From an uncultured Oscillospiraceae bacterium (GTDB lineage: Bacteria; Bacillota; Clostridia; Oscillospirales; Acutalibacteraceae): DNA of 64,000 nt. Positions 1 through 64,000 of this stretch are shown here, piece after piece (within the stretch, counting starts at the first letter, position 1; each line of letters opens with the position of its first letter). The stretch spans positions 5,491 through 69,490 of the forward strand of contig UQFM01000002.1 in the NCBI GenBank assembly GCA_900540295.1, given 5' to 3'. A program made the translations under genes and the position numbers. The notes under the pieces are model-generated. The model was not told where the DNA came from and did no database searches. It saw nothing but the letters and a program-made list of their open reading frames with translations.

Positions 1-393
1 GATTTCGATTTTTCACAATACACCTATGTGGTGGATGCGATTGACACCGTTGCGGGAAAAATCGCATTGGCAGAGCACTGTCACGAAGCAAACGTACCGC
101 TGATTTCCTCGATGGGCGCGGGCAACAAGCTGCATCCCGAATTATTCGAGATAGCGGATATTTACGAGACCTCTGTCTGTCCGCTGGCGCGCGTGATGCG
201 CACGGAACTGCGCAAACGCGGCATTCCAAAACTGAAAGTTGTGTATTCCAAAGAAATTCCGCAAAAGCCTGCCGACGGCAAAGTCCCTGAAAGCCGCGGA
301 CGGCATTTGCCGGGCAGTATATCCTTTACCCCGTCCGCCGCAGGCTTGATTCTTGCAGGCGCGGTCGTGCGGGACATCCTCAATATAGAATAG
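1..393 (+). CDS. tcdA: tRNA threonylcarbamoyladenosine dehydratase (ThiF/MoeB family), 5'-truncated by window edge
   Basis: Frame 1 is open from nt 1 (DFDFSQYTYVVDAIDTVAGKIAL...). The C-terminal region is typical of TcdA/CsdL E1-like enzymes. Stop at 391-393. Confidence 0.7.
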   Translation, partial: DFDFSQYTYVVDAIDTVAGKIALAEHCHEANVPLISSMGAGNKLHPELFEIADIYETSVCPLARVMRTELRKRGIPKLKVVYSKEIPQKPADGKVPESRGRHLPGSISFTPSAAGLILAGAVVRDILNIE

Positions 394-405
394 GAGAGAA
401 ACAGT

Positions 406-1524
406 ATGCAATACCGTAATTTCGGCAAAACAGGCGAAAAGGTTTCCGCGCTTGGCTTCGGTTGTATGCGTCTGCCTACACAAAACAATCTTCTGCACAG
501 CATTGACGAACCCGAGGCTATGAAAATCGTCCGCGAGGGCATTGACCGAGGCATCAATTACATAGATACGGCATTTTTCTATCACAACGGCAAAAGCGAG
601 GGTTTTGTCGGTAAGGCATTGCAGGACGGCTATCGCGAGAAGGTTCTGCTTGCCACAAAATCGCCGTTCGGCGGATTCAAATTCGGTTTTGAATTCGACA
701 AAATTTTGGATACGCAGTTAAAACGCCTGCAAACCGACCATATCGATATGTATTTACTGCATGCGGCGGATTTAAAGTCATGGAAGAATTCCGCACTGAA
801 ATTTGATTTGCTTTCTAAAATGGAAAAAGCACGAGACGCAGGCAAGATTCGGTATATCGGGTTTTCTTTCCACGACAGCTTCGAGGCGTTCATGACGATT
901 TTAAACGGCTACGACCGTTGGGATTTTTGCCAGATTCAGTATAACTATGTCAATACCGATTATCAGGCGGGCACAAAGGGCTTGGAAGCCGCCGCCGCAA
1001 AAGGACTCGGCGTCATTGTGATGGAGCCGTTGCTCGGCGGAAAATTGGCGTTACCGACCGAAAATGTAAAATCCGCGCTCCCCACGGGCGTACCGCCCGT
1101 ACAGGCGGCGCTTGACTTTATTTGGGACAGACCCGAAGTCAGCCTGCTTTTAAGCGGTATGAGCAATGCACAGCAGGTGCGGGAAAATCTGCAATACGCC
1201 GAAGAGAGCCGCATTGGGAAACTCGATGAAGTGCAAAAGGCCTGCTATCCCAAAGCAAAACAGATTTTTGATACCGCCGCGCGAGTCTCCTGTACACACT
1301 GCGATTACTGCATGCCCTGTCCCGTCGGGGTAGAAATTCCCGAAATTTTCGCCTGCTACAATAAAAGTGCGGCAGATAAGAACGGTGCGAAAAAACAGTA
1401 TAAGAAAATCAAAGGTGCGGCGCAAAAATGCGTTGCCTGCGGAAAATGCGAAACAAAATGCCCCCAACAGCTGCCGATTCGCGAAAAATTAAAAGAAGCC
1501 GACGCGTTTTTCAAAGGAGAATAA
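406..1524 (+). CDS. aldo/keto reductase with C-terminal 2x[4Fe-4S] ferredoxin domain
   Basis: RBS AGGAGAGAAAC precedes the ATG. N-terminus GFGCMRLP is AKR-like. C-terminus carries two Cys clusters: CTHCDYCMPCP and CVACGKCETKCP. Confidence 0.8.
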   Translation: MQYRNFGKTGEKVSALGFGCMRLPTQNNLLHSIDEPEAMKIVREGIDRGINYIDTAFFYHNGKSEGFVGKALQDGYREKVLLATKSPFGGFKFGFEFDKILDTQLKRLQTDHIDMYLLHAADLKSWKNSALKFDLLSKMEKARDAGKIRYIGFSFHDSFEAFMTILNGYDRWDFCQIQYNYVNTDYQAGTKGLEAAAAKGLGVIVMEPLLGGKLALPTENVKSALPTGVPPVQAALDFIWDRPEVSLLLSGMSNAQQVRENLQYAEESRIGKLDEVQKACYPKAKQIFDTAARVSCTHCDYCMPCPVGVEIPEIFACYNKSAADKNGAKKQYKKIKGAAQKCVACGKCETKCPQQLPIREKLKEADAFFKGE

Positions 1525-1527
1525 TCT

Positions 1528-2104
1528 GTGGAACGCATAAGAGAAAAGCCAACCGCCTTTTCCGCGCGCACGGTTGCGACTGCGGCGCTTGTCTGTGCAC
1601 TTTCCGTTCTTGTGCCGCAGGTATTCCATTTGATTGGCGGAAAACCGCTGGGAAATGCATTTTTACCGATGCACCTGCCCGTGCTTTTGGGCGGATATTT
1701 GCTGAATCCTGCCGCCGCCATGCTTTGCGGCATGCTTTCACCGATACTCGGTTTTTTACTGACGGGTATGCCCGCCGTGCCGCGGTTGTTCTTTATGATT
1801 TTTGAATTGGGCGCTTACGGCTTGTTTACTTCGCTGTTTGCACGCAAGTGCCGACTGCCCGTATTTTTGCCTGCCGCTGTCAATGCTTGCAGGCAGAGCG
1901 GTCTACTTTTTGAGCTTGGTGTTCGCATTGAACCTTTTGCATTTAAAAATTTCCGAAACGCCCTCTGCCGCGGCGGCACTCGTTACCGCCGTAACAACGG
2001 GTGCACCCGGCATTATTTTACAGCTTTGCGCCGTACCCGCATTACTTACGGCAATGCGCAAAGCAAAGGTGATACATTATGAACCGAGATTTGGAAAACT
2101 GTAA
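1528..2104 (+). pseudogene. ECF-transporter S-component-like membrane protein, apparently frameshifted (frame 1 to frame 2 near 1850-1895)
   Basis: A GTG start with RBS AAAGGAGA begins a membrane protein in frame 1 (1528..~1890). Its hydrophobic C-terminal continuation (LAGRAVYFLSLVFALNLL...VTAVTTGAPGIILQLCAVPALLTAMRKAK) is only in frame 2 (ORF 1802..2104). Frame 1 after ~1890 becomes basic and non-membrane-like. Confidence 0.4.
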
Positions 2105-2498
2105 ATCCGTTTTGCATGCGGAAGGCTGTACCTGCGTGGCCCGGCAGGACGGTCAGTTGTATACTGCCACAGAGCGCGGTATCCGTCCGCTGATGCAATG
2201 GCTGGAATCGGGTGCTTTACACGGCGCCGTGCTGGCGGACAAAGTAATCGGCAAAGCGGCGGCGTTTTTATTGGAAAAAGGCGGCGTAACCGCAATCTAT
2301 GCCGATGTTATCAGTGTGCCAGCCGCAGAAGTGTTGGAACGCGCCGACATTCCGTATAGCTTCCGAACGAAAGTCCCGTATATCCAAAACCGTACAGGTA
2401 ACGGCATGTGCCCTATGGAAAGCGCCGTGCTGTCGGTAAAAGACGCGGACGAGGCATATTTAAAATTGCAGGAAACCCTGCGGAATTTAGCAAAGTAG
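2079..2498 (+). CDS. small conserved hypothetical protein (DUF1893/TM1506-like)
   Basis: 139 aa. RBS AAAGGTGA sits 6 nt upstream of the ATG. Translationally coupled to the upstream membrane-protein gene. Confidence 0.6.
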   Translation: MNRDLENCKSVLHAEGCTCVARQDGQLYTATERGIRPLMQWLESGALHGAVLADKVIGKAAAFLLEKGGVTAIYADVISVPAAEVLERADIPYSFRTKVPYIQNRTGNGMCPMESAVLSVKDADEAYLKLQETLRNLAK

Positions 2499-2569
2499 GG
2501 GAAAATGGTTTGCCCGCCGAAGTATGGGATGTTCATGACGCACAGATATGGTTATCTTATATCAAATCA

Positions 2570-2606
2570 AAAGCACGCTGAACCCTTGTCAGCGTGCTTT
2601 CATTTA
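2570..2606. terminator. bidirectional rho-independent terminator
   Basis: Hairpin AGCACGCTGA-acccttg-TCAGCGTGCT is flanked by an A-run upstream and TTCATTT downstream. It lies between convergent genes. Confidence 0.6.
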
Positions 2607-2621
2607 GGCTACTTTGTCTTT

Positions 2622-3485
2622 TTATTCCTTGCCGCCGCAGGCACAGAACGGACCTGCGCTGTTGCAGCAACTGCCGCTGCCGTCATTCGGCGGGAAGAAG
2701 GCGTCCACGGGGAACTGAATCTTACGGAATGCCTCGCACGGATCGTCGGTATCACAGCTGCATTCCTTTTGCGGAATACAGAAGTCGTAAGCGGGAATCA
2801 GCATCTGCACATCGCGCTCTAACTGAATAATTGTGAAAATACCGATGGTAACCGCCACAACCTTTTCCTCGTGACGCCCTCTGCCGTAATCCTCGGGGAA
2901 TTCCTCGCGGAAAGCACGGCGCACACAGTGCGGTATAGGCATACAGCTGTCGTTCAAGCTGCAGCAGCAGTCGCACGGGCGGCACAGCTTCGCATCCAAA
3001 CAAATCGGGTCTGCGACCTGAATTTTTGCACGCGGGTTCGTGTTGGTCGGAATAAGCTGATTGTCGTCGCCGTCTGCACGGTATTCGGACGAATACACGC
3101 GCACATTGCCGTCACTGCCGTACAGAATGCACTTTTTAGAAAATGTTGAAAATCCGCACAGTGTCTCAGGCGGCGTACATGCGCCTGTAAATACTTCGAC
3201 TGTGACCTTGAAAAAGAATGTAATATCTACCGAATAACAACCGCGGTTAAACGGCACCTTTTCCACATCCATAAACACATTGAGAATTTCCGTGCCGCGG
3301 CAGCGCACACCGGTTGCATGCTCAATGGTTTCCTGACACTGCGGCGGGAAATACACGCGCAGGTCGGCAAGGCAGTCCTTGTCGGCACAGGAATCATACA
3401 CACGGTTGGTGTCGATGCAGACCGCCTCGCGGATTCTCGGGAGTCCGCCCTTGTCGTTCTGACAGCAGGCTTTGTTCTCTGCCAT
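2622..3485 (-). CDS. cysteine-rich hypothetical protein (~36 Cys in 287 aa, CC/CCC/CxC clusters)
   Basis: Start MAENKACCQ... is preceded by GGAGGAATTTGT (revcomp of 3486-3500). No signal peptide. Motifs include CDCCCS, GSCCNSAGPFCACGG and ACCQND. No confidently recognised family. Confidence 0.7.
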   Translation of the reverse strand: MAENKACCQNDKGGLPRIREAVCIDTNRVYDSCADKDCLADLRVYFPPQCQETIEHATGVRCRGTEILNVFMDVEKVPFNRGCYSVDITFFFKVTVEVFTGACTPPETLCGFSTFSKKCILYGSDGNVRVYSSEYRADGDDNQLIPTNTNPRAKIQVADPICLDAKLCRPCDCCCSLNDSCMPIPHCVRRAFREEFPEDYGRGRHEEKVVAVTIGIFTIIQLERDVQMLIPAYDFCIPQKECSCDTDDPCEAFRKIQFPVDAFFPPNDGSGSCCNSAGPFCACGGKE

Positions 3486-3584
3486 ACAAATTCCTCCTGA
3501 ATATAAGCATCTGCAATGCTTCTGATAAAGTATGAACTTTATTAACATTGTATGGCAAATTTTCGGTTGTGTGACGGATTTTCG

Positions 3585-3614
3585 GATGAAAAATGCGGCG
3601 GGAGCTTACTCCCG
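3585..3614 (-). terminator. putative terminator downstream of dut
   Basis: Hairpin GCGGGAG-ctta-CTCCCGC is followed on the minus strand by ATTTTTCAT. Confidence 0.35.
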
Positions 3615-3767
3615 CCGTGTCTGTGTATTCGGTATACCGTGTGCTGTGTGCGCAAACTCCCTCAGTCACACACTTCGTGTGTGCCAGCTCCCTCGGGGAG
3701 GGAGCGAAAAGAGGTTTATAAATTAAAAACTTCACCTGACGGTGCAGAATGACAAGCGTATGCAGAT

Positions 3768-4211
3768 TTATTTTGTCCCTGTTGACCCGAAGCCGCCCGC
3801 GCCCCGTTCGGTTTCGTCTAAATCCGCCGCTTCTTCCACGGGCATCACGGAAACGGGCATCACCACAAGCTGTGCAATGCGTTCACCGGGCTGGACGGTA
3901 TACGGCTCTTTGATTTGATTGATGACGCCGACCTTGATTTCACCGCGGTAGTCGCTGTCAATCACGCCGACGGAATTGAGCAGCCCGATACCGTGCTTAA
4001 TCGAAAGTCCGCTTCTGGCAAATACAAACGCGCCGTACTGCGCACTCGGCAGTGCGATAGCAAGCCCTGTGGGAATCAGCGCGGTTTCGCCGCCCGCGAG
4101 CGTCAGCGGTTCGTCGATGCACGCGCAAAGGTCTAAGCCCGCGCTCCCTGCGGTGGCGCGGTGCGGGATGACTGCATTTTCGTGTACTTTTTTAATTTTC
4201 AAGGTTTCCAT
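3768..4211 (-). CDS. dut: dUTP diphosphatase
   Basis: 147 aa. Motifs AGSAGLDL, GVIDSDYRGE and RIAQLVV are typical of trimeric dUTPases. Confidence 0.9.
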   Translation of the reverse strand: METLKIKKVHENAVIPHRATAGSAGLDLCACIDEPLTLAGGETALIPTGLAIALPSAQYGAFVFARSGLSIKHGIGLLNSVGVIDSDYRGEIKVGVINQIKEPYTVQPGERIAQLVVMPVSVMPVEEAADLDETERGAGGFGSTGTK

Positions 4212-6238
4212 TATTCAACACCTCTGTAAAATAATCCTCTGGTATATTCGCCGACAGGGGCTTCGCCCGCCGCATACGCGCGCAAAACAGCGGCACATTC
4301 CGTTTTAGATTCCGTTGTAAAATCATATAAATGAAAATCCACATTGCAAATTTCCGAAAGACGGTCACCCAAATAAGTGGGGCGGGAATTGAAAATTTCG
4401 GAAAAGCCGTTTTCGCAAAGCACAGGGAAGAAAATCCCCTTGCGGTCGGTAAGACCGCTTTGCCGTCCGCACTCCTTGCAGGATTTGCCGTTTTTCACGG
4501 GACAGTTTCGTGTCAGCATCAGTGGCGTTCTGCCGTATACGCACACACCGCGCGGCAAACTGCCGCCGAGAGCGGCGATTTGCGAAACGGTTAATTCCTC
4601 CGAAAGCGTGGCTTCCGCCGCGCCGATTTCCGCAAGCTCTTCGAGCGCCAATGTATTGAATATATTGAGAAACGCGCCGCCGATAATTTCCACACCTGCA
4701 TTTTTCGCGATGGCGACCGCATCCAGCGTATCACACAGCGCATAAGCTGCGCCGCTGTTTCTTAACTGTTCTGCAATCTTCTCTTCCGTGCCGAACAGTC
4801 CGCGCGGCAGGTATACCCCTGCCTGATAGGATTCCAGCACGGCACGCGGTGTACCGAGCGGCAAAAATATACGGTCAGCCGTCACACCGTCAGGGATTTG
4901 CGAAACCGAGCGAAAGCGAAGATACCGCTTCGGTATGCCTGCCGTATGTGCAGAAAAGTCAAGCGGTACATTTGCAGTGCGTTTCGGTTCTGCCGCACAA
5001 ATTTGTGCTTCCAATTCCGAGAGTGCCGTTCGGCGCAGTGCATTTAAAGCAGACAGCGGCAGACTGACATTGTCGGAAAACCGACAGTGAATATCCTGCG
5101 CATAAAAAACCGTACCACCGCATTTTTGCAGCTGCACACACGCTTTTTCTTCTGTCAGCGGTACGGATTTCGCCGTTTCGCAAAGGCGCTCTCCGACCGC
5201 CACGGCACGGTATTTACCGCACGCCGCTTTCAGCGTCGGCACCTCGCCGACCTTTGCCTGCAAAGTAAAATCCACAGGAAATACCGTGCGCTCTTTTTCA
5301 TACAGCGCGGCGTATTTTTTGAACAGTGCATTTGTCGCCGCCGTTACATTTTCTTTTTGCCGCGTACCGAACATCTCTTTGCCGAGTGTGTTTTGAAAAT
5401 AGCCGTCCGTAAATCCCGAACGGGAAAACAGCGCGCCGAGCTCTGCCTTTTGCTGTGCGGTATAAGTGCCGTCCAGTGCCGATTTGCACGCCGTCACCGC
5501 CGCCGCCACATATTCCGGGCGTTTCATTCTGCCCTCAATTTTAAAGGAATCTATTTGAAGTGCGGCAAGTGTTTGGGCATTCTCCAATAAAGATAAATCT
5601 TTCAGACTTAAATCATGCCCTGTGCCGCCCTCTGCGGCAAACGACAAGCGGCACGGCTGGGCGCAGAGTCCGCGGTTGCCGCTCCGTGAACCGAGCATCG
5701 CGCTTAAAAGGCACTGCCCCGACACACACATGCATAAAGCACCGTGCACAAACATTTCCAATTCCAGGGGTTTGTCCTTACAAAGCGCCTCGATTTCCGA
5801 TGCGGACAGCTCGCGCGGCAGTACCGCACGGGTAAATCCGCGCGAACGCAACAGAGAAAGCCCCGCCCTTGTGCCGACGGACATCTGTGTGGACGCGTGC
5901 TTTTCCATATCGGGACACATCTGCCGCACCAAACGCAGCGCACCCAAATCCTGCAAAATCAGCGCATCTGCGGCTTCCCGACAGGTGCGCTGCACGGTTT
6001 GCTGCAAGGCGGCAAGCTGATTGTCCGCCGCCAAGGTATTCAAAGTTATATGAAACCGCACACCGTGCAGTCTGCAAATTTCGGCGGCACGTGAAAACGC
6101 CTCGCCGTCAAAATTGTCGGCATTCCTGCGGGCATTAAAATCCCCCGCGCCGAAATACACCGCATCCGCACCGCTGCGCACGGCGGCTGTCAAAGCTTCC
6201 GCATTGCCGCAGGGGGCTAAAATTTCGGGACGCATCAT
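4211..6238 (-). CDS. U32 family peptidase (long form, PrtC-like with C-terminal extension)
   Basis: 675 aa. N-terminus PEILAPCGNAEALTAAVRSGADAVYFG is typical of peptidase U32. Confidence 0.85.
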   Translation of the reverse strand: MMRPEILAPCGNAEALTAAVRSGADAVYFGAGDFNARRNADNFDGEAFSRAAEICRLHGVRFHITLNTLAADNQLAALQQTVQRTCREAADALILQDLGALRLVRQMCPDMEKHASTQMSVGTRAGLSLLRSRGFTRAVLPRELSASEIEALCKDKPLELEMFVHGALCMCVSGQCLLSAMLGSRSGNRGLCAQPCRLSFAAEGGTGHDLSLKDLSLLENAQTLAALQIDSFKIEGRMKRPEYVAAAVTACKSALDGTYTAQQKAELGALFSRSGFTDGYFQNTLGKEMFGTRQKENVTAATNALFKKYAALYEKERTVFPVDFTLQAKVGEVPTLKAACGKYRAVAVGERLCETAKSVPLTEEKACVQLQKCGGTVFYAQDIHCRFSDNVSLPLSALNALRRTALSELEAQICAAEPKRTANVPLDFSAHTAGIPKRYLRFRSVSQIPDGVTADRIFLPLGTPRAVLESYQAGVYLPRGLFGTEEKIAEQLRNSGAAYALCDTLDAVAIAKNAGVEIIGGAFLNIFNTLALEELAEIGAAEATLSEELTVSQIAALGGSLPRGVCVYGRTPLMLTRNCPVKNGKSCKECGRQSGLTDRKGIFFPVLCENGFSEIFNSRPTYLGDRLSEICNVDFHLYDFTTESKTECAAVLRAYAAGEAPVGEYTRGLFYRGVE

Positions 6239-6606
6239 TGCTCGTCCGTCTGCGGTGCAAACAAGTTCATTTGATTGGATTTTGCTTTCGCCTCCGTGCG
6301 CACACGGTCCAATTCGCGCTTATAAAAATCGCGCTCGGTCTGCGCCTCGGAAGCATCCTTTAAATAATCCTTAATCTGCGCACGGTAGCCCTCGGCGGTT
6401 TGCTCCGATTTTCTTGCTTTGTCGGCGAATTCAATCGCCACAAGCACCGCCGCCTGATTGGTGGACATAAAGGGATTTGCACCTTGCAGTTCCTTCATCT
6501 TGCTGTCAATTTCCGTTGCGATTTCATTGGTGTACTCCGCGGTCTCATCCGTAATGAGTGAATAATTCACACCCGCTATAGTTACCTTGACTCTGTTTCT
6601 TTCCAT
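6235..6606 (-). CDS. zapA: cell division protein ZapA
   Basis: MERNRVKVTIAGVNYSLITDE... with RBS GAGGTG. ~123 aa. Overlaps the U32 start by 4 nt. Confidence 0.75.
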   Translation of the reverse strand: MERNRVKVTIAGVNYSLITDETAEYTNEIATEIDSKMKELQGANPFMSTNQAAVLVAIEFADKARKSEQTAEGYRAQIKDYLKDASEAQTERDFYKRELDRVRTEAKAKSNQMNLFAPQTDEQ

Positions 6607-6724
6607 ATCCGAACACCTCAAATCCATAGATTTGCCTGTTTTTTCTATTATACTTTAAATTTTGCGAAACTGCAACCTTTTGTATAAGGATAAAACAGAA
6701 TTGATTCGCACCCGCGGAATGCAG

Positions 6725-7035
6725 AAGCTTGTCATTCTGCGCGTTCGCGAAGAATCGCACACGGCACGGAGTAAATCTGATTCTCGGTAGGGCGCGGGCT
6801 TGCTCGCGCCGCAGAATTTCATTAGATTTTTCGGACGAACACAGTTTGCCCCTGCGGGATTGGGATGTGTCTTTGGATTGTGCGAATTTCGCGGGCGATT
6901 TGTGAATCGCCCCTACACAGTCGGCGTGTTGCCGTTGGGGTGTACGATTTTTTTACGGGCGCGCAATGCACGCCCCTACGGGTTTGTCCGTTTGCGGGTC
7001 GCTGGGGATACGGCTGCGCGAAATTTTATCGGATT
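6725..7035. repeat. REP-like repeat cluster R1 (module A at 6731-6760 plus several hairpin-CTAC units)
   Basis: Contains TGTCATTCTGCGCGTTCGCGAAGAATC, GGGCGATTtgtgAATCGCCCCTAC and GGGCGCGCAATGCACGCCCCTACGGG. Members of the same family recur at eight other loci. Confidence 0.8.
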
Positions 7036-7041
7036 TCGCTT

Positions 7042-7068
7042 CCGCAACCGTTAGTTGCGGCTTTTTTT
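7042..7068 (+). terminator. rho-independent terminator immediately after repeat cluster R1
   Basis: CCGCAACC-gtta-GTTGCGG followed by CTTTTTTT. Confidence 0.6.
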
Positions 7069-7182
7069 GCTCTGCAAACCAAAAGCGGTTGTATAAATTT
7101 GTGAAAAAGCGTAAGATTTGAATATAGGCAAAGCACGATAAATATACTGCCGTCGCTGTGCGGCGAAAAGGAGCGTTTTCGG

Positions 7183-7854
7183 ATGGGTTACTTAGACAAA
7201 ATTAAATTGGCGGACTATTCGCGTGCAGAGGATTGGCTGAATTCCATTTCCCATATGGTCGGCGGCGGACTTTCGGTATTGGCGCTGTTGCTGTGTCTGA
7301 TTCGGGCGATTGTCGCACGGCGGTGGGATTATGCGGTTTTAAGCATCATTTACGGACTGACGATGATTGCGATGTATTCCTGCTCCTCAGTCTATCACGC
7401 ACTGCGCCCGAACCGCGGAAAAAAAGCAATGCGTCTGGTCGACCACGCAATGATTTACCCGATGATTGCAGGCACAATTACGCCGTTTGCCGTTTTGGTT
7501 ATCGTACCGCAAAACGCTGTGCTGGGCTGGGTGCTTACGGCGGTCGCATGGGTGACGGTTGCGGCGGCTGTGCCCATCACGCTGACGCTGTTCAACAAAA
7601 CAAAGGTTACACAGATGATATTGTATTTGGCGCTCGGCTGGATGATTATCGTTGCGGTCAAAACCCTTTGGGAATGCTTTGACCGCACAGGCACAATCCT
7701 GATGATTGCAGGCGGTGTGGCATATACACTCGGTGCGGTTATATACGGTATCGGCGCAAAGAAAAAATATTTTCACAGTGTGTTCCATTTCTTCGTTTTG
7801 CTCGGCTCGGTTCTGCATTTCTTTTCTTTATATTTATATGTATTTGTAAAATAA
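7183..7854 (+). CDS. hemolysin III family channel protein (PAQR/YqfA)
   Basis: 223 aa with 7 TM helices. Typical motifs SxxxH.. and HxxVLxGxxxHF. Confidence 0.8.
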
Positions 7855-7863
7855 GAAAACAGT

Positions 7864-7979
7864 TGACAAGACTTGACAAATCTGTTAAAATACCATTTGC
7901 CGCATATTGGGGGCGTGCCGAAAGGCACACAAAGCGCATGCGCCCCGCAGTAGCGAGTCTATATAAGGTAGGTTTAAAC
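7864..7979 (+). promoter_or_regulatory. sigma-A promoter plus ribosomal protein L21 leader
   Basis: TTGACA (7864-7869), 17 nt, TAAAAT (7887-7892). A structured leader follows (GGGGCGTGCCGAAAGGCACACAAAGCGCATGCGCCCC) ahead of rplU. Confidence 0.6.
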
Positions 7980-8291
7980 ATGTACGCAGTAATCGAAACC
8001 GGCGGCAAGCAGTATAAGGTTCAGCCCGGCGATGTGATTTACATCGAAAAGCTTGCAGTCGAAGAAAACACAGATGTCACCTTTGACAAGGTCATCGCAG
8101 TCGGTGCAGACGACGGTATTAAGGTCGGCGCACCCTATGTAGAGGGCGCAACCGTGACCGCCAAAGCTCTGAAAAACGGCAAAGGCAAAAAGATCGTTGT
8201 GTTCACTTACAAAGCAAAGAAAAACGAGAAGCGCAAAAAAGGCCATCGTCAGCCCTACACAAAGGTTGAGATTGCCGCTATCAACGCGTAA
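7980..8291 (+). CDS. rplU: 50S ribosomal protein L21
   Basis: [25 protein letters not shown]... The internal Met of ORF 7863..8291 is used as the start. Confidence 0.9.
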
Positions 8292-8609
8292 ATGATTTTT
8301 GCAGTTTGCAGTTTCGGCGAACACGGCGCGGCGGGATTTACCGTGCAGGGGCATTCGGGCAGTGCCGAAGCGGGCGAGGATATCGTCTGTGCGGCAGTTT
8401 CCTCGGCGGTCTATATGGCGGTGAATACACTTACCGATGTGCTGATGCTCACACCCGAAACGGAAGTACGCGACGGATTTTTATCTGTGCGGCTTCTGAA
8501 ACAAGAGACCGAAGCTGCGCTCCCGATTTTAAAAGGGCTTGCCCTGCATCTTCGGGGGCTTCAGGAAGAATATCCCGATTATATCCAATTTGAAAGAGGT
8601 GCACTGTAA
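8292..8609 (+). CDS. prp: ribosomal-processing cysteine protease Prp
   Basis: 105 aa between rplU and rpm[19 protein letters not shown] is typical of Prp. Confidence 0.85.
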
Positions 8610-8893
8610 TGCTTAAGATTAACATTCAGCTTTTCGCGCATAAAAAAGGTATGGGTTCGACCAAAAACGGTCGTGACTCCGAATCCAAAAGACTCGGCGT
8701 AAAGCGTGCGGACGGTCAGTTCGTTTTGGCGGGCAACATCCTCGTCAAACAGCGCGGCACGCACATTCACCCCGGCGAGAATGTAGGCAGAGGTTCCGAT
8801 GACACCCTGTTTGCGAAAATCGACGGCAAAGTGAAGTTCGAGAGAATGGGCAAAGACCGCAAAAAGGTCAGCGTCTATGCTGTTGAACAGTAA
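8609..8893 (+). CDS. rpmA: 50S ribosomal protein L27 (with Prp-cleaved N-terminal extension)
   Basis: [32 protein letters not shown]... Confidence 0.9.
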
Positions 8894-8911
8894 TTGCTGT
8901 AAAGCTTGATG

Positions 8912-8949
8912 AAAAGGACAGAGAAGCACGGCTTCTCTGTCCTTTTTTA
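8912..8949 (+). terminator. rho-independent terminator of the rplU-prp-rpmA operon
   Basis: GGACAGAGAAGC-acg-GCTTCTCTGTCC followed by TTTTTT. Confidence 0.8.
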
Positions 8950-9059
8950 TGTCGGGGGTCAATTTATGATAAAGCACAGGGGCAAATGCTTTTTTCCTGT
9001 GTTTTTATTTTCTATTCGGACACGTGCGTTATGGTTATGCAAGCAAGCCTTTTGCATAG

Positions 9060-9165
9060 CAGGCCTCTACGGCGTGTTTTGCCGATGACCCAATTCTGCC
9101 GCAGAATGGTTTTCATTTTGTCGATCTCACGAAGAAATTCGATTTGGGATGTTAATTTTTGACTA
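9060..9165 (-). pseudogene. remnant of the 5' end (~35 codons) of the HD-domain gene found intact at 10808..11395
   Basis: Revcomp reads ..SQKLTSQIEFLREIDKMKTILRQNWVIGKTRR, versus the intact MDSQKLTSQIEFLREIDKMKSVLRQNWVIGNARR. The ATG is destroyed, the copy carries several synonymous changes, and similarity breaks after codon ~35. Confidence 0.7.
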
Positions 9166-9352
9166 TATTGTAGGGGGCGACGGTCTCGCCTGCCGGCTTG
9201 GTCGGTGCTTCTGCATACTTCCGTATGCAGAGGTCTCCACCGGAGACCCGCACCCCGCCCTACCGAGAATCAAATTCATCCTGTGCCATGTGAGATTCTT
9301 CGCTGACGCTCAGAATGACAAGTCTGCGCAAACTGTGTAGGGGCGGATGTCC
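9166..9352. repeat. REP-like repeat cluster R2 (module A reverse at 9292-9322)
   Basis: TGTAGGGGGCGAcggtcTCGCC..., CCCTACCGAGAATCAAATTCATCC and GAGATTCTTCGCTGACGCTCAGAATGACAAG. The same edge architecture is seen in R3. Confidence 0.8.
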
Positions 9353-9469
9353 TCGTTTGATACCATTTCAGGTAACAGATTAAACCGTTTCATTTCAAGA
9401 CTCTAATCTGTTACCCATGTCCTTACACTCCTGTTACCTTTCTTTACTCTTGACAGTCCTCATCCGCCC

Positions 9470-10537
9470 CTACGGTTCGCATATTAACTGCGTCGTTGCC
9501 GAATCCATCGCGCGCAATGCCTTTTGCGCCCATACATTCTGCGGCTCGATTTGCAAAACGAAACGGAGCCTGCCGATTAAATGCGCCGCGTACCGCTCGG
9601 CGTTCGGCACGCCGTTTTCTATAAAATCCGTTCTGTCGGCGTGCAAAATGCTGTCGGCAACACCGAATTTTAATGCGTAATAGACTTCTTGGCGCAGACC
9701 GCGCTTGTAATCGGCAGACACAGATACTTTTTCATTCACGGTAAGCCCCGTCACGCTTTGACGGGTCGCATTCGTAAAGAATTTGGTTTTGCGCTCGTTT
9801 AACACAAAGCCCATTTCGCGGAGCATTGCTTGCGCTTTTTGATAAACCGCATACAGCGGCACATCTGCCGAAAAGGTCATATCGTCACAGTAGCGCGTGT
9901 AGGCAATGCCGCGCGCGGCACACCACTTGCCGAGGTTGTCGTCAAAATTGCGCATAACCAAATTGGAAAGCGCGGGCGAAGTCGGCGCACCTTGGGGAAG
10001 CGCTTCTTCCCGACAGCAGAGGGTGGTCAGAAGCACGCCGACGGATTTCGGGAAATAGCGCGTGTGGAATGCGGCACTGTAAACCTGCCCAAAGCGGATG
10101 CTGCCGAAAAAATCCGTGATATCCAGCTTTAAAAGATAGCGTTTGCCGACGTGCGGGGCGGCATTTGCGCGCAACGAACTGCCGGGTGCATAAGCCGTTG
10201 CATACGGCGAAATCGGCAGTTTTTGCAGAATCTGCCGCAGAATACGGACTTGCAGTGCGCGAAGCTCTGCGTTCGGCACATACAGTCGGCGCACGCCGCC
10301 GTTCTTTTTGCGGATTGTCACCGCGCGGTACGCATCGTCTGCGTGATTCCAATAATTGTACAGCTTGCGTCTGCCGATTTTTAAGCAAGCCGCAGTTTGG
10401 TAGGTATCATACAGAAATGGCAGGGGCTGTACTAAGGTATAATCCAATACCATTTCGGTTGCCGCCGCAATGCCGAATTTCCGCACAAATGCCATATCGC
10501 ATTCCGAAAATCGGACGGTATCTCCCAGCACTTGCAT
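9470..10537 (-). CDS. retron-type reverse transcriptase
   Basis: 355 aa. RT motifs: RKKNGGVRRL (domain 1); NAAPH (retron-specific NAxxH) in ANAAPHVGKRYLLKLDITDFFGSI; LPQGAPTSPALSNLVM; YCDD catalytic box; VTG in RQSVTGLTVN. RBS TGGAGTGA sits 6 nt upstream of the ATG. Confidence 0.9.
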   Translation of the reverse strand: MQVLGDTVRFSECDMAFVRKFGIAAATEMVLDYTLVQPLPFLYDTYQTAACLKIGRRKLYNYWNHADDAYRAVTIRKKNGGVRRLYVPNAELRALQVRILRQILQKLPISPYATAYAPGSSLRANAAPHVGKRYLLKLDITDFFGSIRFGQVYSAAFHTRYFPKSVGVLLTTLCCREEALPQGAPTSPALSNLVMRNFDDNLGKWCAARGIAYTRYCDDMTFSADVPLYAVYQKAQAMLREMGFVLNERKTKFFTNATRQSVTGLTVNEKVSVSADYKRGLRQEVYYALKFGVADSILHADRTDFIENGVPNAERYAAHLIGRLRFVLQIEPQNVWAQKALRAMDSATTQLICEP

Positions 10538-10562
10538 ACAAGGTCACTCCAAAAAATAAAAA

Positions 10563-10761
10563 TCCGCACTTCGCAGTACAAAATGACGCGGTAAAAGCGC
10601 AGGCGAACCCGAAAATCACGCAGTGATTGGTAGTTCGTCGGAGCGTTACCGTGCAACGTTTTTTCCGTGGGAAAAACGAGCATCGGGGATGGAAAACCAA
10701 GCGGCGACTCGCCGCTCTGCTTGAAACTGTTTTCAAGCTGTACACTACTGCAAAGTGCGGA
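10563..10761 (-). ncRNA. retron msr-msd non-coding RNA (candidate)
   Basis: A 16-bp inverted repeat a1/a2 spans 10746-10761 / 10563-10578 (TACTGCAAAGTGCGGA vs revcomp TACTGCGAAGTGCGGA) with one G-U position. A G lies immediately 3' of a1 as a candidate branch point. The 5' part has two short stem-loops (GCUUGAAA/UUUCAAGC and GCGGCG/CGCCGC). The 3' part has a long interrupted hairpin (CGGUAA..CGAAC..AAUCAC-ugc-GUGAUU..GUUCG..UUACCG). It ends 25 nt before the RT start. Confidence 0.75.
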
Positions 10762-10771
10762 ATATATACTA

Positions 10772-10800
10772 ATCATATCGGATATGTGGCGGGGTGTCAA
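10772..10800 (-). promoter_or_regulatory. consensus sigma-A promoter driving the retron ncRNA-RT transcript
   Basis: Minus strand reads TTGACA, 17 nt, TATGAT. The predicted TSS is ~4 nt upstream of a1. The -35 box lies 7 nt after the HD gene stop. Confidence 0.7.
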
Positions 10801-10807
10801 TACGGCA

Positions 10808-11395
10808 TTATTTCAATAGCCCTTTTTTGTAACACGACTCCACGGCAAACTCCACAAATGCCCAAAGCGCGGGAAGAACCTCTTTGGTCAACGCATTGCG
10901 TGCATAGACCTGTTCGCGGGTGACGGTGCGCCCTTTCCAAGAGGCACCGTCCGTATAGTAGTTTAACAGTAGGGGCTGTAAGCGGTCAATCGCGGCGGCA
11001 TACTGCGCATCGTCGGTTTCGGCTTTGTCGAATTCTTCCCATAGTGCGCGGTAGGCTTTGCCCTGCTCGTCGGGCAGGAGCGCTTCCACGCGGTCAGCGG
11101 CAAGAGCTTCGCGTGCCTGCTGTGTTTCCACAACGTCCTTGTCAAAACACGGTGTGTCGCCCGCATAGATTTCCACCAAATCGTGAACCAACAGCATACG
11201 GACGGCACGGTCAATATTGACTGTGGGCTTCGCGTATTCAGAGAGCGTGAGCGCCATCATCGCCGCGTGCCACGAGTGCGCGGCGTCGTCCTCACGGCGT
11301 GCGTTGCCGATGACCCAATTCTGCCGCAAAACAGATTTCATTTTGTCGATTTCTCGAAGGAATTCAATTTGAGAGGTTAATTTTTGACTATCCAT
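10808..11395 (-). CDS. HD-domain phosphohydrolase, YfbR-like 5'-deoxynucleotidase family
   Basis: 195 aa. AAHSWHAAMMAL and LLVHDLVEIYAGDTP match the YfbR HD motif. Co-oriented with and immediately upstream of the retron. Its 5' 105 bp is duplicated as a fragment at 9060-9165. Confidence 0.8.
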   Translation of the reverse strand: MDSQKLTSQIEFLREIDKMKSVLRQNWVIGNARREDDAAHSWHAAMMALTLSEYAKPTVNIDRAVRMLLVHDLVEIYAGDTPCFDKDVVETQQAREALAADRVEALLPDEQGKAYRALWEEFDKAETDDAQYAAAIDRLQPLLLNYYTDGASWKGRTVTREQVYARNALTKEVLPALWAFVEFAVESCYKKGLLK

Positions 11396-11437
11396 TTATA
11401 TCCGCCTTTTCTTTTGATAGTTGGTTTTCGACTATAC

Positions 11438-11690
11438 ATGTAGGGGGCGATTTTTTACATCTGCATGTACTTGCGTTTACAAACCGTAGGGGCGTGCATT
11501 GCGCGCCCGCCGAAGTCTGATGAATTTTGCGGACGGACGAGGACGTCCGTCCCTACGCGCAAATCCAATTCATTTTGTACTGTGGGCAGGACGGACAGCC
11601 ACAAGGGCTGTCCCTACGGGTTGCGAATCAAATTCACCTTGTTCTGTGTGCGATTCTTCGCTGCGCTCAGAATGACAGATTGTTCCACAT
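11438..11690. repeat. REP-like repeat cluster R3 (module A reverse at 11650-11678)
   Basis: Contains CGTAGGGGCGTGCATTGCGCGCCC, GGACGGACGAGGACGTCCGTCCCTACGCG, GGACGGACAGCCacaaGGGCTGTCCCTACGGG and GCGATTCTTCGCTGCGCTCAGAATGACAG. Confidence 0.8.
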
Positions 11691-11694
11691 TCCG

Positions 11695-14600
11695 TCAATG
11701 CACCAAATAGCCGAAAACTTCACGCAGGGTATCTAGCGGCGTTTGGCTGTCGCCGATTTTTACGGCAATGTGCTTTTTGCCGCAGTCCGCAACCGACACT
11801 CTGCCGCGCAGTGCGCCTGACAGGTTCAATACCATTGAGGTATCCATTTCGTGGACATATAAAAGCACGCTTTGTCCCTTTTGCCCGATTTCGTAAATGC
11901 CCTTTGCCGCCGCCGTGTTGCGCAGTAAGGAGATGTCAATCAGCCCCTCTACCGAGCGCGGTATTGCACCGTAGCGGTCACGAAGCTCGTCGCGCACATC
12001 TGCCGCGTCCTCTGCGGAGCGAATATCCGCGATACGGCGGTAAACGGCAAGCCTCTGCGGAATGGTGTCGATGTATTTTTCGGGAATGTGCGCATCAATT
12101 TGCATATCGATTAAGCAGTCTTTTTGCTTTAAGGGATTTTGTTCGCCCTTTTCCTCGCTGACGGCTTCGCCCAACAGCTGTAAGTACATATCATACCCGA
12201 CCGCTTCCATATGCCCGTGCTGCTGCGCGCCCAAAACATTGCCCGCCCCGCGGATTTCGAGGTCGCGCATCGCGATTTTAAAGCCCGACCCGAATTCCGT
12301 GTATTCGCGGATTGCCGACAGTCTGCGGTTCGCAATCTCCGACAACTCTTTGCCGCGCGTGAATGTGAAATAGGCACTGGCACGGCGCGCACTTCTGCCG
12401 ACGCGTCCGCGAATCTGGTGCAGCTGTGCAAGGCCCAAACGGTCCGCGTCCTCAATAATCAGCGTGTTGCAGTTGGGGACGTCCACGCCCGTTTCAATAA
12501 TCGTGGTGCATACGAGAATGTCAATATCGCCTTCCAACAGCCGCCGCCAAATATCGCCGAGTTCATCCTCTGCCATTTTGCCGTGCGCCACGGCGACGCG
12601 TGCCTCGGGAAGCAGTTCCGCGATTTCGCCTGCACGCTGGTCAATGGTTTCCACGCGGTTGTGCAGGAAATACACCTGCCCGCCGCGCCGCAGTTCTTTT
12701 TCCATCGCCTGTAACAGAATGCCCATATCGTATTCAATTACATAGGTCTGCACGGGGGAGCGGTCCTGCGGGGCTTCCTCAATGACCGACATATCACGGA
12801 TGCCCGTCATCGCCATATTGAGTGTGCGCGGAATCGGCGTTGCGGACAGCGTCAGCACGTCTACCGTGGGGAACAGTTCCTTTAATTTTTCTTTCTGCGC
12901 CACGCCGAACCGCTGTTCTTCATCCACAATGAGCAATCCCAAATCCTTGAATTTTACGTCCTTGGAGACAAGTCGGTGCGTGCCGACAATCAAATCTATA
13001 TTGCCGCATCGCAAATCTTTGAGGATTTTTTCCTGCTGACGGGCGGTGCGGAAGCGTGAAATCATTTCCGTTTCAATCGGGAAGCCCTCAAAGCGGTTTA
13101 AAATGGTGCGGTAATGCTGTAATGCCAAAATCGTGGTCGGCACCAAAATAGCGCATTGCTTGCCGTCCGCTACGCATTTGAATGCGGCGCGCAGAGCGAC
13201 CTCGGTTTTGCCGAAGCCTACGTCGCCGCAAAGCAGTCTGTCCATCGGGTAGCTTTTTTCCATATCGCCCTTGATTTCGTCAATCGCGCGTAGCTGGTCG
13301 GCGGTTTCCTCATAGGGGAAACGACGTTCAAAGTCACTTTGCATATCAATGTCGGGGGAGAAGGCGTACCCGGGGGCGTTTTGCCGTTTGGCGTAGAGCG
13401 CAATAAGCTGGTCTGCCATATCCTTGACCGCCGTGCGCACGCGCGAACGCGTTTTTTCCCATTCCTTGCCGCCGATGCGGTTCAATTTTACGGTGCGTCC
13501 CGTTTCCTCGTGCGGACCGATGTATTTGGAAACCAAATCCAGCTGTGTAACGGGGACATACAGCACATCGCTTTTGGCGTAACGGATTTTAATGTAATCC
13601 TTGGTGATTTTGCCGACTTCTAATTTCTGAATGCCGTCAAATACGCCGATGCCGTGCGCCGCGTGGACAACATAGTCGCCTTTATGCAGTTCGTCTAAAG
13701 AGTGCAGTCCCTGTCCCTTTTTAAACCCCGCGCGGGATTTGCGTTTCGCCTGTACGGCGGCGCGGGTATAGGTATAGACATAAAATTTTTCGTGCGGATA
13801 AGAGAATCCGTAGGAGAGCGTTCCCGAAAGCACTGTCACGCGCCCTTTCGGGAATGCGTTCGGCGTTACGGGGAAATACAGCGCGGGAATGCCCTCGGCT
13901 TCCAAATCCTCTGCGAGGGTTTTGGCGGATTTTTCCGTGCCGCCGAGCACAACGACCGTCGCATCCTTTTGCAGGATGGGCTGAATATCCTCGCAAAGTA
14001 TATCCAGCTTGCCGTTCCAGCCGGGCAGTTGTGTCGCAGTAAAGGTGACAAGGTCTTTTACAGGTGTGTCAAAGCTCCCGCGTGCAAAATTGTCAAGATA
14101 AATGACGCTGTGTTTTTCGTAGGCACGGAACAGCTCGGCAGGCGTTAGATGAAATTTATCTACACCCTTACAAAGCTGTCCTTCCTCCAAAAGTGCCTTG
14201 ATTTCTTCCTGTATCAGCTTTGCGGAGGCGTTTGCGCGCTCTTTCACATTGGCGCTTTCACAGATGAAAACAAATGTGTTTTCATCTGCATAGTCGAAAA
14301 CTGTCTGCGCACTTGAAAAAGCGAGCGGCAAGTACTTGTCGGTGGAGTTTAATTTCACACCGCTTTTCAGTCGGTCAATATCACTGAACAGTGCTTCTTT
14401 TTGCTTGGCGGCGTGCTTGCCCTTCAGTGTTTTCGAGAGGGCTTCGATTTTTTCAATCAACACGCGGTCGCTGTCAAACAGTACTTCTTTGGCAGGCATT
14501 AAAGCGAATTCCGTCAGGCGTTCGTTGCGGCGCTGAGAACGAATATCGAAGTAAGACATACTGTCTACCGTGTCGCCGAAGAACTCCACGCGCACGGGGT

Positions 14601-15165
14601 TTTCCTCCCCGGGCGAGAACAAATCAAGGATTCCGCCGCGCAAAGAAAACTGCCCTGCGCCTTCGACCATATCACAGCGGGTGTAGCCGCTTTCAAGCAG
14701 TACGGAAACAACCGATTCAATTTTAATATCTTTGCCGACTTTTAAGGTACAGGCGCGTTTTTGCAGTTCCTCGGGCGGAACGGTATACTGCATCGCTGCC
14801 GAAACCGCACAGACCACCGCCTGTACATTGCCCGCAAGCATTGCCGTCAGCGCCTTTAAGCGCCGCTGTTCGTATTCGTGCGAGCGTGTTTCGGTTGCCG
14901 TGTGAAACACAAATTCACGTTCGGGGTATAAAAGCGCCGACATGCCGAGGGTGTTTAAATCCTCGGTAAGCTTTGTTGCGCTTGCCTCATCGGGCATGAC
15001 GATGAGGGCGCGTTTCCTGAGCGCGGCGCAGAGCGCGTCGGCAATATGGGCTTTGTGAATGGCAGAAAGCCCCAAAACACCGAGCGGCAGACGCCGTTTC
15101 TGCACGGCGGTCAGCACAGCGCGGTATTCAGGGGAGTCTTTGAGAGATTCTCTGAATCCGGACAT
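11695..15165 (-). CDS. mfd: transcription-repair coupling factor
   Basis: 1156 aa with the UvrB-homology N-terminus, RecG-like SF2 helicase motifs and a TRG motif. Confidence 0.95.
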   Translation of the reverse strand: MSGFRESLKDSPEYRAVLTAVQKRRLPLGVLGLSAIHKAHIADALCAALRKRALIVMPDEASATKLTEDLNTLGMSALLYPEREFVFHTATETRSHEYEQRRLKALTAMLAGNVQAVVCAVSAAMQYTVPPEELQKRACTLKVGKDIKIESVVSVLLESGYTRCDMVEGAGQFSLRGGILDLFSPGEENPVRVEFFGDTVDSMSYFDIRSQRRNERLTEFALMPAKEVLFDSDRVLIEKIEALSKTLKGKHAAKQKEALFSDIDRLKSGVKLNSTDKYLPLAFSSAQTVFDYADENTFVFICESANVKERANASAKLIQEEIKALLEEGQLCKGVDKFHLTPAELFRAYEKHSVIYLDNFARGSFDTPVKDLVTFTATQLPGWNGKLDILCEDIQPILQKDATVVVLGGTEKSAKTLAEDLEAEGIPALYFPVTPNAFPKGRVTVLSGTLSYGFSYPHEKFYVYTYTRAAVQAKRKSRAGFKKGQGLHSLDELHKGDYVVHAAHGIGVFDGIQKLEVGKITKDYIKIRYAKSDVLYVPVTQLDLVSKYIGPHEETGRTVKLNRIGGKEWEKTRSRVRTAVKDMADQLIALYAKRQNAPGYAFSPDIDMQSDFERRFPYEETADQLRAIDEIKGDMEKSYPMDRLLCGDVGFGKTEVALRAAFKCVADGKQCAILVPTTILALQHYRTILNRFEGFPIETEMISRFRTARQQEKILKDLRCGNIDLIVGTHRLVSKDVKFKDLGLLIVDEEQRFGVAQKEKLKELFPTVDVLTLSATPIPRTLNMAMTGIRDMSVIEEAPQDRSPVQTYVIEYDMGILLQAMEKELRRGGQVYFLHNRVETIDQRAGEIAELLPEARVAVAHGKMAEDELGDIWRRLLEGDIDILVCTTIIETGVDVPNCNTLIIEDADRLGLAQLHQIRGRVGRSARRASAYFTFTRGKELSEIANRRLSAIREYTEFGSGFKIAMRDLEIRGAGNVLGAQQHGHMEAVGYDMYLQLLGEAVSEEKGEQNPLKQKDCLIDMQIDAHIPEKYIDTIPQRLAVYRRIADIRSAEDAADVRDELRDRYGAIPRSVEGLIDISLLRNTAAAKGIYEIGQKGQSVLLYVHEMDTSMVLNLSGALRGRVSVADCGKKHIAVKIGDSQTPLDTLREVFGYLVH

Positions 15166-15183
15166 AGATAAGGTACTCCAATA

Positions 15184-15792
15184 TTAAGAATTATATAGAT
15201 TCATTGCTTTGTCGGTTTCGCCGTCCAACAGCAGTTCTACGGCGGCGCAGGCGTTTTCGAGTGCGGATTTAAGCGGTGCTTCCTCATCCTTTTTGAATTC
15301 GGAAAGCACCCAATCAGCAAGGTCATAATCAGGGTGCGGTTTTTTGCCCACGCCGATTTTGATGCGCGGAAATTTGTCGCTTGCGAGGTGGTAAATGATA
15401 TTTTTAATGCCGTTGTGCCCGCCGTCCGTACCCTTGCGGCGAATGCGAAGCTTACCCACGTCTAAAGAAATATCGTCAAACAGCACAAGAATCCGTTCGG
15501 GCGGAATTTTGTAAAATGCCGCCGCCTCGCGTACAGCTTCGCCGCTTAAATTCATATAGGTTTGCGGTTTTAAAATCAAACAGCGGTGTCCGCCGATGAC
15601 CGCGTCGCCCAAAAGGGAACGGAATTTCAGCTTTTTCACGGTGAATCCGTGCTTTTGGGCGAGCATATCCACGCACAAAAAGCCTGCGTTGTGGCGCGTG
15701 AATTCGTATTTTCGGTCGGGATTGCCCAGTCCCACAATCATAAATTCGGGCGCGCCGACAGAGGAAGAATTGAAAGTTTTACGCTGGAACAT
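15184..15792 (-). CDS. pth: peptidyl-tRNA hydrolase
   Basis: MIVGLGNPDRKYEFTRHNAGF... core. The start was chosen at MFQRK because of RBS GGAGA. The longer upstream ORF extension is rejected. Confidence 0.8.
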   Translation of the reverse strand: MFQRKTFNSSSVGAPEFMIVGLGNPDRKYEFTRHNAGFLCVDMLAQKHGFTVKKLKFRSLLGDAVIGGHRCLILKPQTYMNLSGEAVREAAAFYKIPPERILVLFDDISLDVGKLRIRRKGTDGGHNGIKNIIYHLASDKFPRIKIGVGKKPHPDYDLADWVLSEFKKDEEAPLKSALENACAAVELLLDGETDKAMNLYNS

Positions 15793-15793
15793 C

Positions 15794-16510
15794 TTATTTC
15801 TCCGCCGCCCCGTCCCGACGGGTGACCCATCCTTCTTTGTTGACCTGCCGCGCGCGCGCAATACCCAAAGAAACATCGGGTACATCCTCGGTGATGGTCG
15901 AGCCGGCGGCGGTGTATGCACCCTCGCCTACGGTGACGGGTGCGACGAGATTTGTGTTACAGCCGATGAAGGCGTCGTCTTTAATCGTGGTGCGGAATTT
16001 CGCTTTGCCCGTATAATTCACGGTGACTGTGCCGCAACCGAAATTGACGCGCTTGCCGACGTCGGAATCGCCGACATAGGTTAAGTGGGAAACCTTTGTG
16101 CCTGTGTCGATATTGGAATTTTTTACTTCCACGAAATTGCCGAGATGCACGCTTTCGCCGACAACGGAATTGGGGCGGATGTGTACAAACGGCCCGATAT
16201 TCACGCCGCCTTTGACAACAGAATTGTAGCATTGCGTGCTGTTGAGTTTTGCATTGTCCCCCACCGTGCTGTTTTCAATTAAACTGTTCGGGCCGATAAC
16301 ACAGTTTTCGCCAATGGTGGTTTCGCCGCGCAAAATTGTGCCTGGTAAAATTTGTGTACCCGTGCCGATTTTTACGGTTTCGTCTATCATAACGCCGTCA
16401 AAGCAGGGGATTTGTACGTCTGCCGCAACGTGGCTTTCTAAGATGGCGATGCGTTTTTCTTCGCCCTGTCTTTGTGCGAGGACAAGGGAATTTATCGGAG
16501 ATTCGGTCAT
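15794..16510 (-). CDS. left-handed beta-helix acetyltransferase equal to the C-terminal half of GlmU (GlcN-1-P N-acetyltransferase domain only)
   Basis: 238 aa. It aligns with the GlmU linker plus LbH domain (..HLTYVGDSDVGKRVNFGCGTVTVNYTGKAKFRTTIKDDAFIGCNTNLVAPVTVG..QVNKEGW). No uridyltransferase domain is encoded upstream. RBS AAAGGAGC. Confidence 0.7.
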   Translation of the reverse strand: MTESPINSLVLAQRQGEEKRIAILESHVAADVQIPCFDGVMIDETVKIGTGTQILPGTILRGETTIGENCVIGPNSLIENSTVGDNAKLNSTQCYNSVVKGGVNIGPFVHIRPNSVVGESVHLGNFVEVKNSNIDTGTKVSHLTYVGDSDVGKRVNFGCGTVTVNYTGKAKFRTTIKDDAFIGCNTNLVAPVTVGEGAYTAAGSTITEDVPDVSLGIARARQVNKEGWVTRRDGAAEK

Positions 16511-16531
16511 TGTAAAAGCTCCTTTAAAATT

Positions 16532-16726
16532 TTAATTTTGTTTATGTACCATTTTATATTCATCGTATGCGCTGAAGTACGGACAGCTTTGCGTGTTGAA
16601 ACTTAAAAAGTTCACCATTTCGTCTTCGTCCAAATTGATTTCGCAGACATACTGTTCGCTTTCCTCGTCATAATCGTAATATGCGCAGAAATCACAGCGC
16701 GACGCGGGCGCTTTTGTATTTTCCAT
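16532..16726 (-). CDS. small Cys-containing hypothetical protein (DUF-type, CDFCAYYDYDEE..YVC)
   Basis: 64 aa, acidic. Translationally coupled to the cyclase gene (ATGA overlap). Confidence 0.5.
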   Translation of the reverse strand: MENTKAPASRCDFCAYYDYDEESEQYVCEINLDEDEMVNFLSFNTQSCPYFSAYDEYKMVHKQN

Positions 16727-17331
16727 TATGCTTTACCGCTCCAAAAAATATAGTCGCTGATGAGCACGGCGCGCGTGAACGCCGCTTCCGCCCCGCCGAT
16801 TTTCACAGGGGGCGCGATTAAAAAGTATTCGCCGTTTGACGTTTCGGAAAGATTCAAGCCCTCTAACAGCACCACATTTTCCTGCAAAAAGGCGCGGTGC
16901 GTCTGCCCCGTGCCGTGCGGCGGTTCTACGGTTAAACCGTCCGTGCCGCAAAGCTTACAGCCGTAATACGCCATCGCCTCGGCGGCGGTTTCATGAATAA
17001 ATGCCTTGCCGCCGCTTTTTAAAAGAATACGCTCAACGCCGCGCGGAAATGCATTTTCCACAACCTCGCCTGTAATGATGCCCGGGGAAACCTCAATTAC
17101 CCTGCAAGGGCCGATACAGGTTTCGAGAGGGATTGCGCCGACGTCGGGCGCGTCTTCCAAAAAATGCAGCGGTGCATCCATATGGGTGCCGTTATGTAAC
17201 CCCGCATACAGCGCGTTTAAGTTGTATGCATCGCCGTTTTGCAGTTTGGCAATCGGCGAAAGTTCGGGAACGGGGTCACCCTCATAAACTTCCGCCGTCA
17301 GTAAATCGTTGGAAATATCGATGATTTTCAT
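16726..17331 (-). CDS. cyclase family protein (kynurenine formamidase-like)
   Basis: HNGTHMDAPLHF is the signature motif of the putative-cyclase family. Confidence 0.8.
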   Translation of the reverse strand: MKIIDISNDLLTAEVYEGDPVPELSPIAKLQNGDAYNLNALYAGLHNGTHMDAPLHFLEDAPDVGAIPLETCIGPCRVIEVSPGIITGEVVENAFPRGVERILLKSGGKAFIHETAAEAMAYYGCKLCGTDGLTVEPPHGTGQTHRAFLQENVVLLEGLNLSETSNGEYFLIAPPVKIGGAEAAFTRAVLISDYIFWSGKA

Positions 17332-17349
17332 AACAAGCCCCCTTTTTTA

Positions 17350-17697
17350 ATTTATGTTATTTGTTTGTCATTCTGAGCGAAGCGAAGAATCTCACATCGC
17401 ACAAAGTAAATTGTACAATCGGTAGGGCGGGGAAGATTTCCCTATTAGGGAAAATGTCACAAAGTGACAAAAGGGTGATGGCGTAGCCGTAACTTGCCCC
17501 TGCCGCAACTCGGTACAAAATTTCTACTCTGCTCGGGCGCGCAATGCACGCCCCTACGTTCGGTGCGTTTCCGTAAAATTGTGCAGATTCCGCGGGCGCT
17601 TCGTGAAGCGCCCCTACGATTTTTGCGTTGCCATTAGCATTGTGCAAAATCCAACCTTGCTCGGACGGACGGGGACGTCCGTCCCTACGCGGTACAC
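17350..17697. repeat. REP-like repeat cluster R4 (module A forward at 17355-17384)
   Basis: TGTCATTCTGAGCGAAGCGAAGAATCTCAC, then GGGCGCGCAATGCACGCCCCTACG, GGGCGCTTcgtgAAGCGCCCCTACG and GGACGGACGGGGACGTCCGTCCCTACGCG. Confidence 0.8.
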
Positions 17698-18419
17698 AAC
17701 ACCAACTCCCGCAATTCTGCGCAGTCCGCTTGTGAGAATCCGTTTTCTGCCAAAATGGCGAACAAATCATTGTCCCGAAAATATTGCAGCAGCGCTTCCA
17801 TATGCGCGGGTGCGGAAGAGAGCATCGGCAGCATTTCTTCGTAATTCGGCATGGATTCCAAAATTTTATGCAGACCGTTGCGGTTGTAGGTGTTCGATAC
17901 CTCGTAATCCGCCAAAATATCCGCGTCATATGCGCCGAGGATTGTCAGCAAAACCGCCGCAAGCACGCCTGTGCGGTCCTTGCCTGCGGTACAGTGAAAA
18001 ATGACCGCGCCGTCCCGAAGTCCTGTTTTCACGGTGTGCAGTGCGGTGCACAGCAAATGCGGTGTTTTGCGCACCATATCGGCGTAGCATTCCGACATAC
18101 TGCGGCGAAATGCCGCGGCGGCGCCCTCGTCTAAATTGTGTATATCCAAATTTTCTTCCTGCATTGGGCAGTGGCAAAGCGCAATGCCGCTTGGCACGCG
18201 GTCAGGAAAGGTTTCCGTTTCGGAAAGACTGCGCAAATCCACTACGGTGCGCACGCCTTTTTGGTACAATACCTGCCATTCTTCGGCGTCCAGTGCGCTT
18301 AACGCGTCTGCGCGGAACAGGCGGTTCCACCGCACCACCCTGCCGCTTTCGGTGACAATGCCGCCCATATCGCGCACATTAAACGCGTGCGGCAAAATCA
18401 GATGTTTGATGCAGTCCAT
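17685..18419 (-). CDS. protein-tyrosine phosphatase family protein (CX5R)
   Basis: HCTAGKDRTG active-site loop. Confidence 0.8.
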   Translation of the reverse strand: MDCIKHLILPHAFNVRDMGGIVTESGRVVRWNRLFRADALSALDAEEWQVLYQKGVRTVVDLRSLSETETFPDRVPSGIALCHCPMQEENLDIHNLDEGAAAAFRRSMSECYADMVRKTPHLLCTALHTVKTGLRDGAVIFHCTAGKDRTGVLAAVLLTILGAYDADILADYEVSNTYNRNGLHKILESMPNYEEMLPMLSSAPAHMEALLQYFRDNDLFAILAENGFSQADCAELRELVLCTA

Positions 18420-18431
18420 AGCATACCCCTC

Positions 18432-20276
18432 TTAATTTTCGATAAAGTACTTTTCATACCAAAGAATGAAGCAGTAGACAGACCAGACCTTTTTCATATT
18501 GTGCGCCGTACCCGCCTTATGGTCGTTCAACAGCTTTAAAATGGAAGCGGTGTTAAAGAATTGTTTCGCTGTGTCGCTTTCGAATTTCTCTTTCACCTGT
18601 GTGTAAAACTCGTCGCGTTTGAGCCAGTCGTTGAGCGGCGTTAAAAAGCCGGTTTTGCGCATTTTTGCGGTTTTTTCGGGCAGCTGCTTTGCCGCCGCCC
18701 CGCGCAGTGCCAATTTGGTGGTCTCCTTGCTGACACGGTAACGCGACGGAATCTGCAATGCGACCTTCAGCATTTCGCGGTCTAAAAACGGCACGCGCAG
18801 TTCTAAGGAGTTCGCCATACTCATACGGTCGGCTTTGACCAAAATATCCTGCACAAGCCAGGTGCGGATGTCCGCATATTGCATTTTTGTGATGTCGTCC
18901 TCGCCCTGTACCTCGTCAAAATACGGTTTCGTAAAGACGGACGGGTCGGGTGCGTTTACGGGTGTTTTAAGAATTTTATTGACTTCGCTGTGGTTAAACA
19001 CATAGTTGTTGCGGATATAGCGTTCCTCAATCGGATGACTGCCGCGTGTTAAAAAGCGCTTGCCGTGGAAATTCGGCAGCTTTGAAGCGACAGATGCCGC
19101 CGCACGGCGAAGTCCCTGCGGCAATTTCATATAGTTTTCAAAATCCAGTGGTTCGCGGTAATAGTGGTAGCCGCCGAACAGCTCGTCTGCACCCTCGCCC
19201 GAAAGCACCACCTTGACCTGCTCGCTGGCAAGGCGCGCCAAGAAATACAGCGCAATCGCCGACGGGTTGGGGAGCGGCTCATCCATATAATACTGCACCT
19301 GCGGCGTAATATTAAAATACTCCTCGGCGGTGATTTTCTTCGTGTAATTCCGCACGCCCTCGGTTTTTGCAAATTCTTCTGCGGCGGCAAGCTCGGAATA
19401 TTTCTCTTCCGCATAGCCTACGGAGAAGGTTTTTACATCGTTGTGCTTTGCCATTTCGTGTACAACGTAGCTCGAATCCACGCCGCTCGACAGGAAACAG
19501 CCGACCTCAACGTCCGCTATCGCGTGCGCTGTGGTAGAGCCTTTAAAGGTTTCGTCAATCCGTGTTTCCCACTCTGCGAGGGATTTTTCGTCGTCAATAT
19601 CGAATTTCGGCGTGAAATACCGTGCGGAGGAAAATTCGCCGTTCTGCCATGTAAAGTACGCACCCGGCTCCATTTTATAGACGTTTTTAAACATCGTCTC
19701 GGTGTCGGGCAGATATTCAAAGCATAAATATTCGGGCAGTCGCTTTTCGTTCAATTCCTTTTTGAATAAAGGATTCGACAGAAAAGACTTGATTTCCGAC
19801 CCGAACAGGAAATTGCCCTCGTTTAAGTAGTAGAAAAACGGCTTGATACCGAAAATATCGCGCGCGCCGAACAGTTTTTTTGCCTGCTTATCCCAAATGA
19901 CAAAGGCAAACATCCCGCGAAGCCGCGGAAGCAAATCCTTGCCCCATTGCTCGTAGCCGTGCAAAAGCACTTCGGAATCCGTTTCGGTTTTGAAGATGTG
20001 ACCCAAGGTCAAAAGCTCTTCGCGAAGCGGGCGGTAGTTGTATATTTCGCCGTTGAACACGAGAACCTTCGAGCCGTCCTCATTGAGAATCGGCTGACTG
20101 CCGCCGTCCAAATCGATGATGCTCAAACGGCGAAAGCCTAAGGAAACGTCGCCGTCCACGTAATAATCGTCCTGGTCGGGGCCGCGGTGGATGATTCTGT
20201 CCGCCATCGCCTTAATGATTTTTTCGTTTTCCGCAATATTTTCGGTACTGTTTACATATCCGACAAATCCACACAT
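18432..20276 (-). CDS. asnB: asparagine synthase (glutamine-hydrolysing) family amidotransferase
   Basis: MCGFVGYV N-terminal nucleophile. 614 aa with the PP-loop SGGVDSS. Confidence 0.9.
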   Translation of the reverse strand: MCGFVGYVNSTENIAENEKIIKAMADRIIHRGPDQDDYYVDGDVSLGFRRLSIIDLDGGSQPILNEDGSKVLVFNGEIYNYRPLREELLTLGHIFKTETDSEVLLHGYEQWGKDLLPRLRGMFAFVIWDKQAKKLFGARDIFGIKPFFYYLNEGNFLFGSEIKSFLSNPLFKKELNEKRLPEYLCFEYLPDTETMFKNVYKMEPGAYFTWQNGEFSSARYFTPKFDIDDEKSLAEWETRIDETFKGSTTAHAIADVEVGCFLSSGVDSSYVVHEMAKHNDVKTFSVGYAEEKYSELAAAEEFAKTEGVRNYTKKITAEEYFNITPQVQYYMDEPLPNPSAIALYFLARLASEQVKVVLSGEGADELFGGYHYYREPLDFENYMKLPQGLRRAAASVASKLPNFHGKRFLTRGSHPIEERYIRNNYVFNHSEVNKILKTPVNAPDPSVFTKPYFDEVQGEDDITKMQYADIRTWLVQDILVKADRMSMANSLELRVPFLDREMLKVALQIPSRYRVSKETTKLALRGAAAKQLPEKTAKMRKTGFLTPLNDWLKRDEFYTQVKEKFESDTAKQFFNTASILKLLNDHKAGTAHNMKKVWSVYCFILWYEKYFIEN

Positions 20277-20291
20277 GGTGCTTACCTCGTT

Positions 20292-21011
20292 TTAGGCTCT
20301 GTCCGCCTTAATATTTTTGCCGCAAAGCGTAATGCTTGCGCGTGCCAGGCATTCCATGGAATCCACGATATCGGCACGGTTTAAATTGAAATCCTTTTTG
20401 ATAACGGAAAGCTCTGTACAGCCTAAAATGACTGCGTCCGAGCCTGCTTTTTTCAGTTCCCCGACGATGCGCAGGAATTCGCAGATATCCACTTTTTCGC
20501 CTGCCTTGACCTGGTCGTAAATGATGTGCATCAGCGATTTTTGGTCATCCTCGTTCGGCACACGGCAGGAAAGTCCGTGCTTTTCAATTATAGATTGGTA
20601 TGCGCCCGACTTTACCGTCCCTTCCGTCGCCAAAATGCCGAGCGTTTTCAGATTCGGCACGGTTTTTTCGGCATAGGAAACGGTTTCTTCTAAAATGTTA
20701 ATAATCGGGACGGATACGCTTTTTTGAATTTCATCAAAGAAATAGTGCGCGGTATTGCAGGGAATTACAATGTAATCACAGTCGTCGCGCTCCAACTGCT
20801 GTGCATCCGCAATCATAACGGGCAGGGGGTTAGGTTTCGTGTTGTCCAAAATATATTCCGTGCGGTCAGGAATGGACGCGTGATTTAAAATTACCATAGC
20901 AATATGCTCTTGGTCGCTTTTGGCGTCCGTCATTTTAATGACCAAATCGGCAAAATAGATGGTTGCAAGCGGACCGACGCCGCCCAAAATGCCCAAAACT
21001 TTTTCTTTCAT
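20292..21011 (-). CDS. aspartate/glutamate racemase family protein (likely aspartate racemase)
   Basis: GILGGVGPLAT and PCNTAHYF motifs. 239 aa. Confidence 0.8.
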   Translation of the reverse strand: MKEKVLGILGGVGPLATIYFADLVIKMTDAKSDQEHIAMVILNHASIPDRTEYILDNTKPNPLPVMIADAQQLERDDCDYIVIPCNTAHYFFDEIQKSVSVPIINILEETVSYAEKTVPNLKTLGILATEGTVKSGAYQSIIEKHGLSCRVPNEDDQKSLMHIIYDQVKAGEKVDICEFLRIVGELKKAGSDAVILGCTELSVIKKDFNLNRADIVDSMECLARASITLCGKNIKADRA

Positions 21012-21020
21012 AGCTGTTCC

Positions 21021-22232
21021 TTAAAAATATTTATGGAATTTGCGGTACTGGTTGAAAAGTGCCGCTACGGCGTAGAACCAATGCTTCAGATTCTTATCCG
21101 CTTTGTAAAGCAGAGGGTAAGACACTTTGCCCGCCTTGAACAGTGCCTTTGCCTGCGCTTTCAATTCGGGGTCGGAAACGTATTTCATAATGACGCCCTT
21201 CGGCACAACGGTATACAGATGGATATTGTCCGCCACGGTGTATTCAGGCAGGTTGTTGTAAATATAGTCGTCCACAATCCACTTTACGGTGTTGAAGCCG
21301 CTGCCTGTAACATAGAAGCTACTGCGCCCTAAACGCACGTTGATTTCAAAGAATTTGTATTTCCCGTCGCGGCGGTCATATTTAATATCGAAATTCGCAA
21401 AGCCGACATAGCCGATATGCTCCAAAAACTTGGTCGCCGCCGCCACGATTTCGGGATTCACTTCATTGATAATTGCCACAGGGTTGCCGATTGCCGTCGG
21501 CGTGTGGTCTTCCAACAGCGTGCGCCCGAGAGAGGCGAACCGCACCTTGGAATTTTGGTCGCAGTAGCAGGTCAGTACGCGCATATAGGTGTCGTCCCCG
21601 GGGATTTTGTCCTGAATCAGGAACTTGTAGTCATAGCTTGACTGCTCCAAATTGCCGAGCATTTCGCGTAAAGACGCTTCGTTGTCAAAGCTGAACACTT
21701 TTTTCTTGCCGGGGAATTTCGCGTAGTGATACATAGCGGAGTTCGCGGGCTTTGCAATGACGGGGTATTGAAATTTAAAGCTTAAATCGTTTTCTTCCCC
21801 GCAGGTGTAGGTGTAGGTCTCGGGATAATCCAACCCCAATTCCTCAAAAATCTCATAGAACTTGTCCTTCAAAACGATTTTATTAAGCAATTCCTCGTCA
21901 ATATAGGGTACAATGTAATAGGGCTGTAAAACCGCTTTGCTTTCAATCAGCGCACGGACGTACCAGTCACCGCAGCCGAGTACAATCAGCTTCTTTTTGC
22001 CCTCAAATTCCCGCCCGACTTCCAAAAGACGTTCTACAAGAACTTCCTTTTTTTCGAGCCCCTCGAACACACGGTTTTCAATAATGTCGGAATTGGCGAT
22101 GTACCCGCCCTCGGACATACTCAACACGAGCGATTTGATGCCGTATTCCTCATGGAAACTGCGCGCTAAGGAATAGGCGGTAATATCCGCACCCAAAATC
22201 ACGGGTAAAAATTCTCTTTCCTGAAATTGCAT
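21021..22232 (-). CDS. ATP-grasp carboxylate-amine ligase (D-aspartate ligase-like)
   Basis: ATP-grasp signatures VIAKPANS...G and FEINVRLGRSS. Immediately upstream of the racemase, as in the enterococcal/lactococcal asl-rac pairs. Confidence 0.7.
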   Translation of the reverse strand: MQFQEREFLPVILGADITAYSLARSFHEEYGIKSLVLSMSEGGYIANSDIIENRVFEGLEKKEVLVERLLEVGREFEGKKKLIVLGCGDWYVRALIESKAVLQPYYIVPYIDEELLNKIVLKDKFYEIFEELGLDYPETYTYTCGEENDLSFKFQYPVIAKPANSAMYHYAKFPGKKKVFSFDNEASLREMLGNLEQSSYDYKFLIQDKIPGDDTYMRVLTCYCDQNSKVRFASLGRTLLEDHTPTAIGNPVAIINEVNPEIVAAATKFLEHIGYVGFANFDIKYDRRDGKYKFFEINVRLGRSSFYVTGSGFNTVKWIVDDYIYNNLPEYTVADNIHLYTVVPKGVIMKYVSDPELKAQAKALFKAGKVSYPLLYKADKNLKHWFYAVAALFNQYRKFHKYF

Positions 22233-22409
22233 AAAACGACCTTCTTTGATTTCACATCCGCAGATTTTTTCGGAGAACCTACAGGAATATTATGTATCTG
22301 TATATTATAAGATATTACCTATTATATGTCAAATATAAGACGAAGTTTTTTGCGGGTCTTACGGGGAAAAGCAAATTTGGATTCTGTTTGCCGAAAAGCA
22401 AAAGGCATA

Positions 22410-22438
22410 TTGACAATCGTACAGAATTTCTTTATAAT
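22410..22438 (+). promoter_or_regulatory. perfect consensus sigma-A promoter upstream of the Fic gene
   Basis: TTGACA, 17 nt, TATAAT (22410-22415 / 22433-22438). Confidence 0.6.
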
Positions 22439-22481
22439 GATACAAAATAGTATCAATAATAATCAGTTCGGAGCGTGCGAA

Positions 22482-23639
22482 ATGGATGCCATTCGATTTT
22501 CTGAAATGCTGTCAGACAAGCATTTTGTCGATTTTAAAAAGTTAAAATATAAATATCCGAATGATTTCAGCGCATTTTTAGAGGTTTTGAAGCATTCTTA
22601 CTACACCCGTCTGCCGATATGCGATTTTAAAGGTGAAAATTTGGTCTATTTAAATGCTTGCATAGGCGTAAATTTGGAGACGGTGAAACTGCTTTATACG
22701 CCGCAAAACGCGGCATTCGGCGTAAAAGCGCTGGAAGAGGAAATTGTTGCAACCTCTTTAATAGAGAGCATTGACTTTAACCGCGACAGTGTCCGCAGGA
22801 TTCTGAAGGGATTTGCACCGCAGGATGAGGAAGAGGACAGGATTTTAGGTCTGAAGCGCGGATTTGAATTTATCAGCAACCGTGAGAATACGATAACGGA
22901 AGAAAATCTGTTTAAACTTTACAAAATGTCTATCGGCAATTTTTTGGAGGCGGAAAATCAGTTGCAGGCAGGGCGTTTGTACCGTCACGACGCAGTATTT
23001 GTGTTGAGTGATAAAGTGGAACACAGAGGCATCGACCATCGCAAACTGCCGCGCTGTATGAAAGACCTTGTCGGGTTTGCCAATGCAAAGGACGGGATAA
23101 ACGATTTGCTGAAAGCGGCAATGCTGCATTTTTATATCGCTTTCCTGCATCCGTATTTTGACGGAAACGGCAGAATGGCGCGTTTTGTGCATATGTGGTT
23201 TTTAATTCAGAAAGGGTACGCCTCTACACTGTTTGTGCCGTTTTCAAGTTATATTGAAAAAAGCAAAAAAAAATATTATGATGCGTTCACTTTTGCGGAA
23301 GAGAATTTCAAATTGTCCGATGTTATAGATGTCACGCCGTTTCTTTTGTATTTCATCGAGCATGTGTACGGCAAAATGACGAAAGACGCCGTACAGCCCC
23401 GCACCTTAGAGGCATACCGCGACGCGCTCGCCGCAGGCAGACTGACGGAAAAGGAAGCCAAGCTGTGGCAATTTGTTTTATCTGCATATGCAGGAACGTC
23501 GTTCACAACCAAACAGCTCGAAAAGGACTTCGGCGACGCCGCGTTTGCGACTGTCCGCAGTTTTGTATTGAAATTTACGGATTTAGGACTGTTGCACGCG
23601 CAGAAAATGAAAAATAAGGTTTTATACAGCGTGCGGTAA
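22482..23639 (+). CDS. Fic family protein (AMPylase/Doc-Fic fold)
   Basis: Fic motif HPYFDGNGRMAR. The start was taken at MDAIRF, so the upstream part of ORF 22326.. is treated as untranslated. C-terminal winged-helix-like tail. Confidence 0.8.
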   Translation: MDAIRFSEMLSDKHFVDFKKLKYKYPNDFSAFLEVLKHSYYTRLPICDFKGENLVYLNACIGVNLETVKLLYTPQNAAFGVKALEEEIVATSLIESIDFNRDSVRRILKGFAPQDEEEDRILGLKRGFEFISNRENTITEENLFKLYKMSIGNFLEAENQLQAGRLYRHDAVFVLSDKVEHRGIDHRKLPRCMKDLVGFANAKDGINDLLKAAMLHFYIAFLHPYFDGNGRMARFVHMWFLIQKGYASTLFVPFSSYIEKSKKKYYDAFTFAEENFKLSDVIDVTPFLLYFIEHVYGKMTKDAVQPRTLEAYRDALAAGRLTEKEAKLWQFVLSAYAGTSFTTKQLEKDFGDAAFATVRSFVLKFTDLGLLHAQKMKNKVLYSVR

Positions 23640-23653
23640 AGGAGAAAACAGTT

Positions 23654-24388
23654 ATGCAAAAAACAGCAATCATCACAGGCGGCGCGACGGGCATCGGGCG
23701 GGCGGTTTCGCTGGCGTTTGCCCGTGCGGGATATGCGGTTGCGGTGCTTTACAAAACCTCGGAAACGGCGGCGCAGGCGCTGGTTCGGGAAATTGAAAAC
23801 GGTGGGGGACGCGCGGTTGCCGTATCTTGCGATGTGCGGGACAGTGCGTCTGTACAAAACGCTGTCGATACCGTACGTGAAAAGCTCGGCAAAACCGATG
23901 CGCTTGTCAACAACGCGGGCATATCCGAACAGCTTCTGTTTACCGATATTACGGATGAAAAATGGGCGGATATGCTGTCGGTACATTTGACAGGCGCATT
24001 TTATATGACGCGCGCGGTTCTGCCCGATATGCTGCATCAAAAGTACGGGCGCATCGTGAATATTGCCTCGATGTGGGGGGAGACGGGCGGCTCGTGCGAG
24101 GTGCATTATTCGGCGGCAAAAGCGGGGCTTATCGGTATGACGAAAGCGCTTGCCAAAGAGCTTGCGCCGTCGGGCATTACAGTCAATGCGGTATCCCCCG
24201 GGGCGGTGGATACCGATATGATGCGGCGTATGGGCGCGGACGTCTGCCGTGCGGTCGCCGAGGAGACGCCGACGGAGCGCTTGGGCACCCCCGAGGAAAT
24301 CGCGGCGGCGGTACTGTTTTTGGCGGGGGAAAATGCGGGGTACATCACGGGGCAGACGCTGTCCGTTAACGGCGGAGCAGTAATTTAG
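23654..24388 (+). CDS. SDR family oxidoreductase (FabG-like)
   Basis: TGGATGIG Rossmann motif and the YSAAK catalytic motif. Confidence 0.85.
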   Translation: MQKTAIITGGATGIGRAVSLAFARAGYAVAVLYKTSETAAQALVREIENGGGRAVAVSCDVRDSASVQNAVDTVREKLGKTDALVNNAGISEQLLFTDITDEKWADMLSVHLTGAFYMTRAVLPDMLHQKYGRIVNIASMWGETGGSCEVHYSAAKAGLIGMTKALAKELAPSGITVNAVSPGAVDTDMMRRMGADVCRAVAEETPTERLGTPEEIAAAVLFLAGENAGYITGQTLSVNGGAVI

Positions 24389-24481
24389 GCAGTAAAATTC
24401 GGGAAACTTTACTATTTTCCCGAAACAAGTTCTTGCTTTTCTGTGCAAAATACGATATGATTATAGCAATAAAATTCCCCC

Positions 24482-25423
24482 TTGGGCGATTCTTTTTGCA
24501 GAGAGTTGTCCTTTAGTGAGGTTTGTATTTTGGAAAACAAGAATGTTTTATCCGCCTTATCAGGTGGTATATATCTTTCAGAGCTCAATTTAGCCGGCAC
24601 GCATGACAGCGCGACGGCTTTTTGCGCATTTTCACGGCTTGCAAAATGCCAAACGCATACGTTCCGAGAACAGTTAAATATGGGTGTGCGGCTGTTGGAT
24701 ATCCGCCTGTGCCGCACGGGTAACCGCTTTTATTTGGTGCATGGGAAAGCGAATTGCTATCGGGATGCATCCAAAAAAGAACGCCTGACCTTTGACGAGG
24801 TGTTCGGGATTCTGAAAGCATTTTTGCAGGAGAATCCACGCGAAACAGTGGTTTTGAGTATCAAGCAGGACAGAGGCTGTCTGCAACAGCCGTTTTTCAA
24901 GGCGTTTTACAACCAATATATTCGCGGACAGGAAAACCTGTGGTATTTGGAAAACCGTGTGCCGCGCCTGTCGGAGTGCTGCGGGAAGCTGGTGCTGCTG
25001 CGCCGCTGTAAAAAGGCAGAATCCTTTGAAAATATAAATTCGTGCGGATTGGATTTTTCCGTGTGGGAGGACCAAGCGTCCCGCACCGAGACCGCGCCGC
25101 TGACGGTCACGCAGTCTGCGGATTGCTGTGCATCGGTGCAGGACCGTTATCGCCTTGCACCCGAACGGAAATGGATGGACTGTGAAAAGCCGTTTTTGGA
25201 ATCGGCGCGTCCGTCGCCGCACAAAATATATCTGCACTATTTAAGCACCTGCGGCGGGGGCGGTGTTCCCGAGGAAAACGCGGTGTATGTGAATGCGCAG
25301 TTCTCGGAATATCCGTTGCCGAAAGACCGCGCGTGCGGGTGGTTTTTCCTTGATTTCCCGACCGAAGCGCTTTGTGACAAAATTATGCGCTCCAATTTAG
25401 ATCTGTGGGGGGATAAAGTATGA
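24482..25423 (+). CDS. PI-PLC X-domain phospholipase C-like protein
   Basis: GTHDSAT motif. The start is uncertain; TTG is used in the ORF track. Confidence 0.6.
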   Translation: MGDSFCRELSFSEVCILENKNVLSALSGGIYLSELNLAGTHDSATAFCAFSRLAKCQTHTFREQLNMGVRLLDIRLCRTGNRFYLVHGKANCYRDASKKERLTFDEVFGILKAFLQENPRETVVLSIKQDRGCLQQPFFKAFYNQYIRGQENLWYLENRVPRLSECCGKLVLLRRCKKAESFENINSCGLDFSVWEDQASRTETAPLTVTQSADCCASVQDRYRLAPERKWMDCEKPFLESARPSPHKIYLHYLSTCGGGGVPEENAVYVNAQFSEYPLPKDRACGWFFLDFPTEALCDKIMRSNLDLWGDKV

Positions 25424-26385
25424 AAACCGCAGGGATAGTACTTTTGATTTTGCTCGGCGTGCTCCTTTTGATTCTGTTTTTGGGCTGTGCGTTTGTGTTC
25501 AATCAGCTCGTTTGGCGCAAAACAATTCCTGTGCCGAAATTTATTGAAAAAATGATTGCGGGCAATGAAACGGCAGATACCGTTTATGAGGCGGATGCAA
25601 AAACCGCCAAAGCCGAATTTTGCGCATTGCCGCGCGAGGATGTTGTTTTGATTGCGCCCGACGGTGCGAAGCTCATCGGGCGTGTGCTTGTGCCCGAACA
25701 CCCGAACGGCAGAACCATGCTTTTATGCCACGGCGCGCGCAGTTCGGGGCTGGGGGAATATCGTTTCATGGCGCCGTATCTTTATAAAAACGGCTACACC
25801 TTGGTCATTCCCGACCATCGCGGATGCGGCGAGAGCGACGGAAAATATATGGGCTACGGCACGCACGAATCCAAAGATACCTTTTTGTGGCTGCGCTACG
25901 CGAAGGAGCGTTTTCCCGAAAACAGCATTTTCCTGTTGGGAGTTTCCATGGGCGCGGCAACCGTTTTGATGATGAGCAATCATTTGGAAGATACGGCGGT
26001 CAAAGGCGTGATTGCCGACTGCCCGTACACCTCGGCGTGGGATGAATTCTCTTATCAGATTCACACTTCTTTCCGGTTGCCCGATTTCCCGTTTTTACAT
26101 ATTTGTGATTTATACAGCCGTCTGTTTTGCGGCTATGGCTTTAAAGCCGCGTCCTCGCTGGACGCTGTAAAGTGCGCAAAAAAGCCGATTCTGTTCATTC
26201 ACGGTGCGGCGGACGATTTTGTGCCGACCTTTATGCAGGATATTCTGTTTGACGCATGCCCGACAGAGAAAGAAAATCTGACGGTTGACGGCGCGGTACA
26301 CGCACGCAGTTATTACACGAATCCCGAAGCCTATAACGCGGCTCTGTTGCAATTTATGGAAAAATATGACGGAGAACACAAATGA
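25420..26385 (+). CDS. alpha/beta hydrolase with N-terminal TM anchor
   Basis: GVSMGAA nucleophile elbow. Catalytic Asp/His region in the C-terminus. Confidence 0.75.
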   Translation: MKTAGIVLLILLGVLLLILFLGCAFVFNQLVWRKTIPVPKFIEKMIAGNETADTVYEADAKTAKAEFCALPREDVVLIAPDGAKLIGRVLVPEHPNGRTMLLCHGARSSGLGEYRFMAPYLYKNGYTLVIPDHRGCGESDGKYMGYGTHESKDTFLWLRYAKERFPENSIFLLGVSMGAATVLMMSNHLEDTAVKGVIADCPYTSAWDEFSYQIHTSFRLPDFPFLHICDLYSRLFCGYGFKAASSLDAVKCAKKPILFIHGAADDFVPTFMQDILFDACPTEKENLTVDGAVHARSYYTNPEAYNAALLQFMEKYDGEHK

Positions 26386-26846
26386 AAACCCTTTTGGAAA
26401 CGCGGGTGCATTTAACGCCCGCTATGGAAAAAACAAATATTTCGTTGCCGTTTTGTGTACCCGAAAACGCGAAGCAGTTACGAATTACATACAGCTATGC
26501 CCCGAAGGAGCTATCGGGCGCGGCGGGGGCGAAGCTTTCAGAGGACTGTCTTTTGCGCGATGCGGGCGCATTTCGCGGGGAATACCCTGCGGCGGACCGC
26601 TTTTTGCCGCTGAAAAATCTGGTGACGCTGTCTTTAGACGACCCGCGCGGGTACCGCGGTGCGGCACACCGCCAAGCGCCGCGGCAGGTGCACAAACTGT
26701 CTGAATCCAAAGCCTCTCCGGGCTTTTACAAAGGCGCAATTTCGGCGGGGGAATGGAAGCTTACCTTAAATGTACACGCATTGGTGACGGAATTTTGCGA
26801 CTGTGCAATTCAAATCGAAGCAGAGGCGGGTGAAGGGAATGCTTGA
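26382..26846 (+). CDS. hypothetical protein
   Basis: 154-aa ORF translationally coupled to both neighbours. Confidence 0.5.
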   Translation: MKTLLETRVHLTPAMEKTNISLPFCVPENAKQLRITYSYAPKELSGAAGAKLSEDCLLRDAGAFRGEYPAADRFLPLKNLVTLSLDDPRGYRGAAHRQAPRQVHKLSESKASPGFYKGAISAGEWKLTLNVHALVTEFCDCAIQIEAEAGEGNA

Positions 26847-27810
26847 TGCCAAAAACTGGTTCGCCTGTGAACTGCACTGCCACACCGTCCACAGCGACGG
26901 CGATTTTACGGCGGAAACCCTGCTTGCGACGGCGCGGGAACGAAAATTAGACGGCATTTGCCTGACTGACCACAACACGCAGTCGGGCGTGCCTGAAGCA
27001 CAGGCAATCGGCACGCTTCCCGTACTCGGCGGGATGGAATGGACAACATATTTCGGGCATATGCCCGTACTCGATTGCAAGCGTGACGTAGACTGGCGGG
27101 ACGCACTGCCCGATACGATTGACGAAAAACTGCGGCAGGTGCATGAAAACGGCGGTATCTGCGGCGTAGCGCATCCGTTTCAAATCGGAACGCCGATTTG
27201 CACGGGCGGGCATTGGGATTATAATGTGCAGGATTGGGCGCTTGTCAATTATATGGAAATCTGGTCGGAGGGTGCGCCGTATTTAAACACGGCAAACCGC
27301 CGCGCCATCCGGCTTTGGGAGTCGATTCTTGACCGAGGCTTTCATTTAACGCCCACCTTCGGGCGCGATTGGCACAGACCGACTAAGAATATATACCCTG
27401 CGGCGTGCACGTATTTACTGTGCGACGGCAAAGATTTAACGCCTGAAAACATGAAGACGGCAATCCTTGCGGGACGCACAGTCGTTTCGGCAGGGCCGCT
27501 GTTTTATTTCGAAACGGAAACAGGCGCGACAGTCGGCGATACCGTGCAGTCGGGCGAAACCGTATTTTGTATCCATACAAATACGGCGCGTGCCGAGTCC
27601 GTACCGCATAGTGACAGGTACACACCGAAAACGGTACGTGTTTTTACAAACGGCGGGGAACTGCTTGCGGAACAGCCTTTCTGCGGCGGGGAACTGCAAA
27701 TGACACTGCCGCTTGTGCCTGCGCATTGGTACCGTGCGGAGCTTTGGGGCGAAATTAACGGCGAAGAAAACTGTCAGCTCGCCGTAACCGCACCGATATA
27801 TACCGCCTGA
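26839..27810 (+). CDS. PHP-domain metallohydrolase (CehA/McbA-like)
   Basis: ELHCHTVHSDGD and CLTDHN metal-binding motifs. Confidence 0.75.
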   Translation: MLDAKNWFACELHCHTVHSDGDFTAETLLATARERKLDGICLTDHNTQSGVPEAQAIGTLPVLGGMEWTTYFGHMPVLDCKRDVDWRDALPDTIDEKLRQVHENGGICGVAHPFQIGTPICTGGHWDYNVQDWALVNYMEIWSEGAPYLNTANRRAIRLWESILDRGFHLTPTFGRDWHRPTKNIYPAACTYLLCDGKDLTPENMKTAILAGRTVVSAGPLFYFETETGATVGDTVQSGETVFCIHTNTARAESVPHSDRYTPKTVRVFTNGGELLAEQPFCGGELQMTLPLVPAHWYRAELWGEINGEENCQLAVTAPIYTA

Positions 27811-27832
27811 CCGCGTACCAATACAAACCAGT

Positions 27833-28197
27833 GGCAATGCACACCCCGTAGGGGGCGACGACTCGGCGCCCCGCAAAAATCTGCACAAACCGTAGGGGCG
27901 AATGCCTCCCTTGTGAAAGGGAGGTGGCACGGCGAAGCCGTGACGGAGGGATTCCCACCCGCGAAATCCGTGCAAACCAACGGCGGGGCACACACCCGTA
28001 GGGGCGTGCATTGCGCGCCCGCACATTTCGCGCAAATTGACGGTTGTGTACAAACCCCGTAGGGGCGAACTGTGTTCGCCCGATGAAATTTGCTGAAACT
28101 TTGCGGGTCGTCGCGGACGCCGACCCCTACAATTGTGCATCCAATTTTAATTGTTCTGTGTAAGAGTCTTCGCCTAAGGGGCTCAGAATGACAAATT
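27833..28197. repeat. REP-like repeat cluster R5 (module A reverse at 28164-28196)
   Basis: Four or more CGTAGGGGCG-hairpin units (GGGCGAACtgtgTTCGCCC, GGGCGTGCATTGCGCGCCC, GGGTCGTCgcggaCGCCGACCCCTAC) followed by GAGTCTTCGCCTAAGGGGCTCAGAATGACAAAT. Confidence 0.8.
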
Positions 28198-28290
28198 TGT
28201 GCGAACCTATTGCGGGCAAAGTTCGGCTCCGAACATAAAAAGTTTTTGTTTTATCGATAGAGGTACGACACAAAAAGGAGAGAGATACAT

Positions 28291-29745
28291 ATGGCGAATC
28301 TTCAGAAACCGCGTGAACGGCGTTATGTCGGTGTGCGCGAAACCGTGCTGTACGGCGTGGCAAACGGCGGGCAGGTCATCGGTTACAACATGGTGCGTAT
28401 GCAGTTAACCTTCTATTTGGTTACGGTATTCGGCATTCCCGCACCGGCAGTTGCCACCATGATTTTCTTTATGGGGCTTTGGGATGCCTTCAACGACCCG
28501 ATTATGGGCATGATTGTAGACCGTACCCGCACGCGGCACGGCAAGCTGCGTCCGTTTTTGCTGTTTGTGCCGATTCCGTTGGGGATTGCCACCGTGGTCT
28601 TTTTCGGCGGCGCACAGTTCCTTTCCCATGTGCAGTCGGACGCGCTGAAAATCGTTTATATGTGCATCACCTATTTCCTATGGGAATTCCTTTATACCAT
28701 CGGTGACATCCCGTTTTGGGGGCTTTCGGCGGCGATTTCACCGAATCCCGAGGACCGTTCCCGTGTCATTACCTCGGCGCGCTTCATTTCGAGCATCATC
28801 GGCGGACTGCCCTCAATTCTGATTTCCGTCTGCATCGATTTGTACCGTAATGGTGTGATTCCGTGGGATTTGCGTCAGGTATTCCTGTTTCTCGGCGTTA
28901 TTGCGGGTACAGTCGGCATGGGGCTGTTCTCTTTGGCGGGTATTTTCTCCCGCGAGCGTATTGTACAGACCAGCGACGAACCGAAAATCAGCGACTGCTT
29001 CCGTTATCTGTTTAAAAACAAGCCGTTACTCTTACTGGTGCTTTCCTCTGTACTCGGTACGGTCGGCGGGATTGCCGATACCTTTACGCAGTATTTCTAT
29101 GCGCTGTCTCTGGGGCTTGCAAGTCTTTCCATCGTGGTCGGTATTCCCGGGACGATTGCGGGCTTCTTCGCCTATCTTTTGTTGCCGAAGCTCGAGCGGC
29201 GCTGGAGCTCCAAGCAGATTGTCATTCGCATGGCGATTCTGCGCGCGGTTGTGACCGTCGGCATTTTCCTGTTGGGCTGCCGTTCTTATACCGATGCACG
29301 CGTCATTGCGCCGCTCATGGCACTTCAGGGCGTGTTTACGAGCCTGATTTCGAGTGTCAACATGGTTATCCCGACCAAAATGGTGGGCGACACCGTGGAT
29401 TACATGGAGTGGAAAACGGGTGAGCGCGGCGAGGGCATGACCTTCTCGCTTCTGACCTTTATCAGCAAGCTGACAGGCTCTTTGAGCACGGCGGTTGCCA
29501 CGGCGATTATTCCGCTTATCGGGCTTCAGCAGGTCGGCGCGGAAATGACGCTTGCCGAGGGGGGAGCTGTCAACACACGTCTTTGGCTATGGGGTCTTGT
29601 TACGATGATTCCTTCTGTTTTAAATCTGCTTTCTTTGATTCCGTATATCTTCTATGATTTGGATCGCAAAAAGCTTGACCAAATTCATGCGGAAATCCGC
29701 GAACGCCGCGAGCAGGCGGCGCAAAGCGCAGGGGAGGAAGCGTAA
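28291..29745 (+). CDS. GPH family (glycoside-pentoside-hexuronide:cation) MFS symporter
   Basis: GLWDAFNDPIMGMIVDRTRTRHGKLRPF signature. 12 TM helices. Confidence 0.85.
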   Translation: MANLQKPRERRYVGVRETVLYGVANGGQVIGYNMVRMQLTFYLVTVFGIPAPAVATMIFFMGLWDAFNDPIMGMIVDRTRTRHGKLRPFLLFVPIPLGIATVVFFGGAQFLSHVQSDALKIVYMCITYFLWEFLYTIGDIPFWGLSAAISPNPEDRSRVITSARFISSIIGGLPSILISVCIDLYRNGVIPWDLRQVFLFLGVIAGTVGMGLFSLAGIFSRERIVQTSDEPKISDCFRYLFKNKPLLLLVLSSVLGTVGGIADTFTQYFYALSLGLASLSIVVGIPGTIAGFFAYLLLPKLERRWSSKQIVIRMAILRAVVTVGIFLLGCRSYTDARVIAPLMALQGVFTSLISSVNMVIPTKMVGDTVDYMEWKTGERGEGMTFSLLTFISKLTGSLSTAVATAIIPLIGLQQVGAEMTLAEGGAVNTRLWLWGLVTMIPSVLNLLSLIPYIFYDLDRKKLDQIHAEIRERREQAAQSAGEEA

Positions 29746-30995
29746 TGGCGAAAAAATCATTCAAAATCTTCGGCTGTCTTGCCATTATTTGCATTTTGCT
29801 GTTTGATACACTGTGCGTAGGCTTTGCGGCGGAGAAAACGGAGGAAACACAGTTGCAGTTCCGTGACGGAAAGTTTAAAATTTTAGTTTTATCCGATTTG
29901 CAGGATACACATACGCCGCAGAAAGAAACAACTGCGCTTATGCACGCGGCGATTGACCGCGCGAATCCAGATTTGATTATATTGCTCGGCGACAACACCG
30001 CAGGCTGGTGGAAGGGTGTGGACAAAGCGCAGACGGAAGCGGCAGTGGATGCGGTTGCGAAGCCGATTGACGAGCGCGGGATTCCGTTTGCGCTGGTATT
30101 CGGCAATCACGACCACGAGGGGCTTTGCGATGAAAATAACGGCATGACCGAGGAAGAGGCAAAGGAATGGATTCTTGCCTGTTTCCAAAAATATAAAACC
30201 TGCCTCGCCGTCGAGGGCGAGGAGCTGACGGGCGTCGGCACTTATAATTTGCCGATTCTCGGCTCAGACGGCACAAAAAATGTGTTTAATCTTTGGCTCA
30301 TGGATTCCAACCCCTATACGCCTGATGAAGAGGGCGGCGGTTACGGCTATGTGCATGAGGATCAAACCGCGTGGTATCAAAGGACGTCCGATGCGCTGAA
30401 AGCCGAAAACGGCGGCGAGCCGCTTCCGTCTCTGGTATTTCAGCATATCATCGTACCCGAAGCTTATGAGATGTTCAACACCGTGAAATTCGGCACGAAG
30501 GGCGCGGTACGCGGACACGGCAGTTACAGTGACCGTTGGTTTACGGCGAATCCCGAATATATTTATGAGGGCGAATTAAACGAAGGACCCTGCCCGCCTG
30601 ATGTGAACCACGGGCAGTTCGACAGTTGGTTGCAGCAGGGCGACGTTATCGGCGCGTTTTTCGGGCATGACCACGTGAACGATTTTGCAGGTGTTTACAA
30701 GGGCATCCACCTTGTCGCCTGCCCAGCGGTGACGTTTTACAGTTACGGCAATCACCGCGGCGTGCGCACGATTACGCTGAATGAATCCGACCTCACAAAA
30801 TTCGACTCTGAAATTTTAAGCTTTGACGAGTTGACGGGCTTAAAGGTATACAATCTCTATAAGAAGAACCACGGCTATATTGAATACAAAAACAATTTTC
30901 TGCCGGCATTTTTCGGCGGAATTGCGGCGGCAGCTGTACTGACTGTCGGCGGGGTATTCCTCGGCAAGCATCTGAAAAAACGTAAAAACAAATAA
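29745..30995 (+). CDS. secreted/membrane-anchored calcineurin-like metallophosphoesterase
   Basis: Signal peptide. GDNTAGWW and GNHDHE motifs. C-terminal TM plus KKRKNK. Confidence 0.75.
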   Translation: MAKKSFKIFGCLAIICILLFDTLCVGFAAEKTEETQLQFRDGKFKILVLSDLQDTHTPQKETTALMHAAIDRANPDLIILLGDNTAGWWKGVDKAQTEAAVDAVAKPIDERGIPFALVFGNHDHEGLCDENNGMTEEEAKEWILACFQKYKTCLAVEGEELTGVGTYNLPILGSDGTKNVFNLWLMDSNPYTPDEEGGGYGYVHEDQTAWYQRTSDALKAENGGEPLPSLVFQHIIVPEAYEMFNTVKFGTKGAVRGHGSYSDRWFTANPEYIYEGELNEGPCPPDVNHGQFDSWLQQGDVIGAFFGHDHVNDFAGVYKGIHLVACPAVTFYSYGNHRGVRTITLNESDLTKFDSEILSFDELTGLKVYNLYKKNHGYIEYKNNFLPAFFGGIAAAAVLTVGGVFLGKHLKKRKNK

Positions 30996-31016
30996 ATCCA
31001 AAGGATAAATATATTT

Positions 31017-34000
31017 ATGGAAAAGCAGAAAAAACCGACAATTTATACGGTTGCAACCGCGCATTTGGATACCGTGTGGAACTGGGATTTTGAACGCACC
31101 GTGCGCGAATACATTCCCGCAACCTTAGACGACAACTTTAAGCTGTTTGAAAAATATCCCGACTATGTATTCAGTTTTGAGGGCGCGCGCCGTTATGAGC
31201 TGATGGAGGAGTATTACCCCGAAAAGTTTGAACAGCTCAAAAAATATGTAGCGGACGGACGTTGGTTTGTCACGGGCAGTGCCTATGAAAACGGCGACGT
31301 TAACGTACCCTCGCCCGAAGCGCTGTTTCGCAATATTTTATACGGCAACCGCTATTTTGCGGAGAAATTCGGCAAAACGAGTGTAGATATTTATCTGCCC
31401 GACTGTTTCGGCTTCGGCTATGCTTTGCCGAGCATCATCAAGCATGCGGGGCTGTTGGGCTTCACGACGCAGAAGCTGACTTGGAGCTCCGCTTACGGTA
31501 TTCCGTTTGATTTGGGACTGTGGCAGGGTGTAGACGGCAGTCGTGTATATGCGTCTTTAGACGCGCAGGATTACAGTGCGACGCTCTCGTCGGTGCGCGA
31601 ACACAAGAATGCGCCTGATAAGCTTAAAAACAATATAGAAAAATATGATTTGCCGATGACCTATCTTCTGCACGGCACGGGTGACCGCGGCGGCGCGCCG
31701 AAAGAGAAATCCGTGCGCACCGTGGTACGCGAGAAGCAGAAAAACGGCGCGGACGGTACAGACGTCGAAATCGTCAGTGCAGACAAGGTGTTCCGCATTA
31801 TGGATACGGAGTTAACCGCCGACCAGAAAGTAAAACTGCCTGTGTGGAACAATGAATTGGTTTCTACCGACCACGGCGTCGGCGGCTACACCTCGCGTGC
31901 AACGGGCAAGCGCTGGAACAAGCTGAACGAACAGCTTGCCGATGCGGCAGAGCGTTTTTCGTCTGTGGCGGCATATCTCGGCGCGGGCGCCTATCCCAAA
32001 GCGGAGCTGGACACCGCTTGGAAGCGTGTGATTGCGCACCAATTCCATGACGACTTACCGGGTACTTCGGTAGAACGCGCCTACAAGCGAAGCTGGAACG
32101 ATTATGCGCTGAGTCTGAATCAGTTTTCTCAGATTTATGAAACGGCGGCGGCACAGGTTGTTCGCCAAATGACCGTGCCTTTCAAACGCGGTACGGCGGT
32201 AGCGGTTTCCAATCCCACGCAGTTTGAAAGAACGGAAGCGGTTAAATGTATACTGCCTGAATTTCAAAATGTACGGTATATACGCGTGAAAAATGCGGCG
32301 GGTACGGCTGTTCCGTCACAAATTTCCGACGGCGTGGCTTGGTTCACTGCAACAGTGCCCGCAAACGGCATGGCGGTGTACTGCATTACGGCGGCAACAG
32401 AACCGTATGCAGACCAAAATGTGCTTTCCTGCACCGAACGCAGTCTGGAGAATCAAAAATACAAGGTGCTGTTGGACGACAACGGCGACATTTGCTCCGT
32501 TTTTGACAAGGAGTTGAAAAAAGAACTGCTATCCGCGCCCGTGCGTATGGCACTGCATAAATACAACGGTTCACACGACTGGCCCGCATGGGAGCTTACC
32601 TATAAAGAGGTTATGGCGAAACCGAAAGCCTATGCCGCCGATCCGACCTTCCGTGTTTCGGAGGACGGCGCGGCACGCGTATGCATAGAGACGCGCCGAA
32701 AGGCGGGGGATTCCGTATTTGTACAGCGTATTTCGCTCGGATACGGCGAAAAGACCGTGCGTGTGGAAAACAAAATAGATTGGTGCAGTCCCCGCACACT
32801 GTTGAAAACGCCGTTTTCTTTTACCGTGCAAAATGAAAACGCGGCATATGATTTGGGTCTCGGCTTTATTCGCCGCGGCTTAAACACCGAAAAGCTTTAC
32901 GAAGTTCCCGCGCAGAATTGGGCAGACATCAGCGGGGCGGAATTCGGTGTGTCTGTCTTGAGCGACTGCAAATACGGCTGGGACCATCCGACTGCAGATA
33001 CGCTTCGGCTGACGGGAATCCACACCCCGCGCGCCGATTACCGGGGGGACAGTCAGCAAAGCTGTATGGAATTGGGACGCAACCGTTACGCATTCGGCAT
33101 TTTCAGCCATGCGGGTGAAAATTTAACCGAAACACAGGCGGCGGGCATTTGCTTCAACCAGCCCATGCGCGTGTTCAAAGCCGAATGCGGCAACGAGGGC
33201 ATTTTGCCGAGCGAATATTCTTTTGCAGGCGTGTCCGACCCTGCTGTTTTGCTGCGTGCCGTCAAACAGGCCGAGGATGGAAAGCATTGGATTCTCCGTG
33301 TGAACGAAGGCGTGGGCGAAGCGCATGAAAAGGTAAAAATTACTGCGGGCGAGGGAATAAAGTCCGCTTGGATTTGCAATGCGTCGGAGGAAATCCTGGA
33401 AGAGGCGCGCGTGGAAAACGGCGAGTTGATTTTCGATATTGCGCCGTTTGCGCCGATGACCTTCCGTTTGGAACTGCAAGCGCCGAATGTATGCGCGCAG
33501 GCAAACACGGGTACGCCCGTGCGTCTGCCGTATAACTGCGCCGCAACTTCATCGAATACCAGCCGTAAGAACGGTATTCTGAAAGGGTACACCCTGCCGT
33601 CTGAGCAGTTCCCGCAGGAAATCCGCTGTAAGGATGCGGTATTCTCGCTTTCCGACGCCGAGCAAAACGCGCTCGTCTGCGGCGGGCAGACCGTACAACT
33701 GCCGAAAGGCACGAAGAAAGCCGCGTTACTGCTGACTTCCTTAAAAGGCGATAAGGATATACCGTTTCGGAGCGGTACGCAGATACAGCTCGTATCCGTA
33801 CCGGATTTTCACGAGCGTCTGGGCGCAGGCGACTTATATGCGGCGGGTGAATCGGGCTATCTGAAACGCTGTACGCTTGCAAAGGAATTTACGCATTTGC
33901 ACAGTGCGGCAGGCGATGAAATTGCCGTGCAGACATACTTGTTCTATGCGGAAGTGGATATCACGGACGATACGCTCGTACTGCCTGTGGAGGATGCAAT

Positions 34001-34193
34001 TGTTGTGTTTGCGGTAACCGCGTTTGCAGAACCTGCGTGCGGCGGCGCGTTATTCCCCTTGAACGATAGATTGGAAAAAATTCCGATGACCTACCGCCGT
34101 CCGAAGCGGGAAAACCGTTTGAGCCGAATGGATAACCTCATCACCGCCCTCGGCAAAACCAAGGTGTTCGGGAAAAAGATAGAGGAACTGTAA
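31017..34193 (+). CDS. GH38 alpha-mannosidase
   Basis: 1058 aa. N-terminal HLDTVWNWDF...GGRWF..LPDCFGF is typical of GH38. Confidence 0.85.
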   Translation: MEKQKKPTIYTVATAHLDTVWNWDFERTVREYIPATLDDNFKLFEKYPDYVFSFEGARRYELMEEYYPEKFEQLKKYVADGRWFVTGSAYENGDVNVPSPEALFRNILYGNRYFAEKFGKTSVDIYLPDCFGFGYALPSIIKHAGLLGFTTQKLTWSSAYGIPFDLGLWQGVDGSRVYASLDAQDYSATLSSVREHKNAPDKLKNNIEKYDLPMTYLLHGTGDRGGAPKEKSVRTVVREKQKNGADGTDVEIVSADKVFRIMDTELTADQKVKLPVWNNELVSTDHGVGGYTSRATGKRWNKLNEQLADAAERFSSVAAYLGAGAYPKAELDTAWKRVIAHQFHDDLPGTSVERAYKRSWNDYALSLNQFSQIYETAAAQVVRQMTVPFKRGTAVAVSNPTQFERTEAVKCILPEFQNVRYIRVKNAAGTAVPSQISDGVAWFTATVPANGMAVYCITAATEPYADQNVLSCTERSLENQKYKVLLDDNGDICSVFDKELKKELLSAPVRMALHKYNGSHDWPAWELTYKEVMAKPKAYAADPTFRVSEDGAARVCIETRRKAGDSVFVQRISLGYGEKTVRVENKIDWCSPRTLLKTPFSFTVQNENAAYDLGLGFIRRGLNTEKLYEVPAQNWADISGAEFGVSVLSDCKYGWDHPTADTLRLTGIHTPRADYRGDSQQSCMELGRNRYAFGIFSHAGENLTETQAAGICFNQPMRVFKAECGNEGILPSEYSFAGVSDPAVLLRAVKQAEDGKHWILRVNEGVGEAHEKVKITAGEGIKSAWICNASEEILEEARVENGELIFDIAPFAPMTFRLELQAPNVCAQANTGTPVRLPYNCAATSSNTSRKNGILKGYTLPSEQFPQEIRCKDAVFSLSDAEQNALVCGGQTVQLPKGTKKAALLLTSLKGDKDIPFRSGTQIQLVSVPDFHERLGAGDLYAAGESGYLKRCTLAKEFTHLHSAAGDEIAVQTYLFYAEVDITDDTLVLPVEDAIVVFAVTAFAEPACGGALFPLNDRLEKIPMTYRRPKRENRLSRMDNLITALGKTKVFGKKIEEL

Positions 34194-34377
34194 AGCGATT
34201 TTGTGATTGTTCACAGCGTTTATTGTCTGATTTTTGTCGAATCTGTGCATAGCTTTTTTACTTGCGGTATGGTATGCTGTGCACAGAGGGAAAAAGAATC
34301 TTTGTGTCGGGACAAACTGTTTGCGGTATTACGGTTTAGACTTCGCGAGGTCGAGAGGGTTATATAGGTTTAAATTA

Positions 34378-34426
34378 GAAAAGGTGATACCTGCAAATGC
34401 CGTAGGTGTCACCTTTTTGTTTTGTC
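34378..34426 (+). terminator. rho-independent terminator/attenuator in the leader of the ABC-2 operon
   Basis: AGGTGATACCT-loop-AGGTGTCACCT followed by TTTTGTTTTG. A 4-codon mini-ORF (MVRV) with a strong RBS follows. Confidence 0.5.
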
Positions 34427-34541
34427 TGTGCTTTTTTAGAGAGGAGGAGCGTCCGATGGTTCGCGTATGAAAGGATTTTGTTACAGAAATTCAACAGAAA
34501 GTACAGCAAAGCCAAATGAAAAATCGAAAGGATTGAATTTT

Positions 34542-34943
34542 ATGAAAGCAAAAAAACTGATTTCCGGCTGTATTGCCGCATTGTTGGCAATTTTGACCTT
34601 AAGCTTTTCTGTGGCGGCAGAGTCACAGGATATTTCCGTTTCCGTTACATTGCGTGCAAATTCTGCGAATACGCTGATTGCATCTGCGACAAAAACCACA
34701 CCGGATACACATTACGATGAGTTCAAGTGGACGGACGGAACAACAAACACATTAAGGGTTTGGGTTCGCAATGCCAGAGGTTATATTGTCGGACCAAAAA
34801 CGCAAATATACAAGAACGCAGGGTTTACAAAAATATGGTATAGACAGGACGAGACCTTTACAACCGGCTCGGTAGCATATATGTATGCAGAGCAGCCGAA
34901 TGTGGCCTCGAAAACATTGTACGGTACAGCGAGATTCCAGTAA
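34542..34943 (+). CDS. small secreted protein (signal peptide plus ~107-aa mature domain)
   Basis: MKAKKLISGCIAALLAILTLSFSVAAESQ signal peptide. It is the first gene of the ABC-2 exporter operon. Confidence 0.6.
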   Translation: MKAKKLISGCIAALLAILTLSFSVAAESQDISVSVTLRANSANTLIASATKTTPDTHYDEFKWTDGTTNTLRVWVRNARGYIVGPKTQIYKNAGFTKIWYRQDETFTTGSVAYMYAEQPNVASKTLYGTARFQ

Positions 34944-35021
34944 TTCCGATTAGATAATTTCCGGTCGGGGGCAGTGCCGTCTGCACGGGGTTACCGCTCC
35001 CGACTGTTTGTAGGTGATACT

Positions 35022-35891
35022 ATGAAATTCCAAATGAAGCTGCTGTGGAAAACCCCTTCCTTTTGGCTGATGCTGGGCTTTATGTGTCTGTTTTGTGTGG
35101 GAACCTTTTGTGCAAGCTGTCTGCCGTATTACGGCATAGAGTTTATGGCGGTTCCCGCCGCTGACCAGCTTTATATCGGCAGGGGTACGGTGAGCCAAGT
35201 CTATCTTCTTGGTGTTTTGCTGCCGCTGATTGCAGCACTGCCGTTTGCGGACTCCTACTTTTGCGAGAAGCAAAAAAACACATTGCCGATTTTGCTGACC
35301 AAATATAAAACTGCGTCACAGTATTTCTTTTCCAAGGGTGCGGCAGTGTTTCTTTCTGCGGTATTGCTGGTGCTGGTGCCGTTTTTACTGAATATGCTTT
35401 TAAATCTGCTTGCCTTCCCGATAAGTGCAATTGCAGATTATACCAATCTGAGTACAGATCAAAGTATGTATTATGTGGAACCGTATATTACGGTCAATGT
35501 TCTGTTTCCGCGTTTGCTGGTATTACATCCGTATCTTTACAATTTCCTGTTTTGTATTGCAATCTCTCTTTTTTCGGGATTGTTGGGCGTAACGGCATAT
35601 GTGCTTTCTTATTTTGTGGCGCGAAACCGCATTTGGGCGATTGTTTCTGTGTTTATTCTCAACAATCTGCTTGCCATTGTCTCGGGAATGTGCGAACCGA
35701 AAGCGAATTTCGCATTTTTACAATATCTGTTTGTCATAGACAGCCACGAGGGCAAAAAGCCTTGGATGTTTTTTGCGGCACTTGCCGTGCTTCTCCTTGC
35801 TGTTGCCTTGCTTTCCCGTAGGGCGATTGCCAAATTGGATAACGTTTTGTGTGATGCAGGAGCGTCAAAAAAGCTATGGAAAAGAAATTGA
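35022..35891 (+). CDS. ABC-2 family transporter permease
   Basis: Six predicted TM helices. RBS AGGTGA. Confidence 0.65.
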   Translation: MKFQMKLLWKTPSFWLMLGFMCLFCVGTFCASCLPYYGIEFMAVPAADQLYIGRGTVSQVYLLGVLLPLIAALPFADSYFCEKQKNTLPILLTKYKTASQYFFSKGAAVFLSAVLLVLVPFLLNMLLNLLAFPISAIADYTNLSTDQSMYYVEPYITVNVLFPRLLVLHPYLYNFLFCIAISLFSGLLGVTAYVLSYFVARNRIWAIVSVFILNNLLAIVSGMCEPKANFAFLQYLFVIDSHEGKKPWMFFAALAVLLLAVALLSRRAIAKLDNVLCDAGASKKLWKRN

Positions 35892-36658
35892 AGAATCGGA
35901 ATACCGCCGGCGTTTTTGCCGTGGCCGTGATTTATGCCGTTTTTAAAATCGGCTTGATGCACGGGGCGCCCTTTCATGGCTTTTCGGACGTTTTTATGAA
36001 TATGATTTATTCTCCCGCCTCGGTAGAGGGCGCGTTGTTGTCCTTTGTCATTGCGCTGATTTTGCCTATGGCACTGCAAATCCTGACGGCGTCCTGTGTA
36101 ACGGAGGATTTGTCGGGGGCAGTTGTGTATATTCTGCCGCGTGCAGGTACGCTGCGGCGTTGGTTTTTCGGGAAGGTGCGGCAACTGCTTTCGGCATGTA
36201 CGGCGGCGGTGAGCACTGTGACGCTTTGCATCGGCGGTTACAGCGCATATCGGTACGGAATGCCGTCAAAAAATGATTGGCGCATTTTGCTGACAGTTTT
36301 CGGAACGACTCTGCTGTTTTGTTTTTGCGCGGTTCTGTTCGTCAATGTTTTATCCGTTGCTGTAGCAGAAAAATGGGCGTGCTTTGCCGGACTTGCGGGA
36401 ATGCTTTTGTGCGCCGCTGTAATTTATCCGACGCGCCGCTGCCTGCCCTTGCTGCTTGCCAATCCGATTTACAACTACTTTGTCTTGTGGCGGAAAAACG
36501 CATGGTTTTTCCAAATAGGCTACGATGCGGAATTTACGCAGGGTGACTTCTTACCCGTAGAAACGGCGGTGCTCCTTTTTGCGGTGTGTGCGGCGGCAGA
36601 AATCCTTATCGGTTTGGCAATACTTCGGAAAAAGGACTTTTTATCTTGTGGGAGATGA
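35876..36658 (+). CDS. ABC-2 family transporter permease (second)
   Basis: Polytopic membrane protein overlapping the previous gene. Confidence 0.6.
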   Translation: MEKKLKNRNTAGVFAVAVIYAVFKIGLMHGAPFHGFSDVFMNMIYSPASVEGALLSFVIALILPMALQILTASCVTEDLSGAVVYILPRAGTLRRWFFGKVRQLLSACTAAVSTVTLCIGGYSAYRYGMPSKNDWRILLTVFGTTLLFCFCAVLFVNVLSVAVAEKWACFAGLAGMLLCAAVIYPTRRCLPLLLANPIYNYFVLWRKNAWFFQIGYDAEFTQGDFLPVETAVLLFAVCAAAEILIGLAILRKKDFLSCGR

Positions 36659-36662
36659 GCAA

Positions 36663-37310
36663 ATGGACAAGCCCTATATCAAAATTGAAAACTTAACTAA
36701 GGAAATCGAATCGGAAAAGGTTTTAAATCACATATCTCTGGAAATCCCGAAACAGAGTATCATCGGCTTTGTGGGCAGAAACGGCAGCGGAAAAACCATG
36801 TTGTTTCGCGCCGTAGCGGGCTTAATTACGCCGACCGAGGGAACAATTACCATCGACGGTCAAGTGTTGGGAAAGGATATTTCTTTCCCACCGAGTTTAG
36901 GGCTGCTGATTGAAAATATCGGACTGTGGAGCTATATGAGCGGCTTTGAATGCTTGCAGACGCTTGCCGAAATCAAAAAGCAAATTGGAAAATCGGAAAT
37001 TTTGCAGACGCTTGAGCGTGTGGGACTCGACCCGAACAGCAAGAAGCGCGTGGGGAAATACTCTCTTGGTATGCGGCAGCGGCTTGTGATTGCACAGGCA
37101 ATTATGGAAAAACCCGATTTGCTGATTTTGGACGAACCGACAAACAGCTTAGATGAGGACGGCGTAGAGCTGCTAAATAAAATTCTTTTGGAGGAACGTG
37201 CGCGCGGTGCGACCGTTCTGCTGGCGAGTCACGACAAAGCGGAAATCGAAGCCATATGCGACACAACCTATAAATTGGTATCCGGAAAGGTGTGTGAGAA
37301 AAATGCGTAA
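36663..37310 (+). CDS. ABC transporter ATP-binding protein
   Basis: Walker A GRNGSGKT, signature YSLGMRQR, Walker B LLILDEP. Confidence 0.9.
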   Translation: MDKPYIKIENLTKEIESEKVLNHISLEIPKQSIIGFVGRNGSGKTMLFRAVAGLITPTEGTITIDGQVLGKDISFPPSLGLLIENIGLWSYMSGFECLQTLAEIKKQIGKSEILQTLERVGLDPNSKKRVGKYSLGMRQRLVIAQAIMEKPDLLILDEPTNSLDEDGVELLNKILLEERARGATVLLASHDKAEIEAICDTTYKLVSGKVCEKNA

Positions 37311-38010
37311 GCTGCAAATGGCAGTAGCCGCAGTTGTGTCTGTCTCTATTCTGGTCGGTATCGGCGTGGGAATTGCCGTAAGGCGAAGCTATGTGTACAC
37401 CTCGGCAACCGCAGAGGAGCGGCAGGCTTATGTACTCAGCCTGTCGCAGATGCCTTCTGCGGACACAATCGAGGATGACATCCAAACGTATTTGGCGGAC
37501 ACGGATTTGATTGCAAAGGTGCGCTTTACAGGCGAACGCGCAGACCGCTATAACGCCGAATTAAGCACTGTAGAGGTGCTGGAGGTCTATGTCGGCGATA
37601 AATCGTATGAAAATCGGACGATAGGTATGTATGAACAGTTTCGCTTTGCAGATAGAGCCGGCAGAATAGATTGTCTTTCCTGCTTTTTGCCGATGCAGGC
37701 GCAAAAGGAGTATTATGTTTTTCTGAAACGCAAAGTGTATACCGATGCATATCAGCAAAAGCTGCCTTATGAAGAATTTCGTCTGTATTGCGGGAGCTTT
37801 GGCGGATGCTTTGCGGCAGAAAATGAACCCTTGCCGTTTGTTGCGGTGGAAAATCCAACCTGGCAGAAGCTTGCCGAATACGATTTCATCTATCGGAACA
37901 CAGAAGAGTTCGACCGCTGTATGACGCAGAAAAATGCAATACTCGAGTATTTCGGCATACCGTATACATACCCGACTTATGCGGAATTGATTGCGCACAC
38001 AGGTGCATAA
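37303..38010 (+). CDS. membrane-anchored hypothetical protein (N-terminal TM, extracytoplasmic domain)
   Basis: MRKLQMAVAAVVSVSILVGIGVGIAV TM anchor. Overlaps the ATPase gene by 8 nt. Confidence 0.55.
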   Translation: MRKLQMAVAAVVSVSILVGIGVGIAVRRSYVYTSATAEERQAYVLSLSQMPSADTIEDDIQTYLADTDLIAKVRFTGERADRYNAELSTVEVLEVYVGDKSYENRTIGMYEQFRFADRAGRIDCLSCFLPMQAQKEYYVFLKRKVYTDAYQQKLPYEEFRLYCGSFGGCFAAENEPLPFVAVENPTWQKLAEYDFIYRNTEEFDRCMTQKNAILEYFGIPYTYPTYAELIAHTGA

Positions 38011-38323
38011 GCCCGTTTCATCCGTTTTTTCACCCCGTTCGGAATTTTTGCCGAATGGGGTGAAATTGTTGTATTGCCAAAATCGGAAGATTGCGGTATG
38101 ATATATTTGTATAAATATTTTCTGTCGGAGGTGACCCGATTGATGAAAACGCTGAAAACCGTATTCACTGTGCTTGCGGCGGCAGTTTCCTTTTTTACAA
38201 CCGTGCTTTGCATGCGCGATGTTTTGGCGGCACGCGACGATTTGCAGAAAGAAAGCCGCTGATATTTGGCGGCATAGCAGACGGAAGCGATGATAAGAGA
38301 AAGAAAAGCGAAAGGGGAAACCT

Positions 38324-39853
38324 ATGGCAAATAAAATCACGGAATTTTTAGACAGTAAAATTGTAAAAAAGGACGTCGGCGAGGAAACTTTTCTTACCTG
38401 GCGCGAAAACATTTCCTATGCGCTCGGACGCGGCGCGCAGGGCATGTTTACCTCGATGACAGGCTCGAAGTATTTAAACTACTTTTTAACCAATATCCTT
38501 TTGGAACGGTTTGCAACACCGGAGCGACCGGGCAGGCCGATGGAAATTGCATCAAAAATCCGTTTCTTCTGCGGCATTTTCGATGCAATTAACGACCCGA
38601 TTATGGGCATTATCGTGGACAAAACCCGCACCAAAGAGGGGCAGATGCGTCCCTATATCCGCATTGCGCCGTGGCTTGTCGCTGCCGTAATGCTCCTGTT
38701 CTTTTTGGGTATCCCGGGCGGTATGCCCGACTGGGCATGTATTGCATGGACCGTCTTTTTGTTTGTCGGCTTAGATGTCACCTACACCGCGTTCGACATT
38801 CCCATGGGCGCGCTTGCTTTTGCGATTACGCCGAACGGCATTGAACGCACAAAATTGTATGGTATCAGCTCCATTGTCCGCTCTATTTCGGGCGCATTGC
38901 CCGGGCTGTTTGTCGCCTGCGCGGGGTGGCTGCCGTATTTCAGCACGCACACCTCAAAGGCATATTTGACAGGCGCGGTGGTTTCCGCAGTCGGGATTCT
39001 CGGCTTTACCCGCATCACCTACAAAAACACCACCGAACGTACCGTACATCACGAAGAAGCGCCGTCCGTCAAGGACTGCTTTTCTTTGCTGTTCCGCAAC
39101 AGACCGCTGTTGATGCTGTTTCTTGCCAATCTGTTTTTCCTGCTTGTTAAGGTGGCAAATCAGGTTTCGTTTTATTTTGTTGCGGACTTAATGTTTACTA
39201 CAAAATACAACGTGTTTATTGATGTTATCACCTTTCCAGCGTTCCTGCTGGCAGGTATCGGCGTGCCGAAGCTGATGGAAAAACTCGGTACACGCGCCGA
39301 TCCGCGTAAATTCTACCGTATTTGCTGTGTGGCGGCGATTGCGGGGCATGTGCTGTTTACCTTAGTCTGCTACGACGGATTTTTGCAAAAAGACCCGGGC
39401 ACGGTTATCTCTCTGCCTATGGGCATTTTGACCGTGCTGTTTACAGGTCTTACCACCATTCCGCTGGAATGCAAGAATCTGATGCAAAAGGAAATGGAAG
39501 CGGAAACCGTCGATTATATTGAATGGAAAACAGGTACGCGCGTGGAAGGCATTATGCTGTCCATTATGTCGTTTACAGGCAAAATTGAAAATTCCGTTTC
39601 CTCTTCCATCGGTTTTGCCGTACTTGCTTATACAGGCTATATTGCGCATACCGAAGGGTCTTTGATTCAGAATGCCGCGACCAATCAGGCGCTGTTCTTT
39701 ATGACAACGCTTCTGCCCGCAGTCGGATATTTGCTGATGCTGATTCCGATGGCGTTCTACAACATTTCGGGCAAGAGCCACCGCATGATGATTGAAGAGC
39801 TGAAGGCGCGCCATGAAGCACAAGAAACCGCGCCGTCCGCAATCGGGGAATAA
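38324..39853 (+). CDS. GPH family MFS symporter (paralog of 28291..29745)
   Basis: GIFDAINDPIMGIIVDKTRTKEGQMRPY signature. Confidence 0.85.
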   Translation: MANKITEFLDSKIVKKDVGEETFLTWRENISYALGRGAQGMFTSMTGSKYLNYFLTNILLERFATPERPGRPMEIASKIRFFCGIFDAINDPIMGIIVDKTRTKEGQMRPYIRIAPWLVAAVMLLFFLGIPGGMPDWACIAWTVFLFVGLDVTYTAFDIPMGALAFAITPNGIERTKLYGISSIVRSISGALPGLFVACAGWLPYFSTHTSKAYLTGAVVSAVGILGFTRITYKNTTERTVHHEEAPSVKDCFSLLFRNRPLLMLFLANLFFLLVKVANQVSFYFVADLMFTTKYNVFIDVITFPAFLLAGIGVPKLMEKLGTRADPRKFYRICCVAAIAGHVLFTLVCYDGFLQKDPGTVISLPMGILTVLFTGLTTIPLECKNLMQKEMEAETVDYIEWKTGTRVEGIMLSIMSFTGKIENSVSSSIGFAVLAYTGYIAHTEGSLIQNAATNQALFFMTTLLPAVGYLLMLIPMAFYNISGKSHRMMIEELKARHEAQETAPSAIGE

Positions 39854-39856
39854 CCT

Positions 39857-41284
39857 ATGGCGCTGCTGAAACTGACCGTCATTGCCGATACCCATTATTA
39901 CGACGATTCGCTCGGCACAGCGGGCGGGGCATACGAACTGCGCAGTGCTTCCGACCAAAAATGTCTAGCCGAAACCGACGCAATCCTTTCTGCGGCATTT
40001 CAAACAATCGCCGAGAGCGACTGCGACGCCGTTTTGCTTGCAGGGGATTTGACCAACGACGGCGAACGGATTTGCCATGAAAAAATGCGCGAAAAGCTGT
40101 ACCGACTGCAAAAGCACAAACGGGTATTTGTAACCACGGCGACGCACGACTGGTGCTGTGACGGCAATCCGCGCCGATTCGCGGGAGACTGTGTATATAC
40201 GGATGTGGAAACCGTACCGCATGAAGAATTATATGATTTTTACGATGACTTCGGGACTGCCGCCGCGCGCGATAAATTCATGACGCATCTCGGCACAGCG
40301 TCTTATCTTGCGGATTTGTCGGAGGATGTGGTTTTGCTCGCGCTCAACGACGACCAGAACGGCAAGGGCAAAGCAGGATATAAGGCGGATCATTTGCAGT
40401 GGATTTTAGAAACGGTTCGCCGTGAAACTGCGGCAGGCAAAACGGTCATCGGTATGCAGCACCATTTGCTGTATCCGCATTTGTCGCCGCTGGTGACAAA
40501 CGGCTGTTGCTGCGGTGACCGAGACGAACTGTCGGAACAGCTTTGCAACGCGGGACTTCGCCTGATGTTTGTCGGGCATTCGCATATCCAGCGCATAGAC
40601 CGCTATGTCTCCGAAAACGGAAACGAACTGATAGAAGTCAATGTCGGTTCGCTGTGCGGGTATCCTGCGCCGATGGTGCAGGCGGAAATCACCGCGGACG
40701 AGATTCGCATACACACCGATTTTTTGAAGAGCTTTTCCTATAACGGCAAAACGGTAGATGCGCAAAGCTATCTGCGCGCGCACGCGGTGCATCTCATCGG
40801 CGGAGTTTTGGATACGCTCGCCTGCGGTGACAGACAGGCAATGGCGAAAAAACTCGATTCCTTCGGCATGCCTGATGCACAAAAAATTGCTGAAAGTTAC
40901 GGCGGTATTTTACAGTTTGCCGCACGGAAAATTTTAACGCTGACTGTCGGAAAAGTCTATCGGATTTTACGCTGTCTGCCTGTGAAAACGGGTTTTTCCG
41001 CGCAGGATATAGAGGCGATGCGCAATGTGCCTTTGACAGATATTGCAAATGATTTGCTGTTGGCGGCGCTTTCTGGCGAACCCGCAGGCGCACAGAAACC
41101 GTCTGCTTACACAAATATTCTGCGTGCGGCGGGTGAATTGCCTCTGAAAATGTTGCTTGCCTTTCACATAGACAGTGAAAAAGCACAGGCATTTTGCACG
41201 GAACTGTGCAACCTCATAACCGAGCTTTGCACAGGCGGTGCTTTAGATAATCATACGCTGAAAATTTCGAGGAAAAACCGATGA
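39857..41284 (+). CDS. calcineurin-like metallophosphoesterase (cytoplasmic, with C-terminal extension)
   Basis: VIADTHYYDD, LLAGDLTNDG and VGHSH motifs. Confidence 0.75.
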   Translation: MALLKLTVIADTHYYDDSLGTAGGAYELRSASDQKCLAETDAILSAAFQTIAESDCDAVLLAGDLTNDGERICHEKMREKLYRLQKHKRVFVTTATHDWCCDGNPRRFAGDCVYTDVETVPHEELYDFYDDFGTAAARDKFMTHLGTASYLADLSEDVVLLALNDDQNGKGKAGYKADHLQWILETVRRETAAGKTVIGMQHHLLYPHLSPLVTNGCCCGDRDELSEQLCNAGLRLMFVGHSHIQRIDRYVSENGNELIEVNVGSLCGYPAPMVQAEITADEIRIHTDFLKSFSYNGKTVDAQSYLRAHAVHLIGGVLDTLACGDRQAMAKKLDSFGMPDAQKIAESYGGILQFAARKILTLTVGKVYRILRCLPVKTGFSAQDIEAMRNVPLTDIANDLLLAALSGEPAGAQKPSAYTNILRAAGELPLKMLLAFHIDSEKAQAFCTELCNLITELCTGGALDNHTLKISRKNR

Positions 41285-41763
41285 AAACACTGATTTTATA
41301 TGCGACAAGACACGGTTCCACGGCAGAGGCGGCACGGCGGATTGCCGCGCGTATGCCAAACTCCGATGTGAAAAATATCAAAACGGATGCGTTTCGGCTT
41401 GCAGACTATGACCGAATTTTGATTGGCAGCTATATTCGCATGGGCATGTTTGACCGAAAAATCCGTGCGTTGCTGTTAAAAGAAATTGCCGTTCTGCGTG
41501 AAAAGATATTCGGCATTTTTGTGTGCTGTTGTTTCACGGAGAATGCGCAGACATATTTTCAAAACAATGTGCCGCCCCAGCTTTTGGAGACGGTACAGGC
41601 GACTGCGGCGCTCGGCGGTGAGCTGGACCGTAAAAAACTGCACGGCATGGATAAATATGTGGCGAATATGGTGCTGAAAGCCGACCATGCGCGCGGAATT
41701 TTGCACACGTTTACGCTGAAAGAAGAAAATATAGAAGCATTTGTAAACAAGATGCAGATGTAA
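41281..41763 (+). CDS. flavodoxin-domain protein
   Basis: MKTLILYATRHGSTAEAA flavodoxin-like N-terminus. Confidence 0.7.
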   Translation: MKTLILYATRHGSTAEAARRIAARMPNSDVKNIKTDAFRLADYDRILIGSYIRMGMFDRKIRALLLKEIAVLREKIFGIFVCCCFTENAQTYFQNNVPPQLLETVQATAALGGELDRKKLHGMDKYVANMVLKADHARGILHTFTLKEENIEAFVNKMQM

Positions 41764-41794
41764 GCTGAGGAAAGCCGACCCTGATATGTTAAAA

Positions 41795-41845
41795 GTGACC
41801 CCCGATAAAGAGAATGCGAAACGGCTTCTCTTTATCGGGGGTCGT
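41795..41845. terminator. bidirectional rho-independent terminator
   Basis: ACCCCCGATAAAGAGAA-loop-TTCTCTTTATCGGGGGT between convergent genes. Confidence 0.7.
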
Positions 41846-41871
41846 AATTATTGTCTGTTCTGTAATTTTCT

Positions 41872-42657
41872 TTACTTACCGAAAAAATATCCAATCACGG
41901 TAAACCATTCGCGGACGATAAAAGTGGGCAGGGAAAATGTGCCCGAATGCGCACAGACCTTATAGGTCGAAAGCCCGCATTTTTCGGCAAGCAGACCTGC
42001 GCGGAATTGGTGAAAGTCCGTGGTAATCAGCACCACGGTGCCGCCCAAATTCTGCGCCTCTAAAATTTCCTTGGAAAACTGCATGTTTTCGGCGGTAGTG
42101 GTAGATTTATCCTCTTTATACAGCCGTTCGGGTGCAATGCCTTTTTGTGTGAGCGCAATATACATCGCTTCCGCCTCGGACAGATTTTCACCGTCGCCCT
42201 TGCCGCCCGATAAAATGCACTTTGCCTGCGGATTTTCTGTCAGATATTCAAACGCCGCGTCAATGCGCTTTTGCAGCATTCGGCTCGGTTTATCGCCGTC
42301 CACCGCACAGCCGAGCACAATCGCCGTTGTATTTTCGGGGATGCTCTGCGAAGCGGAAAAGCCGTACACCACAAGCGCCGTTACGGCAGATACATACACA
42401 AAAACGGCAATCAGAAATACCGAAACTGCCGCAAGCAGAATTTTGCCGCGTTTTTGTGTGCACAGATGTGCAATTTTTGCTTTTACACGCGGGAAAAACA
42501 GCGAAAGCAAAAAGACGAGCAAACCCAAAGCCATGCCGACCGCGGAGCCGCTGTTAAACACAAACGAAGCAAGCGGCGAAAACAAAAGCACAATCGCCGC
42601 GCCGAAAAGCATACCGAAAATCTGCCCGACAGACGGGCGTTTTTTTGTGGTTGACAT
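41872..42657 (-). CDS. YdcF/DUF218 (SanA-like) membrane protein
   Basis: TM N-terminus plus a DUF218 domain (ILSGG..G). Start at MSTTKK with RBS AAAGGAGA. Confidence 0.7.
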   Translation of the reverse strand: MSTTKKRPSVGQIFGMLFGAAIVLLFSPLASFVFNSGSAVGMALGLLVFLLSLFFPRVKAKIAHLCTQKRGKILLAAVSVFLIAVFVYVSAVTALVVYGFSASQSIPENTTAIVLGCAVDGDKPSRMLQKRIDAAFEYLTENPQAKCILSGGKGDGENLSEAEAMYIALTQKGIAPERLYKEDKSTTTAENMQFSKEILEAQNLGGTVVLITTDFHQFRAGLLAEKCGLSTYKVCAHSGTFSLPTFIVREWFTVIGYFFGK

Positions 42658-42784
42658 CGATGCATCTCCTTTTTGTTTCGTACCCGTCTTGATAAAACAG
42701 GAATTTTTTTTGCTCGGCGCTTTACTTACCCGCAATTGATTTGCGAATGCCGTGGCAATAACCGATGACGCGTTCCGCGATGTT

Positions 42785-42860
42785 CATCAGATTCCACGGG
42801 CGCGCAATGCACGCTCCTACGGGGTTGGCACAGATTTGTCATTCTGAGCCGATAGGCGAA
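42785..42860. repeat. REP-like repeat cluster R6 (module A forward at 42827-42858)
   Basis: GGGCGCGCAATGCACGCTCCTACGGGG plus TGTCATTCTGAGCCGATAGGCGAAGAATCTCC. Confidence 0.8.
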
Positions 42861-42885
42861 GAATCTCCCGCAGAATGAAGTGAAG

Positions 42886-44172
42886 TTACAGCAATTTTTC
42901 AACATCCGCAAGGCGGATGCGTTTGGAAATGATATACGTTTTGCGCACCTGCTTGCCCTTGTCAGTTTTATATGTACCGTCCTCTTTTTTCTCCGCGGAG
43001 AAAATGCCGTACGAGGCGGTCACAACCGTCCCGTCGGAGAGCACAACATTGCCGCAGTAGCCTGTGTCCGCATTGGCGGTTACGCTCGGGGCGTTTTGGA
43101 AATCCAAATAGGTATGTGCAATTTTGATGCGGTACTGCCCCTCTCTGCCGTTTTTCAAATCGGCATATGTGCCGACCCAAGCAATCCAGCCCTCGGAATA
43201 CCACTTCATGGACTTTTTCTCGAAATGACTTTCCCACTTTGCTTTATCGCGTTCGATGGAACGGAAGGTAATAAACAGACGACCGTCGGGCAGCCACTCT
43301 GCGTGATGGCGTTCGCCGTTCAGCGCGGCGGGTGCTTCGACGGGCTTCGACCAGGTTTTGCCCTCATCTTTTGAAAAACTCAATAGCGAATTGATTTTTT
43401 TAGAATTACTGCGGGTAATGAGCATCAATTCGTCTCCTTGTCCGCCGTCCGAGCGCACACACTCCACTTCGCACATGTTGGAGTGCTTTTCCATACCGCG
43501 GTAGGCGGAAAAATACGGCGTAGGTCTTGACCAGTGCATATTGCCTGCATCGTCAAACGTTAAAATTGTTTTGTAATTTACAAAATTTCGCTCATGGAAC
43601 AGCCCCATCCACTTGTCCGCAAATTTTCCGTTTTCTTTTAAGCGCGTCAGCGAGCTCATCGGTACAATCGGAAGGCAGGAAAAAACAGGGTCGTTTTTTC
43701 CGTAAAACAACTGATATTCGCTCCATGTTTTGCCCTCATCCGAGGAAACGGAACAATTGAAGCCGCCGGGCGTCGGCAAATTCGGCCATTTCGGATTGCC
43801 GCAAATGAGAATCAGCTTGTCGTCCCAATCGTGCTCGGAAAATTCCAAACGGTAGACTGTCGGTGTTTCCAGCGAGGTTTCCCAGCTTTTCGGCGGATTT
43901 TCGATGGCGTCGGAATAACTTCTGCCGCCGTCATGACTGATGCGCGACAGCGTTTTGCCCTTACCGTGTCCTTCGGGGAAGAATGTTAAAATCGATTCGT
44001 CATTTAAAAGTACGGAATCGGGATGACCTAAATACCCTTGCCCCGCATCCACCGTAGTTTGCGTGAACAGTTCCGAAAGGGCATCGTCTGCGCCGTCGGG
44101 ACGCACGCTCAAATCGATTTGCGGAATGGTATAAGCCTTGCCGGGGGTACGGTATTTGCTGTTCCAAAACAT
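42886..44172 (-). CDS. BNR/Asp-box repeat glycoside hydrolase (sialidase-like), cytoplasmic
   Basis: Asp-boxes SSDEGKTW, SKDEGKTW and SHDGGRSY. No signal peptide. Confidence 0.65.
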   Translation of the reverse strand: MFWNSKYRTPGKAYTIPQIDLSVRPDGADDALSELFTQTTVDAGQGYLGHPDSVLLNDESILTFFPEGHGKGKTLSRISHDGGRSYSDAIENPPKSWETSLETPTVYRLEFSEHDWDDKLILICGNPKWPNLPTPGGFNCSVSSDEGKTWSEYQLFYGKNDPVFSCLPIVPMSSLTRLKENGKFADKWMGLFHERNFVNYKTILTFDDAGNMHWSRPTPYFSAYRGMEKHSNMCEVECVRSDGGQGDELMLITRSNSKKINSLLSFSKDEGKTWSKPVEAPAALNGERHHAEWLPDGRLFITFRSIERDKAKWESHFEKKSMKWYSEGWIAWVGTYADLKNGREGQYRIKIAHTYLDFQNAPSVTANADTGYCGNVVLSDGTVVTASYGIFSAEKKEDGTYKTDKGKQVRKTYIISKRIRLADVEKLL

Positions 44173-44243
44173 AGCTGTTGCCTCCGTTTATAAAGAAAAA
44201 TATTTTTAAACTGTGAAACAGGAAAGTCTTTTACGGGTTTTTA

Positions 44244-44368
44244 AGTAGGGGCGAACTGCCCGCCGAAATCTGATGAAATCCTGCGGCGGGGGCAAGATCT
44301 CGCCCTACCGAGAATCAAATCCACTCTGTGTCATGTGCGATTCTTCGCCTACGGCTCAGAATGACAGA
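44244..44368. repeat. REP-like repeat cluster R7 (module A reverse at 44337-44367)
   Basis: GTAGGGGCGAACTGCCCGCC..., CCCTACCGAGAATCAAATCCAC and GCGATTCTTCGCCTACGGCTCAGAATGACAG. Confidence 0.8.
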
Positions 44369-44399
44369 TTGGTGCTATACCCTACGCGCGAAGGGCAGA

Positions 44400-46187
44400 T
44401 TATTTCTGCCAAAACCAACGTTTTTTCTTTTCCTTTTCAAGCTTTGGCGTATCGATAACGGAAACGGCAGCGGACTTTGTGCCCTCTTGCTCAAAAATGA
44501 CAATTTCATTTTCCGCTTTCAAAACGCCCTTCGGAATATACAGCGTGACCTGCGGACCTGCTTCCCAATACCGTCCGAGGTTAAAGCCGTTTATAAACAC
44601 ACAGCCTTTTTTAAACCCGCTCATATCCACAAAGCAGTCTGCATCCGTCGCGGCTTGGAAGGTGCCCTTAAAGAATTTGGGGAAGGTTTCTGCCGCCGTG
44701 CCGTACTGCAAATTTTCAATATTATCCAACGGAATGGTATACACATCAAAGTCAAACAAAATCTGATCGCCGAGCATCACACGGGAAATGCCCTTGCGGT
44801 CATACAGATGCTTGCCGTAGTTGACGCGCCCCATGGCGTCCACCAAAATGTCGATGCGCTTTTCGCCCTTAAAACCGCCAAGCTGGACCGAAAATCCGTC
44901 GCCGTTTTCCAGCTTCGGATTTTCATGGCGGTAATAGGTCTTTTTGAGCTTGCCGTCCACAAACAGATAGGCGTTGTCGTGCACGCCCTCTACCTGAAGC
45001 TTTGCAGGCTCATATTTGCCGCGAATCACCGTAGAATACAGAATATACCCAAAGTTCTGCCCGAAATATTCCATGCTTTCGGGCGCAGGCGCATAATGCT
45101 TTTCCGCGATGTTCGGAAGATTCTCGAACAAATCCGCTGTTTCCGTCAGCTGCACCTCGCCGATATACTGCAATTTCGGTTCGGGCGGCAGAACGCCTTT
45201 TTCAATGCCCTGCTTCTCACAAAGCAAATCCCGAATTGCGTGATACGCCGGAGTATATGCGCCCCATTCCGTCAACGGCGCGCTGTAATCGTAGCTGGTG
45301 ACGGTTGGCTCATACGACTTGCGGTAGTGGTGATTTGCACCCGCAGTGAACCCGAAGTTCGTGCCGCCGTGGAACATATACAGATTAAAGCTCGCATCCA
45401 TATCCAAAAACGCATGGATTTCCTTTTGAATTTCATCCGCAGCGCGCGTATGGTGCTTATCCCCCCAATGGTCGAACCAACCGCCCCAAAATTCGCCGCA
45501 CATATAGGGCATATTTTTTTGATAGTCATCTAATTTTTTCAGCCGTGTTTTTGCACGCGAGCCGAAATTCATCACCTTAAACACATCCGGCAGTCCGCCG
45601 CCGGACAGCATCCAGTCACAGTCACCGTCCGAAGTGAACAGGAACGAATCCATACCTGCATCCGCCATAATTTCACGGACAGTCTGCAAATATTGCTTGT
45701 CATTGCCGTAGCTGCCGTATTCATTCTCAACCTGCATGGCGATGATATTGCCGCCGTTTTTGTTTAAAAGCCCGTTGATTTGCGCACCGAGTGCGTTGTA
45801 ATACCGCCGTACGCAGTCGAGATACGGCTTGTAATTACAGCGCAGACGCATATTTTTATCCTTTAACAGCCATGCGGGGAAGCCGCCGAAATCCCATTCG
45901 GCGCATATGTACGGACCGGGACGCACAATCGCATATAAGCCGACCTTTTGCGCAATACGCAGAAATTCCGCAATGTCGAGCATGCCCGTAAAATCGAATT
46001 CCCCCTCGCGCGGTTCGTGGAGATTCCAGCAAGTATAGGTTTCGACTGTATTGAAACCTGCCGCCTTCAGTTTTAAAAGTCGGTCTTCCCAATATTCGCG
46101 CGGCACACGGAAGTAGTGTATCGCACCCGAATAAATCGAGAACGGCTTGCCGTCTAAGAAAAATTTTCTGTCTTTGACTGTTAACAT
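44400..46187 (-). CDS. GH35 beta-galactosidase
   Basis: FSIYSGAIHYFRVPREYWEDRLLKLKAAGFNTVETY is a typical GH35 N-terminus. Confidence 0.85.
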   Translation of the reverse strand: MLTVKDRKFFLDGKPFSIYSGAIHYFRVPREYWEDRLLKLKAAGFNTVETYTCWNLHEPREGEFDFTGMLDIAEFLRIAQKVGLYAIVRPGPYICAEWDFGGFPAWLLKDKNMRLRCNYKPYLDCVRRYYNALGAQINGLLNKNGGNIIAMQVENEYGSYGNDKQYLQTVREIMADAGMDSFLFTSDGDCDWMLSGGGLPDVFKVMNFGSRAKTRLKKLDDYQKNMPYMCGEFWGGWFDHWGDKHHTRAADEIQKEIHAFLDMDASFNLYMFHGGTNFGFTAGANHHYRKSYEPTVTSYDYSAPLTEWGAYTPAYHAIRDLLCEKQGIEKGVLPPEPKLQYIGEVQLTETADLFENLPNIAEKHYAPAPESMEYFGQNFGYILYSTVIRGKYEPAKLQVEGVHDNAYLFVDGKLKKTYYRHENPKLENGDGFSVQLGGFKGEKRIDILVDAMGRVNYGKHLYDRKGISRVMLGDQILFDFDVYTIPLDNIENLQYGTAAETFPKFFKGTFQAATDADCFVDMSGFKKGCVFINGFNLGRYWEAGPQVTLYIPKGVLKAENEIVIFEQEGTKSAAVSVIDTPKLEKEKKKRWFWQK

Positions 46188-46282
46188 ATGTTTTCTCCTA
46201 TGGATTTATTCTTGGTATTTATGTGGAATTTCATCGGATTTGAGCGGGCGAACACAATTTGCCCATACAGGTTTTGTACGGG

Positions 46283-46362
46283 ATTGTCATTCTGAGCGCA
46301 GCGAAGAATCGCCCTCGGCACAAGGCAAAATTGATTCGAGCGTAGGGCGCAGGCTTGCCGGC
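46283..46362. repeat. REP-like repeat cluster R8 (module A forward at 46285-46313)
   Basis: TGTCATTCTGAGCGCAGCGAAGAATCGCC plus GCGTAGGGCGCAGGCTTGCC. Confidence 0.8.
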
Positions 46363-46378
46363 ACCGTTCGGCTTGCCT

Positions 46379-47233
46379 TTACTGCGCCAGCCCTAAGTAT
46401 TCTTCTAAGCACTGCCCGCTTTTCTGCATATCCTTTGCCGCCTTTTCACCGACATACCGCCAGTGCCACGGCTCATACATCACGCCCGTAATCTGTGTTT
46501 TGTTTTCGGGATAACGCAGAATAAAACCGTATTCGTGCGCGTGCGCCATGAGCCAGGAATACTCCTTAGTGGAAACGAAGTCCGCGCTGGCGCTGACCAC
46601 GTCCATGGCGAATCCCATATTGTGTTCGGAATGCCCTGCGGGTAAAATGCGTTCCCGTGTTTTGACAATCGCGTCCGCTTCGGAAAAGCCCTGTCCTTTA
46701 TAATATTCTGCTTTGCGGTTGAAGTTGTCTTTCTGCCGTGCATAGGAGCGGTATCCTGAATACGGTGTTAACGTACAGCCGTCCGCCTTTGCCGCCGCAT
46801 ACATCGCCGCATACTGCGGGGCGACACGTTCATCCAGCTGTACCGAGCTGCCCTCGACTGCCGCCGCCAATTTCGGTTCGTACCCTTCGGGCAGGCGGTA
46901 GGAGAGATTGACAACCGTCAGCTCCCATTTGTCGCCCGTCGGCGAAACAATGACGGGATTATCCGCGCTTGCCGCAGGCAGAGACACGGGCGGGGCTTTG
47001 GCAGTACTCGGTTCTGCGGTTGTCGATACGGTTGTGCTTTCCGTCGGTGCTTCGGTCGGCGCGGATGCCGATTCGGGTTCAGCTTGTGCTTCCGTCGGTA
47101 CGGTTGTTTCCGCCTGTTTCTGTATCGCCCGTTTTTGCGTCACGGCAAAACCTGTGCACAGTGCCGAGAGTATTACAACCAACAGCAGCGCCAAAACGCC
47201 TTTCGCTTTTACGGATTTTTTTATTTTTGCCAT
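46379..47233 (-). CDS. M15B/VanY-type D-alanyl-D-alanine carboxypeptidase (membrane-anchored)
   Basis: HSEHNMGFAMDV and EPWHWRYVG motifs. The start was trimmed to MAKIKK (RBS AAGGA), giving an N-terminal TM plus a Thr/Pro/Ala-rich linker. Confidence 0.75.
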   Translation of the reverse strand: MAKIKKSVKAKGVLALLLVVILSALCTGFAVTQKRAIQKQAETTVPTEAQAEPESASAPTEAPTESTTVSTTAEPSTAKAPPVSLPAASADNPVIVSPTGDKWELTVVNLSYRLPEGYEPKLAAAVEGSSVQLDERVAPQYAAMYAAAKADGCTLTPYSGYRSYARQKDNFNRKAEYYKGQGFSEADAIVKTRERILPAGHSEHNMGFAMDVVSASADFVSTKEYSWLMAHAHEYGFILRYPENKTQITGVMYEPWHWRYVGEKAAKDMQKSGQCLEEYLGLAQ

Positions 47234-47452
47234 ATTGATAATTCCTTTTTTCGGTGCATTGCATCTGCTTGTCTGTGCAGACTTTTCATATATGCCTATT
47301 TTAGAGTTTTTGCCGCATTCTGTCAACAGAAAACCCCGTTTTTGCGGGTGAAAGTGCCGAAAATCTGTGCCGCGTCTTGCGGTTGTCTGCGCGGTATGGT
47401 ATGATGAGAACAATGAAAGCAAACGAATATTTAAAAATGGGACGGATGTAGA

Positions 47453-47866
47453 ATGTGGGCTGTATTTGCCGTGCTTTCCGCCGTGTTTGCGGCACTGACT
47501 TCCATTTTCGCAAAGGTTGGAATTGACGGCGTGAATTCCAATCTCGCAACGGCTGTCCGCACGGTGGTAGTTGTTGTGATGTCTTGGGGCATGGTGTTTC
47601 TGACACATGCGCAAAGCGGTCTTACGGAAATCAGCAGAAAAAGCTGGATATTTTTGATTCTTTCGGGATTGGCGACGGGCGCTTCATGGCTTTGTTACTA
47701 CCGTGCACTGCAAATGGGCGAAGCCTCTAAGGTTGTGCCGATTGATAAGCTGAGCGTTGTGCTGACGCTGGTGCTCGCCTTTGTGTTTCTGCACGAGGAA
47801 TGCACGGCAAAATCGCTTGTCGGCTGTGCGCTCATCGGCGCAGGTACGCTGCTGATGGTTTTGTGA
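47453..47866 (+). CDS. EamA-like (DMT superfamily) small transporter
   Basis: 137 aa with four TM helices and a YYRALQ motif. Confidence 0.7.
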   Translation: MWAVFAVLSAVFAALTSIFAKVGIDGVNSNLATAVRTVVVVVMSWGMVFLTHAQSGLTEISRKSWIFLILSGLATGASWLCYYRALQMGEASKVVPIDKLSVVLTLVLAFVFLHEECTAKSLVGCALIGAGTLLMVL

Positions 47867-48057
47867 AAATTCCCTATCGACTTTTTTTCTTATATATGGT
47901 AAAATGACCAAAAGCATTTATTTTACCGTTGATTTTGTGTCCCTTTGGCTCTGCCTGACGGCGAACCGCTAAAGACGGACGAATTTTGCCGTTACGACGG
48001 CGGCAAAACAAATCATATTTATATTACTTTTTTATTATTGCATTTTGGAGTGATTCT

Positions 48058-49317
48058 ATGCTGGCGCGTGAAAGCAACGCGAACTATCCTTCCCGCCGCA
48101 GGGAAATGACCAACTATACGCTGCGTGAGGTCAAAAAGGTCTGCTCGGAAATCGGACCGCGCGAATCGGGCGAGGAAAGCGAGCGCAAGGCGCAGGCTTA
48201 TATTGCCGAATCCATGAAGAATGTCGCCGATTCCGTGGAGACGGAAGAATTTGAACTGCATCCGAAGGCGTTTATGGGCTGGGTGCTTGTAGATGTTGTG
48301 CTGATGATTGTTTCTGCGGTTTTGCTCATTTTGTCCCGATTCGATGCTGTACCGTCCCTGAGTACCGCCTTTAACGTCGGCGCGCTGGTGCTGTCTGCAC
48401 TTTCGTTAGTATTTATGGTTGCAGAATTTTTATTCTACAAACCGATTTTGGACCCGTTTTTTCCGAAGCGGCAGTCCTGCAATGTTGTGTGTACGCGCAA
48501 GGCGGCGGGCGAAACCAAGCGCCGCATTATTTTCAGCGGGCATATCGACTCCGCCTATGAATGGACATATACGCACCTCGGCGGCGGCAAGCTGTTGACC
48601 GCGGTTATCGCGCTTGCATTCGGTTCGGTGTTTGTACAGTTTGTTTTGGATATTCTTTCTCTCTGCCCCGTTCCCGAATGGCTTTCCACCGTAATTTTGG
48701 TGCTTGCATTCGTGACGGCAGTTCCGATTTTACTTGGTGCATTTTTTGTAAACTGGAAGTTGGTTGTGCCCGGCGCAAACGACAATCTGACAGGCGTGTT
48801 CGCCTCTATGGCAGTGCTTCGTTACATGGCGGCAAACGATATCCGCTTTGAAAATACAGAGGTGGTCGCCGTTTCCATGGGCTGTGAGGAAGCGGGTCTG
48901 CGCGGTGCAAAAGCGTTTGCGAAAAAACACGCAAACGAGGATAACATCGAAACCGTATTTGTCGCAACCGATACACTCCGCGATTTCGACTTCATGGGCG
49001 TGTACAACAAAGATATGTCCGGCACGGTGAAATTGGATGCGCGTGCCGCCGCCATGGTCAAAAAGGCAAGCGAAACCGCAGGCTACAATTTGGATTATGC
49101 CAACGTATTTTTCGGTTCGTCCGACGCCGCCGCCATTCAGCAGGGCGGCATGAACGCCGTCGCACTCGCGGCGATGGATCCCACCCCCGCACGCTATTAT
49201 CATACGCGCGGCGATACAGCGCAGAATTTGGACCCAAAAACCGTAGAAGCGGGTATTGATATTCTTTTGGAAACTGCCTTCCTGTTCGACAGCGAAGGAT
49301 TAAAAGACGTTTATTAA
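48058..49317 (+). CDS. M28 family peptidase with internal TM segments
   Basis: RBS TGGAGTGA. GHIDSAYEWTY..NDNLTG..CEEAGLRGA resembles Zn-aminopeptidases. Confidence 0.65.
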   Translation: MLARESNANYPSRRREMTNYTLREVKKVCSEIGPRESGEESERKAQAYIAESMKNVADSVETEEFELHPKAFMGWVLVDVVLMIVSAVLLILSRFDAVPSLSTAFNVGALVLSALSLVFMVAEFLFYKPILDPFFPKRQSCNVVCTRKAAGETKRRIIFSGHIDSAYEWTYTHLGGGKLLTAVIALAFGSVFVQFVLDILSLCPVPEWLSTVILVLAFVTAVPILLGAFFVNWKLVVPGANDNLTGVFASMAVLRYMAANDIRFENTEVVAVSMGCEEAGLRGAKAFAKKHANEDNIETVFVATDTLRDFDFMGVYNKDMSGTVKLDARAAAMVKKASETAGYNLDYANVFFGSSDAAAIQQGGMNAVALAAMDPTPARYYHTRGDTAQNLDPKTVEAGIDILLETAFLFDSEGLKDVY

Positions 49318-49340
49318 ACATCTGAAAAGGGGTACCGATT

Positions 49341-50426
49341 ATGCAAACCAAAGCTATGAAACCCGTCTGTGTACTTTTGGCTGTCCTTTTCGCGATGGTG
49401 GCGCTCACCTCCTGCGATTTCAGCTTAGACAGTCTGACAAAACAGAACGAAGGTCCTGAACCCGTCGCCGTTACGCTGAAAACCGATTTGAAGGATGCAA
49501 TGTTCACCTTCACCTACGGTGAACTGAAAGAGGTTCTGCCCGCAGATTTGCTTGCAAACCTGTTTGAGGACTTTGAGGAAAAAGACGACAGCACGACGAT
49601 TGAACTGAATTACAATGAAATTAAAGCGCGCTATTCGGGCAATAAGGATGAAAATCTGTTTGCCAACGTACTTGCGCTTTTGGACGACAGCGAACGCGCC
49701 GCGCTGGAGACAAACCGCGCCGAGGTGCTTGCGTATTACAACCGTATTGCGAATGCGGTGAAAGCACAGAAGCCCCAGACGGAATACAACGAGGACTTTT
49801 GGGTGGCAGACGATACTATTGCGTTTACCGACCAAAACGGCACCGTATCGAACGAGGATTCCGCCATCGCAAAATCTGCCCGTCTGTATAAGGACTTTAT
49901 TTTAGAAGGCGTGAAAGACGCGCTGCCGCACGGCAAAACCGATGCGAATGCGTCTTTGGACGATATTTTGTATTTGAAAGGCAGTTCGGTTGTCTCGGAA
50001 CTGACGCTTGCGGATATTGATGCGCTCTATTCCTCTGTTACGGCAACAACCGAAAAAAATTCCGCAGATGAAAAGGTGGTTACCGAGCTTACGCGCACCG
50101 TGGAAATTCATCTGAAAAACGAGAACGCCGCGATTCGCAAGGCGTACTCCTTCCGTGAGCCTGCCGATGTACTCGCCAAGCTCAACCGCCCCGAAAACTC
50201 CTTCACAGTCAACTCGGCGGAATTCGAGCCGTTTGACTGCGTGATTACCGCTGTATTCAATGCGGCGACCGACGAGCTCATTTCTCTTTCTTACGACAGA
50301 AACATGAAGGTTACCGCTTCGCTCACGGGCGAAGGCTCTTTGGCGTCACTCGGTACGCAGACACTGAACTTCAACTGCGGCGGCAATATGTATTATCACT
50401 TCGGTTGGGAATCGGAAGCCGAATAA
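49341..50426 (+). CDS. lipoprotein, hypothetical
   Basis: Lipobox LTSC after a signal peptide. Confidence 0.6.
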   Translation: MQTKAMKPVCVLLAVLFAMVALTSCDFSLDSLTKQNEGPEPVAVTLKTDLKDAMFTFTYGELKEVLPADLLANLFEDFEEKDDSTTIELNYNEIKARYSGNKDENLFANVLALLDDSERAALETNRAEVLAYYNRIANAVKAQKPQTEYNEDFWVADDTIAFTDQNGTVSNEDSAIAKSARLYKDFILEGVKDALPHGKTDANASLDDILYLKGSSVVSELTLADIDALYSSVTATTEKNSADEKVVTELTRTVEIHLKNENAAIRKAYSFREPADVLAKLNRPENSFTVNSAEFEPFDCVITAVFNAATDELISLSYDRNMKVTASLTGEGSLASLGTQTLNFNCGGNMYYHFGWESEAE

Positions 50427-50503
50427 AATTCCCCTGATGATTCTGTATACCCGCAACGCCCTGTATGTATTTACAGGGCGTTTTTTCAAAGGAGAGAGAC
50501 TGT

Positions 50504-51865
50504 ATGACAGACCGGGAACGCATGGATTTGTATACAAGTATTGTACCGAATGCGCGCCAGCTGCGGATTCAGGAAATGAAATACTACGCTTTTGTGCATT
50601 ACACCGTGAATACCTTTACGGGGCGTGAATGGGGAAACGGTAAGGAGTCCGAACGGATTTTCAATCCGAAAGCGCAGGATACGGACAGTTGGTGCAAGGC
50701 AATTAAGGATGCGGGTATGAAGGGATTAATTTTAACCTGCAAGCATCACGACGGCTTTTGCCTTTGGCAAACGAAAACCACCGAGCACTCCGTCAAAAAC
50801 AGTCCCTACAAAAACGGCAAGGGCGACGTAGTGCGTGAAACGGCGGAATCCTGCCGTAAATATGGCTTAAAATTCGGCGTTTACCTTTCGCCTTGGGACA
50901 GAAACTGCCCGCTGTACGGCACGCCCGCCTACAATGATTTTTACATTGCACAGCTGACGGAGCTTCTGACAAATTACGGTGAAATCTTTATGCTTTGGCT
51001 GGACGGTGCGTGCGGTGCAAAGGCGGACGGTCAGCCCCAACAAAAATATGATTTTGAGCGCATTTGGCGCACGGCGGTGGAGTTACAGCCGAACATCGTC
51101 ATGTCGGGCTGTGCGCCCGATGTGCGCTGGATTGGCAACGAAAGCGGCAAAACGCGTGAAAGCGAATGGAATGTTGTGCCGAAATTTCAGTTCGACCAGC
51201 AAAATATCGCCGCCAACTGTCAGGATACCGACGATATGCGCGCATTTCAAAAGCGGTGTCAGGACGTCATGTTGCCCGATATGGGGTCCAGAAAATTTTT
51301 GGCGAACTATGACGAATTCATGTGGTATCCCGCCGAAGTGGATGTTTCAATTCGGCTCGGCTGGTTTTACCATCCTCTGCAATGTTTTACACGCAAGAGC
51401 GTTGACCATTTGATGAAGATTTATTACAACTCTGTCGGCAACAACAGTCTTTTACTGCTGAATATCCCGCCGAACCGCAAAGGGAAGTTTTCCAAGGGCG
51501 ATGTTCGCCGTCTGCGGGAAATGGGCGCATGGCTCAAAAAAGAAGAAAACTGTCTTTTGGAAAGCGAAAAAACAGTTTCGGACGGCGGGCGGGAAATCAC
51601 CCTGCGCTTCCCGCGCCAATCGGTGGACCGCGTGTATCTTGCCGAGGATACTACGAAATCCCAGCGTGTGGAACGCTTTGAAATCTATGACGGCGCAAAT
51701 CACTGCGTATTTCAAGGCACGATTATCGGGTTTTCCCGTATCGCGATTTTTGACGCGCCCGTCACAACGGATACATTGCGCGTTGTGATTACCGAATCCC
51801 GCAACGAGCCGTATCTTGAAACCGCCGAGGTTTACAAAACAGGCGCATACAGACCGAAAAAGTAA
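50504..51865 (+). CDS. GH29 alpha-L-fucosidase
   Basis: YYAFVHYTVNTFTGREWGNG...CKHHDGFCLW is a GH29 signature. RBS AGGAGAGAGA. Confidence 0.85.
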   Translation: MTDRERMDLYTSIVPNARQLRIQEMKYYAFVHYTVNTFTGREWGNGKESERIFNPKAQDTDSWCKAIKDAGMKGLILTCKHHDGFCLWQTKTTEHSVKNSPYKNGKGDVVRETAESCRKYGLKFGVYLSPWDRNCPLYGTPAYNDFYIAQLTELLTNYGEIFMLWLDGACGAKADGQPQQKYDFERIWRTAVELQPNIVMSGCAPDVRWIGNESGKTRESEWNVVPKFQFDQQNIAANCQDTDDMRAFQKRCQDVMLPDMGSRKFLANYDEFMWYPAEVDVSIRLGWFYHPLQCFTRKSVDHLMKIYYNSVGNNSLLLLNIPPNRKGKFSKGDVRRLREMGAWLKKEENCLLESEKTVSDGGREITLRFPRQSVDRVYLAEDTTKSQRVERFEIYDGANHCVFQGTIIGFSRIAIFDAPVTTDTLRVVITESRNEPYLETAEVYKTGAYRPKK

Positions 51866-51904
51866 ACTCTGTGCCATATCCCATGCAGGGGCGCAAAAAA
51901 TATT

Positions 51905-52080
51905 TCTTGACAAATATACAAAAATATAGTATCCTATTTGAGCAATAAAGAAGAATCGTTCCGTTCTCACCTGTGCGTTGCGTACAAAACAGGTCAATAC
52001 CGTTTGAATTTCGTTATTTACGGAGTTTTTGTGTATTCGCGTGAACGTGTTCTTCGTTCACGCTTTTTTAATTTTGTAAG
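51905..52080 (+). promoter_or_regulatory. promoter plus L20-type leader/attenuator of the infC-rpmI-rplT operon
   Basis: TTGACA promoter, then a structured leader ending in the terminator-like hairpin CGCGTGAACG-tgttctt-CGTTCACGC plus TTTTTT just before infC. Confidence 0.55.
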
Positions 52081-52082
52081 GA

Positions 52083-52604
52083 GTGATCGCTATCAGTACC
52101 AGAGAAATGCAGATCAATGAGCAAATCCGCGACCGCGAAGTCCGCGTCGTAAGCGATTCGGGCGAGCAGCTGGGCATTATGTCGTCAAGGGATGCACGCC
52201 GCTTGGCAGAGGAAAAGAACCTCGACCTCGTGAAAATTGCGCCGATGGCAAAGCCGCCCGTTTGCAAAGTCATGGATTACGGCAAATACCGTTTTGAACA
52301 GGCAAAACGCGAAAAAGAAGCGCGAAAAAATCAAAAAACGGTGGAAATCAAAGAGATTCGTCTGTCTTTGAACATTGATACGCATGACTTTGAGACCAAA
52401 GCGAGACATGCCGAGAAATTTTTAAAGGCGGGCAACAAGGTTAAGGTTTCTATCCGCTTCCGCGGACGCGAAATGGCGCATACGAATTTAGGGCTTGACT
52501 CTATGGCGAAGTTTGCCGAGGCATGCAAAGACTTTTCTTCCATTGAAAAGCCGGCAAAGCTGGAGGGCAGACAGATGCTGATGTTCTTAGCGCCGTTAAA
52601 ATAA
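52083..52604 (+). CDS. infC: translation initiation factor IF-3
   Basis: INEQIRDREVRVVSDSGEQLGI... The exact non-canonical start codon is uncertain: a GTG abuts the RBS and ATC candidates lie nearby. Confidence 0.8.
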   Translation: MIAISTREMQINEQIRDREVRVVSDSGEQLGIMSSRDARRLAEEKNLDLVKIAPMAKPPVCKVMDYGKYRFEQAKREKEARKNQKTVEIKEIRLSLNIDTHDFETKARHAEKFLKAGNKVKVSIRFRGREMAHTNLGLDSMAKFAEACKDFSSIEKPAKLEGRQMLMFLAPLK

Positions 52605-52631
52605 GTTATCATTATTCAGGAGGAATTTGAA

Positions 52632-52829
52632 ATGCCTAAACTCAAAACCCATTCCGGAGCTAAAAAACGCTTCAAGCTGTCGAAAAACGGCAAGCCGATT
52701 CGTGCACATGCCAACAAATCTCACATTCTGACGAAAAAGAGCACCAAGAGAAAAAGAAATCTTCGCAAAACAGCTGTTGCGGATACAACCAACCAGAAGC
52801 AGATTAAACGCTTGATTCCTTATAAATAA
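52632..52829 (+). CDS. rpmI: 50S ribosomal protein L35
   Basis: [21 protein letters not shown]... Confidence 0.9.
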
Positions 52830-52876
52830 ACCGCAGGCTGTTCAGCCGCAAAAGAAATATTCGGAGGTAACTTACC

Positions 52877-53233
52877 ATGGCACGTGTTAAAGGCGCAATG
52901 ATGACGCGCAAAAGAAGAAATAAAACCCTGAAACTGGCAAAGGGCTACTACGGTTCCAAGAGCCGTTTGTTCAAGACCGCAAAGCAGGCGGTTATGAAGT
53001 CCGGTCAGTATGCATACATCGGCAGAAAGCAGAAAAAGAGAGATTTCAGAAGACTTTGGATTACAAGAATCTCTGCGGCTTGCAAAATGAACGGTATGAA
53101 TTATTCTTCGTTCATCAACGGTCTCAAGAAAGCGGGCGTTGACCTCAACCGCAAAATGCTTTCCGAAATCGCGATTGCAGACCCCGCCGCTTTCACCGCG
53201 CTTACAGAGCAGGCAAAAGCAGCACTGAAATAA
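52877..53233 (+). CDS. rplT: 50S ribosomal protein L20
   Basis: [26 protein letters not shown]... Confidence 0.9.
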
Positions 53234-53240
53234 GCAAAAG

Positions 53241-53280
53241 CCACGTCCCGCACTGTGTCGGGGCGTGGTTTGTGTTTTCC
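53241..53280 (+). terminator. rho-independent terminator after rplT
   Basis: CCACGTCCCG-cactgtgt-CGGGGCGTGG followed by TTTGTGTTTT. Confidence 0.7.
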
Positions 53281-53321
53281 CTCGTTACGAAGTTGTGCAG
53301 ATGTGCAGGGCTGAATTTTAT

Positions 53322-53645
53322 GTAACCCCGTAGGGGCGGATGCCTTCATCCGCCCGCCCGCAATCTGATGAAACTTCGCGGACGGACAAGGATGTCCGTC
53401 CCTACGCGTAGGATGAAAATATAGCACAACCTGTAAGGGGCGGGTTATTCCCCTGACAGGGGAAATGTCTGCAAAGCAGACAAAAGGGTTCCCGTTTTCG
53501 GAGAAAATCCACGCCCGCCCGAGTGCAGGTGGATTTCACACAAAATCGGTGGTGATACACAAACCGCGTAGGGGCGAACTGTGTTCGCCCGCCGAAGTCT
53601 GCTATAATTTTACGGAACAACACAGAGGTTGTTCCCTACACCGTA
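53322..53645. repeat. REP-like repeat cluster R9 (hairpin-CTAC units only, no module A)
   Basis: CCGTAGGGGCGGATGCCTTCATCCGCCC, GGACGGACAAGGATGTCCGTCCCTACGCGTAGG, CGTAGGGGCGAACTGTGTTCGCCC and GGAACAACacagagGTTGTTCCCTACACCG. Confidence 0.8.
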
Positions 53646-53661
53646 CGGAACGACATTTTTT

Positions 53662-54456
53662 ATGGATGAATTTATGAATCACATTTTGATTTCCGCATAT
53701 ACAAATGAAAAAATCAAAGAATACCGAAAGCTGCTCACTTCCCGCAAAGCGCGCCGCGAAAGCGGGCTTTTTCCGCTGGAGGGCTTGCGGCTCTGCGCCG
53801 ATGCGGCGGCAAGCGGATTCCCGATAGAAACGCTGTTTTTGACCGAATCGGCGGAAGAAAAGGGCGGCGAACGGCTGGAACTGCTGTGTAAAAACGCGCG
53901 CCGTATCTATACCGTTTCACCCGCCGTTGCCGAAAAAATGGCGGACACCGTGTCTACGCAGGGCGTATTCTGTACTGTGCGTATGGAAACGGAACAGATG
54001 TTTTGTGTACGCAGCGGCGGGCGGTACGTCGTACTTGACCGTGTGCAGAATCCGCAGAATCTCGGTGCGATTGCCCGCACGGCGGAAGCACTCGGTGCGG
54101 ACAGCATAATTGTTTTCGGGGGCTGTGACCGTTACAATCCGAAGGCTTTGCGTGCATCCATGGGTTCGCTTTTGCGCCTGCCTGTGTTTGAAACAGAAGA
54201 TATTGCCGAAACCCTGCACACTTTGGGCGAAACCGTTTTCACGTTTGCCGCAGTACCCGATGCGAATGCACTGTCCGTTTCGGACGCGGATTTTTCTAAA
54301 GGTTCGGCAGTCGTTATCGGCAATGAGGGCGAGGGCGTGTCCGAAGATGTATTGTCAGCGGTGCAAAGCCGTGTCACGATTCCGATGCGCGGCAATGCGG
54401 AATCCTTAAACGCGGCGGCCGCGGCAATTATTTTGATGTGGGAAATGACAAAATGA
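53662..54456 (+). CDS. TrmH/SpoU family RNA 2'-O-methyltransferase
   Basis: GNEGEGVS and AESLNAAAAAIILM are SPOUT motifs. The start is uncertain (MDEFMNHIL). Confidence 0.75.
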   Translation: MDEFMNHILISAYTNEKIKEYRKLLTSRKARRESGLFPLEGLRLCADAAASGFPIETLFLTESAEEKGGERLELLCKNARRIYTVSPAVAEKMADTVSTQGVFCTVRMETEQMFCVRSGGRYVVLDRVQNPQNLGAIARTAEALGADSIIVFGGCDRYNPKALRASMGSLLRLPVFETEDIAETLHTLGETVFTFAAVPDANALSVSDADFSKGSAVVIGNEGEGVSEDVLSAVQSRVTIPMRGNAESLNAAAAAIILMWEMTK

Positions 54457-55661
54457 ACGACGAAATTTATTGGATTTGGCTGCTGAAATGCTTCGGCTCT
54501 GCGGCGGCGATTGACGGTATTATACAGTATTTCGGCTCGGCGCGCGGACTGTACGAGGCGGGGAGTACCGAATGGCGGCTGTCGGGACTGCTCACGGCGA
54601 AGCAGATTGCCGCGCTTTCCAAGTGGTCGCCGTCACAGTCGGGCGATGTGTTAAAGGCGTGCCGCGAAAACGGCTGGGAAATTCTCACACCGCAAAGCAT
54701 ATACTATCCGCAGAGACTGCGGGAACTTCGCAATTTTCCGCCCGTGCTGTTTTTGCAGGGCGATAAAGAAGTGCTTCTGCGCGACGTCAAGCTGTCGATG
54801 GTCGGCACGCGCAGAGCGTCCAATTACGGACTGCGTGTCGCACGGCTTTTGGCAGAGGCGTTAAGCAAGGCGGGCGCGGTGGTGGTTTCGGGCGGTGCAC
54901 TTGGCGTAGACAGTGCCGCACATGCAGGCGCACTGCACGCACGCGGCAAAACGGTAGCCGTGCTCGGCTGCGGCTTGGGTACGGATTATCTGCGTGAAAA
55001 TGCACCTCTGCGCAAAGAAATATCCGAAAACGGGGCGTTGATTTCCGAATTTCTGCCGTTTTCCCCTGCATCCAGAACGACCTTTCCGCTGCGCAACCGA
55101 ATTATTTCGGCGCTGTCTCTCGGCACGGTCGTTGTGGAGGCGGGTGAAAAAAGCGGTTCTCTCATTACGGCGCGCTTTGCGCTCGAACAGGGACGCGATG
55201 TGTTTGCCGTACCCGGGGATATTATTTCCTCGGCGTTCACGGGTGCAAACAAATTGATTCGCGACGGTGCAAAACCCGTGTTTACCCCTCTTGATATTTT
55301 GGAAGAATATGTATATACTTACCCCGAAGAGATAAATACCGCGCACGCGGACCGAACACTCGGCGAGATGCTCCGTCAGTCGGGGCAAATGCAGGCGGCA
55401 CAGCGCACCGTGCATACGGCGCATAACGGAAATACAGGCAAAACGCTTACGCCGAATACCGCGCCGCCGTCCGTACCCCTGCCCGAAGCGGCAAGCGATA
55501 CGGCAAAAACCGTGTATGCGGTACTCGAAACGGCAAAACATATCGATGAAATCAGCGAAAAAACAGGCTTGCCTGTTTCCGCCTGTCTCGGCGCGCTGAC
55601 GGAGTTAGAGCTGTACGGCTGTGTACAGCTTGCGGAAGGCAAAAAATACAAAAAGATTTAG
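54453..55661 (+). CDS. dprA: DNA-processing protein DprA (Smf)
   Basis: Rossmann core VVSGGALGVDSAAH..VLGCGLG. ATGA overlap with the upstream gene. Confidence 0.85.
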   Translation: MNDEIYWIWLLKCFGSAAAIDGIIQYFGSARGLYEAGSTEWRLSGLLTAKQIAALSKWSPSQSGDVLKACRENGWEILTPQSIYYPQRLRELRNFPPVLFLQGDKEVLLRDVKLSMVGTRRASNYGLRVARLLAEALSKAGAVVVSGGALGVDSAAHAGALHARGKTVAVLGCGLGTDYLRENAPLRKEISENGALISEFLPFSPASRTTFPLRNRIISALSLGTVVVEAGEKSGSLITARFALEQGRDVFAVPGDIISSAFTGANKLIRDGAKPVFTPLDILEEYVYTYPEEINTAHADRTLGEMLRQSGQMQAAQRTVHTAHNGNTGKTLTPNTAPPSVPLPEAASDTAKTVYAVLETAKHIDEISEKTGLPVSACLGALTELELYGCVQLAEGKKYKKI

Positions 55662-55673
55662 GTAGGAAAGCAA

Positions 55674-57812
55674 ATGTCGAATTTGGTTATTGTGGAGTCA
55701 CCCTCCAAAGCAAAAACGATTCAAAAATATTTAGGCAAAGACTATACGGTCACCGCGTCTGTCGGGCATATCCGCGATTTGCCCGCCGCGCGCCTGAGCG
55801 TAGACGTAAAAAACGATTTTGCGCCGAAATACGCGATTGTCAAAGGCAAAGAAAAATTGGTGAAAGAGTTAAAGGCGCTGGTCAAGGAATCCGACAAGGT
55901 CTATCTCGCAACCGACCCGGACCGCGAGGGCGAAGCCATTTCGTGGCACTTGGCGAATGTGCTTGACTTAGACTTGAATGACGAAAACCGCGTAAAATTT
56001 AACGAAATCAACAAAACAAGCGTGCAAAAGGGCATTGCGAATCCCGAAAAAATCGATTTGGATTTGGTGGATGCACAGCAGGCGCGCCGTATCTTAGACC
56101 GTTTGGTCGGCTATAAACTGAGTCCGTTTGTGTCGCAGAAAATTCGCCGCGGGCTGTCCGCAGGCCGCGTGCAGTCGGTTGCGCTCCGTCTGATTGTGGA
56201 CCGCGAGCAGGAAATCCGCGCATTCAAGCCCGAAGAATACTGGACGCTCGACGCGAAATTTATTGCGCCGTCGTCAAAACGCGCGTTCTCGGCAACCTTT
56301 GCGGGGGACGAAACGGGCAAGGTGAAAATCACCGATAAAGCACAGTCGGACGCCATTTTGGCACGGCTTACGGACGCGTCGTTTTCCGTCACCAATGTGA
56401 AAAAGGGTACGCGCCGCCGTCAGCCCGCACCGCCGTTTACCACGTCTACCTTACAGCAGGAGGGTTCGCGCAAGCTGGGCTTCCAAGGCAAACGCACCAT
56501 GAAAGTGGCGCAGGAGCTGTATGAAGGTATGGAAGTCAAGGGCTACGGCACCATGGGTCTGATTACCTATATGCGTACCGATTCTCTGCGTATTTCCGAG
56601 GAAGCGCGCGCCGAGGGCAACACGTACATTGCGGAAAATTTCGGGAAAGCGTATTTGCCCGAAAAGCCGCGTTACTATAAAACCAAAGCCTCTGCGCAGG
56701 ACGGTCACGAGGCGATTCGCCCGACTGTGCCGTCGCTGTCACCCGATAAGGTCAAGGACAGCCTCAGTTCTGACCAGTTCAAGCTGTATTCGCTTATCTG
56801 GAAACGCTTTATGGCAAGTTTGATGGCAAACTGTGTGCAGGATACCGTCAAGGTGGAAATTCACGGTGCAAATGCGGAGGACGCGGCGCAGGAGAAGTAC
56901 TGCCTGTTTACCGCAAGCGGTTATACCGTGCGGTTTGACGGCTACACGAAGCTATATGTTGCGGGTACGGACGAGGAGGAAGAGGATGCGTCCAAGCTGC
57001 CTGTCATCAAAGAGGGTGACGCACTCAAGGTGAAGGAACTGCTCGGCAATCAGCACTTTACACAGCCGCCCGCACGCTATACGGAAGCATCGCTTGTCAA
57101 GACGCTGGAAGAAACAGGCGTCGGCAGACCGAGCACATATGTGTCCATTGTATCGACCATTACAGGACGCGAGTACGTCACGCGCGAACAAAAACAGTTA
57201 AAACCCACGGAATTGGGCGAAGCGGTTATCGGGCTGTTAAAGGACCAGTTCCCGAATATCGTCAACGTGAAATTTACCGCGAATATGGAAAACGACCTCG
57301 ACGAGGTCGAGCACGGCAAAGTGGATTATATCGCGATGCTCCATTCGTTCTACGACGGTTTTGACGAAGACCTGAAAAGGGCAAAAGAAAAAACCGAGGG
57401 TATGAAAATCAAATTAAAAGAGGATGAAACCGACATTCCCTGCGAAAAGTGCGGCAGAATGATGGTTATCAAAACCGGACGGTTCGGCAAATTCCTTGCG
57501 TGCCCCGGCTACCCCGACTGCAAAAACACAAAGCCGCTGGTGGTCGAAACCACGGCAACCTGCCCCGTCTGCGGCGGCAAGGTGATTCAGAAAAAGAGCA
57601 AGCGCGGCTACACCTTCTTCGGCTGTGACAATTACCCCGAATGCAACTTTATGACTTGGGATAAGCCCACCGATGAGAAATGTCCGCAGTGCGGCAAATC
57701 GCTGTTTAAGGGCAAGGGCGGTATGCTCAAATGCCTCGACGAAAAATGCGGTTTTGAAAAGAAAGCCGAACGCAAACGCAAAAAAGCCGATGCGGCAGAG
57801 GAAACCGTATGA
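55674..57812 (+). CDS. topA: DNA topoisomerase I
   Basis: Toprim N-terminus LVIVESPSKAKTIQKYLG. C-terminal C4 zinc ribbons. Confidence 0.95.
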   Translation: MSNLVIVESPSKAKTIQKYLGKDYTVTASVGHIRDLPAARLSVDVKNDFAPKYAIVKGKEKLVKELKALVKESDKVYLATDPDREGEAISWHLANVLDLDLNDENRVKFNEINKTSVQKGIANPEKIDLDLVDAQQARRILDRLVGYKLSPFVSQKIRRGLSAGRVQSVALRLIVDREQEIRAFKPEEYWTLDAKFIAPSSKRAFSATFAGDETGKVKITDKAQSDAILARLTDASFSVTNVKKGTRRRQPAPPFTTSTLQQEGSRKLGFQGKRTMKVAQELYEGMEVKGYGTMGLITYMRTDSLRISEEARAEGNTYIAENFGKAYLPEKPRYYKTKASAQDGHEAIRPTVPSLSPDKVKDSLSSDQFKLYSLIWKRFMASLMANCVQDTVKVEIHGANAEDAAQEKYCLFTASGYTVRFDGYTKLYVAGTDEEEEDASKLPVIKEGDALKVKELLGNQHFTQPPARYTEASLVKTLEETGVGRPSTYVSIVSTITGREYVTREQKQLKPTELGEAVIGLLKDQFPNIVNVKFTANMENDLDEVEHGKVDYIAMLHSFYDGFDEDLKRAKEKTEGMKIKLKEDETDIPCEKCGRMMVIKTGRFGKFLACPGYPDCKNTKPLVVETTATCPVCGGKVIQKKSKRGYTFFGCDNYPECNFMTWDKPTDEKCPQCGKSLFKGKGGMLKCLDEKCGFEKKAERKRKKADAAEETV

Positions 57813-59131
57813 AAGCCGCGGTAATCGGCGCGGGGCTTGCGGGTGCGGAAGCCGCTTGGCAGTTGAAAAAGCACGGCATTCAAGTCGATTTGTATGAGAT
57901 GAAGCCCGAAAAACGCTCGCCCGCGCACAAAAGCGATAATTTTGCGGAATTGGTCTGCTCCAATTCCTTAAAAGCGGAACGCCGCAATTCCGCAGCAGGG
58001 CTTTTAAAAGCGGAAATGGCGCGGTTCGGTTCGATTTGTATGGAAAGCGCCGCGCAGTCCCGCGTGCCTGCGGGCGGTGCTTTGGCGGTAGACCGAGATT
58101 TATTTTCGGGGTATATTACCGAAAAACTCAAAAATGACGCGGATATGCATATCCTTTATAAAGAAGTAACCGCCCTGCCGACAGATGCGGATGCGGTGAT
58201 TATTGCGGCAGGACCGTTGGCAAGCGACGGTATCTCGGAAACCGTCCGCACGCTTTGCGGGAACGGTCTTTCGTTTTACGACGCGGCGGCGCCCATTGTC
58301 ACCGCAGAAAGCGTGGATATGTCCTTGGCATTCACGCAGTCGCGCTATGACCGCGGCGGTGCGGACGATTACATCAACTGTCCGATGAACAAGTCGGAAT
58401 ACGAGGCGTTTTACGAGGCGATTGTTTCTGCCGAAAGTGCGGAGGTGCATACCTTCGACAAGCGAAAGGACGTTTATGAGGGCTGTATGCCGATTGAGGT
58501 TTTGGCGTCGCGCGGAAAAGATACCATGCGCTACGGTCCTTTAAAGCCAGTGGGGCTTCAGGACCCGCGCACAGGTCACCGCCCGTGGGCGAATTTACAG
58601 CTGCGCCGTGAAAATGCGGCGGGTACGCTCTACAATTTGGTCGGCTTTCAGACGAATTTGAAATTCGGTGAGCAAAAACGTGTGTTTTCCATGTTTCCCG
58701 CCCTTAAAAACGCGGAATTTGTGCGCTACGGTGTGATGCACCGCAATACCTTTATCGATTCCCCGCGTCTGTTAAACAGCGATTTCAGTCTGCGAAGCGA
58801 CCCGAAAATCTTTTTTGCGGGGCAAATTACAGGCGTAGAGGGCTATATGGAGTCCGCCGCCGCAGGCATTTTGGCAGGCATGAACGCCGCACGCCGTCTA
58901 TTGGGGAAGCCTACGGTGACACTTCCCGCAACCACAATGATGGGTGCGCTGGCGCGGTATATCAGTGACGAAAGTGTAAAACACTTTCAGCCGATGGGCG
59001 CGAATTTCGGCGTATTGCCGCCGCTTTTGGAAAAAATACGGGACAAAGCCGCCCGCTATACCGCAATTGCAGACCGCGCAGAAGCGGATTTAACCGCGTA
59101 TAAGGAGGAACAGGGCTTATGCATATTTTAA
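57809..59131 (+). CDS. trmFO: methylenetetrahydrofolate--tRNA-(uracil54-C5)-methyltransferase
   Basis: VIGAGLAGAEAAWQL FAD fold. Gid-family length. Confidence 0.9.
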   Translation: MKAAVIGAGLAGAEAAWQLKKHGIQVDLYEMKPEKRSPAHKSDNFAELVCSNSLKAERRNSAAGLLKAEMARFGSICMESAAQSRVPAGGALAVDRDLFSGYITEKLKNDADMHILYKEVTALPTDADAVIIAAGPLASDGISETVRTLCGNGLSFYDAAAPIVTAESVDMSLAFTQSRYDRGGADDYINCPMNKSEYEAFYEAIVSAESAEVHTFDKRKDVYEGCMPIEVLASRGKDTMRYGPLKPVGLQDPRTGHRPWANLQLRRENAAGTLYNLVGFQTNLKFGEQKRVFSMFPALKNAEFVRYGVMHRNTFIDSPRLLNSDFSLRSDPKIFFAGQITGVEGYMESAAAGILAGMNAARRLLGKPTVTLPATTMMGALARYISDESVKHFQPMGANFGVLPPLLEKIRDKAARYTAIADRAEADLTAYKEEQGLCIF

Positions 59132-60138
59132 TTGACGCATTCGGCGGCGACAACGCGCCTTTGGAAATCCTGAAAGGGGCGCGTGCCGCAAAAGATACAT
59201 TCCGCGAGGAAATCAGCTTGGTCGGTGATGAGACAAAAATCCGTGCCTGTGCCGAAGAAAACAACATAAATATTGCCGATTTGGGGCTTTTACAGGCGGA
59301 CGGCGTATTTCAAATGGAAACCCAGCCGACCGAAATCCTGAAATCAGGCAAAAATACCTCTATGGCAGTCGGCTTGCAAGCCCTTGCGGACGGCAAAGGC
59401 GATGCGTTCGTGTCTGCGGGCAGTACGGGTGCGCTGTTGGTCGGCGCAACGTTCATTGTAAAACGCATCAAGGGCGTAAAGCGTCCCGTCATCGGCGGTG
59501 TGATGCCCTCGAAAGACAAGCCGTTTATTTTGGTGGATACGGGTGCGAATGTGGAATGCACCGTGCCTATGCTTTGCCAGTTTGCAAATCTCGGCAGTAT
59601 TTATATGCAGAAAATTCTCGGTGTTCAGAATCCGCGCGTGGCGCTTGCCAATATCGGCACCGAGGAAACCAAAGGCACCAAATTGCAGGTCGAAGCGTAT
59701 AAGGCGCTTTCCGAAATGGAAAACATCAACTTCACAGGGAACATTGAGGTGCGGGACATCGCGTTCGGCGCGGCGGATGTGATTGTGGCGGACGGCTTTA
59801 CGGGCAACGTGATTCTCAAAATGTATGAGGGCGTCGCCAAAATGATTACGAACGAGCTGAAAGTGATGTTCAAGAAAAATCCGATTTCTATGCTGTCTTA
59901 TCTCGGCGTAAAAGCGGGTATGGATGCTTTTAAAGAGAAAATGAACTATAAAAAGTACGGCGGCGCACCGATTATCGGCGTGCAGAAAACCGTGATTAAG
60001 GCGCACGGCTCCTCGGATGCATACGCCATTGAGAACGCCGTGCGGCAGGCAATAGACTGCGTAAACGGCAATGTGGCAGGCGAAATTGCCGCAGTACTCG
60101 GGAAAGGTGGGACAGCGGATGGAAGCGTTACAGAATAA
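59119..60138 (+). CDS. plsX: phosphate acyltransferase PlsX
   Basis: IDAFGGDNAP..GSTGALL..DTGAN motifs. Confidence 0.9.
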   Translation: MHILIDAFGGDNAPLEILKGARAAKDTFREEISLVGDETKIRACAEENNINIADLGLLQADGVFQMETQPTEILKSGKNTSMAVGLQALADGKGDAFVSAGSTGALLVGATFIVKRIKGVKRPVIGGVMPSKDKPFILVDTGANVECTVPMLCQFANLGSIYMQKILGVQNPRVALANIGTEETKGTKLQVEAYKALSEMENINFTGNIEVRDIAFGAADVIVADGFTGNVILKMYEGVAKMITNELKVMFKKNPISMLSYLGVKAGMDAFKEKMNYKKYGGAPIIGVQKTVIKAHGSSDAYAIENAVRQAIDCVNGNVAGEIAAVLGKGGTADGSVTE

Positions 60139-60787
60139 CATCGGTTATCATTTCAAAAATACGGCATTGCTCTCCCGCGCGCTGACGCACTCCTCTTATG
60201 CCAACGAATACAATCTTGCGGCGGGCGACAACGAACGTCTGGAATTTTTGGGCGATTCGGTACTTGGCTTTATTACGGCGGAGTATCTGTTCGCAAATCA
60301 CCGTGATTTCCCCGAGGGCGAGCTTACGAAACTGCGTGCCTATGCGGTGTGTGAAACAAGTTTATTTGCGTATGCGCAGGAAATCGAGCTCGGAAAACAT
60401 TTGAAATTGGGCAAAGGCGAGGAGCGCACGGGCGGCAGAGAACGCCCTTCCGTGTTGTCCGATGCTTTTGAGGCGGTGATTGCCGCCATTTATCTCGACG
60501 GCGGGATAGACGAGGCAAAAAAATTTGTCCTGCGCTTTGTCGTACCCTATGTCGAGGCAAAGCCGACCTTTAAGGATTATAAAACAGCGCTTCAGGAAGT
60601 GGTACAGCAGAATCACGGCGAGGCGCTCCAATATGTATTGGTGTCGGAGTCGGGACCTGACCACAACAAGCATTTTGAAATTGAAGTGCATTTAAACAGC
60701 AATGTACTCGGGCGTGGCGTCGGCGGCAGTAAAAAGAAAGCGGAGCAAAACGCCGCCAAAGAAGCACTGGAGCTGATGGGGCTTTGA
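60119..60787 (+). CDS. rnc: ribonuclease III
   Basis: ERLEFLGDSVLG catalytic signature and a C-terminal dsRBD. Confidence 0.9.
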   Translation: MEALQNNIGYHFKNTALLSRALTHSSYANEYNLAAGDNERLEFLGDSVLGFITAEYLFANHRDFPEGELTKLRAYAVCETSLFAYAQEIELGKHLKLGKGEERTGGRERPSVLSDAFEAVIAAIYLDGGIDEAKKFVLRFVVPYVEAKPTFKDYKTALQEVVQQNHGEALQYVLVSESGPDHNKHFEIEVHLNSNVLGRGVGGSKKKAEQNAAKEALELMGL

Positions 60788-61791
60788 AGCACGCCAATGT
60801 TTCCGTTTTTGTGCCGCACATCGGCTGCCCGCATGCGTGCAGTTTCTGCGACCAGCGAACCATTACGGGCACTGCCGCCGCACCGACGGCGGACGATGTG
60901 CGCCGCGCTTGCGACGTCGCCGTAAAATCCGAAAAATGTAGTGCCGAAAACAGCGAAATCGCGTTTTTCGGCGGGAGCTTTACCGCAATCGAAAGGGAGT
61001 ATATGCTTTCTCTTTTGACTGCGGCATTGCCGTATATAGAGGGCGGTTTTTTCTACGGCGTGCGCATTTCCACACGCCCCGACTGCATCGACAAAGAAAT
61101 TCTTTCCGTCCTGAAAGCGTACCGCGTCACGACGATAGAACTTGGTGCGCAGAGCATGTCGGACGAGGTGCTTCGTTTGAATCAACGCGGGCACACCGCA
61201 GAGAACGTCCGCACGGCGGCGCGGCAAATACAGGCGGCGGACTTTTCCTTGGGACTGCAAATGATGACAGGGCTTTTCGGCAGTACGCCCGACCTTGACC
61301 GTTATACGGCGCAGGAATTTCTGAAACTGCACCCCGACTGTGTGCGAATCTACCCGACTGCGGTTTTGGAGCATACCGCGCTCGGCACGCTTTACAAAAG
61401 CGGGGCATACACCCCGCAAACGCTCGAAGAAGCCGTGCCGCTTTGCGCTGAACTGCTGGAGCTGTTCACGGAAAATCACATCCCCGTGATTCGCTTAGGA
61501 TTACACAGCGGCGGCAATGTAGAGGACGGGTACCTCGCGGGCGCATACCATCCCGCCTTTCGGGAGCTGTGCGAGGGCGAGATATATCTTCGGAAAATGC
61601 TGGGGGCGCTCGAAAATCTGCCGAAATCGCGTGTATATACGGTTGAGGTCTCGGAAAAAGCGCTTTCCAAAGCCAAAGGACAGCAGAAAAGAAACGAAAA
61701 AGCATTGCGAAATCTCGGGTTTCAGTGTACAATAAAGGGTAACGAATTTTTGAAAGCGTACGAAATTCAAATAAAGGAAACAGAAGCATGA
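60784..61791 (+). CDS. radical SAM protein (Elp3/MiaB-like fold) in the rnc-smc operon
   Basis: CPHACSFC Cx3Cx2C motif. Confidence 0.8.
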   Translation: MKHANVSVFVPHIGCPHACSFCDQRTITGTAAAPTADDVRRACDVAVKSEKCSAENSEIAFFGGSFTAIEREYMLSLLTAALPYIEGGFFYGVRISTRPDCIDKEILSVLKAYRVTTIELGAQSMSDEVLRLNQRGHTAENVRTAARQIQAADFSLGLQMMTGLFGSTPDLDRYTAQEFLKLHPDCVRIYPTAVLEHTALGTLYKSGAYTPQTLEEAVPLCAELLELFTENHIPVIRLGLHSGGNVEDGYLAGAYHPAFRELCEGEIYLRKMLGALENLPKSRVYTVEVSEKALSKAKGQQKRNEKALRNLGFQCTIKGNEFLKAYEIQIKETEA

Positions 61792-64000
61792 TTTTAAAGT
61801 CTCTGGAAATGCAGGGGTTCAAGTCCTTCCCGGACAAAACCGTGCTGGAATTTAATAAAGGCATCACCGCTGTTGTCGGTCCGAACGGCAGCGGCAAAAG
61901 CAACATTTCCGATGCGGTACGCTGGGTGCTGGGCGAGCAGTCCACCAAAAACTTACGCGGCGCGAAAATGGAAGACGTTGTGTTTATGGGCACAAGCCTT
62001 CGAAAAGCCAAAGGCTATGCCGAGGTCACCCTGCGTTTTGATAACAAAGACCGTTCGCTCGGGAAAGATACGGACGAGGTGGCGATTACCCGCCGCTATT
62101 ACCGTTCGGGCGAAAGCGAATATCTTATCAACGGCGAAAATTCCCGCCTGCGCGATATCAACGAGCTGTTTATGGATACGGGGCTTGGGCGTGACGGATA
62201 TTCCATTGTCGGGCAAGGCAAAATCGCCGAAATGGTTTCGTCCAAAGCGGGCGAACGCCGTGAAATGTTAGAGGAAGCGTCGGGAATTTCTCACTTCCGT
62301 TACCGCCGAAACGATGCGAACAAGCGTCTTGCGGCGGCGGAAGAAAACCTTTTGCGCCTTAGGGATATTTTAACCGAATTGGAAGGGCGCGTCGGTCCTT
62401 TAAAGACGCAGAGCGAAAAAGCCCAAAAGTTCTTGGTGCTTGCCGAGGAAAAAAAACAGCTCGAAATCGGCACGTGGCTCTATACGATTGACCGCACCAA
62501 CGACCGCCTGCGCGAGCAGGAGCATAAAATCGCCACTGCCGAAGCGGGACACAAGGCGGCGGCGCAGGAATTGGAAATCATCGGTGAAAAAATCGATAAA
62601 GCCGCCGAGGATACGCAAGCTATCAACGTGCAAATCGAAGAAGTCCGCAACGTTTCCGCAAAGCATGAGGAACAGGCGGCGGCGCTGGACGCACAAATCC
62701 GCGTAGAGGAAAACTCCGTTCAGCATAACGAAGAAGCGATAGAACGCCTTAAAAAGGACAAGCTTTCCGAAAATGAAACGGAACAGCACCTTGACGAGCG
62801 CATTGCCGAGGCAAAGCAGAATGCGGCGGCAAGCACGGCGCAGTGCGAAGCTCTGCAAGCAGAGCTTGCGGCACTTTCCACACAGCAGGAAAGCACACTT
62901 TCCGACGCCGCGCGGTATTCCGAGGAAGCGGCGGCGCTCTCGGGCGAAGTGTCGGCGTTGTCCGTCACCATAGCGGATAACCGCGTGACCGCCGAGACTG
63001 CCAATTCTTCCGTAGAGGAAATCCGCGCCCGCATCGCGGCGATTGACGCGCAGTTGGGCGGACGGCAGGATACATATACGCAATATAAGGCAAACGAAGA
63101 AAAAGCGCAGTCCGCGCTCAACGACTGTCTGGAAACCATAAAAAGTGTGCAAAATGCCATGGACGGCTATTCCATGCGCTTTGAAAGCCGCGCCAAAAAA
63201 GCGGAAACCATCAAGGCGAATATGGAAGAAAAGGCGCGCGAGGTGCATAAGATGCAGGACAGAATCCGCCTGCTTTCCGACCTCGAAAAGAATATGGAGG
63301 GCTACCAGGGCGCAGTCAAAGCCGTGATGCGCGAAGCGGGACGCGGCGCACTGCGCGGCATTCACGGTCCGCTTTCTCAGCTTATCTCCGTAAAACCGAA
63401 ATATTCCGTTGCGATTGAAACCGCGCTCGGCGCGGCGATTCAGAATATCGTGACTGACAACGAAAACGACGCCAAACGCGGCATTCAATTCTTAAAAGAG
63501 TCCCGTGCGGGGCGCGCTACCTTTTTGCCGATTTCGGCAATCCGTGCTCGTGCGCTCAACGAAAACGGACTCGACGACCAATACGGCTTTGTGAGCATTG
63601 CCTCGGATTTGGTGTCCTGTGACAGGCAGTATACGGAAATTATCCGCGCACAGCTGGGGCGCACCGTTGTCGCGGAGGATATGGACGCGGCAATCGCGAT
63701 TGCAAAACGGTATAACCACCGTTTCCGTATTGTGACCTTGGACGGGCAGATTATGAACGCGGGCGGCTCGATGACAGGTGGTTCGCGCACACAGAATGCG
63801 GGTATTTTAAGCCGCGGCAACGAGATTGAAAAACTGAAAACCGCTTTGCAGGCGGCGGAAACCGAACTGCGGGGAATGGAGTCCGACCACAAGCTGTTTA
63901 CCGAGGATTTAGCCGCCGCACGCGCCGACTTAGAGGGCGCGCAGGGCGACCTTTTGCGCGTCAATGAAGAAAAAATCCGCTGTGAGGGCGAGCTGAAGCT
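61788..64000 (+). CDS. smc: chromosome segregation protein SMC, 3'-truncated by window edge
   Basis: MILKSLEMQGFKSFPDKTVLEFNKGITAVVGPNGSGKSNISDAVRWVLGEQS... Coiled-coil follows. Open to nt 64000. Confidence 0.9.
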   Translation, partial: MILKSLEMQGFKSFPDKTVLEFNKGITAVVGPNGSGKSNISDAVRWVLGEQSTKNLRGAKMEDVVFMGTSLRKAKGYAEVTLRFDNKDRSLGKDTDEVAITRRYYRSGESEYLINGENSRLRDINELFMDTGLGRDGYSIVGQGKIAEMVSSKAGERREMLEEASGISHFRYRRNDANKRLAAAEENLLRLRDILTELEGRVGPLKTQSEKAQKFLVLAEEKKQLEIGTWLYTIDRTNDRLREQEHKIATAEAGHKAAAQELEIIGEKIDKAAEDTQAINVQIEEVRNVSAKHEEQAAALDAQIRVEENSVQHNEEAIERLKKDKLSENETEQHLDERIAEAKQNAAASTAQCEALQAELAALSTQQESTLSDAARYSEEAAALSGEVSALSVTIADNRVTAETANSSVEEIRARIAAIDAQLGGRQDTYTQYKANEEKAQSALNDCLETIKSVQNAMDGYSMRFESRAKKAETIKANMEEKAREVHKMQDRIRLLSDLEKNMEGYQGAVKAVMREAGRGALRGIHGPLSQLISVKPKYSVAIETALGAAIQNIVTDNENDAKRGIQFLKESRAGRATFLPISAIRARALNENGLDDQYGFVSIASDLVSCDRQYTEIIRAQLGRTVVAEDMDAAIAIAKRYNHRFRIVTLDGQIMNAGGSMTGGSRTQNAGILSRGNEIEKLKTALQAAETELRGMESDHKLFTEDLAAARADLEGAQGDLLRVNEEKIRCEGELK

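What the first reader, a model, noticed from the sequence alone, without database searches (positions are those of the whole stretch)
6725..53645. Pervasive REP-like element family: GC hairpins with co-varying stems abutting a conserved CTAC(G) tetranucleotide, clustered BIME-like at nine or more intergenic sites
At R1-R9 (6.7, 9.2, 11.5, 17.5, 28.0, 42.8, 44.3, 46.3 and 53.4 kb) I see 20 or more copies of a unit made of a GC-rich hairpin immediately followed by CTAC(G), or by (C)GTAG preceding the hairpin in the opposite orientation. The stem sequence differs between copies but always compensates, which implies selection on structure rather than sequence. Examples: GGGCGAAC-tgtg-GTTCGCCC, GGGCGATT-tgtg-AATCGCCC, GGGCGCTT-cgtg-AAGCGCCC, GGACGGACG-agg-ACGTCCGTCC, GGACAGCC-acaa-GGGCTGTCC and GGAACAAC-acagag-GTTGTTCC. 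A palindrome plus a conserved GTAG/CTAC tetranucleotide is exactly the organisation of the REP elements recognised by RAYT (TnpA-REP, HuH-Y1) transposases. Those elements are characterised mainly in Proteobacteria. The units occur in both orientations and in tandem clusters with variable linkers, several of which contain GAAATCTGATGAAAyyTTGCGG. A density of ~9 clusters in 64 kb is very high.
Basis: seen in the sequence. Interest (0 to 1): 0.7.

Follow-up and report, generated by a model that had tools for sequence, protein, structure and literature searches.

The report
REP/BIME repeat family in gut Clostridia
The GC-rich hairpins with a GTAG/CTAC foot are real REP elements, the small palindromic repeats handled by RAYT tyrosine transposases; they form BIME-like mosaics in a gut Clostridia genome, so this is a known kind of element in a host group where it has hardly been described.

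Summary
Thirteen perfect-stem hairpin+CTAC units compare with 0.62 expected from shuffles. Stems co-vary.

The units sit in a regular mosaic. REPs alternate in orientation. A conserved 22-nt short linker (…TCTGATGAAA…) joins them tail to tail. A ~75-nt long linker carrying a second conserved hairpin, the "box" TTGTCATTCTGAGC-loop-GCGAAGAATC, joins them head to head.

The window comes from a gut Clostridia MAG. Strains ~99% identical differ by exactly one 139-bp mosaic period and by a 36-nt unit.

The unit GTAGGGGCGAACTGTGTTCGCCC is identical to a hairpin lying in frame (VGANCVRP) inside RayT-type Y1/HUH transposase genes of Clostridia. A second in-frame hairpin ends in CTAC (…APT). These proteins keep the HUH and Tyr motifs and the GTAG-contacting residues of E. 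coli TnpA-REP (4ER8).

Stem feet rich in G-C, "double-foot" REPs and REPs in frame inside the gene are already described for RAYT subclass 2.4 (Quentin 2018).

The RAYT of this species was not located in the ~86 kb I could read.

Verdict: new member of a known kind. Interest is moderate.

The parts
3549..3767 (-). It is a degenerate mosaic: a box-like hairpin at 3730-3755, a two-hairpin 'module 3' at 3657-3704, and a hairpin without a foot at 3597-3616 followed by a sequence resembling the short linker.
6731..6979 (.). Cluster R1, between divergent genes (ZapA on the - strand, HlyIII on the +). Box at 6731-6756 (+). Units at 6787-6810 (+), 6834-6860 (-, degenerate foot), 6893-6916 (-) and 6957-6979 (-). 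Short linker at 6809-6830.
   Evidence: a 36-nt unit indel in strain L134 just to the right
9170..9475 (.). Cluster R2, downstream of the retron RT gene. Double-foot REP at 9170-9262. Box at 9294-9319 (-). Double-foot REP at 9337-9475, whose arms GGGCGGATG/CATCCGCCC enclose a ~100-nt insert flanked by TCCTC. Its CTAC supplies the TAG stop codon of the RT gene.
11440..11676 (.). Cluster R3, downstream of mfd. Degenerate unit at 11440-11470 (+). Doublet made of 11486-11508 (+), short linker 11509-11530 and 11531-11556 (-). Unit at 11593-11617 (-). Box at 11652-11676 (-).
17367..17688 (.). Cluster R4. Box at 17367-17391 (+). Long-loop unit at 17422-17505 (+), with module 3 at 17437-17493. Three same-direction units at 17535-17557, 17594-17617 and 17663-17688 (-). 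The last foot supplies the TAG stop codon of gene 17685-18419 (-).
27848..28192 (.). Cluster R5. Units at 27848-27872 (+), 27892-27970 (+, long loop, module 3 at 27904-27955) and 27998-28020 (+). Doublet made of 28059-28081 (+), short linker 28082-28104 and 28105-28130 (-). Box at 28164-28192 (-).
42800..42865 (.). Cluster R6. One unit at 42800-42822 (-, foot preceded by TC), then the junction and the box at 42838-42865 (+).
44245..44365 (-). Cluster R7, one complete mosaic period on the minus strand. Box at 44339-44365, spacer, GTAG unit at 44283-44308, short linker at 44265-44286, and unit-CTAC at 44245-44265.
46243..46365 (.). Cluster R8. Unit at 46243-46268 (-, foot ATAC), box at 46286-46310 (+), unit at 46342-46365 (+). 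Strains L126, L129 and L131 carry one extra 139-bp period inserted at about 46283.
53330..53639 (.). Cluster R9, lying after the intrinsic terminator of rplT (53238-53271). Doublet made of 53330-53355 (+), short linker and 53380-53405 (-). Long-loop unit at 53436-53520 (+, module 3 at 53445-53509). Doublet made of 53568-53590 (+), short linker and 53614-53639 (-). No box.

Best explanation
These are GTAG-footed repetitive extragenic palindromes (REPs) arranged in BIME-like mosaics in the chromosome of a gut Clostridia species.

Anatomy. Each unit is a 20-26-nt GC-rich hairpin. Its stem starts with GG(G/A) directly after a 5' GTAG, which reads CTAC on the other strand. Units alternate in orientation and are joined by two conserved linker types:
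- a 22-nt short linker (GCCGAAATCTGATGAAAyyTTGC) joins them tail to tail;
- a ~75-nt long linker, carrying the second conserved hairpin TTGTCATTCTGAGC-loop-GCGAAGAATC, joins them head to head.
One period is therefore about 140-145 nt.

Proposed mechanism (inferred from the E. coli TnpA-REP and IS200/IS605 paradigm). When the DNA is single-stranded, for instance on the lagging-strand template, each unit folds into its hairpin. A RayT-type HUH/Y1 transposase binds the hairpin, reads the GTAG foot through a conserved W-Q...E-H...R patch, and cleaves and rejoins next to it. This copies, deletes or rearranges units and whole periods.

Shown here:
- the anatomy, the co-variation and the intergenic dispersal;
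- unit and period indels between strains;
- sequence identity of the unit with hairpins embedded in RayT genes of Clostridia;
- conservation of the catalytic and GTAG-contact residues in those RayT proteins.

Inferred, not shown:
- that a RayT of this species acts on these units;
- the cleavage chemistry;
- any host-level role, such as mRNA 3' protection or binding of nucleoid proteins.
For: 1. Real, non-random, intergenic. 13 strict units against 0.62 in shuffles. 29 catalogued units in 10 of 22 gaps. Three more clusters lie in the 9.6 kb left of the window, including tandem 145-nt periods.

2. Hairpins fold as single-stranded DNA. The doublets give -24.7 kcal/mol (z -4.7) and -15.8 kcal/mol (z -2.5). 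Stems co-vary.

3. Mosaic grammar. An alignment of six periods shows an invariant box core and GTAGGG. The short linker is 4 versus 0 by chance.

4. Both orientations relative to transcription, one cluster between divergent genes, no T-runs, and placement after a true terminator. This fits a DNA-level element.

5. Dynamics. A 139-bp period is present or absent at R8, and a 36-nt unit is present or absent at R1, between strains ~99% identical.

6. Link to RAYT.
- E. coli RayT detects three ORFs in loci fetched by the REP pattern, and in each the REP lies in frame inside the gene.
- NCBIfam REP_Tyr_transpos scores E 2e-18 and 4e-19 on two of them; Pfam Y1_Tnp scores 25.9 bits against a cutoff of 23 on one.
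- The family has 2705 and 1841 members in the two searches. JGI and NCBI name members 'REP element-mobilizing transposase RayT'.
- 101 of the 120 top hits encode VGANCVRP, which is the window unit at 28059 and 53568.
- GRAMHAPT, which is the window's commonest unit, occurs in 7 RAYTs.
- The window units are 100% identical over 25-26 nt to the REP in and next to RAYT genes.
- In 33 of 37 distinct in-frame octapeptides, the paired residues can be encoded by mutually reverse-complementary codons. Shuffles give a mean of 12.3 and a maximum of 23.

7. The only PDB relative is 4ER8 TnpA-REP (E 5.8e-7). HUH, Tyr, and W94/Q95/E100/H101/R104 are conserved (the roles of these residues are from PMC6006769).

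8. The literature describes exactly these traits for RAYT subclass 2.4: three G-C pairs at the stem foot, double-foot REPs, and in-frame REPs inside tnpA-REP.
Against: No RAYT gene was found in the ~86 kb of this species that I could read: the window, 4 kb to the right and 9.6 kb to the left. Its presence in the genome is untested.

The RAYT-bearing relatives I inspected (L140, L207, L198) have few REPs in their 8-10 kb neighbourhoods. Possession of this RAYT therefore does not by itself predict a REP-rich genome.

Both strain indels are bounded by short direct repeats, 14 nt (TTGTCATTCTGAGC) and 11 nt (TGTCCGTTTGC). They could arise by replication slippage or recombination rather than by RAYT action.

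The box hairpin and the ~55-nt 'module 3' have no counterpart in described REP systems, and their roles are unknown.

Assignment of the clostridial RAYTs to subclass 2.4 rests on motif signatures, not on the authors' profiles.
Confidence: 0.8

Rival explanations
1. The hairpins are primarily RNA-level elements, either transcription terminators or 3' stabilisers of mRNA, kept by selection for that role. The GTAG foot would be incidental, for example a built-in TAG stop codon.
For: Most clusters lie downstream of genes in tandem arrays. Two REP feet supply the TAG stop codons of genes 9470-10537 and 17685-18419. In E. coli, REPs are known to protect upstream mRNA from 3' exonucleases (established knowledge). 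This role could coexist with the main explanation.
Against: Units and boxes occur in both orientations relative to the flanking genes, and R1 lies between divergent genes. No unit is followed by a T-run, and none was flagged by the terminator scan. The rplT operon has its own canonical terminator upstream of R9. This reading does not explain why the same 23-mer lies in frame inside transposase genes across hundreds of genomes.
Confidence: 0.1
2. The ~140-nt composite (box, spacer, two hairpins) is a MITE-like non-autonomous element moved by a transposase unrelated to RAYT. Alternatively it is only a tandem repeat that expands and contracts by slippage, with no transposase involved.
For: The polymorphic unit at R8 is the whole 139-bp composite, not a single hairpin. 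It is bounded by a 14-nt direct repeat. Tandem 145-nt periods occur left of the window. Nine of the ten clusters carry exactly one box. The box was seen next to REPs in only 2 of the 120 loci from other genomes (L003, L080).
Against: The composite has no terminal inverted repeats and no target-site duplication. The two adjacent periods at R8 differ in their box loop and spacer sequences (alignment), so the indel is not a recent tandem duplication. Single units also come and go. The units carry the GTAG foot and are identical to the REPs embedded in RAYT genes, which a RAYT-independent model leaves unexplained.
Confidence: 0.07
3. The clusters encode structured non-coding RNAs, such as a ribozyme or riboswitch-like family. 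The CUGAUGA in the short linker would mark a hammerhead-type core.
For: There are co-varying stems, a conserved CTGATGA in the linker, and a co-varying two-hairpin module in some loops.
Against: Rfam gave no match over the clusters at the gathering threshold or at E up to 1; the only hit was an L20 leader elsewhere. Orientation is mixed relative to transcription. Folding the whole composite gives no consistent higher-order structure.
Confidence: 0.03

Closest known systems
REPs of RAYT (TnpA-Y1) subclass 2.4, which equals Bertels group 4 (Quentin et al. 2018, PMC6006769; Bertels et al. 2017, PMC5581495)
   Same: A GT[AG]G foot, with stem feet rich in G-C pairs. 'Double-foot' GTAG...CTAC forms are present. 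REPs are inserted in frame inside the transposase gene. The motif signature is N-H-u-H, W-Q and Y-I-x-x-N-P, and the proteins are ~175-200 aa.
   Different: Host and abundance differ. That subclass is described from Cyanobacteria, Bacteroidetes, Chlorobia, Caldilineae and 'various phyla', with only modestly repeated flanking 16-mers. Here the host is a gut Clostridia species, with about one unit per 2.2 kb. In this clade the two in-gene REPs sit at fixed positions on either side of the HUH motif. At least one member travels on a ~1.27-kb cassette with inverted ends. The box-containing long linker is not described.
E. coli REP/BIME with TnpA-REP (RayT/YafM, subclass 2.2; structure 4ER8)
   Same: An imperfect GC-rich palindrome plus GTAG/CTAC. 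REPs alternate in orientation and are separated by two classes of conserved linker, like the L and S motifs of BIMEs. BIME periods vary in copy number. The HUH, Tyr and GTAG-contact residues are conserved.
   Different: The stems here are shorter and perfect, without the characteristic bulge. The linker sequences are unrelated. The long linker carries its own hairpin rather than an IHF site. The E. coli rayT gene is flanked by REPs, whereas these RAYT genes contain them. By phmmer, protein similarity is confined to the C-terminal half of the core (E about 1e-7 to 1e-10).
REPINs of Pseudomonas (Bertels and Rainey)
   Same: Two inverted REPs separated by a short spacer act as the repeated unit, and are associated with a RAYT.
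   Different: In a REPIN the two REPs are complementary to each other and form one long hairpin. Here each REP is its own hairpin, and the two partners have different stems, for example GGGCGAAC... paired with GGACGGACG.... REPIN RAYTs are single-copy and vertically inherited, whereas one clostridial RAYT is found, with an identical protein sequence, in at least 5 genomic contexts.
TIRYT: RAYT genes flanked by long terminal inverted repeats (Di Nocera et al. 2013, PMC3733652)
   Same: The RAYT genes in L113 and in the P0272 cassette are bounded by inverted repeats rather than by REPs.
   Different: TIRYTs were described as not associated with GTAG REPs. Most belong to subclass 2.1, which has C-terminal HTH domains. 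These proteins are short and carry GTAG REPs inside the gene.
IS200/IS605 subterminal hairpins
   Same: Single-stranded DNA hairpins are recognised by a Y1 HUH enzyme, with a nearby tetranucleotide guiding cleavage.
   Different: No transposase is carried between the hairpins in the window. The copies are far smaller and more numerous. Pfam Y1_Tnp and NCBIfam IS200 scores are marginal.

Membership tests
GTAG-tagged REP elements | Short (20-40 nt) GC-rich imperfect palindrome able to form a stem-loop | tested here: met
   24 simple units of 21-27 nt with 8-9-bp stems. They fold as single-stranded DNA.
GTAG-tagged REP elements | Conserved unpaired GT[AG]G tetranucleotide directly at the 5' foot of the stem | tested here: met
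   GTAG abuts the stem in 17 strictly scored units. 27 of the 33 GTAGGG/CCCTAC hexamers in the window are in the clusters. A few feet are degenerate.
GTAG-tagged REP elements | Many copies dispersed in extragenic space | tested here: met
   29 units in 10 of 22 intergenic gaps of the window, none in the long ORFs taken as genes. There are 3 further clusters in the adjoining 9.6 kb. A whole-genome count could not be made.
GTAG-tagged REP elements | Occurrence in inverted pairs or BIME-type mosaics with conserved linkers | tested here: met
   Six doublets with a conserved 22-nt linker. Long linker with the box. Tandem 145-nt periods.
GTAG-tagged REP elements | A cognate RAYT gene in the same genome | not testable with these tools
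   No RAYT in ~86 kb of this species.
GTAG-tagged REP elements | The same REP sequence physically associated with a RAYT gene (a REPtron, or the REP inside the gene) | tested here: met
   This was seen in other Clostridia. The REP is in frame in L011, L113, L115, L140, L198 and L207, and in L198 also directly 3' of the stop codon. It is 100% identical over 25-26 nt to window units.
GTAG-tagged REP elements | RAYT binds and cleaves the REP as single-stranded DNA | not testable with these tools
   This needs biochemistry. Only the conservation of HUH, Tyr and the GTAG-contact residues could be checked.
RAYT subclass 2.4 (Quentin 2018) | Motifs N-H-[IFV]-H, W-Q, Y-I-x-N-N-P; median length about 194 aa | tested here: inconclusive
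   Observed: NH[LI]H, IWQ, and YIFENP / YIENNP / YMYNNP, in proteins of 175-200 aa. This is a close fit to the published signature, but the authors' HMMs were not available, and L at the u position is outside their consensus.
RAYT subclass 2.4 (Quentin 2018) | REPs with three G-C pairs at the stem foot, double-foot REPs, and REPs in frame inside tnpA-REP | tested here: met
   The foot is GGG/CCC in about half of the stems, and GGA/TCC or other in the rest. Two double-foot units. In-frame REPs in 225 of 240 homologues.
REPIN | Two inverted REPs complementary to each other forming one long hairpin; single-copy, vertically inherited RAYT | tested here: not met
   The partners of a doublet have different stems and fold separately. 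An identical RAYT cassette occurs in at least 5 gene contexts.
Intrinsic terminator | GC-rich hairpin followed by a T-run on the transcribed strand | tested here: not met
   None of the REP hairpins in 42-54.5 kb was flagged. The rplT terminator is a separate hairpin at 53238-53271.
Hammerhead ribozyme or other Rfam RNA | Match to a curated covariance model | tested here: not met
   No match over any cluster at the gathering threshold or at E up to 1.
MITE | Terminal inverted repeats and a target-site duplication | tested here: not met
   The 139-bp polymorphic period has neither. It is bounded by the 14-nt start of the next box.

The most novel reading that the evidence does not exclude
The pair of REP hairpins embedded in frame on either side of the HUH motif of these clostridial RayT genes is not a passive insertion. 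It is the conserved 'home copy' of the family.

On this reading, the segment GTAG-hairpin...hairpin-CTAC inside the gene is itself a substrate of the enzyme. The intergenic doublets would be internally deleted derivatives of that segment, much as MITEs derive from transposons. The gene would spread between gut lineages and phyla on a small cassette with inverted ends that lands in the loops of hairpins.

Hints in favour:
- The two in-gene hairpins are at fixed positions in 225 of 240 homologues, and they co-vary at the codon level.
- They have the same relative orientation as the intergenic doublets.
- In L207, an isolated REP-to-REP internal fragment of a RayT gene starts exactly at a GTAG that also terminates a full-length paralogue.
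- The P0272 cassette sits inside terminator-like palindromes; the flanking palindrome was read directly at three sites (L197, L198, L199).
- The exact 23-mer is found from Clostridia to Coriobacteriia, Campylobacterota, Cyanobacteria and viral contigs.
- Some REP loops in the window hold nested inserts.

Weak point: the resemblance between the short linker (TCTGATGAA) and the coding sequence upstream of the second in-gene hairpin (TCTGCCGATGAA, CTGCTGATGAAAAC) is short and out of register.
Probability: 0.2. Interest if true: 0.6.

Novelty: new member of a known kind. Interest (0 to 1): 0.4.

Why it matters
REP/RAYT systems are treated as mainly proteobacterial. The three surveys I read do not report GTAG REPs, or this type of RAYT, in Firmicutes. 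A further literature search found nothing on REP or RAYT in gut Clostridia.

Practical consequences:
- Here the family occupies about half of the larger intergenic gaps of a prevalent gut species.
- It varies between strains that are ~99% identical, so it is a ready source of strain markers.
- It is a likely cause of assembly breaks. Many RAYT clusters sit on contigs of about 1 kb, and an N-gap falls inside a tandem array.
- It likely produces spurious short ORFs. ORFs such as 6800-7054, 11465-11710 and 27755-28024 lie inside clusters.

The clostridial RayT clade, with its co-varying hairpins written into the reading frame, is also a convenient system for asking how a protein tolerates, or exploits, its own DNA substrate inside its gene. 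None of this changes the known picture of what REPs are.

Tried and rejected
- Hammerhead idea. It was prompted by CTGATGA in the linker. Two Rfam scans gave nothing, and the composite shows no consistent fold.

- Terminator idea. The units have no T-runs, and R9 has a separate true terminator.

- Literature search for the literal sequences GTCATTCTGAGCG, GTAGGGGCG and CGCCCCTAC. It returned only unrelated primer hits.

- Finding the RAYT of the window's own species. All routes failed:
  - phmmer and hmmsearch over the window and all strain loci;
  - looking for NCBI accessions from the same MAG among RAYT clusters;
  - look-ups of prevalent RAYTs, which turned out to belong to other species: P0188 in GCA_964533825.1, P0272 in other metagenomes, P0410 in GCA_023412215.1;
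  - a second homologue search with the window's commonest unit (GRAMHAPT) written into the query. It found 7 RAYTs carrying it, but their AT-rich composition does not fit a 51% GC genome;

- Orthologous sites in distant relatives. L002 and L004 have an mfd at 40-45% amino-acid identity, too divergent to say whether cluster positions are conserved.

- A regex census of 'module 3'. It was too strict and missed the window's own copies. I did not build a covariance model for it.

- Homology between the short linker and RAYT coding sequence. It was judged too short and out of register to claim.

- Whole-composite secondary structure. The MFE structures differ between copies.

Full report
**Observation.** Reading the nine sites shows GC-rich hairpins that abut CTAC, or GTAG on the other strand, as described.

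A strict scan asked for a perfect stem of at least 6 bp, a loop of 3-12 nt, and the stem ending exactly at CTAC. It finds 13 units. One hundred dinucleotide-preserving shuffles of the window give a mean of 0.62 and never more than 3.

Allowing one mismatch and adding the long forms gives 29 units:
- 24 simple units;
- 3 whose apical loop holds a ~55-nt two-hairpin insert;
- 2 'double-foot' units that begin with GTAG and end with CTAC.

Of the 33 GTAGGG/CCCTAC hexamers in the window, 27 lie in the ~3.4 kb of clusters. Ten of the 22 intergenic gaps of at least 100 bp carry these motifs.

Stem positions 1-2 are invariant G-C. Positions 3-8 each take 2-4 different Watson-Crick pair types among 17 distinct stems. 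The linker motif is also real: 4 matches with up to 3 mismatches against 0 in 100 shuffles.

**Anatomy.** The clusters are not loose collections of hairpins. They have a grammar.

A second conserved hairpin, the 'box' TTGTCATTCTGAGC-loop-GCGAAGAATC, occurs eight times. It has tandem G.A pairs and an inner co-varying mini-hairpin. It is followed by a conserved ~30-nt spacer (...CACAnGGCACAGnGTnAATTTGATTCTCG) and then a GTAG unit. A hairpin-CTAC unit is joined to the next box by a conserved junction (GGTTTGCGCAGAT).

REPs therefore alternate in orientation, with two linker classes:
- a 22-nt short linker (GCCGAAATCTGATGAAAyyTTGC) between the tails;
- a ~75-nt long linker containing the box between the feet.

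Units in the same direction are separated by a third linker of 36-45 nt ending in ...TTGTGCrrATTyCGC. One period is 139-145 nt. Tandem periods of 145 nt are visible just left of the window. This is the logic of E. coli BIMEs, with unrelated sequences.

The hairpins fold as single-stranded DNA. The doublets give -24.7 kcal/mol (z -4.7) and -15.8 kcal/mol (z -2.5). The whole composite gives no consistent larger fold.

**Context.** Proteins of the window that are identical to public entries are labelled 'MAG... [Lachnospiraceae bacterium]' by NCBI. A sub-threshold L20-leader match precedes infC-rpmI-rplT. The source is therefore a gut Clostridia species, common in public assemblies.

Units and boxes occur in both orientations relative to the flanking genes. 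R1 lies between divergent genes. No unit has a T-run or is flagged as a terminator, and R9 follows the real rplT terminator. Rfam finds nothing over the clusters at either threshold. All of this fits a DNA-level element better than an RNA gene.

**Dispersal and dynamics.** Most are Oscillospiraceae, Ruminococcus, Acutalibacteraceae and other Clostridia. Some are MAGs labelled Coriobacteriia, Helicobacteraceae, Zoogloeaceae, Omnitrophota or cyanobacteria. It also occurs in 49 IMG/VR contigs. Those 120 loci hold 390 strictly scored units.

Ten strains ~99% identical to the window were fetched through the TopA protein. Three of them carry one extra 139-bp period at R8: box, spacer, GTAG hairpin, short linker, hairpin-CTAC, junction. 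It sits immediately before the resident box. Another strain has an extra 36-nt unit in R1. The SMC-FtsY gap just outside the window differs between strains by whole modules. The 9.6 kb left of the window contains three more clusters.

The family is therefore dispersed, not confined to the window, and turning over within the species. Both indels are bounded by short direct repeats of 14 and 11 nt, so slippage or recombination cannot be excluded as the proximate cause.

**Link to RAYT.** I fetched E. coli rayT and searched all ORFs of the loci with it. It hit three ORFs (E 4e-8 to 4e-10) in loci that had been retrieved only because they contain the REP pattern.

In all three the REP is inside the gene, in frame:
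- GTAGGGGCGAACTGTGTTCGCCC encodes VGANCVRP, before the HUH motif (MPNHLHI).
- A second hairpin ending in CCCCTAC encodes G-R-x-x-x-A-P-T, just after the HUH motif.

Family assignment:
- Two of the proteins match NCBIfam REP_Tyr_transpos at E 2e-18 and 4e-19. These scores are below the equivalog cutoff.
- One passes Pfam Y1_Tnp.
- The only PDB relative of the L113 protein is 4ER8, E. coli TnpA-REP. HUH, the catalytic Tyr, and the W94/Q95/E100/H101/R104 patch that contacts GTAG are all conserved (the roles of these residues are from PMC6006769).

Family size and content:
- The family has 2705 and 1841 members in two searches. JGI and NCBI name members 'REP element-mobilizing transposase RayT'.
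- 101 of the 120 closest homologues keep VGANCVRP.
- In the more diverse Ruminococcus set the octapeptides are hypervariable. In 33 of 37 variants the paired residues can still be encoded by mutually reverse-complementary codons. Shuffles give a mean of 12.3 and a maximum of 23.
- The window's commonest unit, GGGCGCGCAATGCACGCCCCTAC, corresponds to GRAMHAPT, which occurs in seven RAYTs.
- The only similarity between a RAYT cassette and the window is the REP itself, 100% over 25-26 nt.

**Comparison with the literature.** Quentin et al. 2018 describe RAYT subclass 2.4, which equals Bertels group 4. Its motifs are NH[IFV]H, WQ and YIxNNP. Its REPs have a stem foot of three G-C pairs, include 'double-foot' forms, and, uniquely, lie in frame inside tnpA-REP. 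It is found in Cyanobacteria, Bacteroidetes and various phyla. That matches what I see, so the striking in-gene hairpins are not new.

Host range in the surveys:
- Di Nocera et al. 2013 list GTAG REPs in Proteobacteria, Cyanobacteria, Chloroflexi and PVC, with no Firmicutes.
- Bertels et al. 2017 place group 4 in Cyanobacteria, Chlorobia and Caldilineae, and only group 1 in Clostridia.
- A search for REP or RAYT work in Clostridia found none.

The finding is thus a new member, in a new host group and at high density. It has its own mosaic grammar, in particular the box-containing long linker.

**What remains open.**
- I could not locate the RAYT gene of this species.
- RAYT-bearing relatives that I inspected are not REP-rich locally.
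- One clostridial RAYT (P0272), together with a 104-aa ORF, sits on a ~1.27-kb cassette that is 97-98% identical in at least five gene contexts. The cassette has imperfect inverted ends. Where I read the flanks (L197, L198, L199) it sits in the loop of a terminator-like palindrome. This clade therefore looks more mobile than the single-copy RAYTs of REPIN systems.
- In L207 an isolated REP-to-REP internal fragment of a RAYT gene begins exactly at a GTAG that also ends a full-length paralogue.
- These hints feed the more novel reading, that the in-gene REP pair is a substrate and source of the intergenic doublets. I rate that reading at about 0.2.

**Verdict.** It is a new member of a known kind, of moderate interest.

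Noticed in passing
window 9470-10807 (- strand): A retron. The 355-aa ORF at 9470-10537 is a retron reverse transcriptase (PADLOC RT_Ec107-like, E 1e-119; RT_III-A, 3.5e-91; Pfam RVT_1). The 270-nt non-coding stretch upstream (10538-10807) folds with a long closing helix around several hairpins (-90 kcal/mol, z -3.7), like an msr-msd RNA. The gene upstream (10808-11395) is an HD/YfbR-like protein with no PADLOC hit.
   Followed up: partly
window 9470-9472 and 17685-17687: The TAG stop codons of the retron RT gene and of the phosphatase-like gene 17685-18419 are the TAG of a REP GTAG foot. The REP begins exactly at the end of the ORF.
   Followed up: partly
window 17437-17493, 27904-27955, 53445-53509, 3657-3704 (-): 'Module 3' is a ~50-nt repeat made of two co-varying hairpins followed by a G-rich tail, for example CCTCCCTT-GTGA-AAGGGAGG T GGCACGGC-GAA-GCCGTGAC GGAGGGA. 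Three copies sit in the apical loop of REP hairpins and one stands alone. The copy at 27901-27953 is 94% identical to one in a Coriobacteriaceae contig (L028). Related copies occur in L036, L049, L080, L084 and on a viral contig, L187. Its function is unknown and it matches no Rfam family.
   Followed up: partly
window 9350-9461: The double-foot REP at 9337-9475 has identical arms to the intact REP at 53330-53355. However, it encloses a ~100-nt insert with its own inverted repeat (GGTAACAGATTA...TAATCTGTTACC). The insert is flanked by a 5-nt direct repeat, TCCTC, which suggests a small element inserted into the REP loop.
   Followed up: no
window 51942-52075 (+): A match to the ribosomal protein L20 leader (RF00558) at 45.8 bits, below the gathering score of 58.7 (E 8e-6). 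It lies upstream of infC-rpmI-rplT.
   Followed up: no
L124-L133, locus positions about 19685-20300 (SMC-FtsY gap, about 4 kb right of the window): A different ~105-nt tandem repeat (GCTACGCC...GCTCGCGTACCTTTGTACGCGTCACC...GGAGAAAAGGCACAC...) is present in about 1-4 copies. Alternative REP and box modules also occur here. Together they make this gap 303-590 bp long in strains that are ~99% identical.
   Followed up: partly
L197-L206 (cassette at L198:2447-3725); L113:5150-6560: An identical RayT protein (P0272, 175 aa) plus a 104-aa ORF of unknown function lie on a ~1.27-kb cassette. The cassette is 97-98% identical in at least 5 different gene neighbourhoods. It has imperfect inverted ends (ACTCTtAAGGACAG) and, where the flanks were read (L197, L198, L199), is inserted in the loop of a terminator-like palindrome. 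L113's RayT sits between ~160-bp inverted repeats.
   Followed up: partly
L207:2912-5810 (GCA_023412215.1): Two RayT paralogues lie within 3 kb. In addition, an isolated fragment corresponds to the REP-to-REP internal part of a RayT gene, including the HUH codons. It starts exactly at a GTAG that provides the stop codon of the full-length gene P0410.
   Followed up: partly
L148-L196 (IMG/VR contigs): The exact REP unit occurs in 49 stretches of DNA from viral contigs, up to 4 copies per stretch. None of the fetched stretches contains a RayT gene.
   Followed up: partly
L209:7336-7435: An assembly gap (a run of N) falls inside a tandem array of 145-nt mosaic periods. Many RayT clusters are known only from contigs of about 1 kb. 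These repeats evidently break short-read assemblies.
   Followed up: no

Follow-up and report, generated by a model that had tools for sequence, protein, structure and literature searches.

The locus considered here lies in a stretch of 64,000 nucleotides (the window) from an uncultured gut Firmicute of the Oscillospirales type, where a retron stands next to the gene of a small HD-domain phosphohydrolase and remains of a second copy of that gene are found on the other side of the retron. The question is whether the HD protein is the missing partner of the retron and how the two copies came to flank it. The features concerned are as follows.

8609..8893, plus strand: rpmA (L27; Ribosomal_L27, 3.7e-38), convergent with the decayed HD copy; native right-hand flank, the same HD-rpmA junction being present in L095
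9035..9076, minus strand: decayed HD copy (HD2), 3' piece, last 13 codons and stop (ending in HAVEACYAKGLLA and the stop), by the match with L095
9069..9166, minus strand: decayed HD copy (HD2), 5' piece, codons 2-35, 88% identical to 11294-11391
9167..9336, minus strand: R2, REP-like cluster upstream of the decayed HD copy (repeats D2 and D5, alignment)
9337..9473, no strand assigned: 137-nt REP-like element bounded by inverted repeats (GTAGGGGCGGATG...CATCCGCCCCTAC), from the sequence
9470..10537, minus strand: retron reverse transcriptase (RT), 355 aa, Ec107-like (clade 2), by PADLOC, RVT_1 and motifs
10560..10763, minus strand: retron ncRNA (msr-msd), by inverted repeat, fold and covariation
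10772..10800, minus strand: retron promoter, TTGACA-17 nt-TATGAT, 11/12 consensus match
10808..11395, minus strand: HD1, intact 195-aa HD_3/HDDC2-like phosphohydrolase (Pfam HD_3, HDDC2-type structure matches)
11396..11694, minus strand: R3, REP-like cluster between mfd and HD1 (repeats, alignment)

The retron and its reverse transcriptase

The RT is encoded by the minus-strand open reading frame 10537..9470 (355 aa), which matches RVT_1 at 5e-23. The best PADLOC model is RT_Ec107-like (1.3e-119), with 397 bits versus 304 bits for the best RT_III-A model, the RT_III-A models being second-best at 3.5e-91 to 1e-70. Retron RT models range from 1e-119 to 1e-49, versus 1.7e-17 for the group II intron model. 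The retron-specific set of motifs is complete in the translation and includes NAAPH (NAxxH), VTG (VTGLTVN) and YCDD, the last being the variant of the box found in Ec107, or RT-Eco5 (PMC6868368). Judging by the profile scores and the YCDD box, the RT appears to group with Ec107 and not with the effector-linked types. The window RT also has about 45 extra, conserved residues at its N terminus.

The ncRNA is closed by an inverted repeat, a1 (10761..10746) and a2 (10578..10563), which recurs in the corresponding place in about 60 homologous loci. It comprises two msr hairpins, one of them the invariant GCGAGTCGC hairpin, and an msd stem. The fold has an energy of -82.3 kcal/mol (z = -5.4), compensatory changes were found in 29 of the 37 pairs in an alignment of 24 sequences, and the G after a1 is invariant in this alignment. 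An Rfam scan of positions 8800-11800 yielded chance-level matches only and no retron msr family. A counterpart of the window promoter, GCCGT(TG)TATTGACA...TATACT, is located 5' of a1 in four related loci (L089, L096, L098 and L100). The window contains an intact retron, with the RT and, directly upstream of it, a structured ncRNA closed by a1/a2 and conserved in relatives; the first-pass annotation, which placed such a retron directly after a 195-aa HD gene, was right as to promoter, ncRNA and RT. It is likely that the sigma-70-type promoter drives the ncRNA of about 200 nt together with the RT, and that the conserved G after a1 serves as the priming site from which the RT copies the msd into an msDNA of roughly 100-120 nt.

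The absence of an effector in cis would also be expected of a decaying, non-functional remnant that has lost its effector and has no current role, and a PRTase-type partner may have been lost from the Ec107 branch, as suggested by Mestre et al. (PMC7736814). However, selection on the RT is purifying (dN/dS 0.10-0.14 versus relatives), none of its catalytic or retron motifs is damaged, the promoter differs from the consensus at one position of 12, and the helices of the ncRNA are maintained across the family by the compensatory changes. The protein database contains many RT homologues of more than 50% identity, and the locus is conserved in 8/8 sampled assemblies of the species, the entire architecture being 96-100% identical in these independent assemblies. 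A remnant of this kind is very improbable.

The HD gene and its neighbourhood in relatives

HD1, the minus-strand open reading frame 11395..10808 (195 aa), matches HD_3 at 9e-49 and the YfbR-like family at 1.9e-12. The closest solved structure is 3kh1 (4e-47); HDDC2 was matched at 2e-17 and YfbR at only 5e-5. The score of 31.7 bits is below the NCBIfam YfbR equivalog cutoff (NF003009) of 122. Since the protein is HD_3/HDDC2-like and falls under this cutoff, its substrate can only be presumed. The gene has a dN/dS of about 0.05. Some enzymes of the HD superfamily, such as bacterial dGTPase-type defence enzymes and SAMHD1, are antiviral and deplete dNTPs. They have the HD metal-dependent phosphohydrolase fold in common with the window protein, which, unlike them, is small and HD_3/HDDC2-like, matches no PADLOC defence model and is encoded by a single housekeeping gene beside mfd.

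As reported earlier, no known effector is encoded beside the RT; apart from HD, the neighbours are mfd, pth, rpmA, prp, rplU and HlyIII. A PRTase-like or winged-helix gene beside the RT is absent both from the window and from 80 homologous loci. The spacing of HD and retron was also given correctly: 7 nt (TGCCGTA) separate the HD1 stop TAA (10810-10808) from the -35 box TTGACA. An operon-like coupling of the two is nevertheless contradicted, as this spacing is not conserved and the retron has a conserved promoter of its own. In L089, L096 and L098 the spacer between HD and the retron promoter is occupied by REP clusters of about 100-400 nt, versus 7 nt in the window.

The first-pass annotation considered HD to be a candidate novel retron effector and named beforehand two findings that would speak against it, namely HD orthologues at this position in relatives lacking the RT, and RT homologues elsewhere that do not neighbour HD genes. 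Both were obtained. HD linked to mfd is present without a retron in four relatives. One of them, L095, is an exact empty site with the order pth-mfd-HD-rpmA-prp-rplU and an HD gene 93% identical to that of the window; L091 has mfd-HD-cation ATPase (HD 85% identical), and L092 and L093 have mfd-glycerate kinase-HD (82% and 75%). As these orthologues stand alone, HD seems to be neither toxic by itself nor dependent on the retron. As to the RT homologues, no gene of this HD family was found within 10 kb of the RT in the 79 loci L002-L080, where the RT is 46-71% identical, in a search by tblastn (E<=1e-5) and an HD-family HMM that gave one weak match, in L056. At least 1.5 kb of sequence was available upstream of the RT in 68 and downstream of it in 72 of the 80 loci. 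When the open reading frames within 4 kb were clustered, no neighbour family was present in more than 16 of the 80 loci, and the members of this largest family lie now on one, now on the other side of the RT.

HD adjoins the RT only where the latter is at least 78% identical, in closely related species (L089, L096 and L098-L100). As suggested, HD and the retron do remain together within one genus-level group, comprising these loci and the window species, but not outside it. The linkage occurs in four or five related lineages with differing downstream flanks of at least two kinds, the pair being followed by a cation ATPase gene in L089 and L096 and by rpmA in the window. The 64-kb window has none of the cation ATPase, DUF4015 or Rnf genes by which the retron of L089 and L096 is bordered. 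Co-transfer of HD and the retron explains the recurrent linkage; selection for the pair would do so too.

The L056 locus has an unrelated Ec107-like RT and the order RT-TatD-YfbR-type HD, in which the genes are only 5 nt and 2 nt apart. Its HD gene belongs to a different family, of PF12917 type. The L056 RT has a 99% twin on a 2-kb contig only, and its next relative is 55% identical. According to tblastn of all loci and a protein search, the arrangement remains a singleton, and a metagenome scan for it gave one irrelevant match. By rough estimate, chance alone would place about one YfbR-type gene within 10 kb of the RT in a set of 80 loci.

These comparisons bear on the reading in which the retron of this genus-level clade has truly, and recently, recruited HD as its partner or effector and the pair moves as a functional module, with, for example, an HD nucleotidase gated by RT-msDNA or an HD protein that processes msDNA. 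That HD and RT are adjacent in L089, L096 and L098-L100 as well as in the window species, despite different outer flanks, is consistent with it, as are the compact L056 arrangement and the similar synonymous divergences of RT and HD, which fit long co-inheritance. The solitary HD orthologues of 75-93% identity, the absence of HD_3 genes beside RTs of 46-71% identity, the variable REP-filled spacer with a separate retron promoter and the lack of a PADLOC match for HD argue against it, and L056 is a chance-level singleton with another type of HD. Such recruitment is quite improbable. On the basis of the sequence comparisons, HD1 appears to be a conserved, mfd-linked housekeeping neighbour, an ordinary gene rather than a new retron effector.

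Two HD copies around the retron

The stretches 9069-9166 and 11294-11391 form a direct repeat of 98 nt with 88% identity. This corresponds to the HD 5' fragment without ATG that had been noticed beyond the RT, but the copy is not merely a 5' end, and a 3' piece is present as well. In the 5' piece both the ATG and the RBS are gone, with a 49-nt deletion between GACTAT repeats. The 3' piece is identical to the HD 3' end of L095 at 40 of 42 positions, versus 25 of 42 for HD1 of the window. The two pieces are joined at the microhomology CACGCCGT, with an implied internal deletion of about 452 nt, and the native HD-rpmA spacer follows directly after the 3' piece. The window sequence 9076..8301 matches L095 6547-7305 at 88.9% and is collinear with it from the HD 3' end through rpmA and prp to rplU. 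The presence of an HD 3' end, a stop codon and the native rpmA spacer after the 5' piece indicates that the relic is a complete second gene with internal deletions.

Two other origins of the relic were rejected. It is not a target-site remnant of retron insertion into HD, because it retains both gene ends and, downstream, the native spacer. Nor was the REP junction at codon 2 accepted as a recombination joint; the 49-nt deletion between GACTAT repeats was preferred, since the GTAGGGGGCGA unit also lies upstream of HD1.

The REP-like clusters at the two HD 5' ends have a common edge architecture, in agreement with the first-pass annotation. In both R2 and R3, GTAGGGGGCGA is found by the HD start and a GAATCAAATTCA...CGCTCAGAATGACA unit at the far edge, and the shared edge units D2 and D5 are 85-100% identical. 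A unit homologous to R3 is present in the mfd-HD spacer of L095, and 9349..9289 is 93% identical to the sequence 3' of the RT in L098-L100. The 137-nt REP-like element adjoins the 3' end of the RT gene, the stop codon of which lies inside the element. The sequence GTAGGGGCG occurs in 13 copies in the window versus 0.32 expected.

The differences between the HD2 5' piece and HD1 are mostly synonymous (pS 0.39, pN 0.05), which suggests that the divergence built up while both were functional alleles. HD2 ends in GLLA-stop, as in L095, and HD1 in GLLK-stop, as in the retron-bearing L089, L096 and L098 and the retron-less L091. The two types of end, together with the mainly synonymous differences, point to two diverged alleles and not to a young local duplicate. 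The last 90 nt or so of HD1 are unusually divergent in a sliding comparison with six HD alleles. No clear crossover was seen in this comparison or in the sliding identity over pth-mfd-HD versus L095 and L089, by which the species of the window, L089 and L095 are about equidistant.

The two copies flanking the retron make the proposed rearrangement footprint real and suggest a homology-driven integration or a duplication of an HD-retron segment. The same final layout is expected if a local tandem duplication of REP-HD came first and the retron was inserted between the copies independently, with no import of HD and retron together, and by layout the import route is not distinguishable from this. 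However, relatives have HD and the retron linked without any duplication, and the mainly synonymous differences and different allele types of the HD 3' ends are also at variance with it, so that a duplication preceding the retron seems very unlikely.

The preferred reading, to which a probability of about 0.82 is assigned, is that of an orphan, stand-alone Ec107-like retron with HD as a housekeeping neighbour, the flanking HD copies having resulted from recombination and decay. HD stands downstream of pth-mfd in the genus-level group whether or not a retron is present, and the retron probably became established on the 3' side of HD in an ancestral lineage from which a few related species descend, the linkage being kept since. 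In the window lineage, with the native order mfd-REP-HD-rpmA, a REP-HD-retron segment may have integrated with HD serving as homology, either by a Campbell-type single crossover, by homology-facilitated illegitimate recombination or through an equivalent tandem duplication, to give mfd-R3-HD1-retron-R2-HD2-rpmA. The redundant resident HD2 would then have decayed, the deletion between GACTAT repeats taking the RBS and ATG and a second one, between CACGCCGT repeats, taking codons 36 to about 183. Campbell-type integration and homology-facilitated illegitimate recombination duplicate the anchor gene. Likewise, the insert in the window lies between two REP-HD anchor copies, one of them decayed via microhomology deletions; this route is deduced from the end product, no circular intermediate, integrase or donor genome having been identified.

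In this lineage the imported HD copy would have been retained and the resident one lost, as expected of a recruited partner. The survival of the retron-linked copy after duplication is weakly suggestive, yet it is a 50% outcome by chance. That the Ec107-like retron and the HD_3 phosphohydrolase are a co-selected two-gene module, moving together and displacing the resident HD, is quite improbable. If it were true, HD would be the first known cis partner of the orphan Ec107 branch, and the RT-TatD-YfbR order of L056 together with the Ec107/pyrE adjacency would hint at a wider tie of this branch to nucleotide salvage.

Relation to known retrons

The Ec107 branch was described as stand-alone, with no associated protein, and its clade 2 is mostly gammaproteobacterial (Mestre et al. 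2020, PMC7736814). Ec107 itself adjoins pyrE, a housekeeping gene of nucleotide metabolism, and according to the authors this adjacency is perhaps not functional (PMC7736814). The window locus resembles Retron-Eco5 (Ec107) in its best RT model, its YCDD box and its msr-msd-RT cassette without an associated protein, as well as in its chromosomal, intergenic, palindromic-repeat-rich site with no integrase or prophage, and in its housekeeping neighbour from nucleotide metabolism, pyrE there and HD here. It differs in its host, an Oscillospirales-type Firmicute, in the N-terminal extension of the RT and in the presence of copies of the neighbouring gene on both sides of the retron. Type III-A retrons are the sister group of the Ec107 branch (Mestre et al., PMC7736814) and use a PRTase-like effector, in some cases along with a winged-helix protein; Retron-Eco11 is an example (PMC12746101). 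Their models are the second-best for the window RT, but neither of these genes adjoins it.

The retron belongs to the already known effector-less Ec107-like kind. With no effector encoded in cis, its msDNA may, as in the rest of this branch, be used together with a partner in trans or for a toxin-free purpose. The main value of the analysis is a correction: a nucleotide-metabolism gene placed 7 nt from a retron promoter mimics a new effector but, compared across relatives, proves to be a housekeeping neighbour, and the adjacency of Ec107 and pyrE is an earlier, very similar case that invites the same error. Meanwhile, the Ec107-like stand-alone branch has radiated widely in gut Clostridia and is well conserved there, with an ncRNA clearly supported by covariation, and this radiation offers many natural variants for asking what an effector-less retron is for. 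The HD copies around the retron have left a legible trace of the way in which such an element may spread without mobility genes, namely between related genomes by the homology of a neighbouring core gene.

Layout of the locus and features of the retron

The retron lies between an intact HD-domain gene (HD1) and a decayed second HD copy (the relic); R2 and R3 are REP-like clusters.

15165..11695, minus strand: mfd
11694..11396, after mfd in minus-strand order: R3, REP-like cluster
11395..10808, minus strand: HD1, 195 aa (Pfam HD_3, 9e-49; YfbR-like, weaker, 1.9e-12)
270 nt, next in minus-strand order: HD1-RT intergenic region
10537..9470, minus strand: reverse transcriptase (RT), 355 aa (RVT_1)
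9473..9167, after the RT in minus-strand order: R2, REP-like sequence
9166..9069, minus-strand order: copy of the HD 5' end
Plus strand, convergent: rplU-prp-rpmA operon and HlyIII

The direct repeat formed by 9069-9166 and 11294-11391 comprises 98 nt with 88% identity. The stop codon of HD1 (TAA, 10810-10808) is followed, after 7 nt, by TTGACA-17 nt-TATGAT, the sole 11/12 promoter match within the region. The first-pass annotation had described the HD gene, the RT, the 7-nt spacing and a copy of the HD 5' end beyond the RT, and its description held in full when the sequence was rechecked. R2 and R3 have in common a proximal GTAGGGGGCGA unit and a distal GAATCAAATTCA...CGCTCAGAATGACA unit, and a homologous unit is present in the mfd-HD spacer of a relative's locus, L095. 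The REP-like repeat family (GTAGGGGCG/CGCCCCTAC palindromes plus TGTCATTCTGAGCG...GAAGAATC units) occupies window positions 6730-6980, 9337-9473, 11486-11690, 17549-17617, 27892-28067, 44245 and 53330-53576. Its 9-mer is present in the window in 13 copies (0.32 expected), at clustered, intergenic positions, and REP-like units are frequent break points of relatives' contigs.

As was found by the PADLOC search, the RT is matched best by RT_Ec107-like (1.3e-119), followed by RT_III-A (3.5e-91), with the other retron types lower; in NCBIfam, the retron models gave sub-threshold matches only, and group II intron and DRT matches were far weaker. The translation contains the retron hallmarks NAxxH (as NAAPH) and VTG, plus a YCDD box, a variant noted for RT-Eco5/Ec107 (PMC6868368). 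Members of this RT family carry an N-terminal extension (about 45 aa, strongly conserved; window 10537-10400, residues 1-47) that precedes the match to the PADLOC Ec107-like model; F10, D14, F17, G22, F41, Y43, D44 and Q47 show no variation among 34 sequences. The TAG stop of the RT forms part of a REP-like palindrome, CCGTAGGGGCGG (window 9465-9475). The relatives' loci L098-L100 have TAT at this position (L098:3080-3100) and three extra codons before the stop (..CEPYGR*), and the 11 C-terminal residues are unlike those of L089, L096 and L097. A longer RT protein, P0002 (L098:1796-3097, 433 aa), was rejected as an annotation artefact, as the database start is placed about 78 codons too far upstream, so that the reading frame spans the ncRNA region.

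An msr-msd ncRNA of about 200 nt, with a folding energy of -82.3 kcal/mol (z = -5.4), lies between promoter and RT and is closed by an inverted repeat of 16 nt (10761..10746 with 10578..10563; a1/a2). For comparison, 80 genomic loci with RT homologues 46-82% identical were fetched (L001-L080), and an a1/a2 pair was found at a matching distance from the RT start in about 60 of them. The 3' end of a1 is conserved (..TTTGCAGTA, then G), and the outer parts of a1 and a2 vary with compensation. RNAalifold predicted 37 pairs in a 24-sequence alignment; for 29 of these, at least one sequence has both sides changed with pairing kept. Among these 29 are the near-invariant GCGAGTCGC msr hairpin and 13 of the 14 pairs formed by a1 with a2. 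We infer that the RT would prime from the conserved G after a1, yielding an msDNA of roughly 100-120 nt. The dN/dS of the RT is 0.10-0.14 (against four relatives), and eight independent assemblies of this species share the whole architecture at 96-100% identity. A dead retron seems very unlikely, with selection, covariation and the promoter all standing against it; judging from its sequence, the retron is real and intact.

Relationship of the HD gene to the retron

The first-pass annotation proposed the HD protein as a novel retron effector. This proposal is not supported, since no member of the HD family was found in the 80 RT loci and HD genes occur at the mfd-linked position without an RT, two outcomes that the first-pass annotation had itself named as refuting it. 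A tblastn search of the 80 loci with the HD protein gave no match, and an HMM made from 120 HD homologues and run on the loci's six-frame ORFs found no family member, the sole match being a weak one in L056. At least 1.5 kb is available upstream of the RT in 68 of the 80 loci and downstream in 72; L001 (RT 82% identical), which resembles the relative's locus L089, has just 700 nt upstream and is uninformative. No consistent partner family emerged when the ORFs up to 4 kb from the RT were clustered for the 80 loci. The commonest neighbour family reads by eye as a WYL/HTH-type regulator (for example, L034:7649-8821); it is present in 16/80 loci, with no fixed side or orientation, and absent from the window.

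The HD family numbers 3522 proteins at E<=1e-10, and in four relatives the gene occupies an mfd-linked position without an RT: pth-mfd-HD-rpmA-prp-rplU in L095 (HD 93% identical), an exact empty site matching the window context, mfd-HD-cation ATPase in L091 (85%), and pth-mfd-glycerate kinase-HD in L092 and L093 (82% and 75%). The HD dN/dS is about 0.05, and the protein has no match in PADLOC. Its closest solved relative is 3kh1, an uncharacterised phosphohydrolase (4e-47), followed by human HDDC2; E. coli YfbR matches at 5e-5 only, and the NCBIfam YfbR equivalog scores 31.7 bits, far under the cutoff of 122.

In L056 (5667-8076), an Ec107-like RT 48% identical to that of the window heads an operon-like arrangement: a TatD-family DNase gene (PF01026, 1.6e-79) comes 5 nt after the RT, and a true YfbR-family HD gene (PF12917, 1.3e-72) 2 nt after the TatD gene. 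Neither a TatD nor a YfbR gene was found in the other loci of the 80 searched. For the L056 RT, a 2-kb contig encodes a 99% identical twin, and no other relative is closer than 55%. Meeting a single YfbR-type gene within 10 kb in a set of 80 loci is, by a rough estimate, close to the chance expectation.

HD and RT adjoin in L089 (mfd-HD-RT-cation ATPase; RT 83% identical), L096 (HD-RT-ATPase; 78%) and L098-L100 (CAT-HD-RT; 85%); the contig of L097 (RT 79%) begins just ahead of the RT. These loci all come from close relatives of the window organism; Mfd is 95-96% identical in L089 and L091. A lineage-specific partnership of HD with the retron seems very unlikely. Comparison of L089 with L091 delimits the retron to an indel (about 1.5-1.8 kb) separating HD from the ATPase gene.

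In the relatives, the HD stop codon and the conserved retron promoter (GCCGTTGTATTGACA...TATACT) lie about 100-400 nt apart, with REP clusters filling the gap, which makes the 7-nt spacing in the window a derived state. The last ~90 nt of HD1 (10808-10900) are 68-76% identical to six compared alleles, against about 73-93% for the rest of the gene. This divergent 3' end, along with the missing REP spacer, points to local remodelling where HD meets the retron. The most similar HD alleles, those of L095 and L096 (91% DNA identity, dS 0.33), differ in retron presence and in the HD 3' flank (rpmA versus retron and cation ATPase), so this flank is a recurrent rearrangement point in the group.

The second HD copy and the probable history of the locus

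The rearrangement footprint noted earlier around the retron is supported, and is now explained by two [REP-HD] units flanking it. Window 9076..8301 is collinear at 88.9% with L095 6547-7305, which comprises the last 14 HD codons, the HD-rpmA spacer with its terminator, rpmA, prp and rplU. The 42 nt at 9076..9035 (CACGCCGTAGAGGCCTGCTATGCAAAAGGCTTGCTTGCATAA, ..HAVEACYAKGLLA*) are identical to the L095 HD 3' end at 40/42 positions, against 25/42 for HD1, whose end (..KKGLLK*) is near the ..GLLK* of retron-bearing L089, L096 and L098 and retron-less L091. The 5' piece of the relic (codons 2-35) joins the 3' piece at CACGCCGT, a motif found near nt 97 and near nt 549 in HD alleles; we read the junction as the outcome of a deletion of about 452 nt through microhomology. 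The GTAGGGGGCGA unit, which stands 49 nt ahead of the HD1 start, directly abuts codon 2 in the relic; a deletion of 49 nt bounded by a pair of GACTAT repeats took away the relic's start codon and RBS. The 3' remnant and the REP units shared by R2 and R3 thus show that two complete [REP-HD] units existed, with the retron between them.

Local duplication of HD followed by retron insertion would produce the identical final layout. Differences between HD1 and the relic are mostly synonymous (pS 0.39, pN 0.05), and at the 3' end the two represent different allele types; they look like diverged alleles and not like a young local duplicate. This order of events is considered very unlikely. The simplest history would be import and decay: a native mfd-REP-HD-rpmA lineage would have gained a [REP-HD-retron] segment from a relative, with HD providing the homology for a Campbell-type single crossover or homology-facilitated illegitimate recombination, and the resident HD copy would have decayed afterwards. 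Sequence comparison with relatives did not locate a crossover point. The closest retron is that of L098-L100, which has the RT C-terminal tail in common with the window; its downstream sequence is 93% identical to window 9349..9289, and all three contigs break inside the REP unit after the RT. The duplication may therefore predate the split between the window and L098-L100.

We put at about 0.8 the probability that this is a stand-alone Ec107-like retron producing msDNA from its own promoter and functionally independent of the housekeeping HD gene, with the relic as a record of its entry. It belongs to a known type: no associated protein was found for the Ec107 branch of clade 2 (Mestre et al., PMC7736814), and Ec107 itself adjoins an orotate phosphoribosyltransferase gene, an adjacency that is seen in only 2/59 branch members and may be non-functional (PMC7736814). 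An effector-less retron with such a neighbour is thus a situation already described, and both an effector in trans and a non-defence role have been proposed for stand-alone retrons (PMC7736814). The locus is a cautionary case on reading an adjacent gene as a retron effector. It also points to orphan retrons having radiated widely in Clostridia, and it clearly exemplifies how a retron spreads via homology of a flanking core gene.

What the first reader, a model, noticed from the sequence alone, without database searches (positions are those of the whole stretch)
9470..10801. Compact retron: consensus promoter, a1/a2-bounded structured ncRNA, and an RT with NAxxH and VTG motifs
The 355-aa RT has the two retron-diagnostic motifs (NAAPH in RT domain 2, VTG in domain 7) plus a YCDD catalytic box. 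Its 5' UTR is ~225 nt long and begins at a perfect TTGACA-17-TATGAT promoter. That UTR is bounded by a 16-bp inverted repeat, a1 at 10746-10761 and a2 at 10563-10578, with one G-U position and a G immediately 3' of a1, which is the expected 2'-5' branch position. Between the repeats the RNA can form two short msr-like stem-loops and a long interrupted msd-like hairpin. This is the canonical msr-msd-RT architecture of anti-phage retrons. Nothing comparable is annotated for this kind of high-GC Clostridia-like backbone in my knowledge. The YCDD box, rather than the usual YADD, is unusual.
Basis: partly seen in the sequence, partly recalled or inferred. Interest (0 to 1): 0.9.

Follow-up and report, generated by a model that had tools for sequence, protein, structure and literature searches.

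The report
Ec107-type effector-less retron, gut Clostridia
This is a genuine retron (a reverse transcriptase plus the structured RNA it copies into small single-stranded DNA), but it belongs to the already described Ec107-like lineage that is common in gut Firmicutes and has no partner toxin gene, so it is a new member of a known kind rather than a new system.

Summary
There is a 355-aa RT (9470-10537, minus strand) with NAAPH, YCDD and VTG. There is an 11/12 sigma-70 promoter (10800-10772). A 16-bp a1/a2 inverted repeat (10761-10746 / 10578-10563) is followed by a G, and structured RNA lies between the arms. The retron reading is strongly supported. The best profile is PADLOC RT_Ec107-like (1.3e-119). 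The RT is 44% identical to the E. coli Ec107 RT, which also has YCDD. The top 18 PDB fold matches are retron RTs. In 51 related loci the ncRNA helices covary: 96% of cells are paired against 40-48% for slid controls, and 30 of 37 pairs show compensatory changes. A covariance model built only from the Clostridial loci finds the experimentally validated Ec107 msr-msd at E about 4e-10. No accessory or effector gene is conserved in 80 related loci, and none lies in the 64-kb window. The neighbours are housekeeping genes (rplU-prp-rpmA; HD_3, mfd, pth). The novelty claims fail. YCDD is the published hallmark of Ec107. The "clade 2 Ec107-like" lineage is published as orphan (Mestre 2020), and a 2026 preprint describes it as predominantly gut Bacillota. 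The window is 51% GC, not high-GC. Biological role remains open. Interest is low to moderate.

The parts
10772..10800 (-). Sigma-70-type promoter, TTGACA-17-TATGAT. The expected transcription start is about 10765, a few nt before a1.
   Evidence: 11/12, best in the region. A similar promoter sits at the same distance from the branch G in many related loci.
10746..10761 (-). a1 arm of the retron inverted repeat (UCCGCACUUUGCAGUA).
   Evidence: I3. In helix 1 of the family structure, 11 of 12 pairs show compensatory changes.
10745..10745 (-). Predicted branching G, whose 2'-OH would prime msDNA synthesis.
   Evidence: Invariant column in 51 loci. The same ..AAUA|G context occurs in E. coli Ec107. 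The priming role is inferred, not shown.
10719..10738 (-). msr stem-loop 1. The sequence varies between loci but the pairing is kept.
   Evidence: Helix 2: all 5 modelled pairs have compensatory changes.
10700..10716 (-). msr stem-loop 2 (AGCGGCGAGUCGCCGCU), the most conserved element. It is the probable RT recognition hairpin.
   Evidence: The GCGAGUCGC core is invariant or nearly invariant in 51 loci and is present in E. coli Ec107 (GGUCGGCGAGUCGCCGAC). RT binding is inferred.
10657..10678 (-). Stem-loop 3 (CGUUUUUCC-CAC-GGAAAAAACG). A hairpin of different sequence sits at this place in most relatives.
   Evidence: (I18), and sequences read by eye. It is not in the modelled consensus, so its covariation was not quantified.
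10587..10653 (-). Long interrupted msd hairpin with an AAUCAC-UGC-GUGAUU tip. It is the template for the msDNA stem.
   Evidence: Helices 4 and 5: 9 of 11 pairs have compensatory changes. MFE fold.
10563..10578 (-). a2 arm (UACUGCGAAGUGCGGA). Reverse transcription is expected to start on the G at 10579, just 5' of it.
   Evidence: The start site is inferred.
10545..10550 (-). Shine-Dalgarno-like GGAGUG upstream of the RT start codon.
9470..10537 (-). Retron reverse transcriptase, 355 aa (NAAPH, YCDD, VTG). It has a conserved N-terminal extension of about 20-30 aa (beta-hairpin plus helix) relative to the Ec86 and Ec107 RTs.
   Evidence: dN/dS is 0.06-0.18.
9337..9473 (-). 13-bp perfect inverted repeat (GTAGGGGCGGATG / CATCCGCCCCTAC) that overlaps the RT stop codon. 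The distal arm belongs to a dispersed intergenic repeat. It may act as a transcript end or stabiliser. It is not conserved in the sister species.
   Evidence: (I5, I7). Its role was not tested.

Best explanation
This is an Ec107-type (Mestre clade 2) retron consisting only of a promoter, an msr-msd non-coding RNA and its reverse transcriptase. It sits in a housekeeping region of a gut Oscillospirales-like Clostridia genome.

Proposed mechanism:
1. The promoter at 10800-10772 makes one transcript that carries the ncRNA and the RT ORF.
2. The RT binds the conserved msr hairpin SL2.
3. The a1/a2 duplex places G10745 next to the template.
4. The RT uses that G's 2'-OH to prime cDNA synthesis. It copies the msd from about 10579 back towards SL2.
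5. The product is a branched RNA-DNA msDNA. By analogy with Ec107 it would be roughly 100-115 nt.

Shown here: RT family membership, the conserved and covarying ncRNA architecture, homology of that ncRNA to the validated Ec107 msr-msd, purifying selection, and absence of any conserved accessory gene.

Inferred: msDNA synthesis itself, the exact start and stop of the cDNA, and the biological role. My best guess for the role is that the RT-msDNA complex acts as a sensor or modulator without a cis-encoded toxin. Any partner would be encoded elsewhere or be absent. The confidence given applies to the identity as an Ec107-type retron that makes msDNA; confidence in any particular biological role is much lower.
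For: RT identity:
- PADLOC RT_Ec107-like scores 1.3e-119 / 397 bits, ahead of RT_III-A, II-A, XII and XI.
- The RT is 44% identical over 278 aa to the E. coli E2348/69 Ec107 RT between pyrE and slmA, with the same YTRYCDDMTFS, NAxPH and VTG.
- PDB sequence hits: Ec86 RT 2.6e-42, against group II intron RT 3e-8 and DRT2 5e-7.
- The AF2 model has pLDDT 88.9, and its top 18 Foldseek PDB hits are retron RTs.

ncRNA:
- An a1/a2 repeat plus the invariant G occurs in about 70 homologous loci.
- The RNAalifold consensus has 37 pairs, 30 of them with compensatory changes.
- 96.2% of cells are paired against 40-48% when partners are slid. The covariation score is 0.59 against 0.09-0.19, and 0 of 500 shuffles reach it.
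- CM R1 was built without any E. coli sequence. It hits the Ec107 msr-msd over its full length at 45 bits, E about 4e-10, and hits the window once at 158 bits.

Selection and fixation:
- dN/dS is 0.06-0.18.
- The same locus is 99.5-99.7% identical in 8 independent assemblies, and a sister species has it at 81% nt identity.

No effector:
- 80 loci; the window's 56 other ORFs; the HD gene is not linked elsewhere.

Literature:
- PMC7736814 (orphan Ec107 branch), PMC6868368 (YCDD in Ec107; the Ec107 insertion has no mobile element), bioRxiv 10.64898/2026.05.14.725207 (clade2_Ec107like is mostly gut Bacillota with no accessory modules).
Against: - No msDNA has been observed for this locus or, as far as I found, for any Clostridial member. 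Production is inferred from homology to Ec107.
- Rfam 15 gave no hit in the region, but I did not check whether Rfam holds a model that covers Ec107-type ncRNAs.
- The RT scores 232.4 bits on NCBIfam retron_St85_RT, just under the 235 cutoff. The Ec107 RT itself scores 229.9.
- The loci in the covariation alignment were chosen for having an a1/a2 repeat, which biases helix 1. Helices 2-5 were not selected for.
- Phylogenetic placement rests on HMM ranking and pairwise identity, not on a tree.
- Without an effector, the functional part of the explanation is weak.
Confidence: 0.88

Rival explanations
1. The retron is one part of a tripartite defence system whose effector is encoded elsewhere in the genome (in trans), beyond the 64-kb window.
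For: Most characterised retrons need an effector. A WYL/WCX regulator lies within 6 kb of the RT in 16 of 80 related loci. An AAA ATPase lies near the RT in about 6 related loci, with a detectable DUF2201 metallopeptidase/VWA partner in two of them (L002, L043). This hints that some members sit in defence-type neighbourhoods.
Against: No accessory family recurs across the 80 loci. No retron-effector model is hit in the window. Mestre 2020 notes that most genomes with orphan retrons lack homologues of known retron partners (PMC7736814).
Confidence: 0.2
2. The adjacent upstream HD_3/YfbR-like phosphohydrolase (10808-11395, same strand, stop codon 7 nt before the -35 box) is the retron's effector.
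For: The two are tightly juxtaposed on the same strand. The linkage is kept in all 8 strain assemblies and in the sister species L090.
Against: None of the 81 other loci (80 relatives plus E. coli Ec107) has an HD_3 homologue within 6 kb. The HD protein matches no PADLOC model. The retron has its own strong promoter. In L090 about 380 nt including a repeat element separate the two.
Confidence: 0.04
3. The locus is a decaying relic of a retron that lost its effector and no longer has a function.
For: There is no effector. The setting is chromosomal and housekeeping. There is a rearrangement scar next to it, an HD pseudogene fragment at 9069-9166.
Against: The RT is under purifying selection, dN/dS 0.06-0.18, including the N-terminal extension. 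The catalytic and retron motifs are invariant. The ncRNA helices are maintained by compensatory changes. The promoter is kept. The ORF is intact in all strain assemblies. More than 500 species genomes carry full-length homologues.
Confidence: 0.04
4. The RT is not a retron RT but belongs to another class (group II intron, DGR, Abi, DRT/UG).
For: There are weak shared-RT-domain hits to group II, Drt2 and Drt3a.
Against: Those hits are 25-100 orders of magnitude weaker than the retron hits. There is no maturase/En domain, no intron RNA, and no DGR TR/VR or Avd. The ncRNA is retron-type.
Confidence: 0.01

Closest known systems
Retron-Eco5 (Ec107) of E. coli; Mestre et al. 2020 RT clade 2, 'Ec107-like' orphan branch
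   Same: - RT 44% identical, with the same YCDD, NAxxH and VTG motifs.
- Same gene order: promoter, msr-msd, RT, in about 1.3 kb.
- Same ncRNA architecture, including the GGCGAGUCGCC hairpin and the ..AUA|G branch context. The ncRNA is detected by a cross-built covariance model.
- No adjacent effector, and inserted among housekeeping genes with no mobile-element genes nearby (PMC6868368, PMC7736814).
   Different: - The host is a gut Clostridia (Oscillospirales-like) rather than an enterobacterium.
- The RT has about 31 extra N-terminal residues, predicted as a beta-hairpin plus helix and conserved within the Clostridial subgroup.
- There is an additional variable hairpin (SL3) between msr SL2 and the msd hairpin.
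- The msd stem sequence is unrelated.
clade2_Ec107like retrons of host-associated Bacillota (SPIRE survey, bioRxiv 10.64898/2026.05.14.725207)
   Same: The published description fits on every point: Ec107-like RT, Bacillota host, an ncRNA of the Ec107 type (the survey detects such ncRNAs with its own Ec107_like covariance model, which I did not run), and no recurrent accessory module. My 80 related loci are almost all Oscillospiraceae, Acutalibacteraceae or Ruminococcus MAGs from gut samples.
   Different: Nothing substantive. I could not check whether this exact sequence is in that data set.
Type III-A retrons (PRTase-like plus winged-helix accessory proteins), sister group of the Ec107 branch
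   Same: These are the second-best RT profiles (RT_III-A, 3.5e-91).
   Different: No PRTase-like or wHTH accessory genes lie next to the RT or elsewhere in the window.
Retron-Eco1 (Ec86), type II-A, the best structurally characterised retron
   Same: It is the closest solved structure by sequence (2.6e-42) and by fold (Foldseek 1.8e-24, TM 0.68/0.76).
   Different: Ec86 works with an N-glycosidase (NDT-like) effector that binds RT-msDNA. No such gene is present here.

Membership tests
Retron (msr-msd ncRNA + retron RT) | RT with the retron-specific region X motif NAxxH and the VTG motif in domain 7, plus a YxDD catalytic box | tested here: met
   NAAPH, YCDD and VTG are in the translation. A126, H129, Y216, D218, D219, V262, T263 and G264 are invariant in 26 homologues.
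Retron (msr-msd ncRNA + retron RT) | RT closer to retron RTs than to any other RT class | tested here: met
   PADLOC retron models score 1e-119 to 1e-49. In PDB, Ec86 scores 2.6e-42 against group II at 3e-8. In NCBIfam, retron models score 6e-69 against group II at 2e-17. The top 18 Foldseek hits are retron RTs.
Retron (msr-msd ncRNA + retron RT) | Adjacent ncRNA bounded by a1/a2 inverted repeats, with a conserved G at the 3' end of a1 | tested here: met
   G invariant in 51 loci; 11 of 12 a1/a2 pairs have compensatory changes.
Retron (msr-msd ncRNA + retron RT) | Conserved msr stem-loops and an msd hairpin supported by covariation | tested here: met
   96.2% of cells are paired against 40-48% for slid controls. 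30 of 37 pairs have changes on both sides. 0 of 500 shuffles reach the observed values.
Retron (msr-msd ncRNA + retron RT) | Production of msDNA, a 2'-5' branched RNA-DNA molecule | not testable with these tools
   This needs expression followed by small-DNA gels or sequencing. It is inferred from homology to Ec107, which does make msDNA (PMC6868368).
Retron as tripartite anti-phage system | A cognate effector or accessory gene linked to the RT and ncRNA | tested here: not met
   No protein cluster recurs next to the RT in 80 loci: the largest (WYL) is found in 14-16 loci by two methods, at varied positions and distances. No retron-effector model is hit among the window's 56 other ORFs. The HD neighbour is not linked elsewhere.
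Ec107-like (Mestre clade 2 orphan branch) | RT best matched by the Ec107-like profile and similar to the Ec107 RT, including YCDD | tested here: met
   RT_Ec107-like scores 397 bits against 304 for the next family. The RT is 44% identical to the Ec107 RT with an identical YTRYCDDMTFS. YCDD in Ec107 is reported in PMC6868368.
Ec107-like (Mestre clade 2 orphan branch) | ncRNA homologous to the Ec107 msr-msd | tested here: met
   CM R1, built from Clostridial loci only, hits L081:1860-2043 (E. coli Ec107) over its full length at 45.1 bits, E 4e-10 to 3e-11. The a1/a2, SL1, SL2 and msd helices all align.
Ec107-like (Mestre clade 2 orphan branch) | Placement inside the Ec107 branch on an RT0-7 phylogeny | not tested
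   Only HMM ranking and pairwise identity were used. The Mestre reference alignment was not available.
Type III-A retron | PRTase-like and winged-helix DNA-binding accessory proteins next to the RT | tested here: not met
   Neighbouring genes are an HD_3 phosphohydrolase and ribosomal protein L27. No such families appear in the window.
NCBIfam retron_St85_RT (NF038233) | Score at or above the curated cutoff of 235 bits | tested here: not met
   The score is 232.4 bits, just below the cutoff. The Ec107 RT itself scores 229.9, so the model simply does not reach this clade.

The most novel reading that the evidence does not exclude
The Clostridial Ec107-like retrons are a lineage that works with no toxin effector at all. 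They are kept in chromosomal housekeeping contexts and have a lineage-specific N-terminal RT extension. In this reading the RT-msDNA particle itself is the functional end product, for example a starvation- or phage-responsive nucleic-acid sponge or regulator, rather than the guard of an abortive-infection toxin.
Probability: 0.2. Interest if true: 0.6.

Novelty: new member of a known kind. Interest (0 to 1): 0.27.

Why it matters
The locus adds one well-resolved example to a lineage that is already catalogued, the Ec107-like orphan retrons, which are abundant in gut Bacillota. Its value is practical.

- The anatomy is clean and fully mapped: promoter, branch G, three msr hairpins, msd hairpin and RT.
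- It is supported by strong covariation, and it is fixed in all eight assemblies of this species that were inspected.
- That makes it a convenient candidate for asking what effector-less retrons do, a question left open since Mestre et al. 2020.
- It is also a compact 1.3-kb cassette that could be tested as an ssDNA producer.

It does not change what is known about retron diversity.

Tried and rejected
- **Rfam 15 scan of 8800-11500 at E<=10.** It gave only chance-level hits and no retron family. This is uninformative for Ec107-type ncRNAs.
- **Search for a conserved effector.** I clustered all ORFs of at least 80 aa within 4 kb of 81 loci, and ran Pfam on the 28 same-strand genes immediately downstream. 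Only heterogeneous housekeeping genes appeared. WYL/WCX was found in 4 of those 28, Sel1, hexapeptide transferases and MPG glycosylases in 2 each.
- **PADLOC on the window's 56 other ORFs.** The hits were ShosA, PsyrA, DpdF, Cas3 and similar. I attribute these to housekeeping homologues such as DprA and Mfd, an assignment inferred from the Pfam list and not checked ORF by ORF. No retron partner was found.
- **HD_3 gene as effector.** Rejected because it is not linked to the RT in any other locus.
- **Search for an empty site to define the insertion boundaries.** All 8 strain assemblies carry the retron, and so does the one sister-species contig (L090). No empty site was found.
- **The 98-nt direct repeat 9069-9166 / 11294-11391 as a possible target-site duplication of the retron.** It is a 5' fragment of the HD gene. 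It coincides with a synteny break relative to L090, so I read it as a rearrangement scar rather than a retron integration signature.
- **The 13-bp inverted repeat after the RT (9337-9473) as a retron feature.** One arm belongs to a dispersed intergenic repeat, and the structure is absent in L090.
Full report
**What is in the sequence**

The minus strand of 9470-10800 holds the following elements, in order:
- an 11/12 sigma-70 promoter, TTGACA 10800-10795, 17 nt, TATGAT 10777-10772. It is the best promoter match in 8850-11750.
- a 16-nt arm a1 (10761-10746), followed directly by G10745
- three short hairpins: SL1 10738-10719, SL2 10716-10700, SL3 10678-10657
- a long interrupted hairpin (10653-10587)
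- the complementary arm a2 (10578-10563), with one G-U position
- a GGAG ribosome-binding site
- a 355-aa ORF (10537-9470)

The leader folds far better than shuffled versions (z = -4.97). The ORF is an RVT_1 protein carrying NAAPH, YCDD and VTG.

**The RT is a retron RT of the Ec107 type**

- Against PADLOC, the best model is RT_Ec107-like (1.3e-119, 397 bits). RT_III-A (304 bits) comes next, then other retron types.
- NCBIfam ranks retron models (6e-69) far above group II (2e-17) and Drt2/3.
- Against PDB sequences, the best hits are the Ec86, Ec78, Ec67, Ec83, Kva2 and Eco8 retron RTs. Group II, DRT and DGR enzymes are many orders of magnitude weaker.
- An AlphaFold model built from 26 homologues is confident (pLDDT 88.9). 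Its first 18 Foldseek hits in the PDB are retron RTs, led by Ec86 at 1.8e-24.

I then recovered the real Ec107 locus from E. coli E2348/69. It is an RT gene between pyrE and slmA. Its RT is 44% identical to the window RT over 278 residues, with an identical YTRYCDDMTFS box, NAQPH and VTG. The review PMC6868368 states that YCDD is the variant catalytic box of RT-Eco5 (Ec107). The YCDD box is therefore a clade character, not an oddity. The cysteine is nearly invariant in the family.

**The ncRNA is conserved, covaries, and is homologous to the Ec107 msr-msd**

The RT has thousands of homologues: 5582 at E<=1e-10 among the candidates scored. More than 500 loci occur in species-representative genomes, almost all Oscillospiraceae, Acutalibacteraceae or Ruminococcus-type MAGs from guts.

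In about 70 of the 80 loci retrieved, the strongest long-range inverted repeat upstream of the RT lies in the same place as here. It starts about 220-240 nt before the ATG and ends about 20-30 nt before it. Its 5' arm ends in ..GCAGUA or ..GCGGCA and is followed by G. The arm sequences differ widely between loci.

An alignment of 51 non-redundant ncRNAs gives an RNAalifold consensus of 37 pairs in five helices: a1/a2, SL1, SL2 and two tiers of the msd hairpin. Thirty of the pairs show compensatory double changes. For the named-structure count:
- 96.2% of cells are paired, against 40-48% when partners are slid by 1-3 columns.
- The covariation score is 0.59, against 0.09-0.19.
- None of 500 shuffles reaches the observed values.

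One caveat applies. The loci were picked for having an a1/a2 repeat, which favours helix 1. Helices 2-5 were not selected for.

The G after a1 and the GCGAGUCGC core of SL2 are invariant. A covariance model built from these Clostridial sequences alone finds a single strong hit in the window (10567-10757, 158 bits). It also finds the E. coli Ec107 msr-msd over its full length (L081:1860-2043, 45 bits, E about 4e-10), with a1/a2, SL1, SL2 and the msd helix all aligned. Ec107 is an experimentally validated msDNA producer, so this is the strongest available computational argument that the window element is a working retron ncRNA.

A sigma-70-like promoter recurs at the same distance from the branch G in many loci.

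**Selection and distribution**

- dN/dS of the RT against five relatives is 0.06-0.18, including the first 58 codons.
- The exact HD neighbour protein is found in hundreds of assemblies. The eight longest contigs inspected all have the identical mfd-HD-retron-rpmA arrangement, and their retron region is 99.5-99.7% identical to the window.
- A sister species (L090; mfd 90% and HD 86% nt identity) also has the retron after the HD gene, at 81% nt identity. Synteny breaks immediately downstream.

The element is therefore stably maintained in this lineage and is not a decaying relic.

**No effector**

- Clustering all ORFs within 4 kb of the RT in 81 loci found no family present in more than 14 loci.
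- The nearest downstream genes differ in size, strand and family.
- The HD_3/YfbR-like gene just upstream of the window retron is not near the RT in any other locus, and it matches no defence model.
- The other 56 ORFs of the window give only housekeeping-type PADLOC and Pfam hits.

This matches the literature. Mestre et al. [quoted passage not shown] **Mechanism**

Shown:
- family membership
- conserved RNA architecture
- homology to Ec107
- purifying selection

Inferred:
1. One transcript starts at about 10765.
2. The RT recognises SL2.
3. Priming is from the 2'-OH of G10745, held next to the template by a1/a2.
4. cDNA synthesis starts opposite G10579 and runs back through the msd hairpin and probably SL3, stopping a few nucleotides 3' of SL2 as in Ec107.
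5. The product is a branched msDNA of roughly 100-115 nt (one search gives the 114-nt candidate).

The biological role is not established for any member of this branch. I rank the possibilities as follows: a partner-less or trans-partnered RT-msDNA particle first, the HD gene as effector low, and relic status low.

**Differences from Ec107**

- The Clostridial RTs are about 31 residues longer at the N-terminus. The extension is predicted as a beta-hairpin plus helix, is confidently modelled, and is conserved at F10, D14, F17 and G22.
- Their ncRNA carries an extra variable hairpin, SL3.

These are subgroup features, not a new architecture.

**Verdict**

The element belongs to a published, profile-covered lineage. 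The supposedly unusual features (YCDD, Clostridial host) are already on record, and the window is 51% GC, not high-GC. It is a new member of a known kind, with modest interest tied to the unsolved function of effector-less retrons.

Noticed in passing
window 9069-9166 (compare 11294-11391): A 98-nt fragment is 88% identical to the 5' end of the HD_3 gene (residues 3-34, 87.5% aa identity, no start codon). It lies downstream of the retron, next to a partial copy of the HD upstream region (9267-9305 compared with 11625-11663). It coincides with a synteny break relative to sister species L090. It looks like a rearrangement scar.
   Followed up: partly
window 6728-6797, 6908-6984, 9253-9349, 11481-11509, 11544-11556, 11625-11663; also 16169, 17676, 27892, 47055, 53330: A dispersed intergenic repeat family contains GTAGGGGCGGATG-type palindromic cores and a ..TGTCATTCTGAGC..AGCGAAGAATC.. 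module. The 13-mer has 8 matches against 1.1 expected. Copies flank the retron-HD block. They produce spurious ORFs with 'FFA.AQNDK'-like translations.
   Followed up: partly
L048 692-824 and 2033-2182; L053 5843-5975 and 7183-7331: Two related loci carry two retron ncRNA copies. A short-msd version lies upstream of the RT. A second, better-scoring copy lies immediately downstream of the RT.
   Followed up: no
L043 3295-3512 (ncRNA), 3514-4659, 4613-5986, 6001-7065 (RT): In one relative, the ncRNA is separated from its RT by two genes: an AAA (MoxR-like) ATPase and a DUF2201 metallopeptidase/VWA protein. AAA homologues also lie just upstream of the retron in L002, L005, L008 and L053; a weak DUF2201 match accompanies only the one in L002. 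This may be an accessory module of a subclade.
   Followed up: partly
L032, L033, L036, L039, L046, L066, L068 (directly downstream of the RT); 16 of 80 loci within 6 kb: A WYL/WCX-domain regulator of about 350 aa is repeatedly found next to these otherwise orphan retrons. None is present in the window.
   Followed up: partly
L005, L008, L031, L034, L048, L053 (ncRNA upstream of the RT): A subset of relatives has a much shorter ncRNA (133-141 nt). It lacks the conserved AAUCAC..GUGAUU msd hairpin, which implies a much shorter msDNA.
   Followed up: no
window, ORFs not individually located: There are PADLOC hits to SoFic (9.5e-34), ShosA/PsyrA (probably the DprA next to topA), mad3/mad8 and DpdF (probably Mfd or another helicase). 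Most look like housekeeping homologues. The Fic-domain gene was not examined.
   Followed up: no
L090 4957-6258; protein P0002 (433 aa): In the sister species, gene callers extend the RT ORF 75 codons upstream through the ncRNA. This produces a spurious 433-aa 'RT'. It is an annotation artefact to be aware of for this family.
   Followed up: partly
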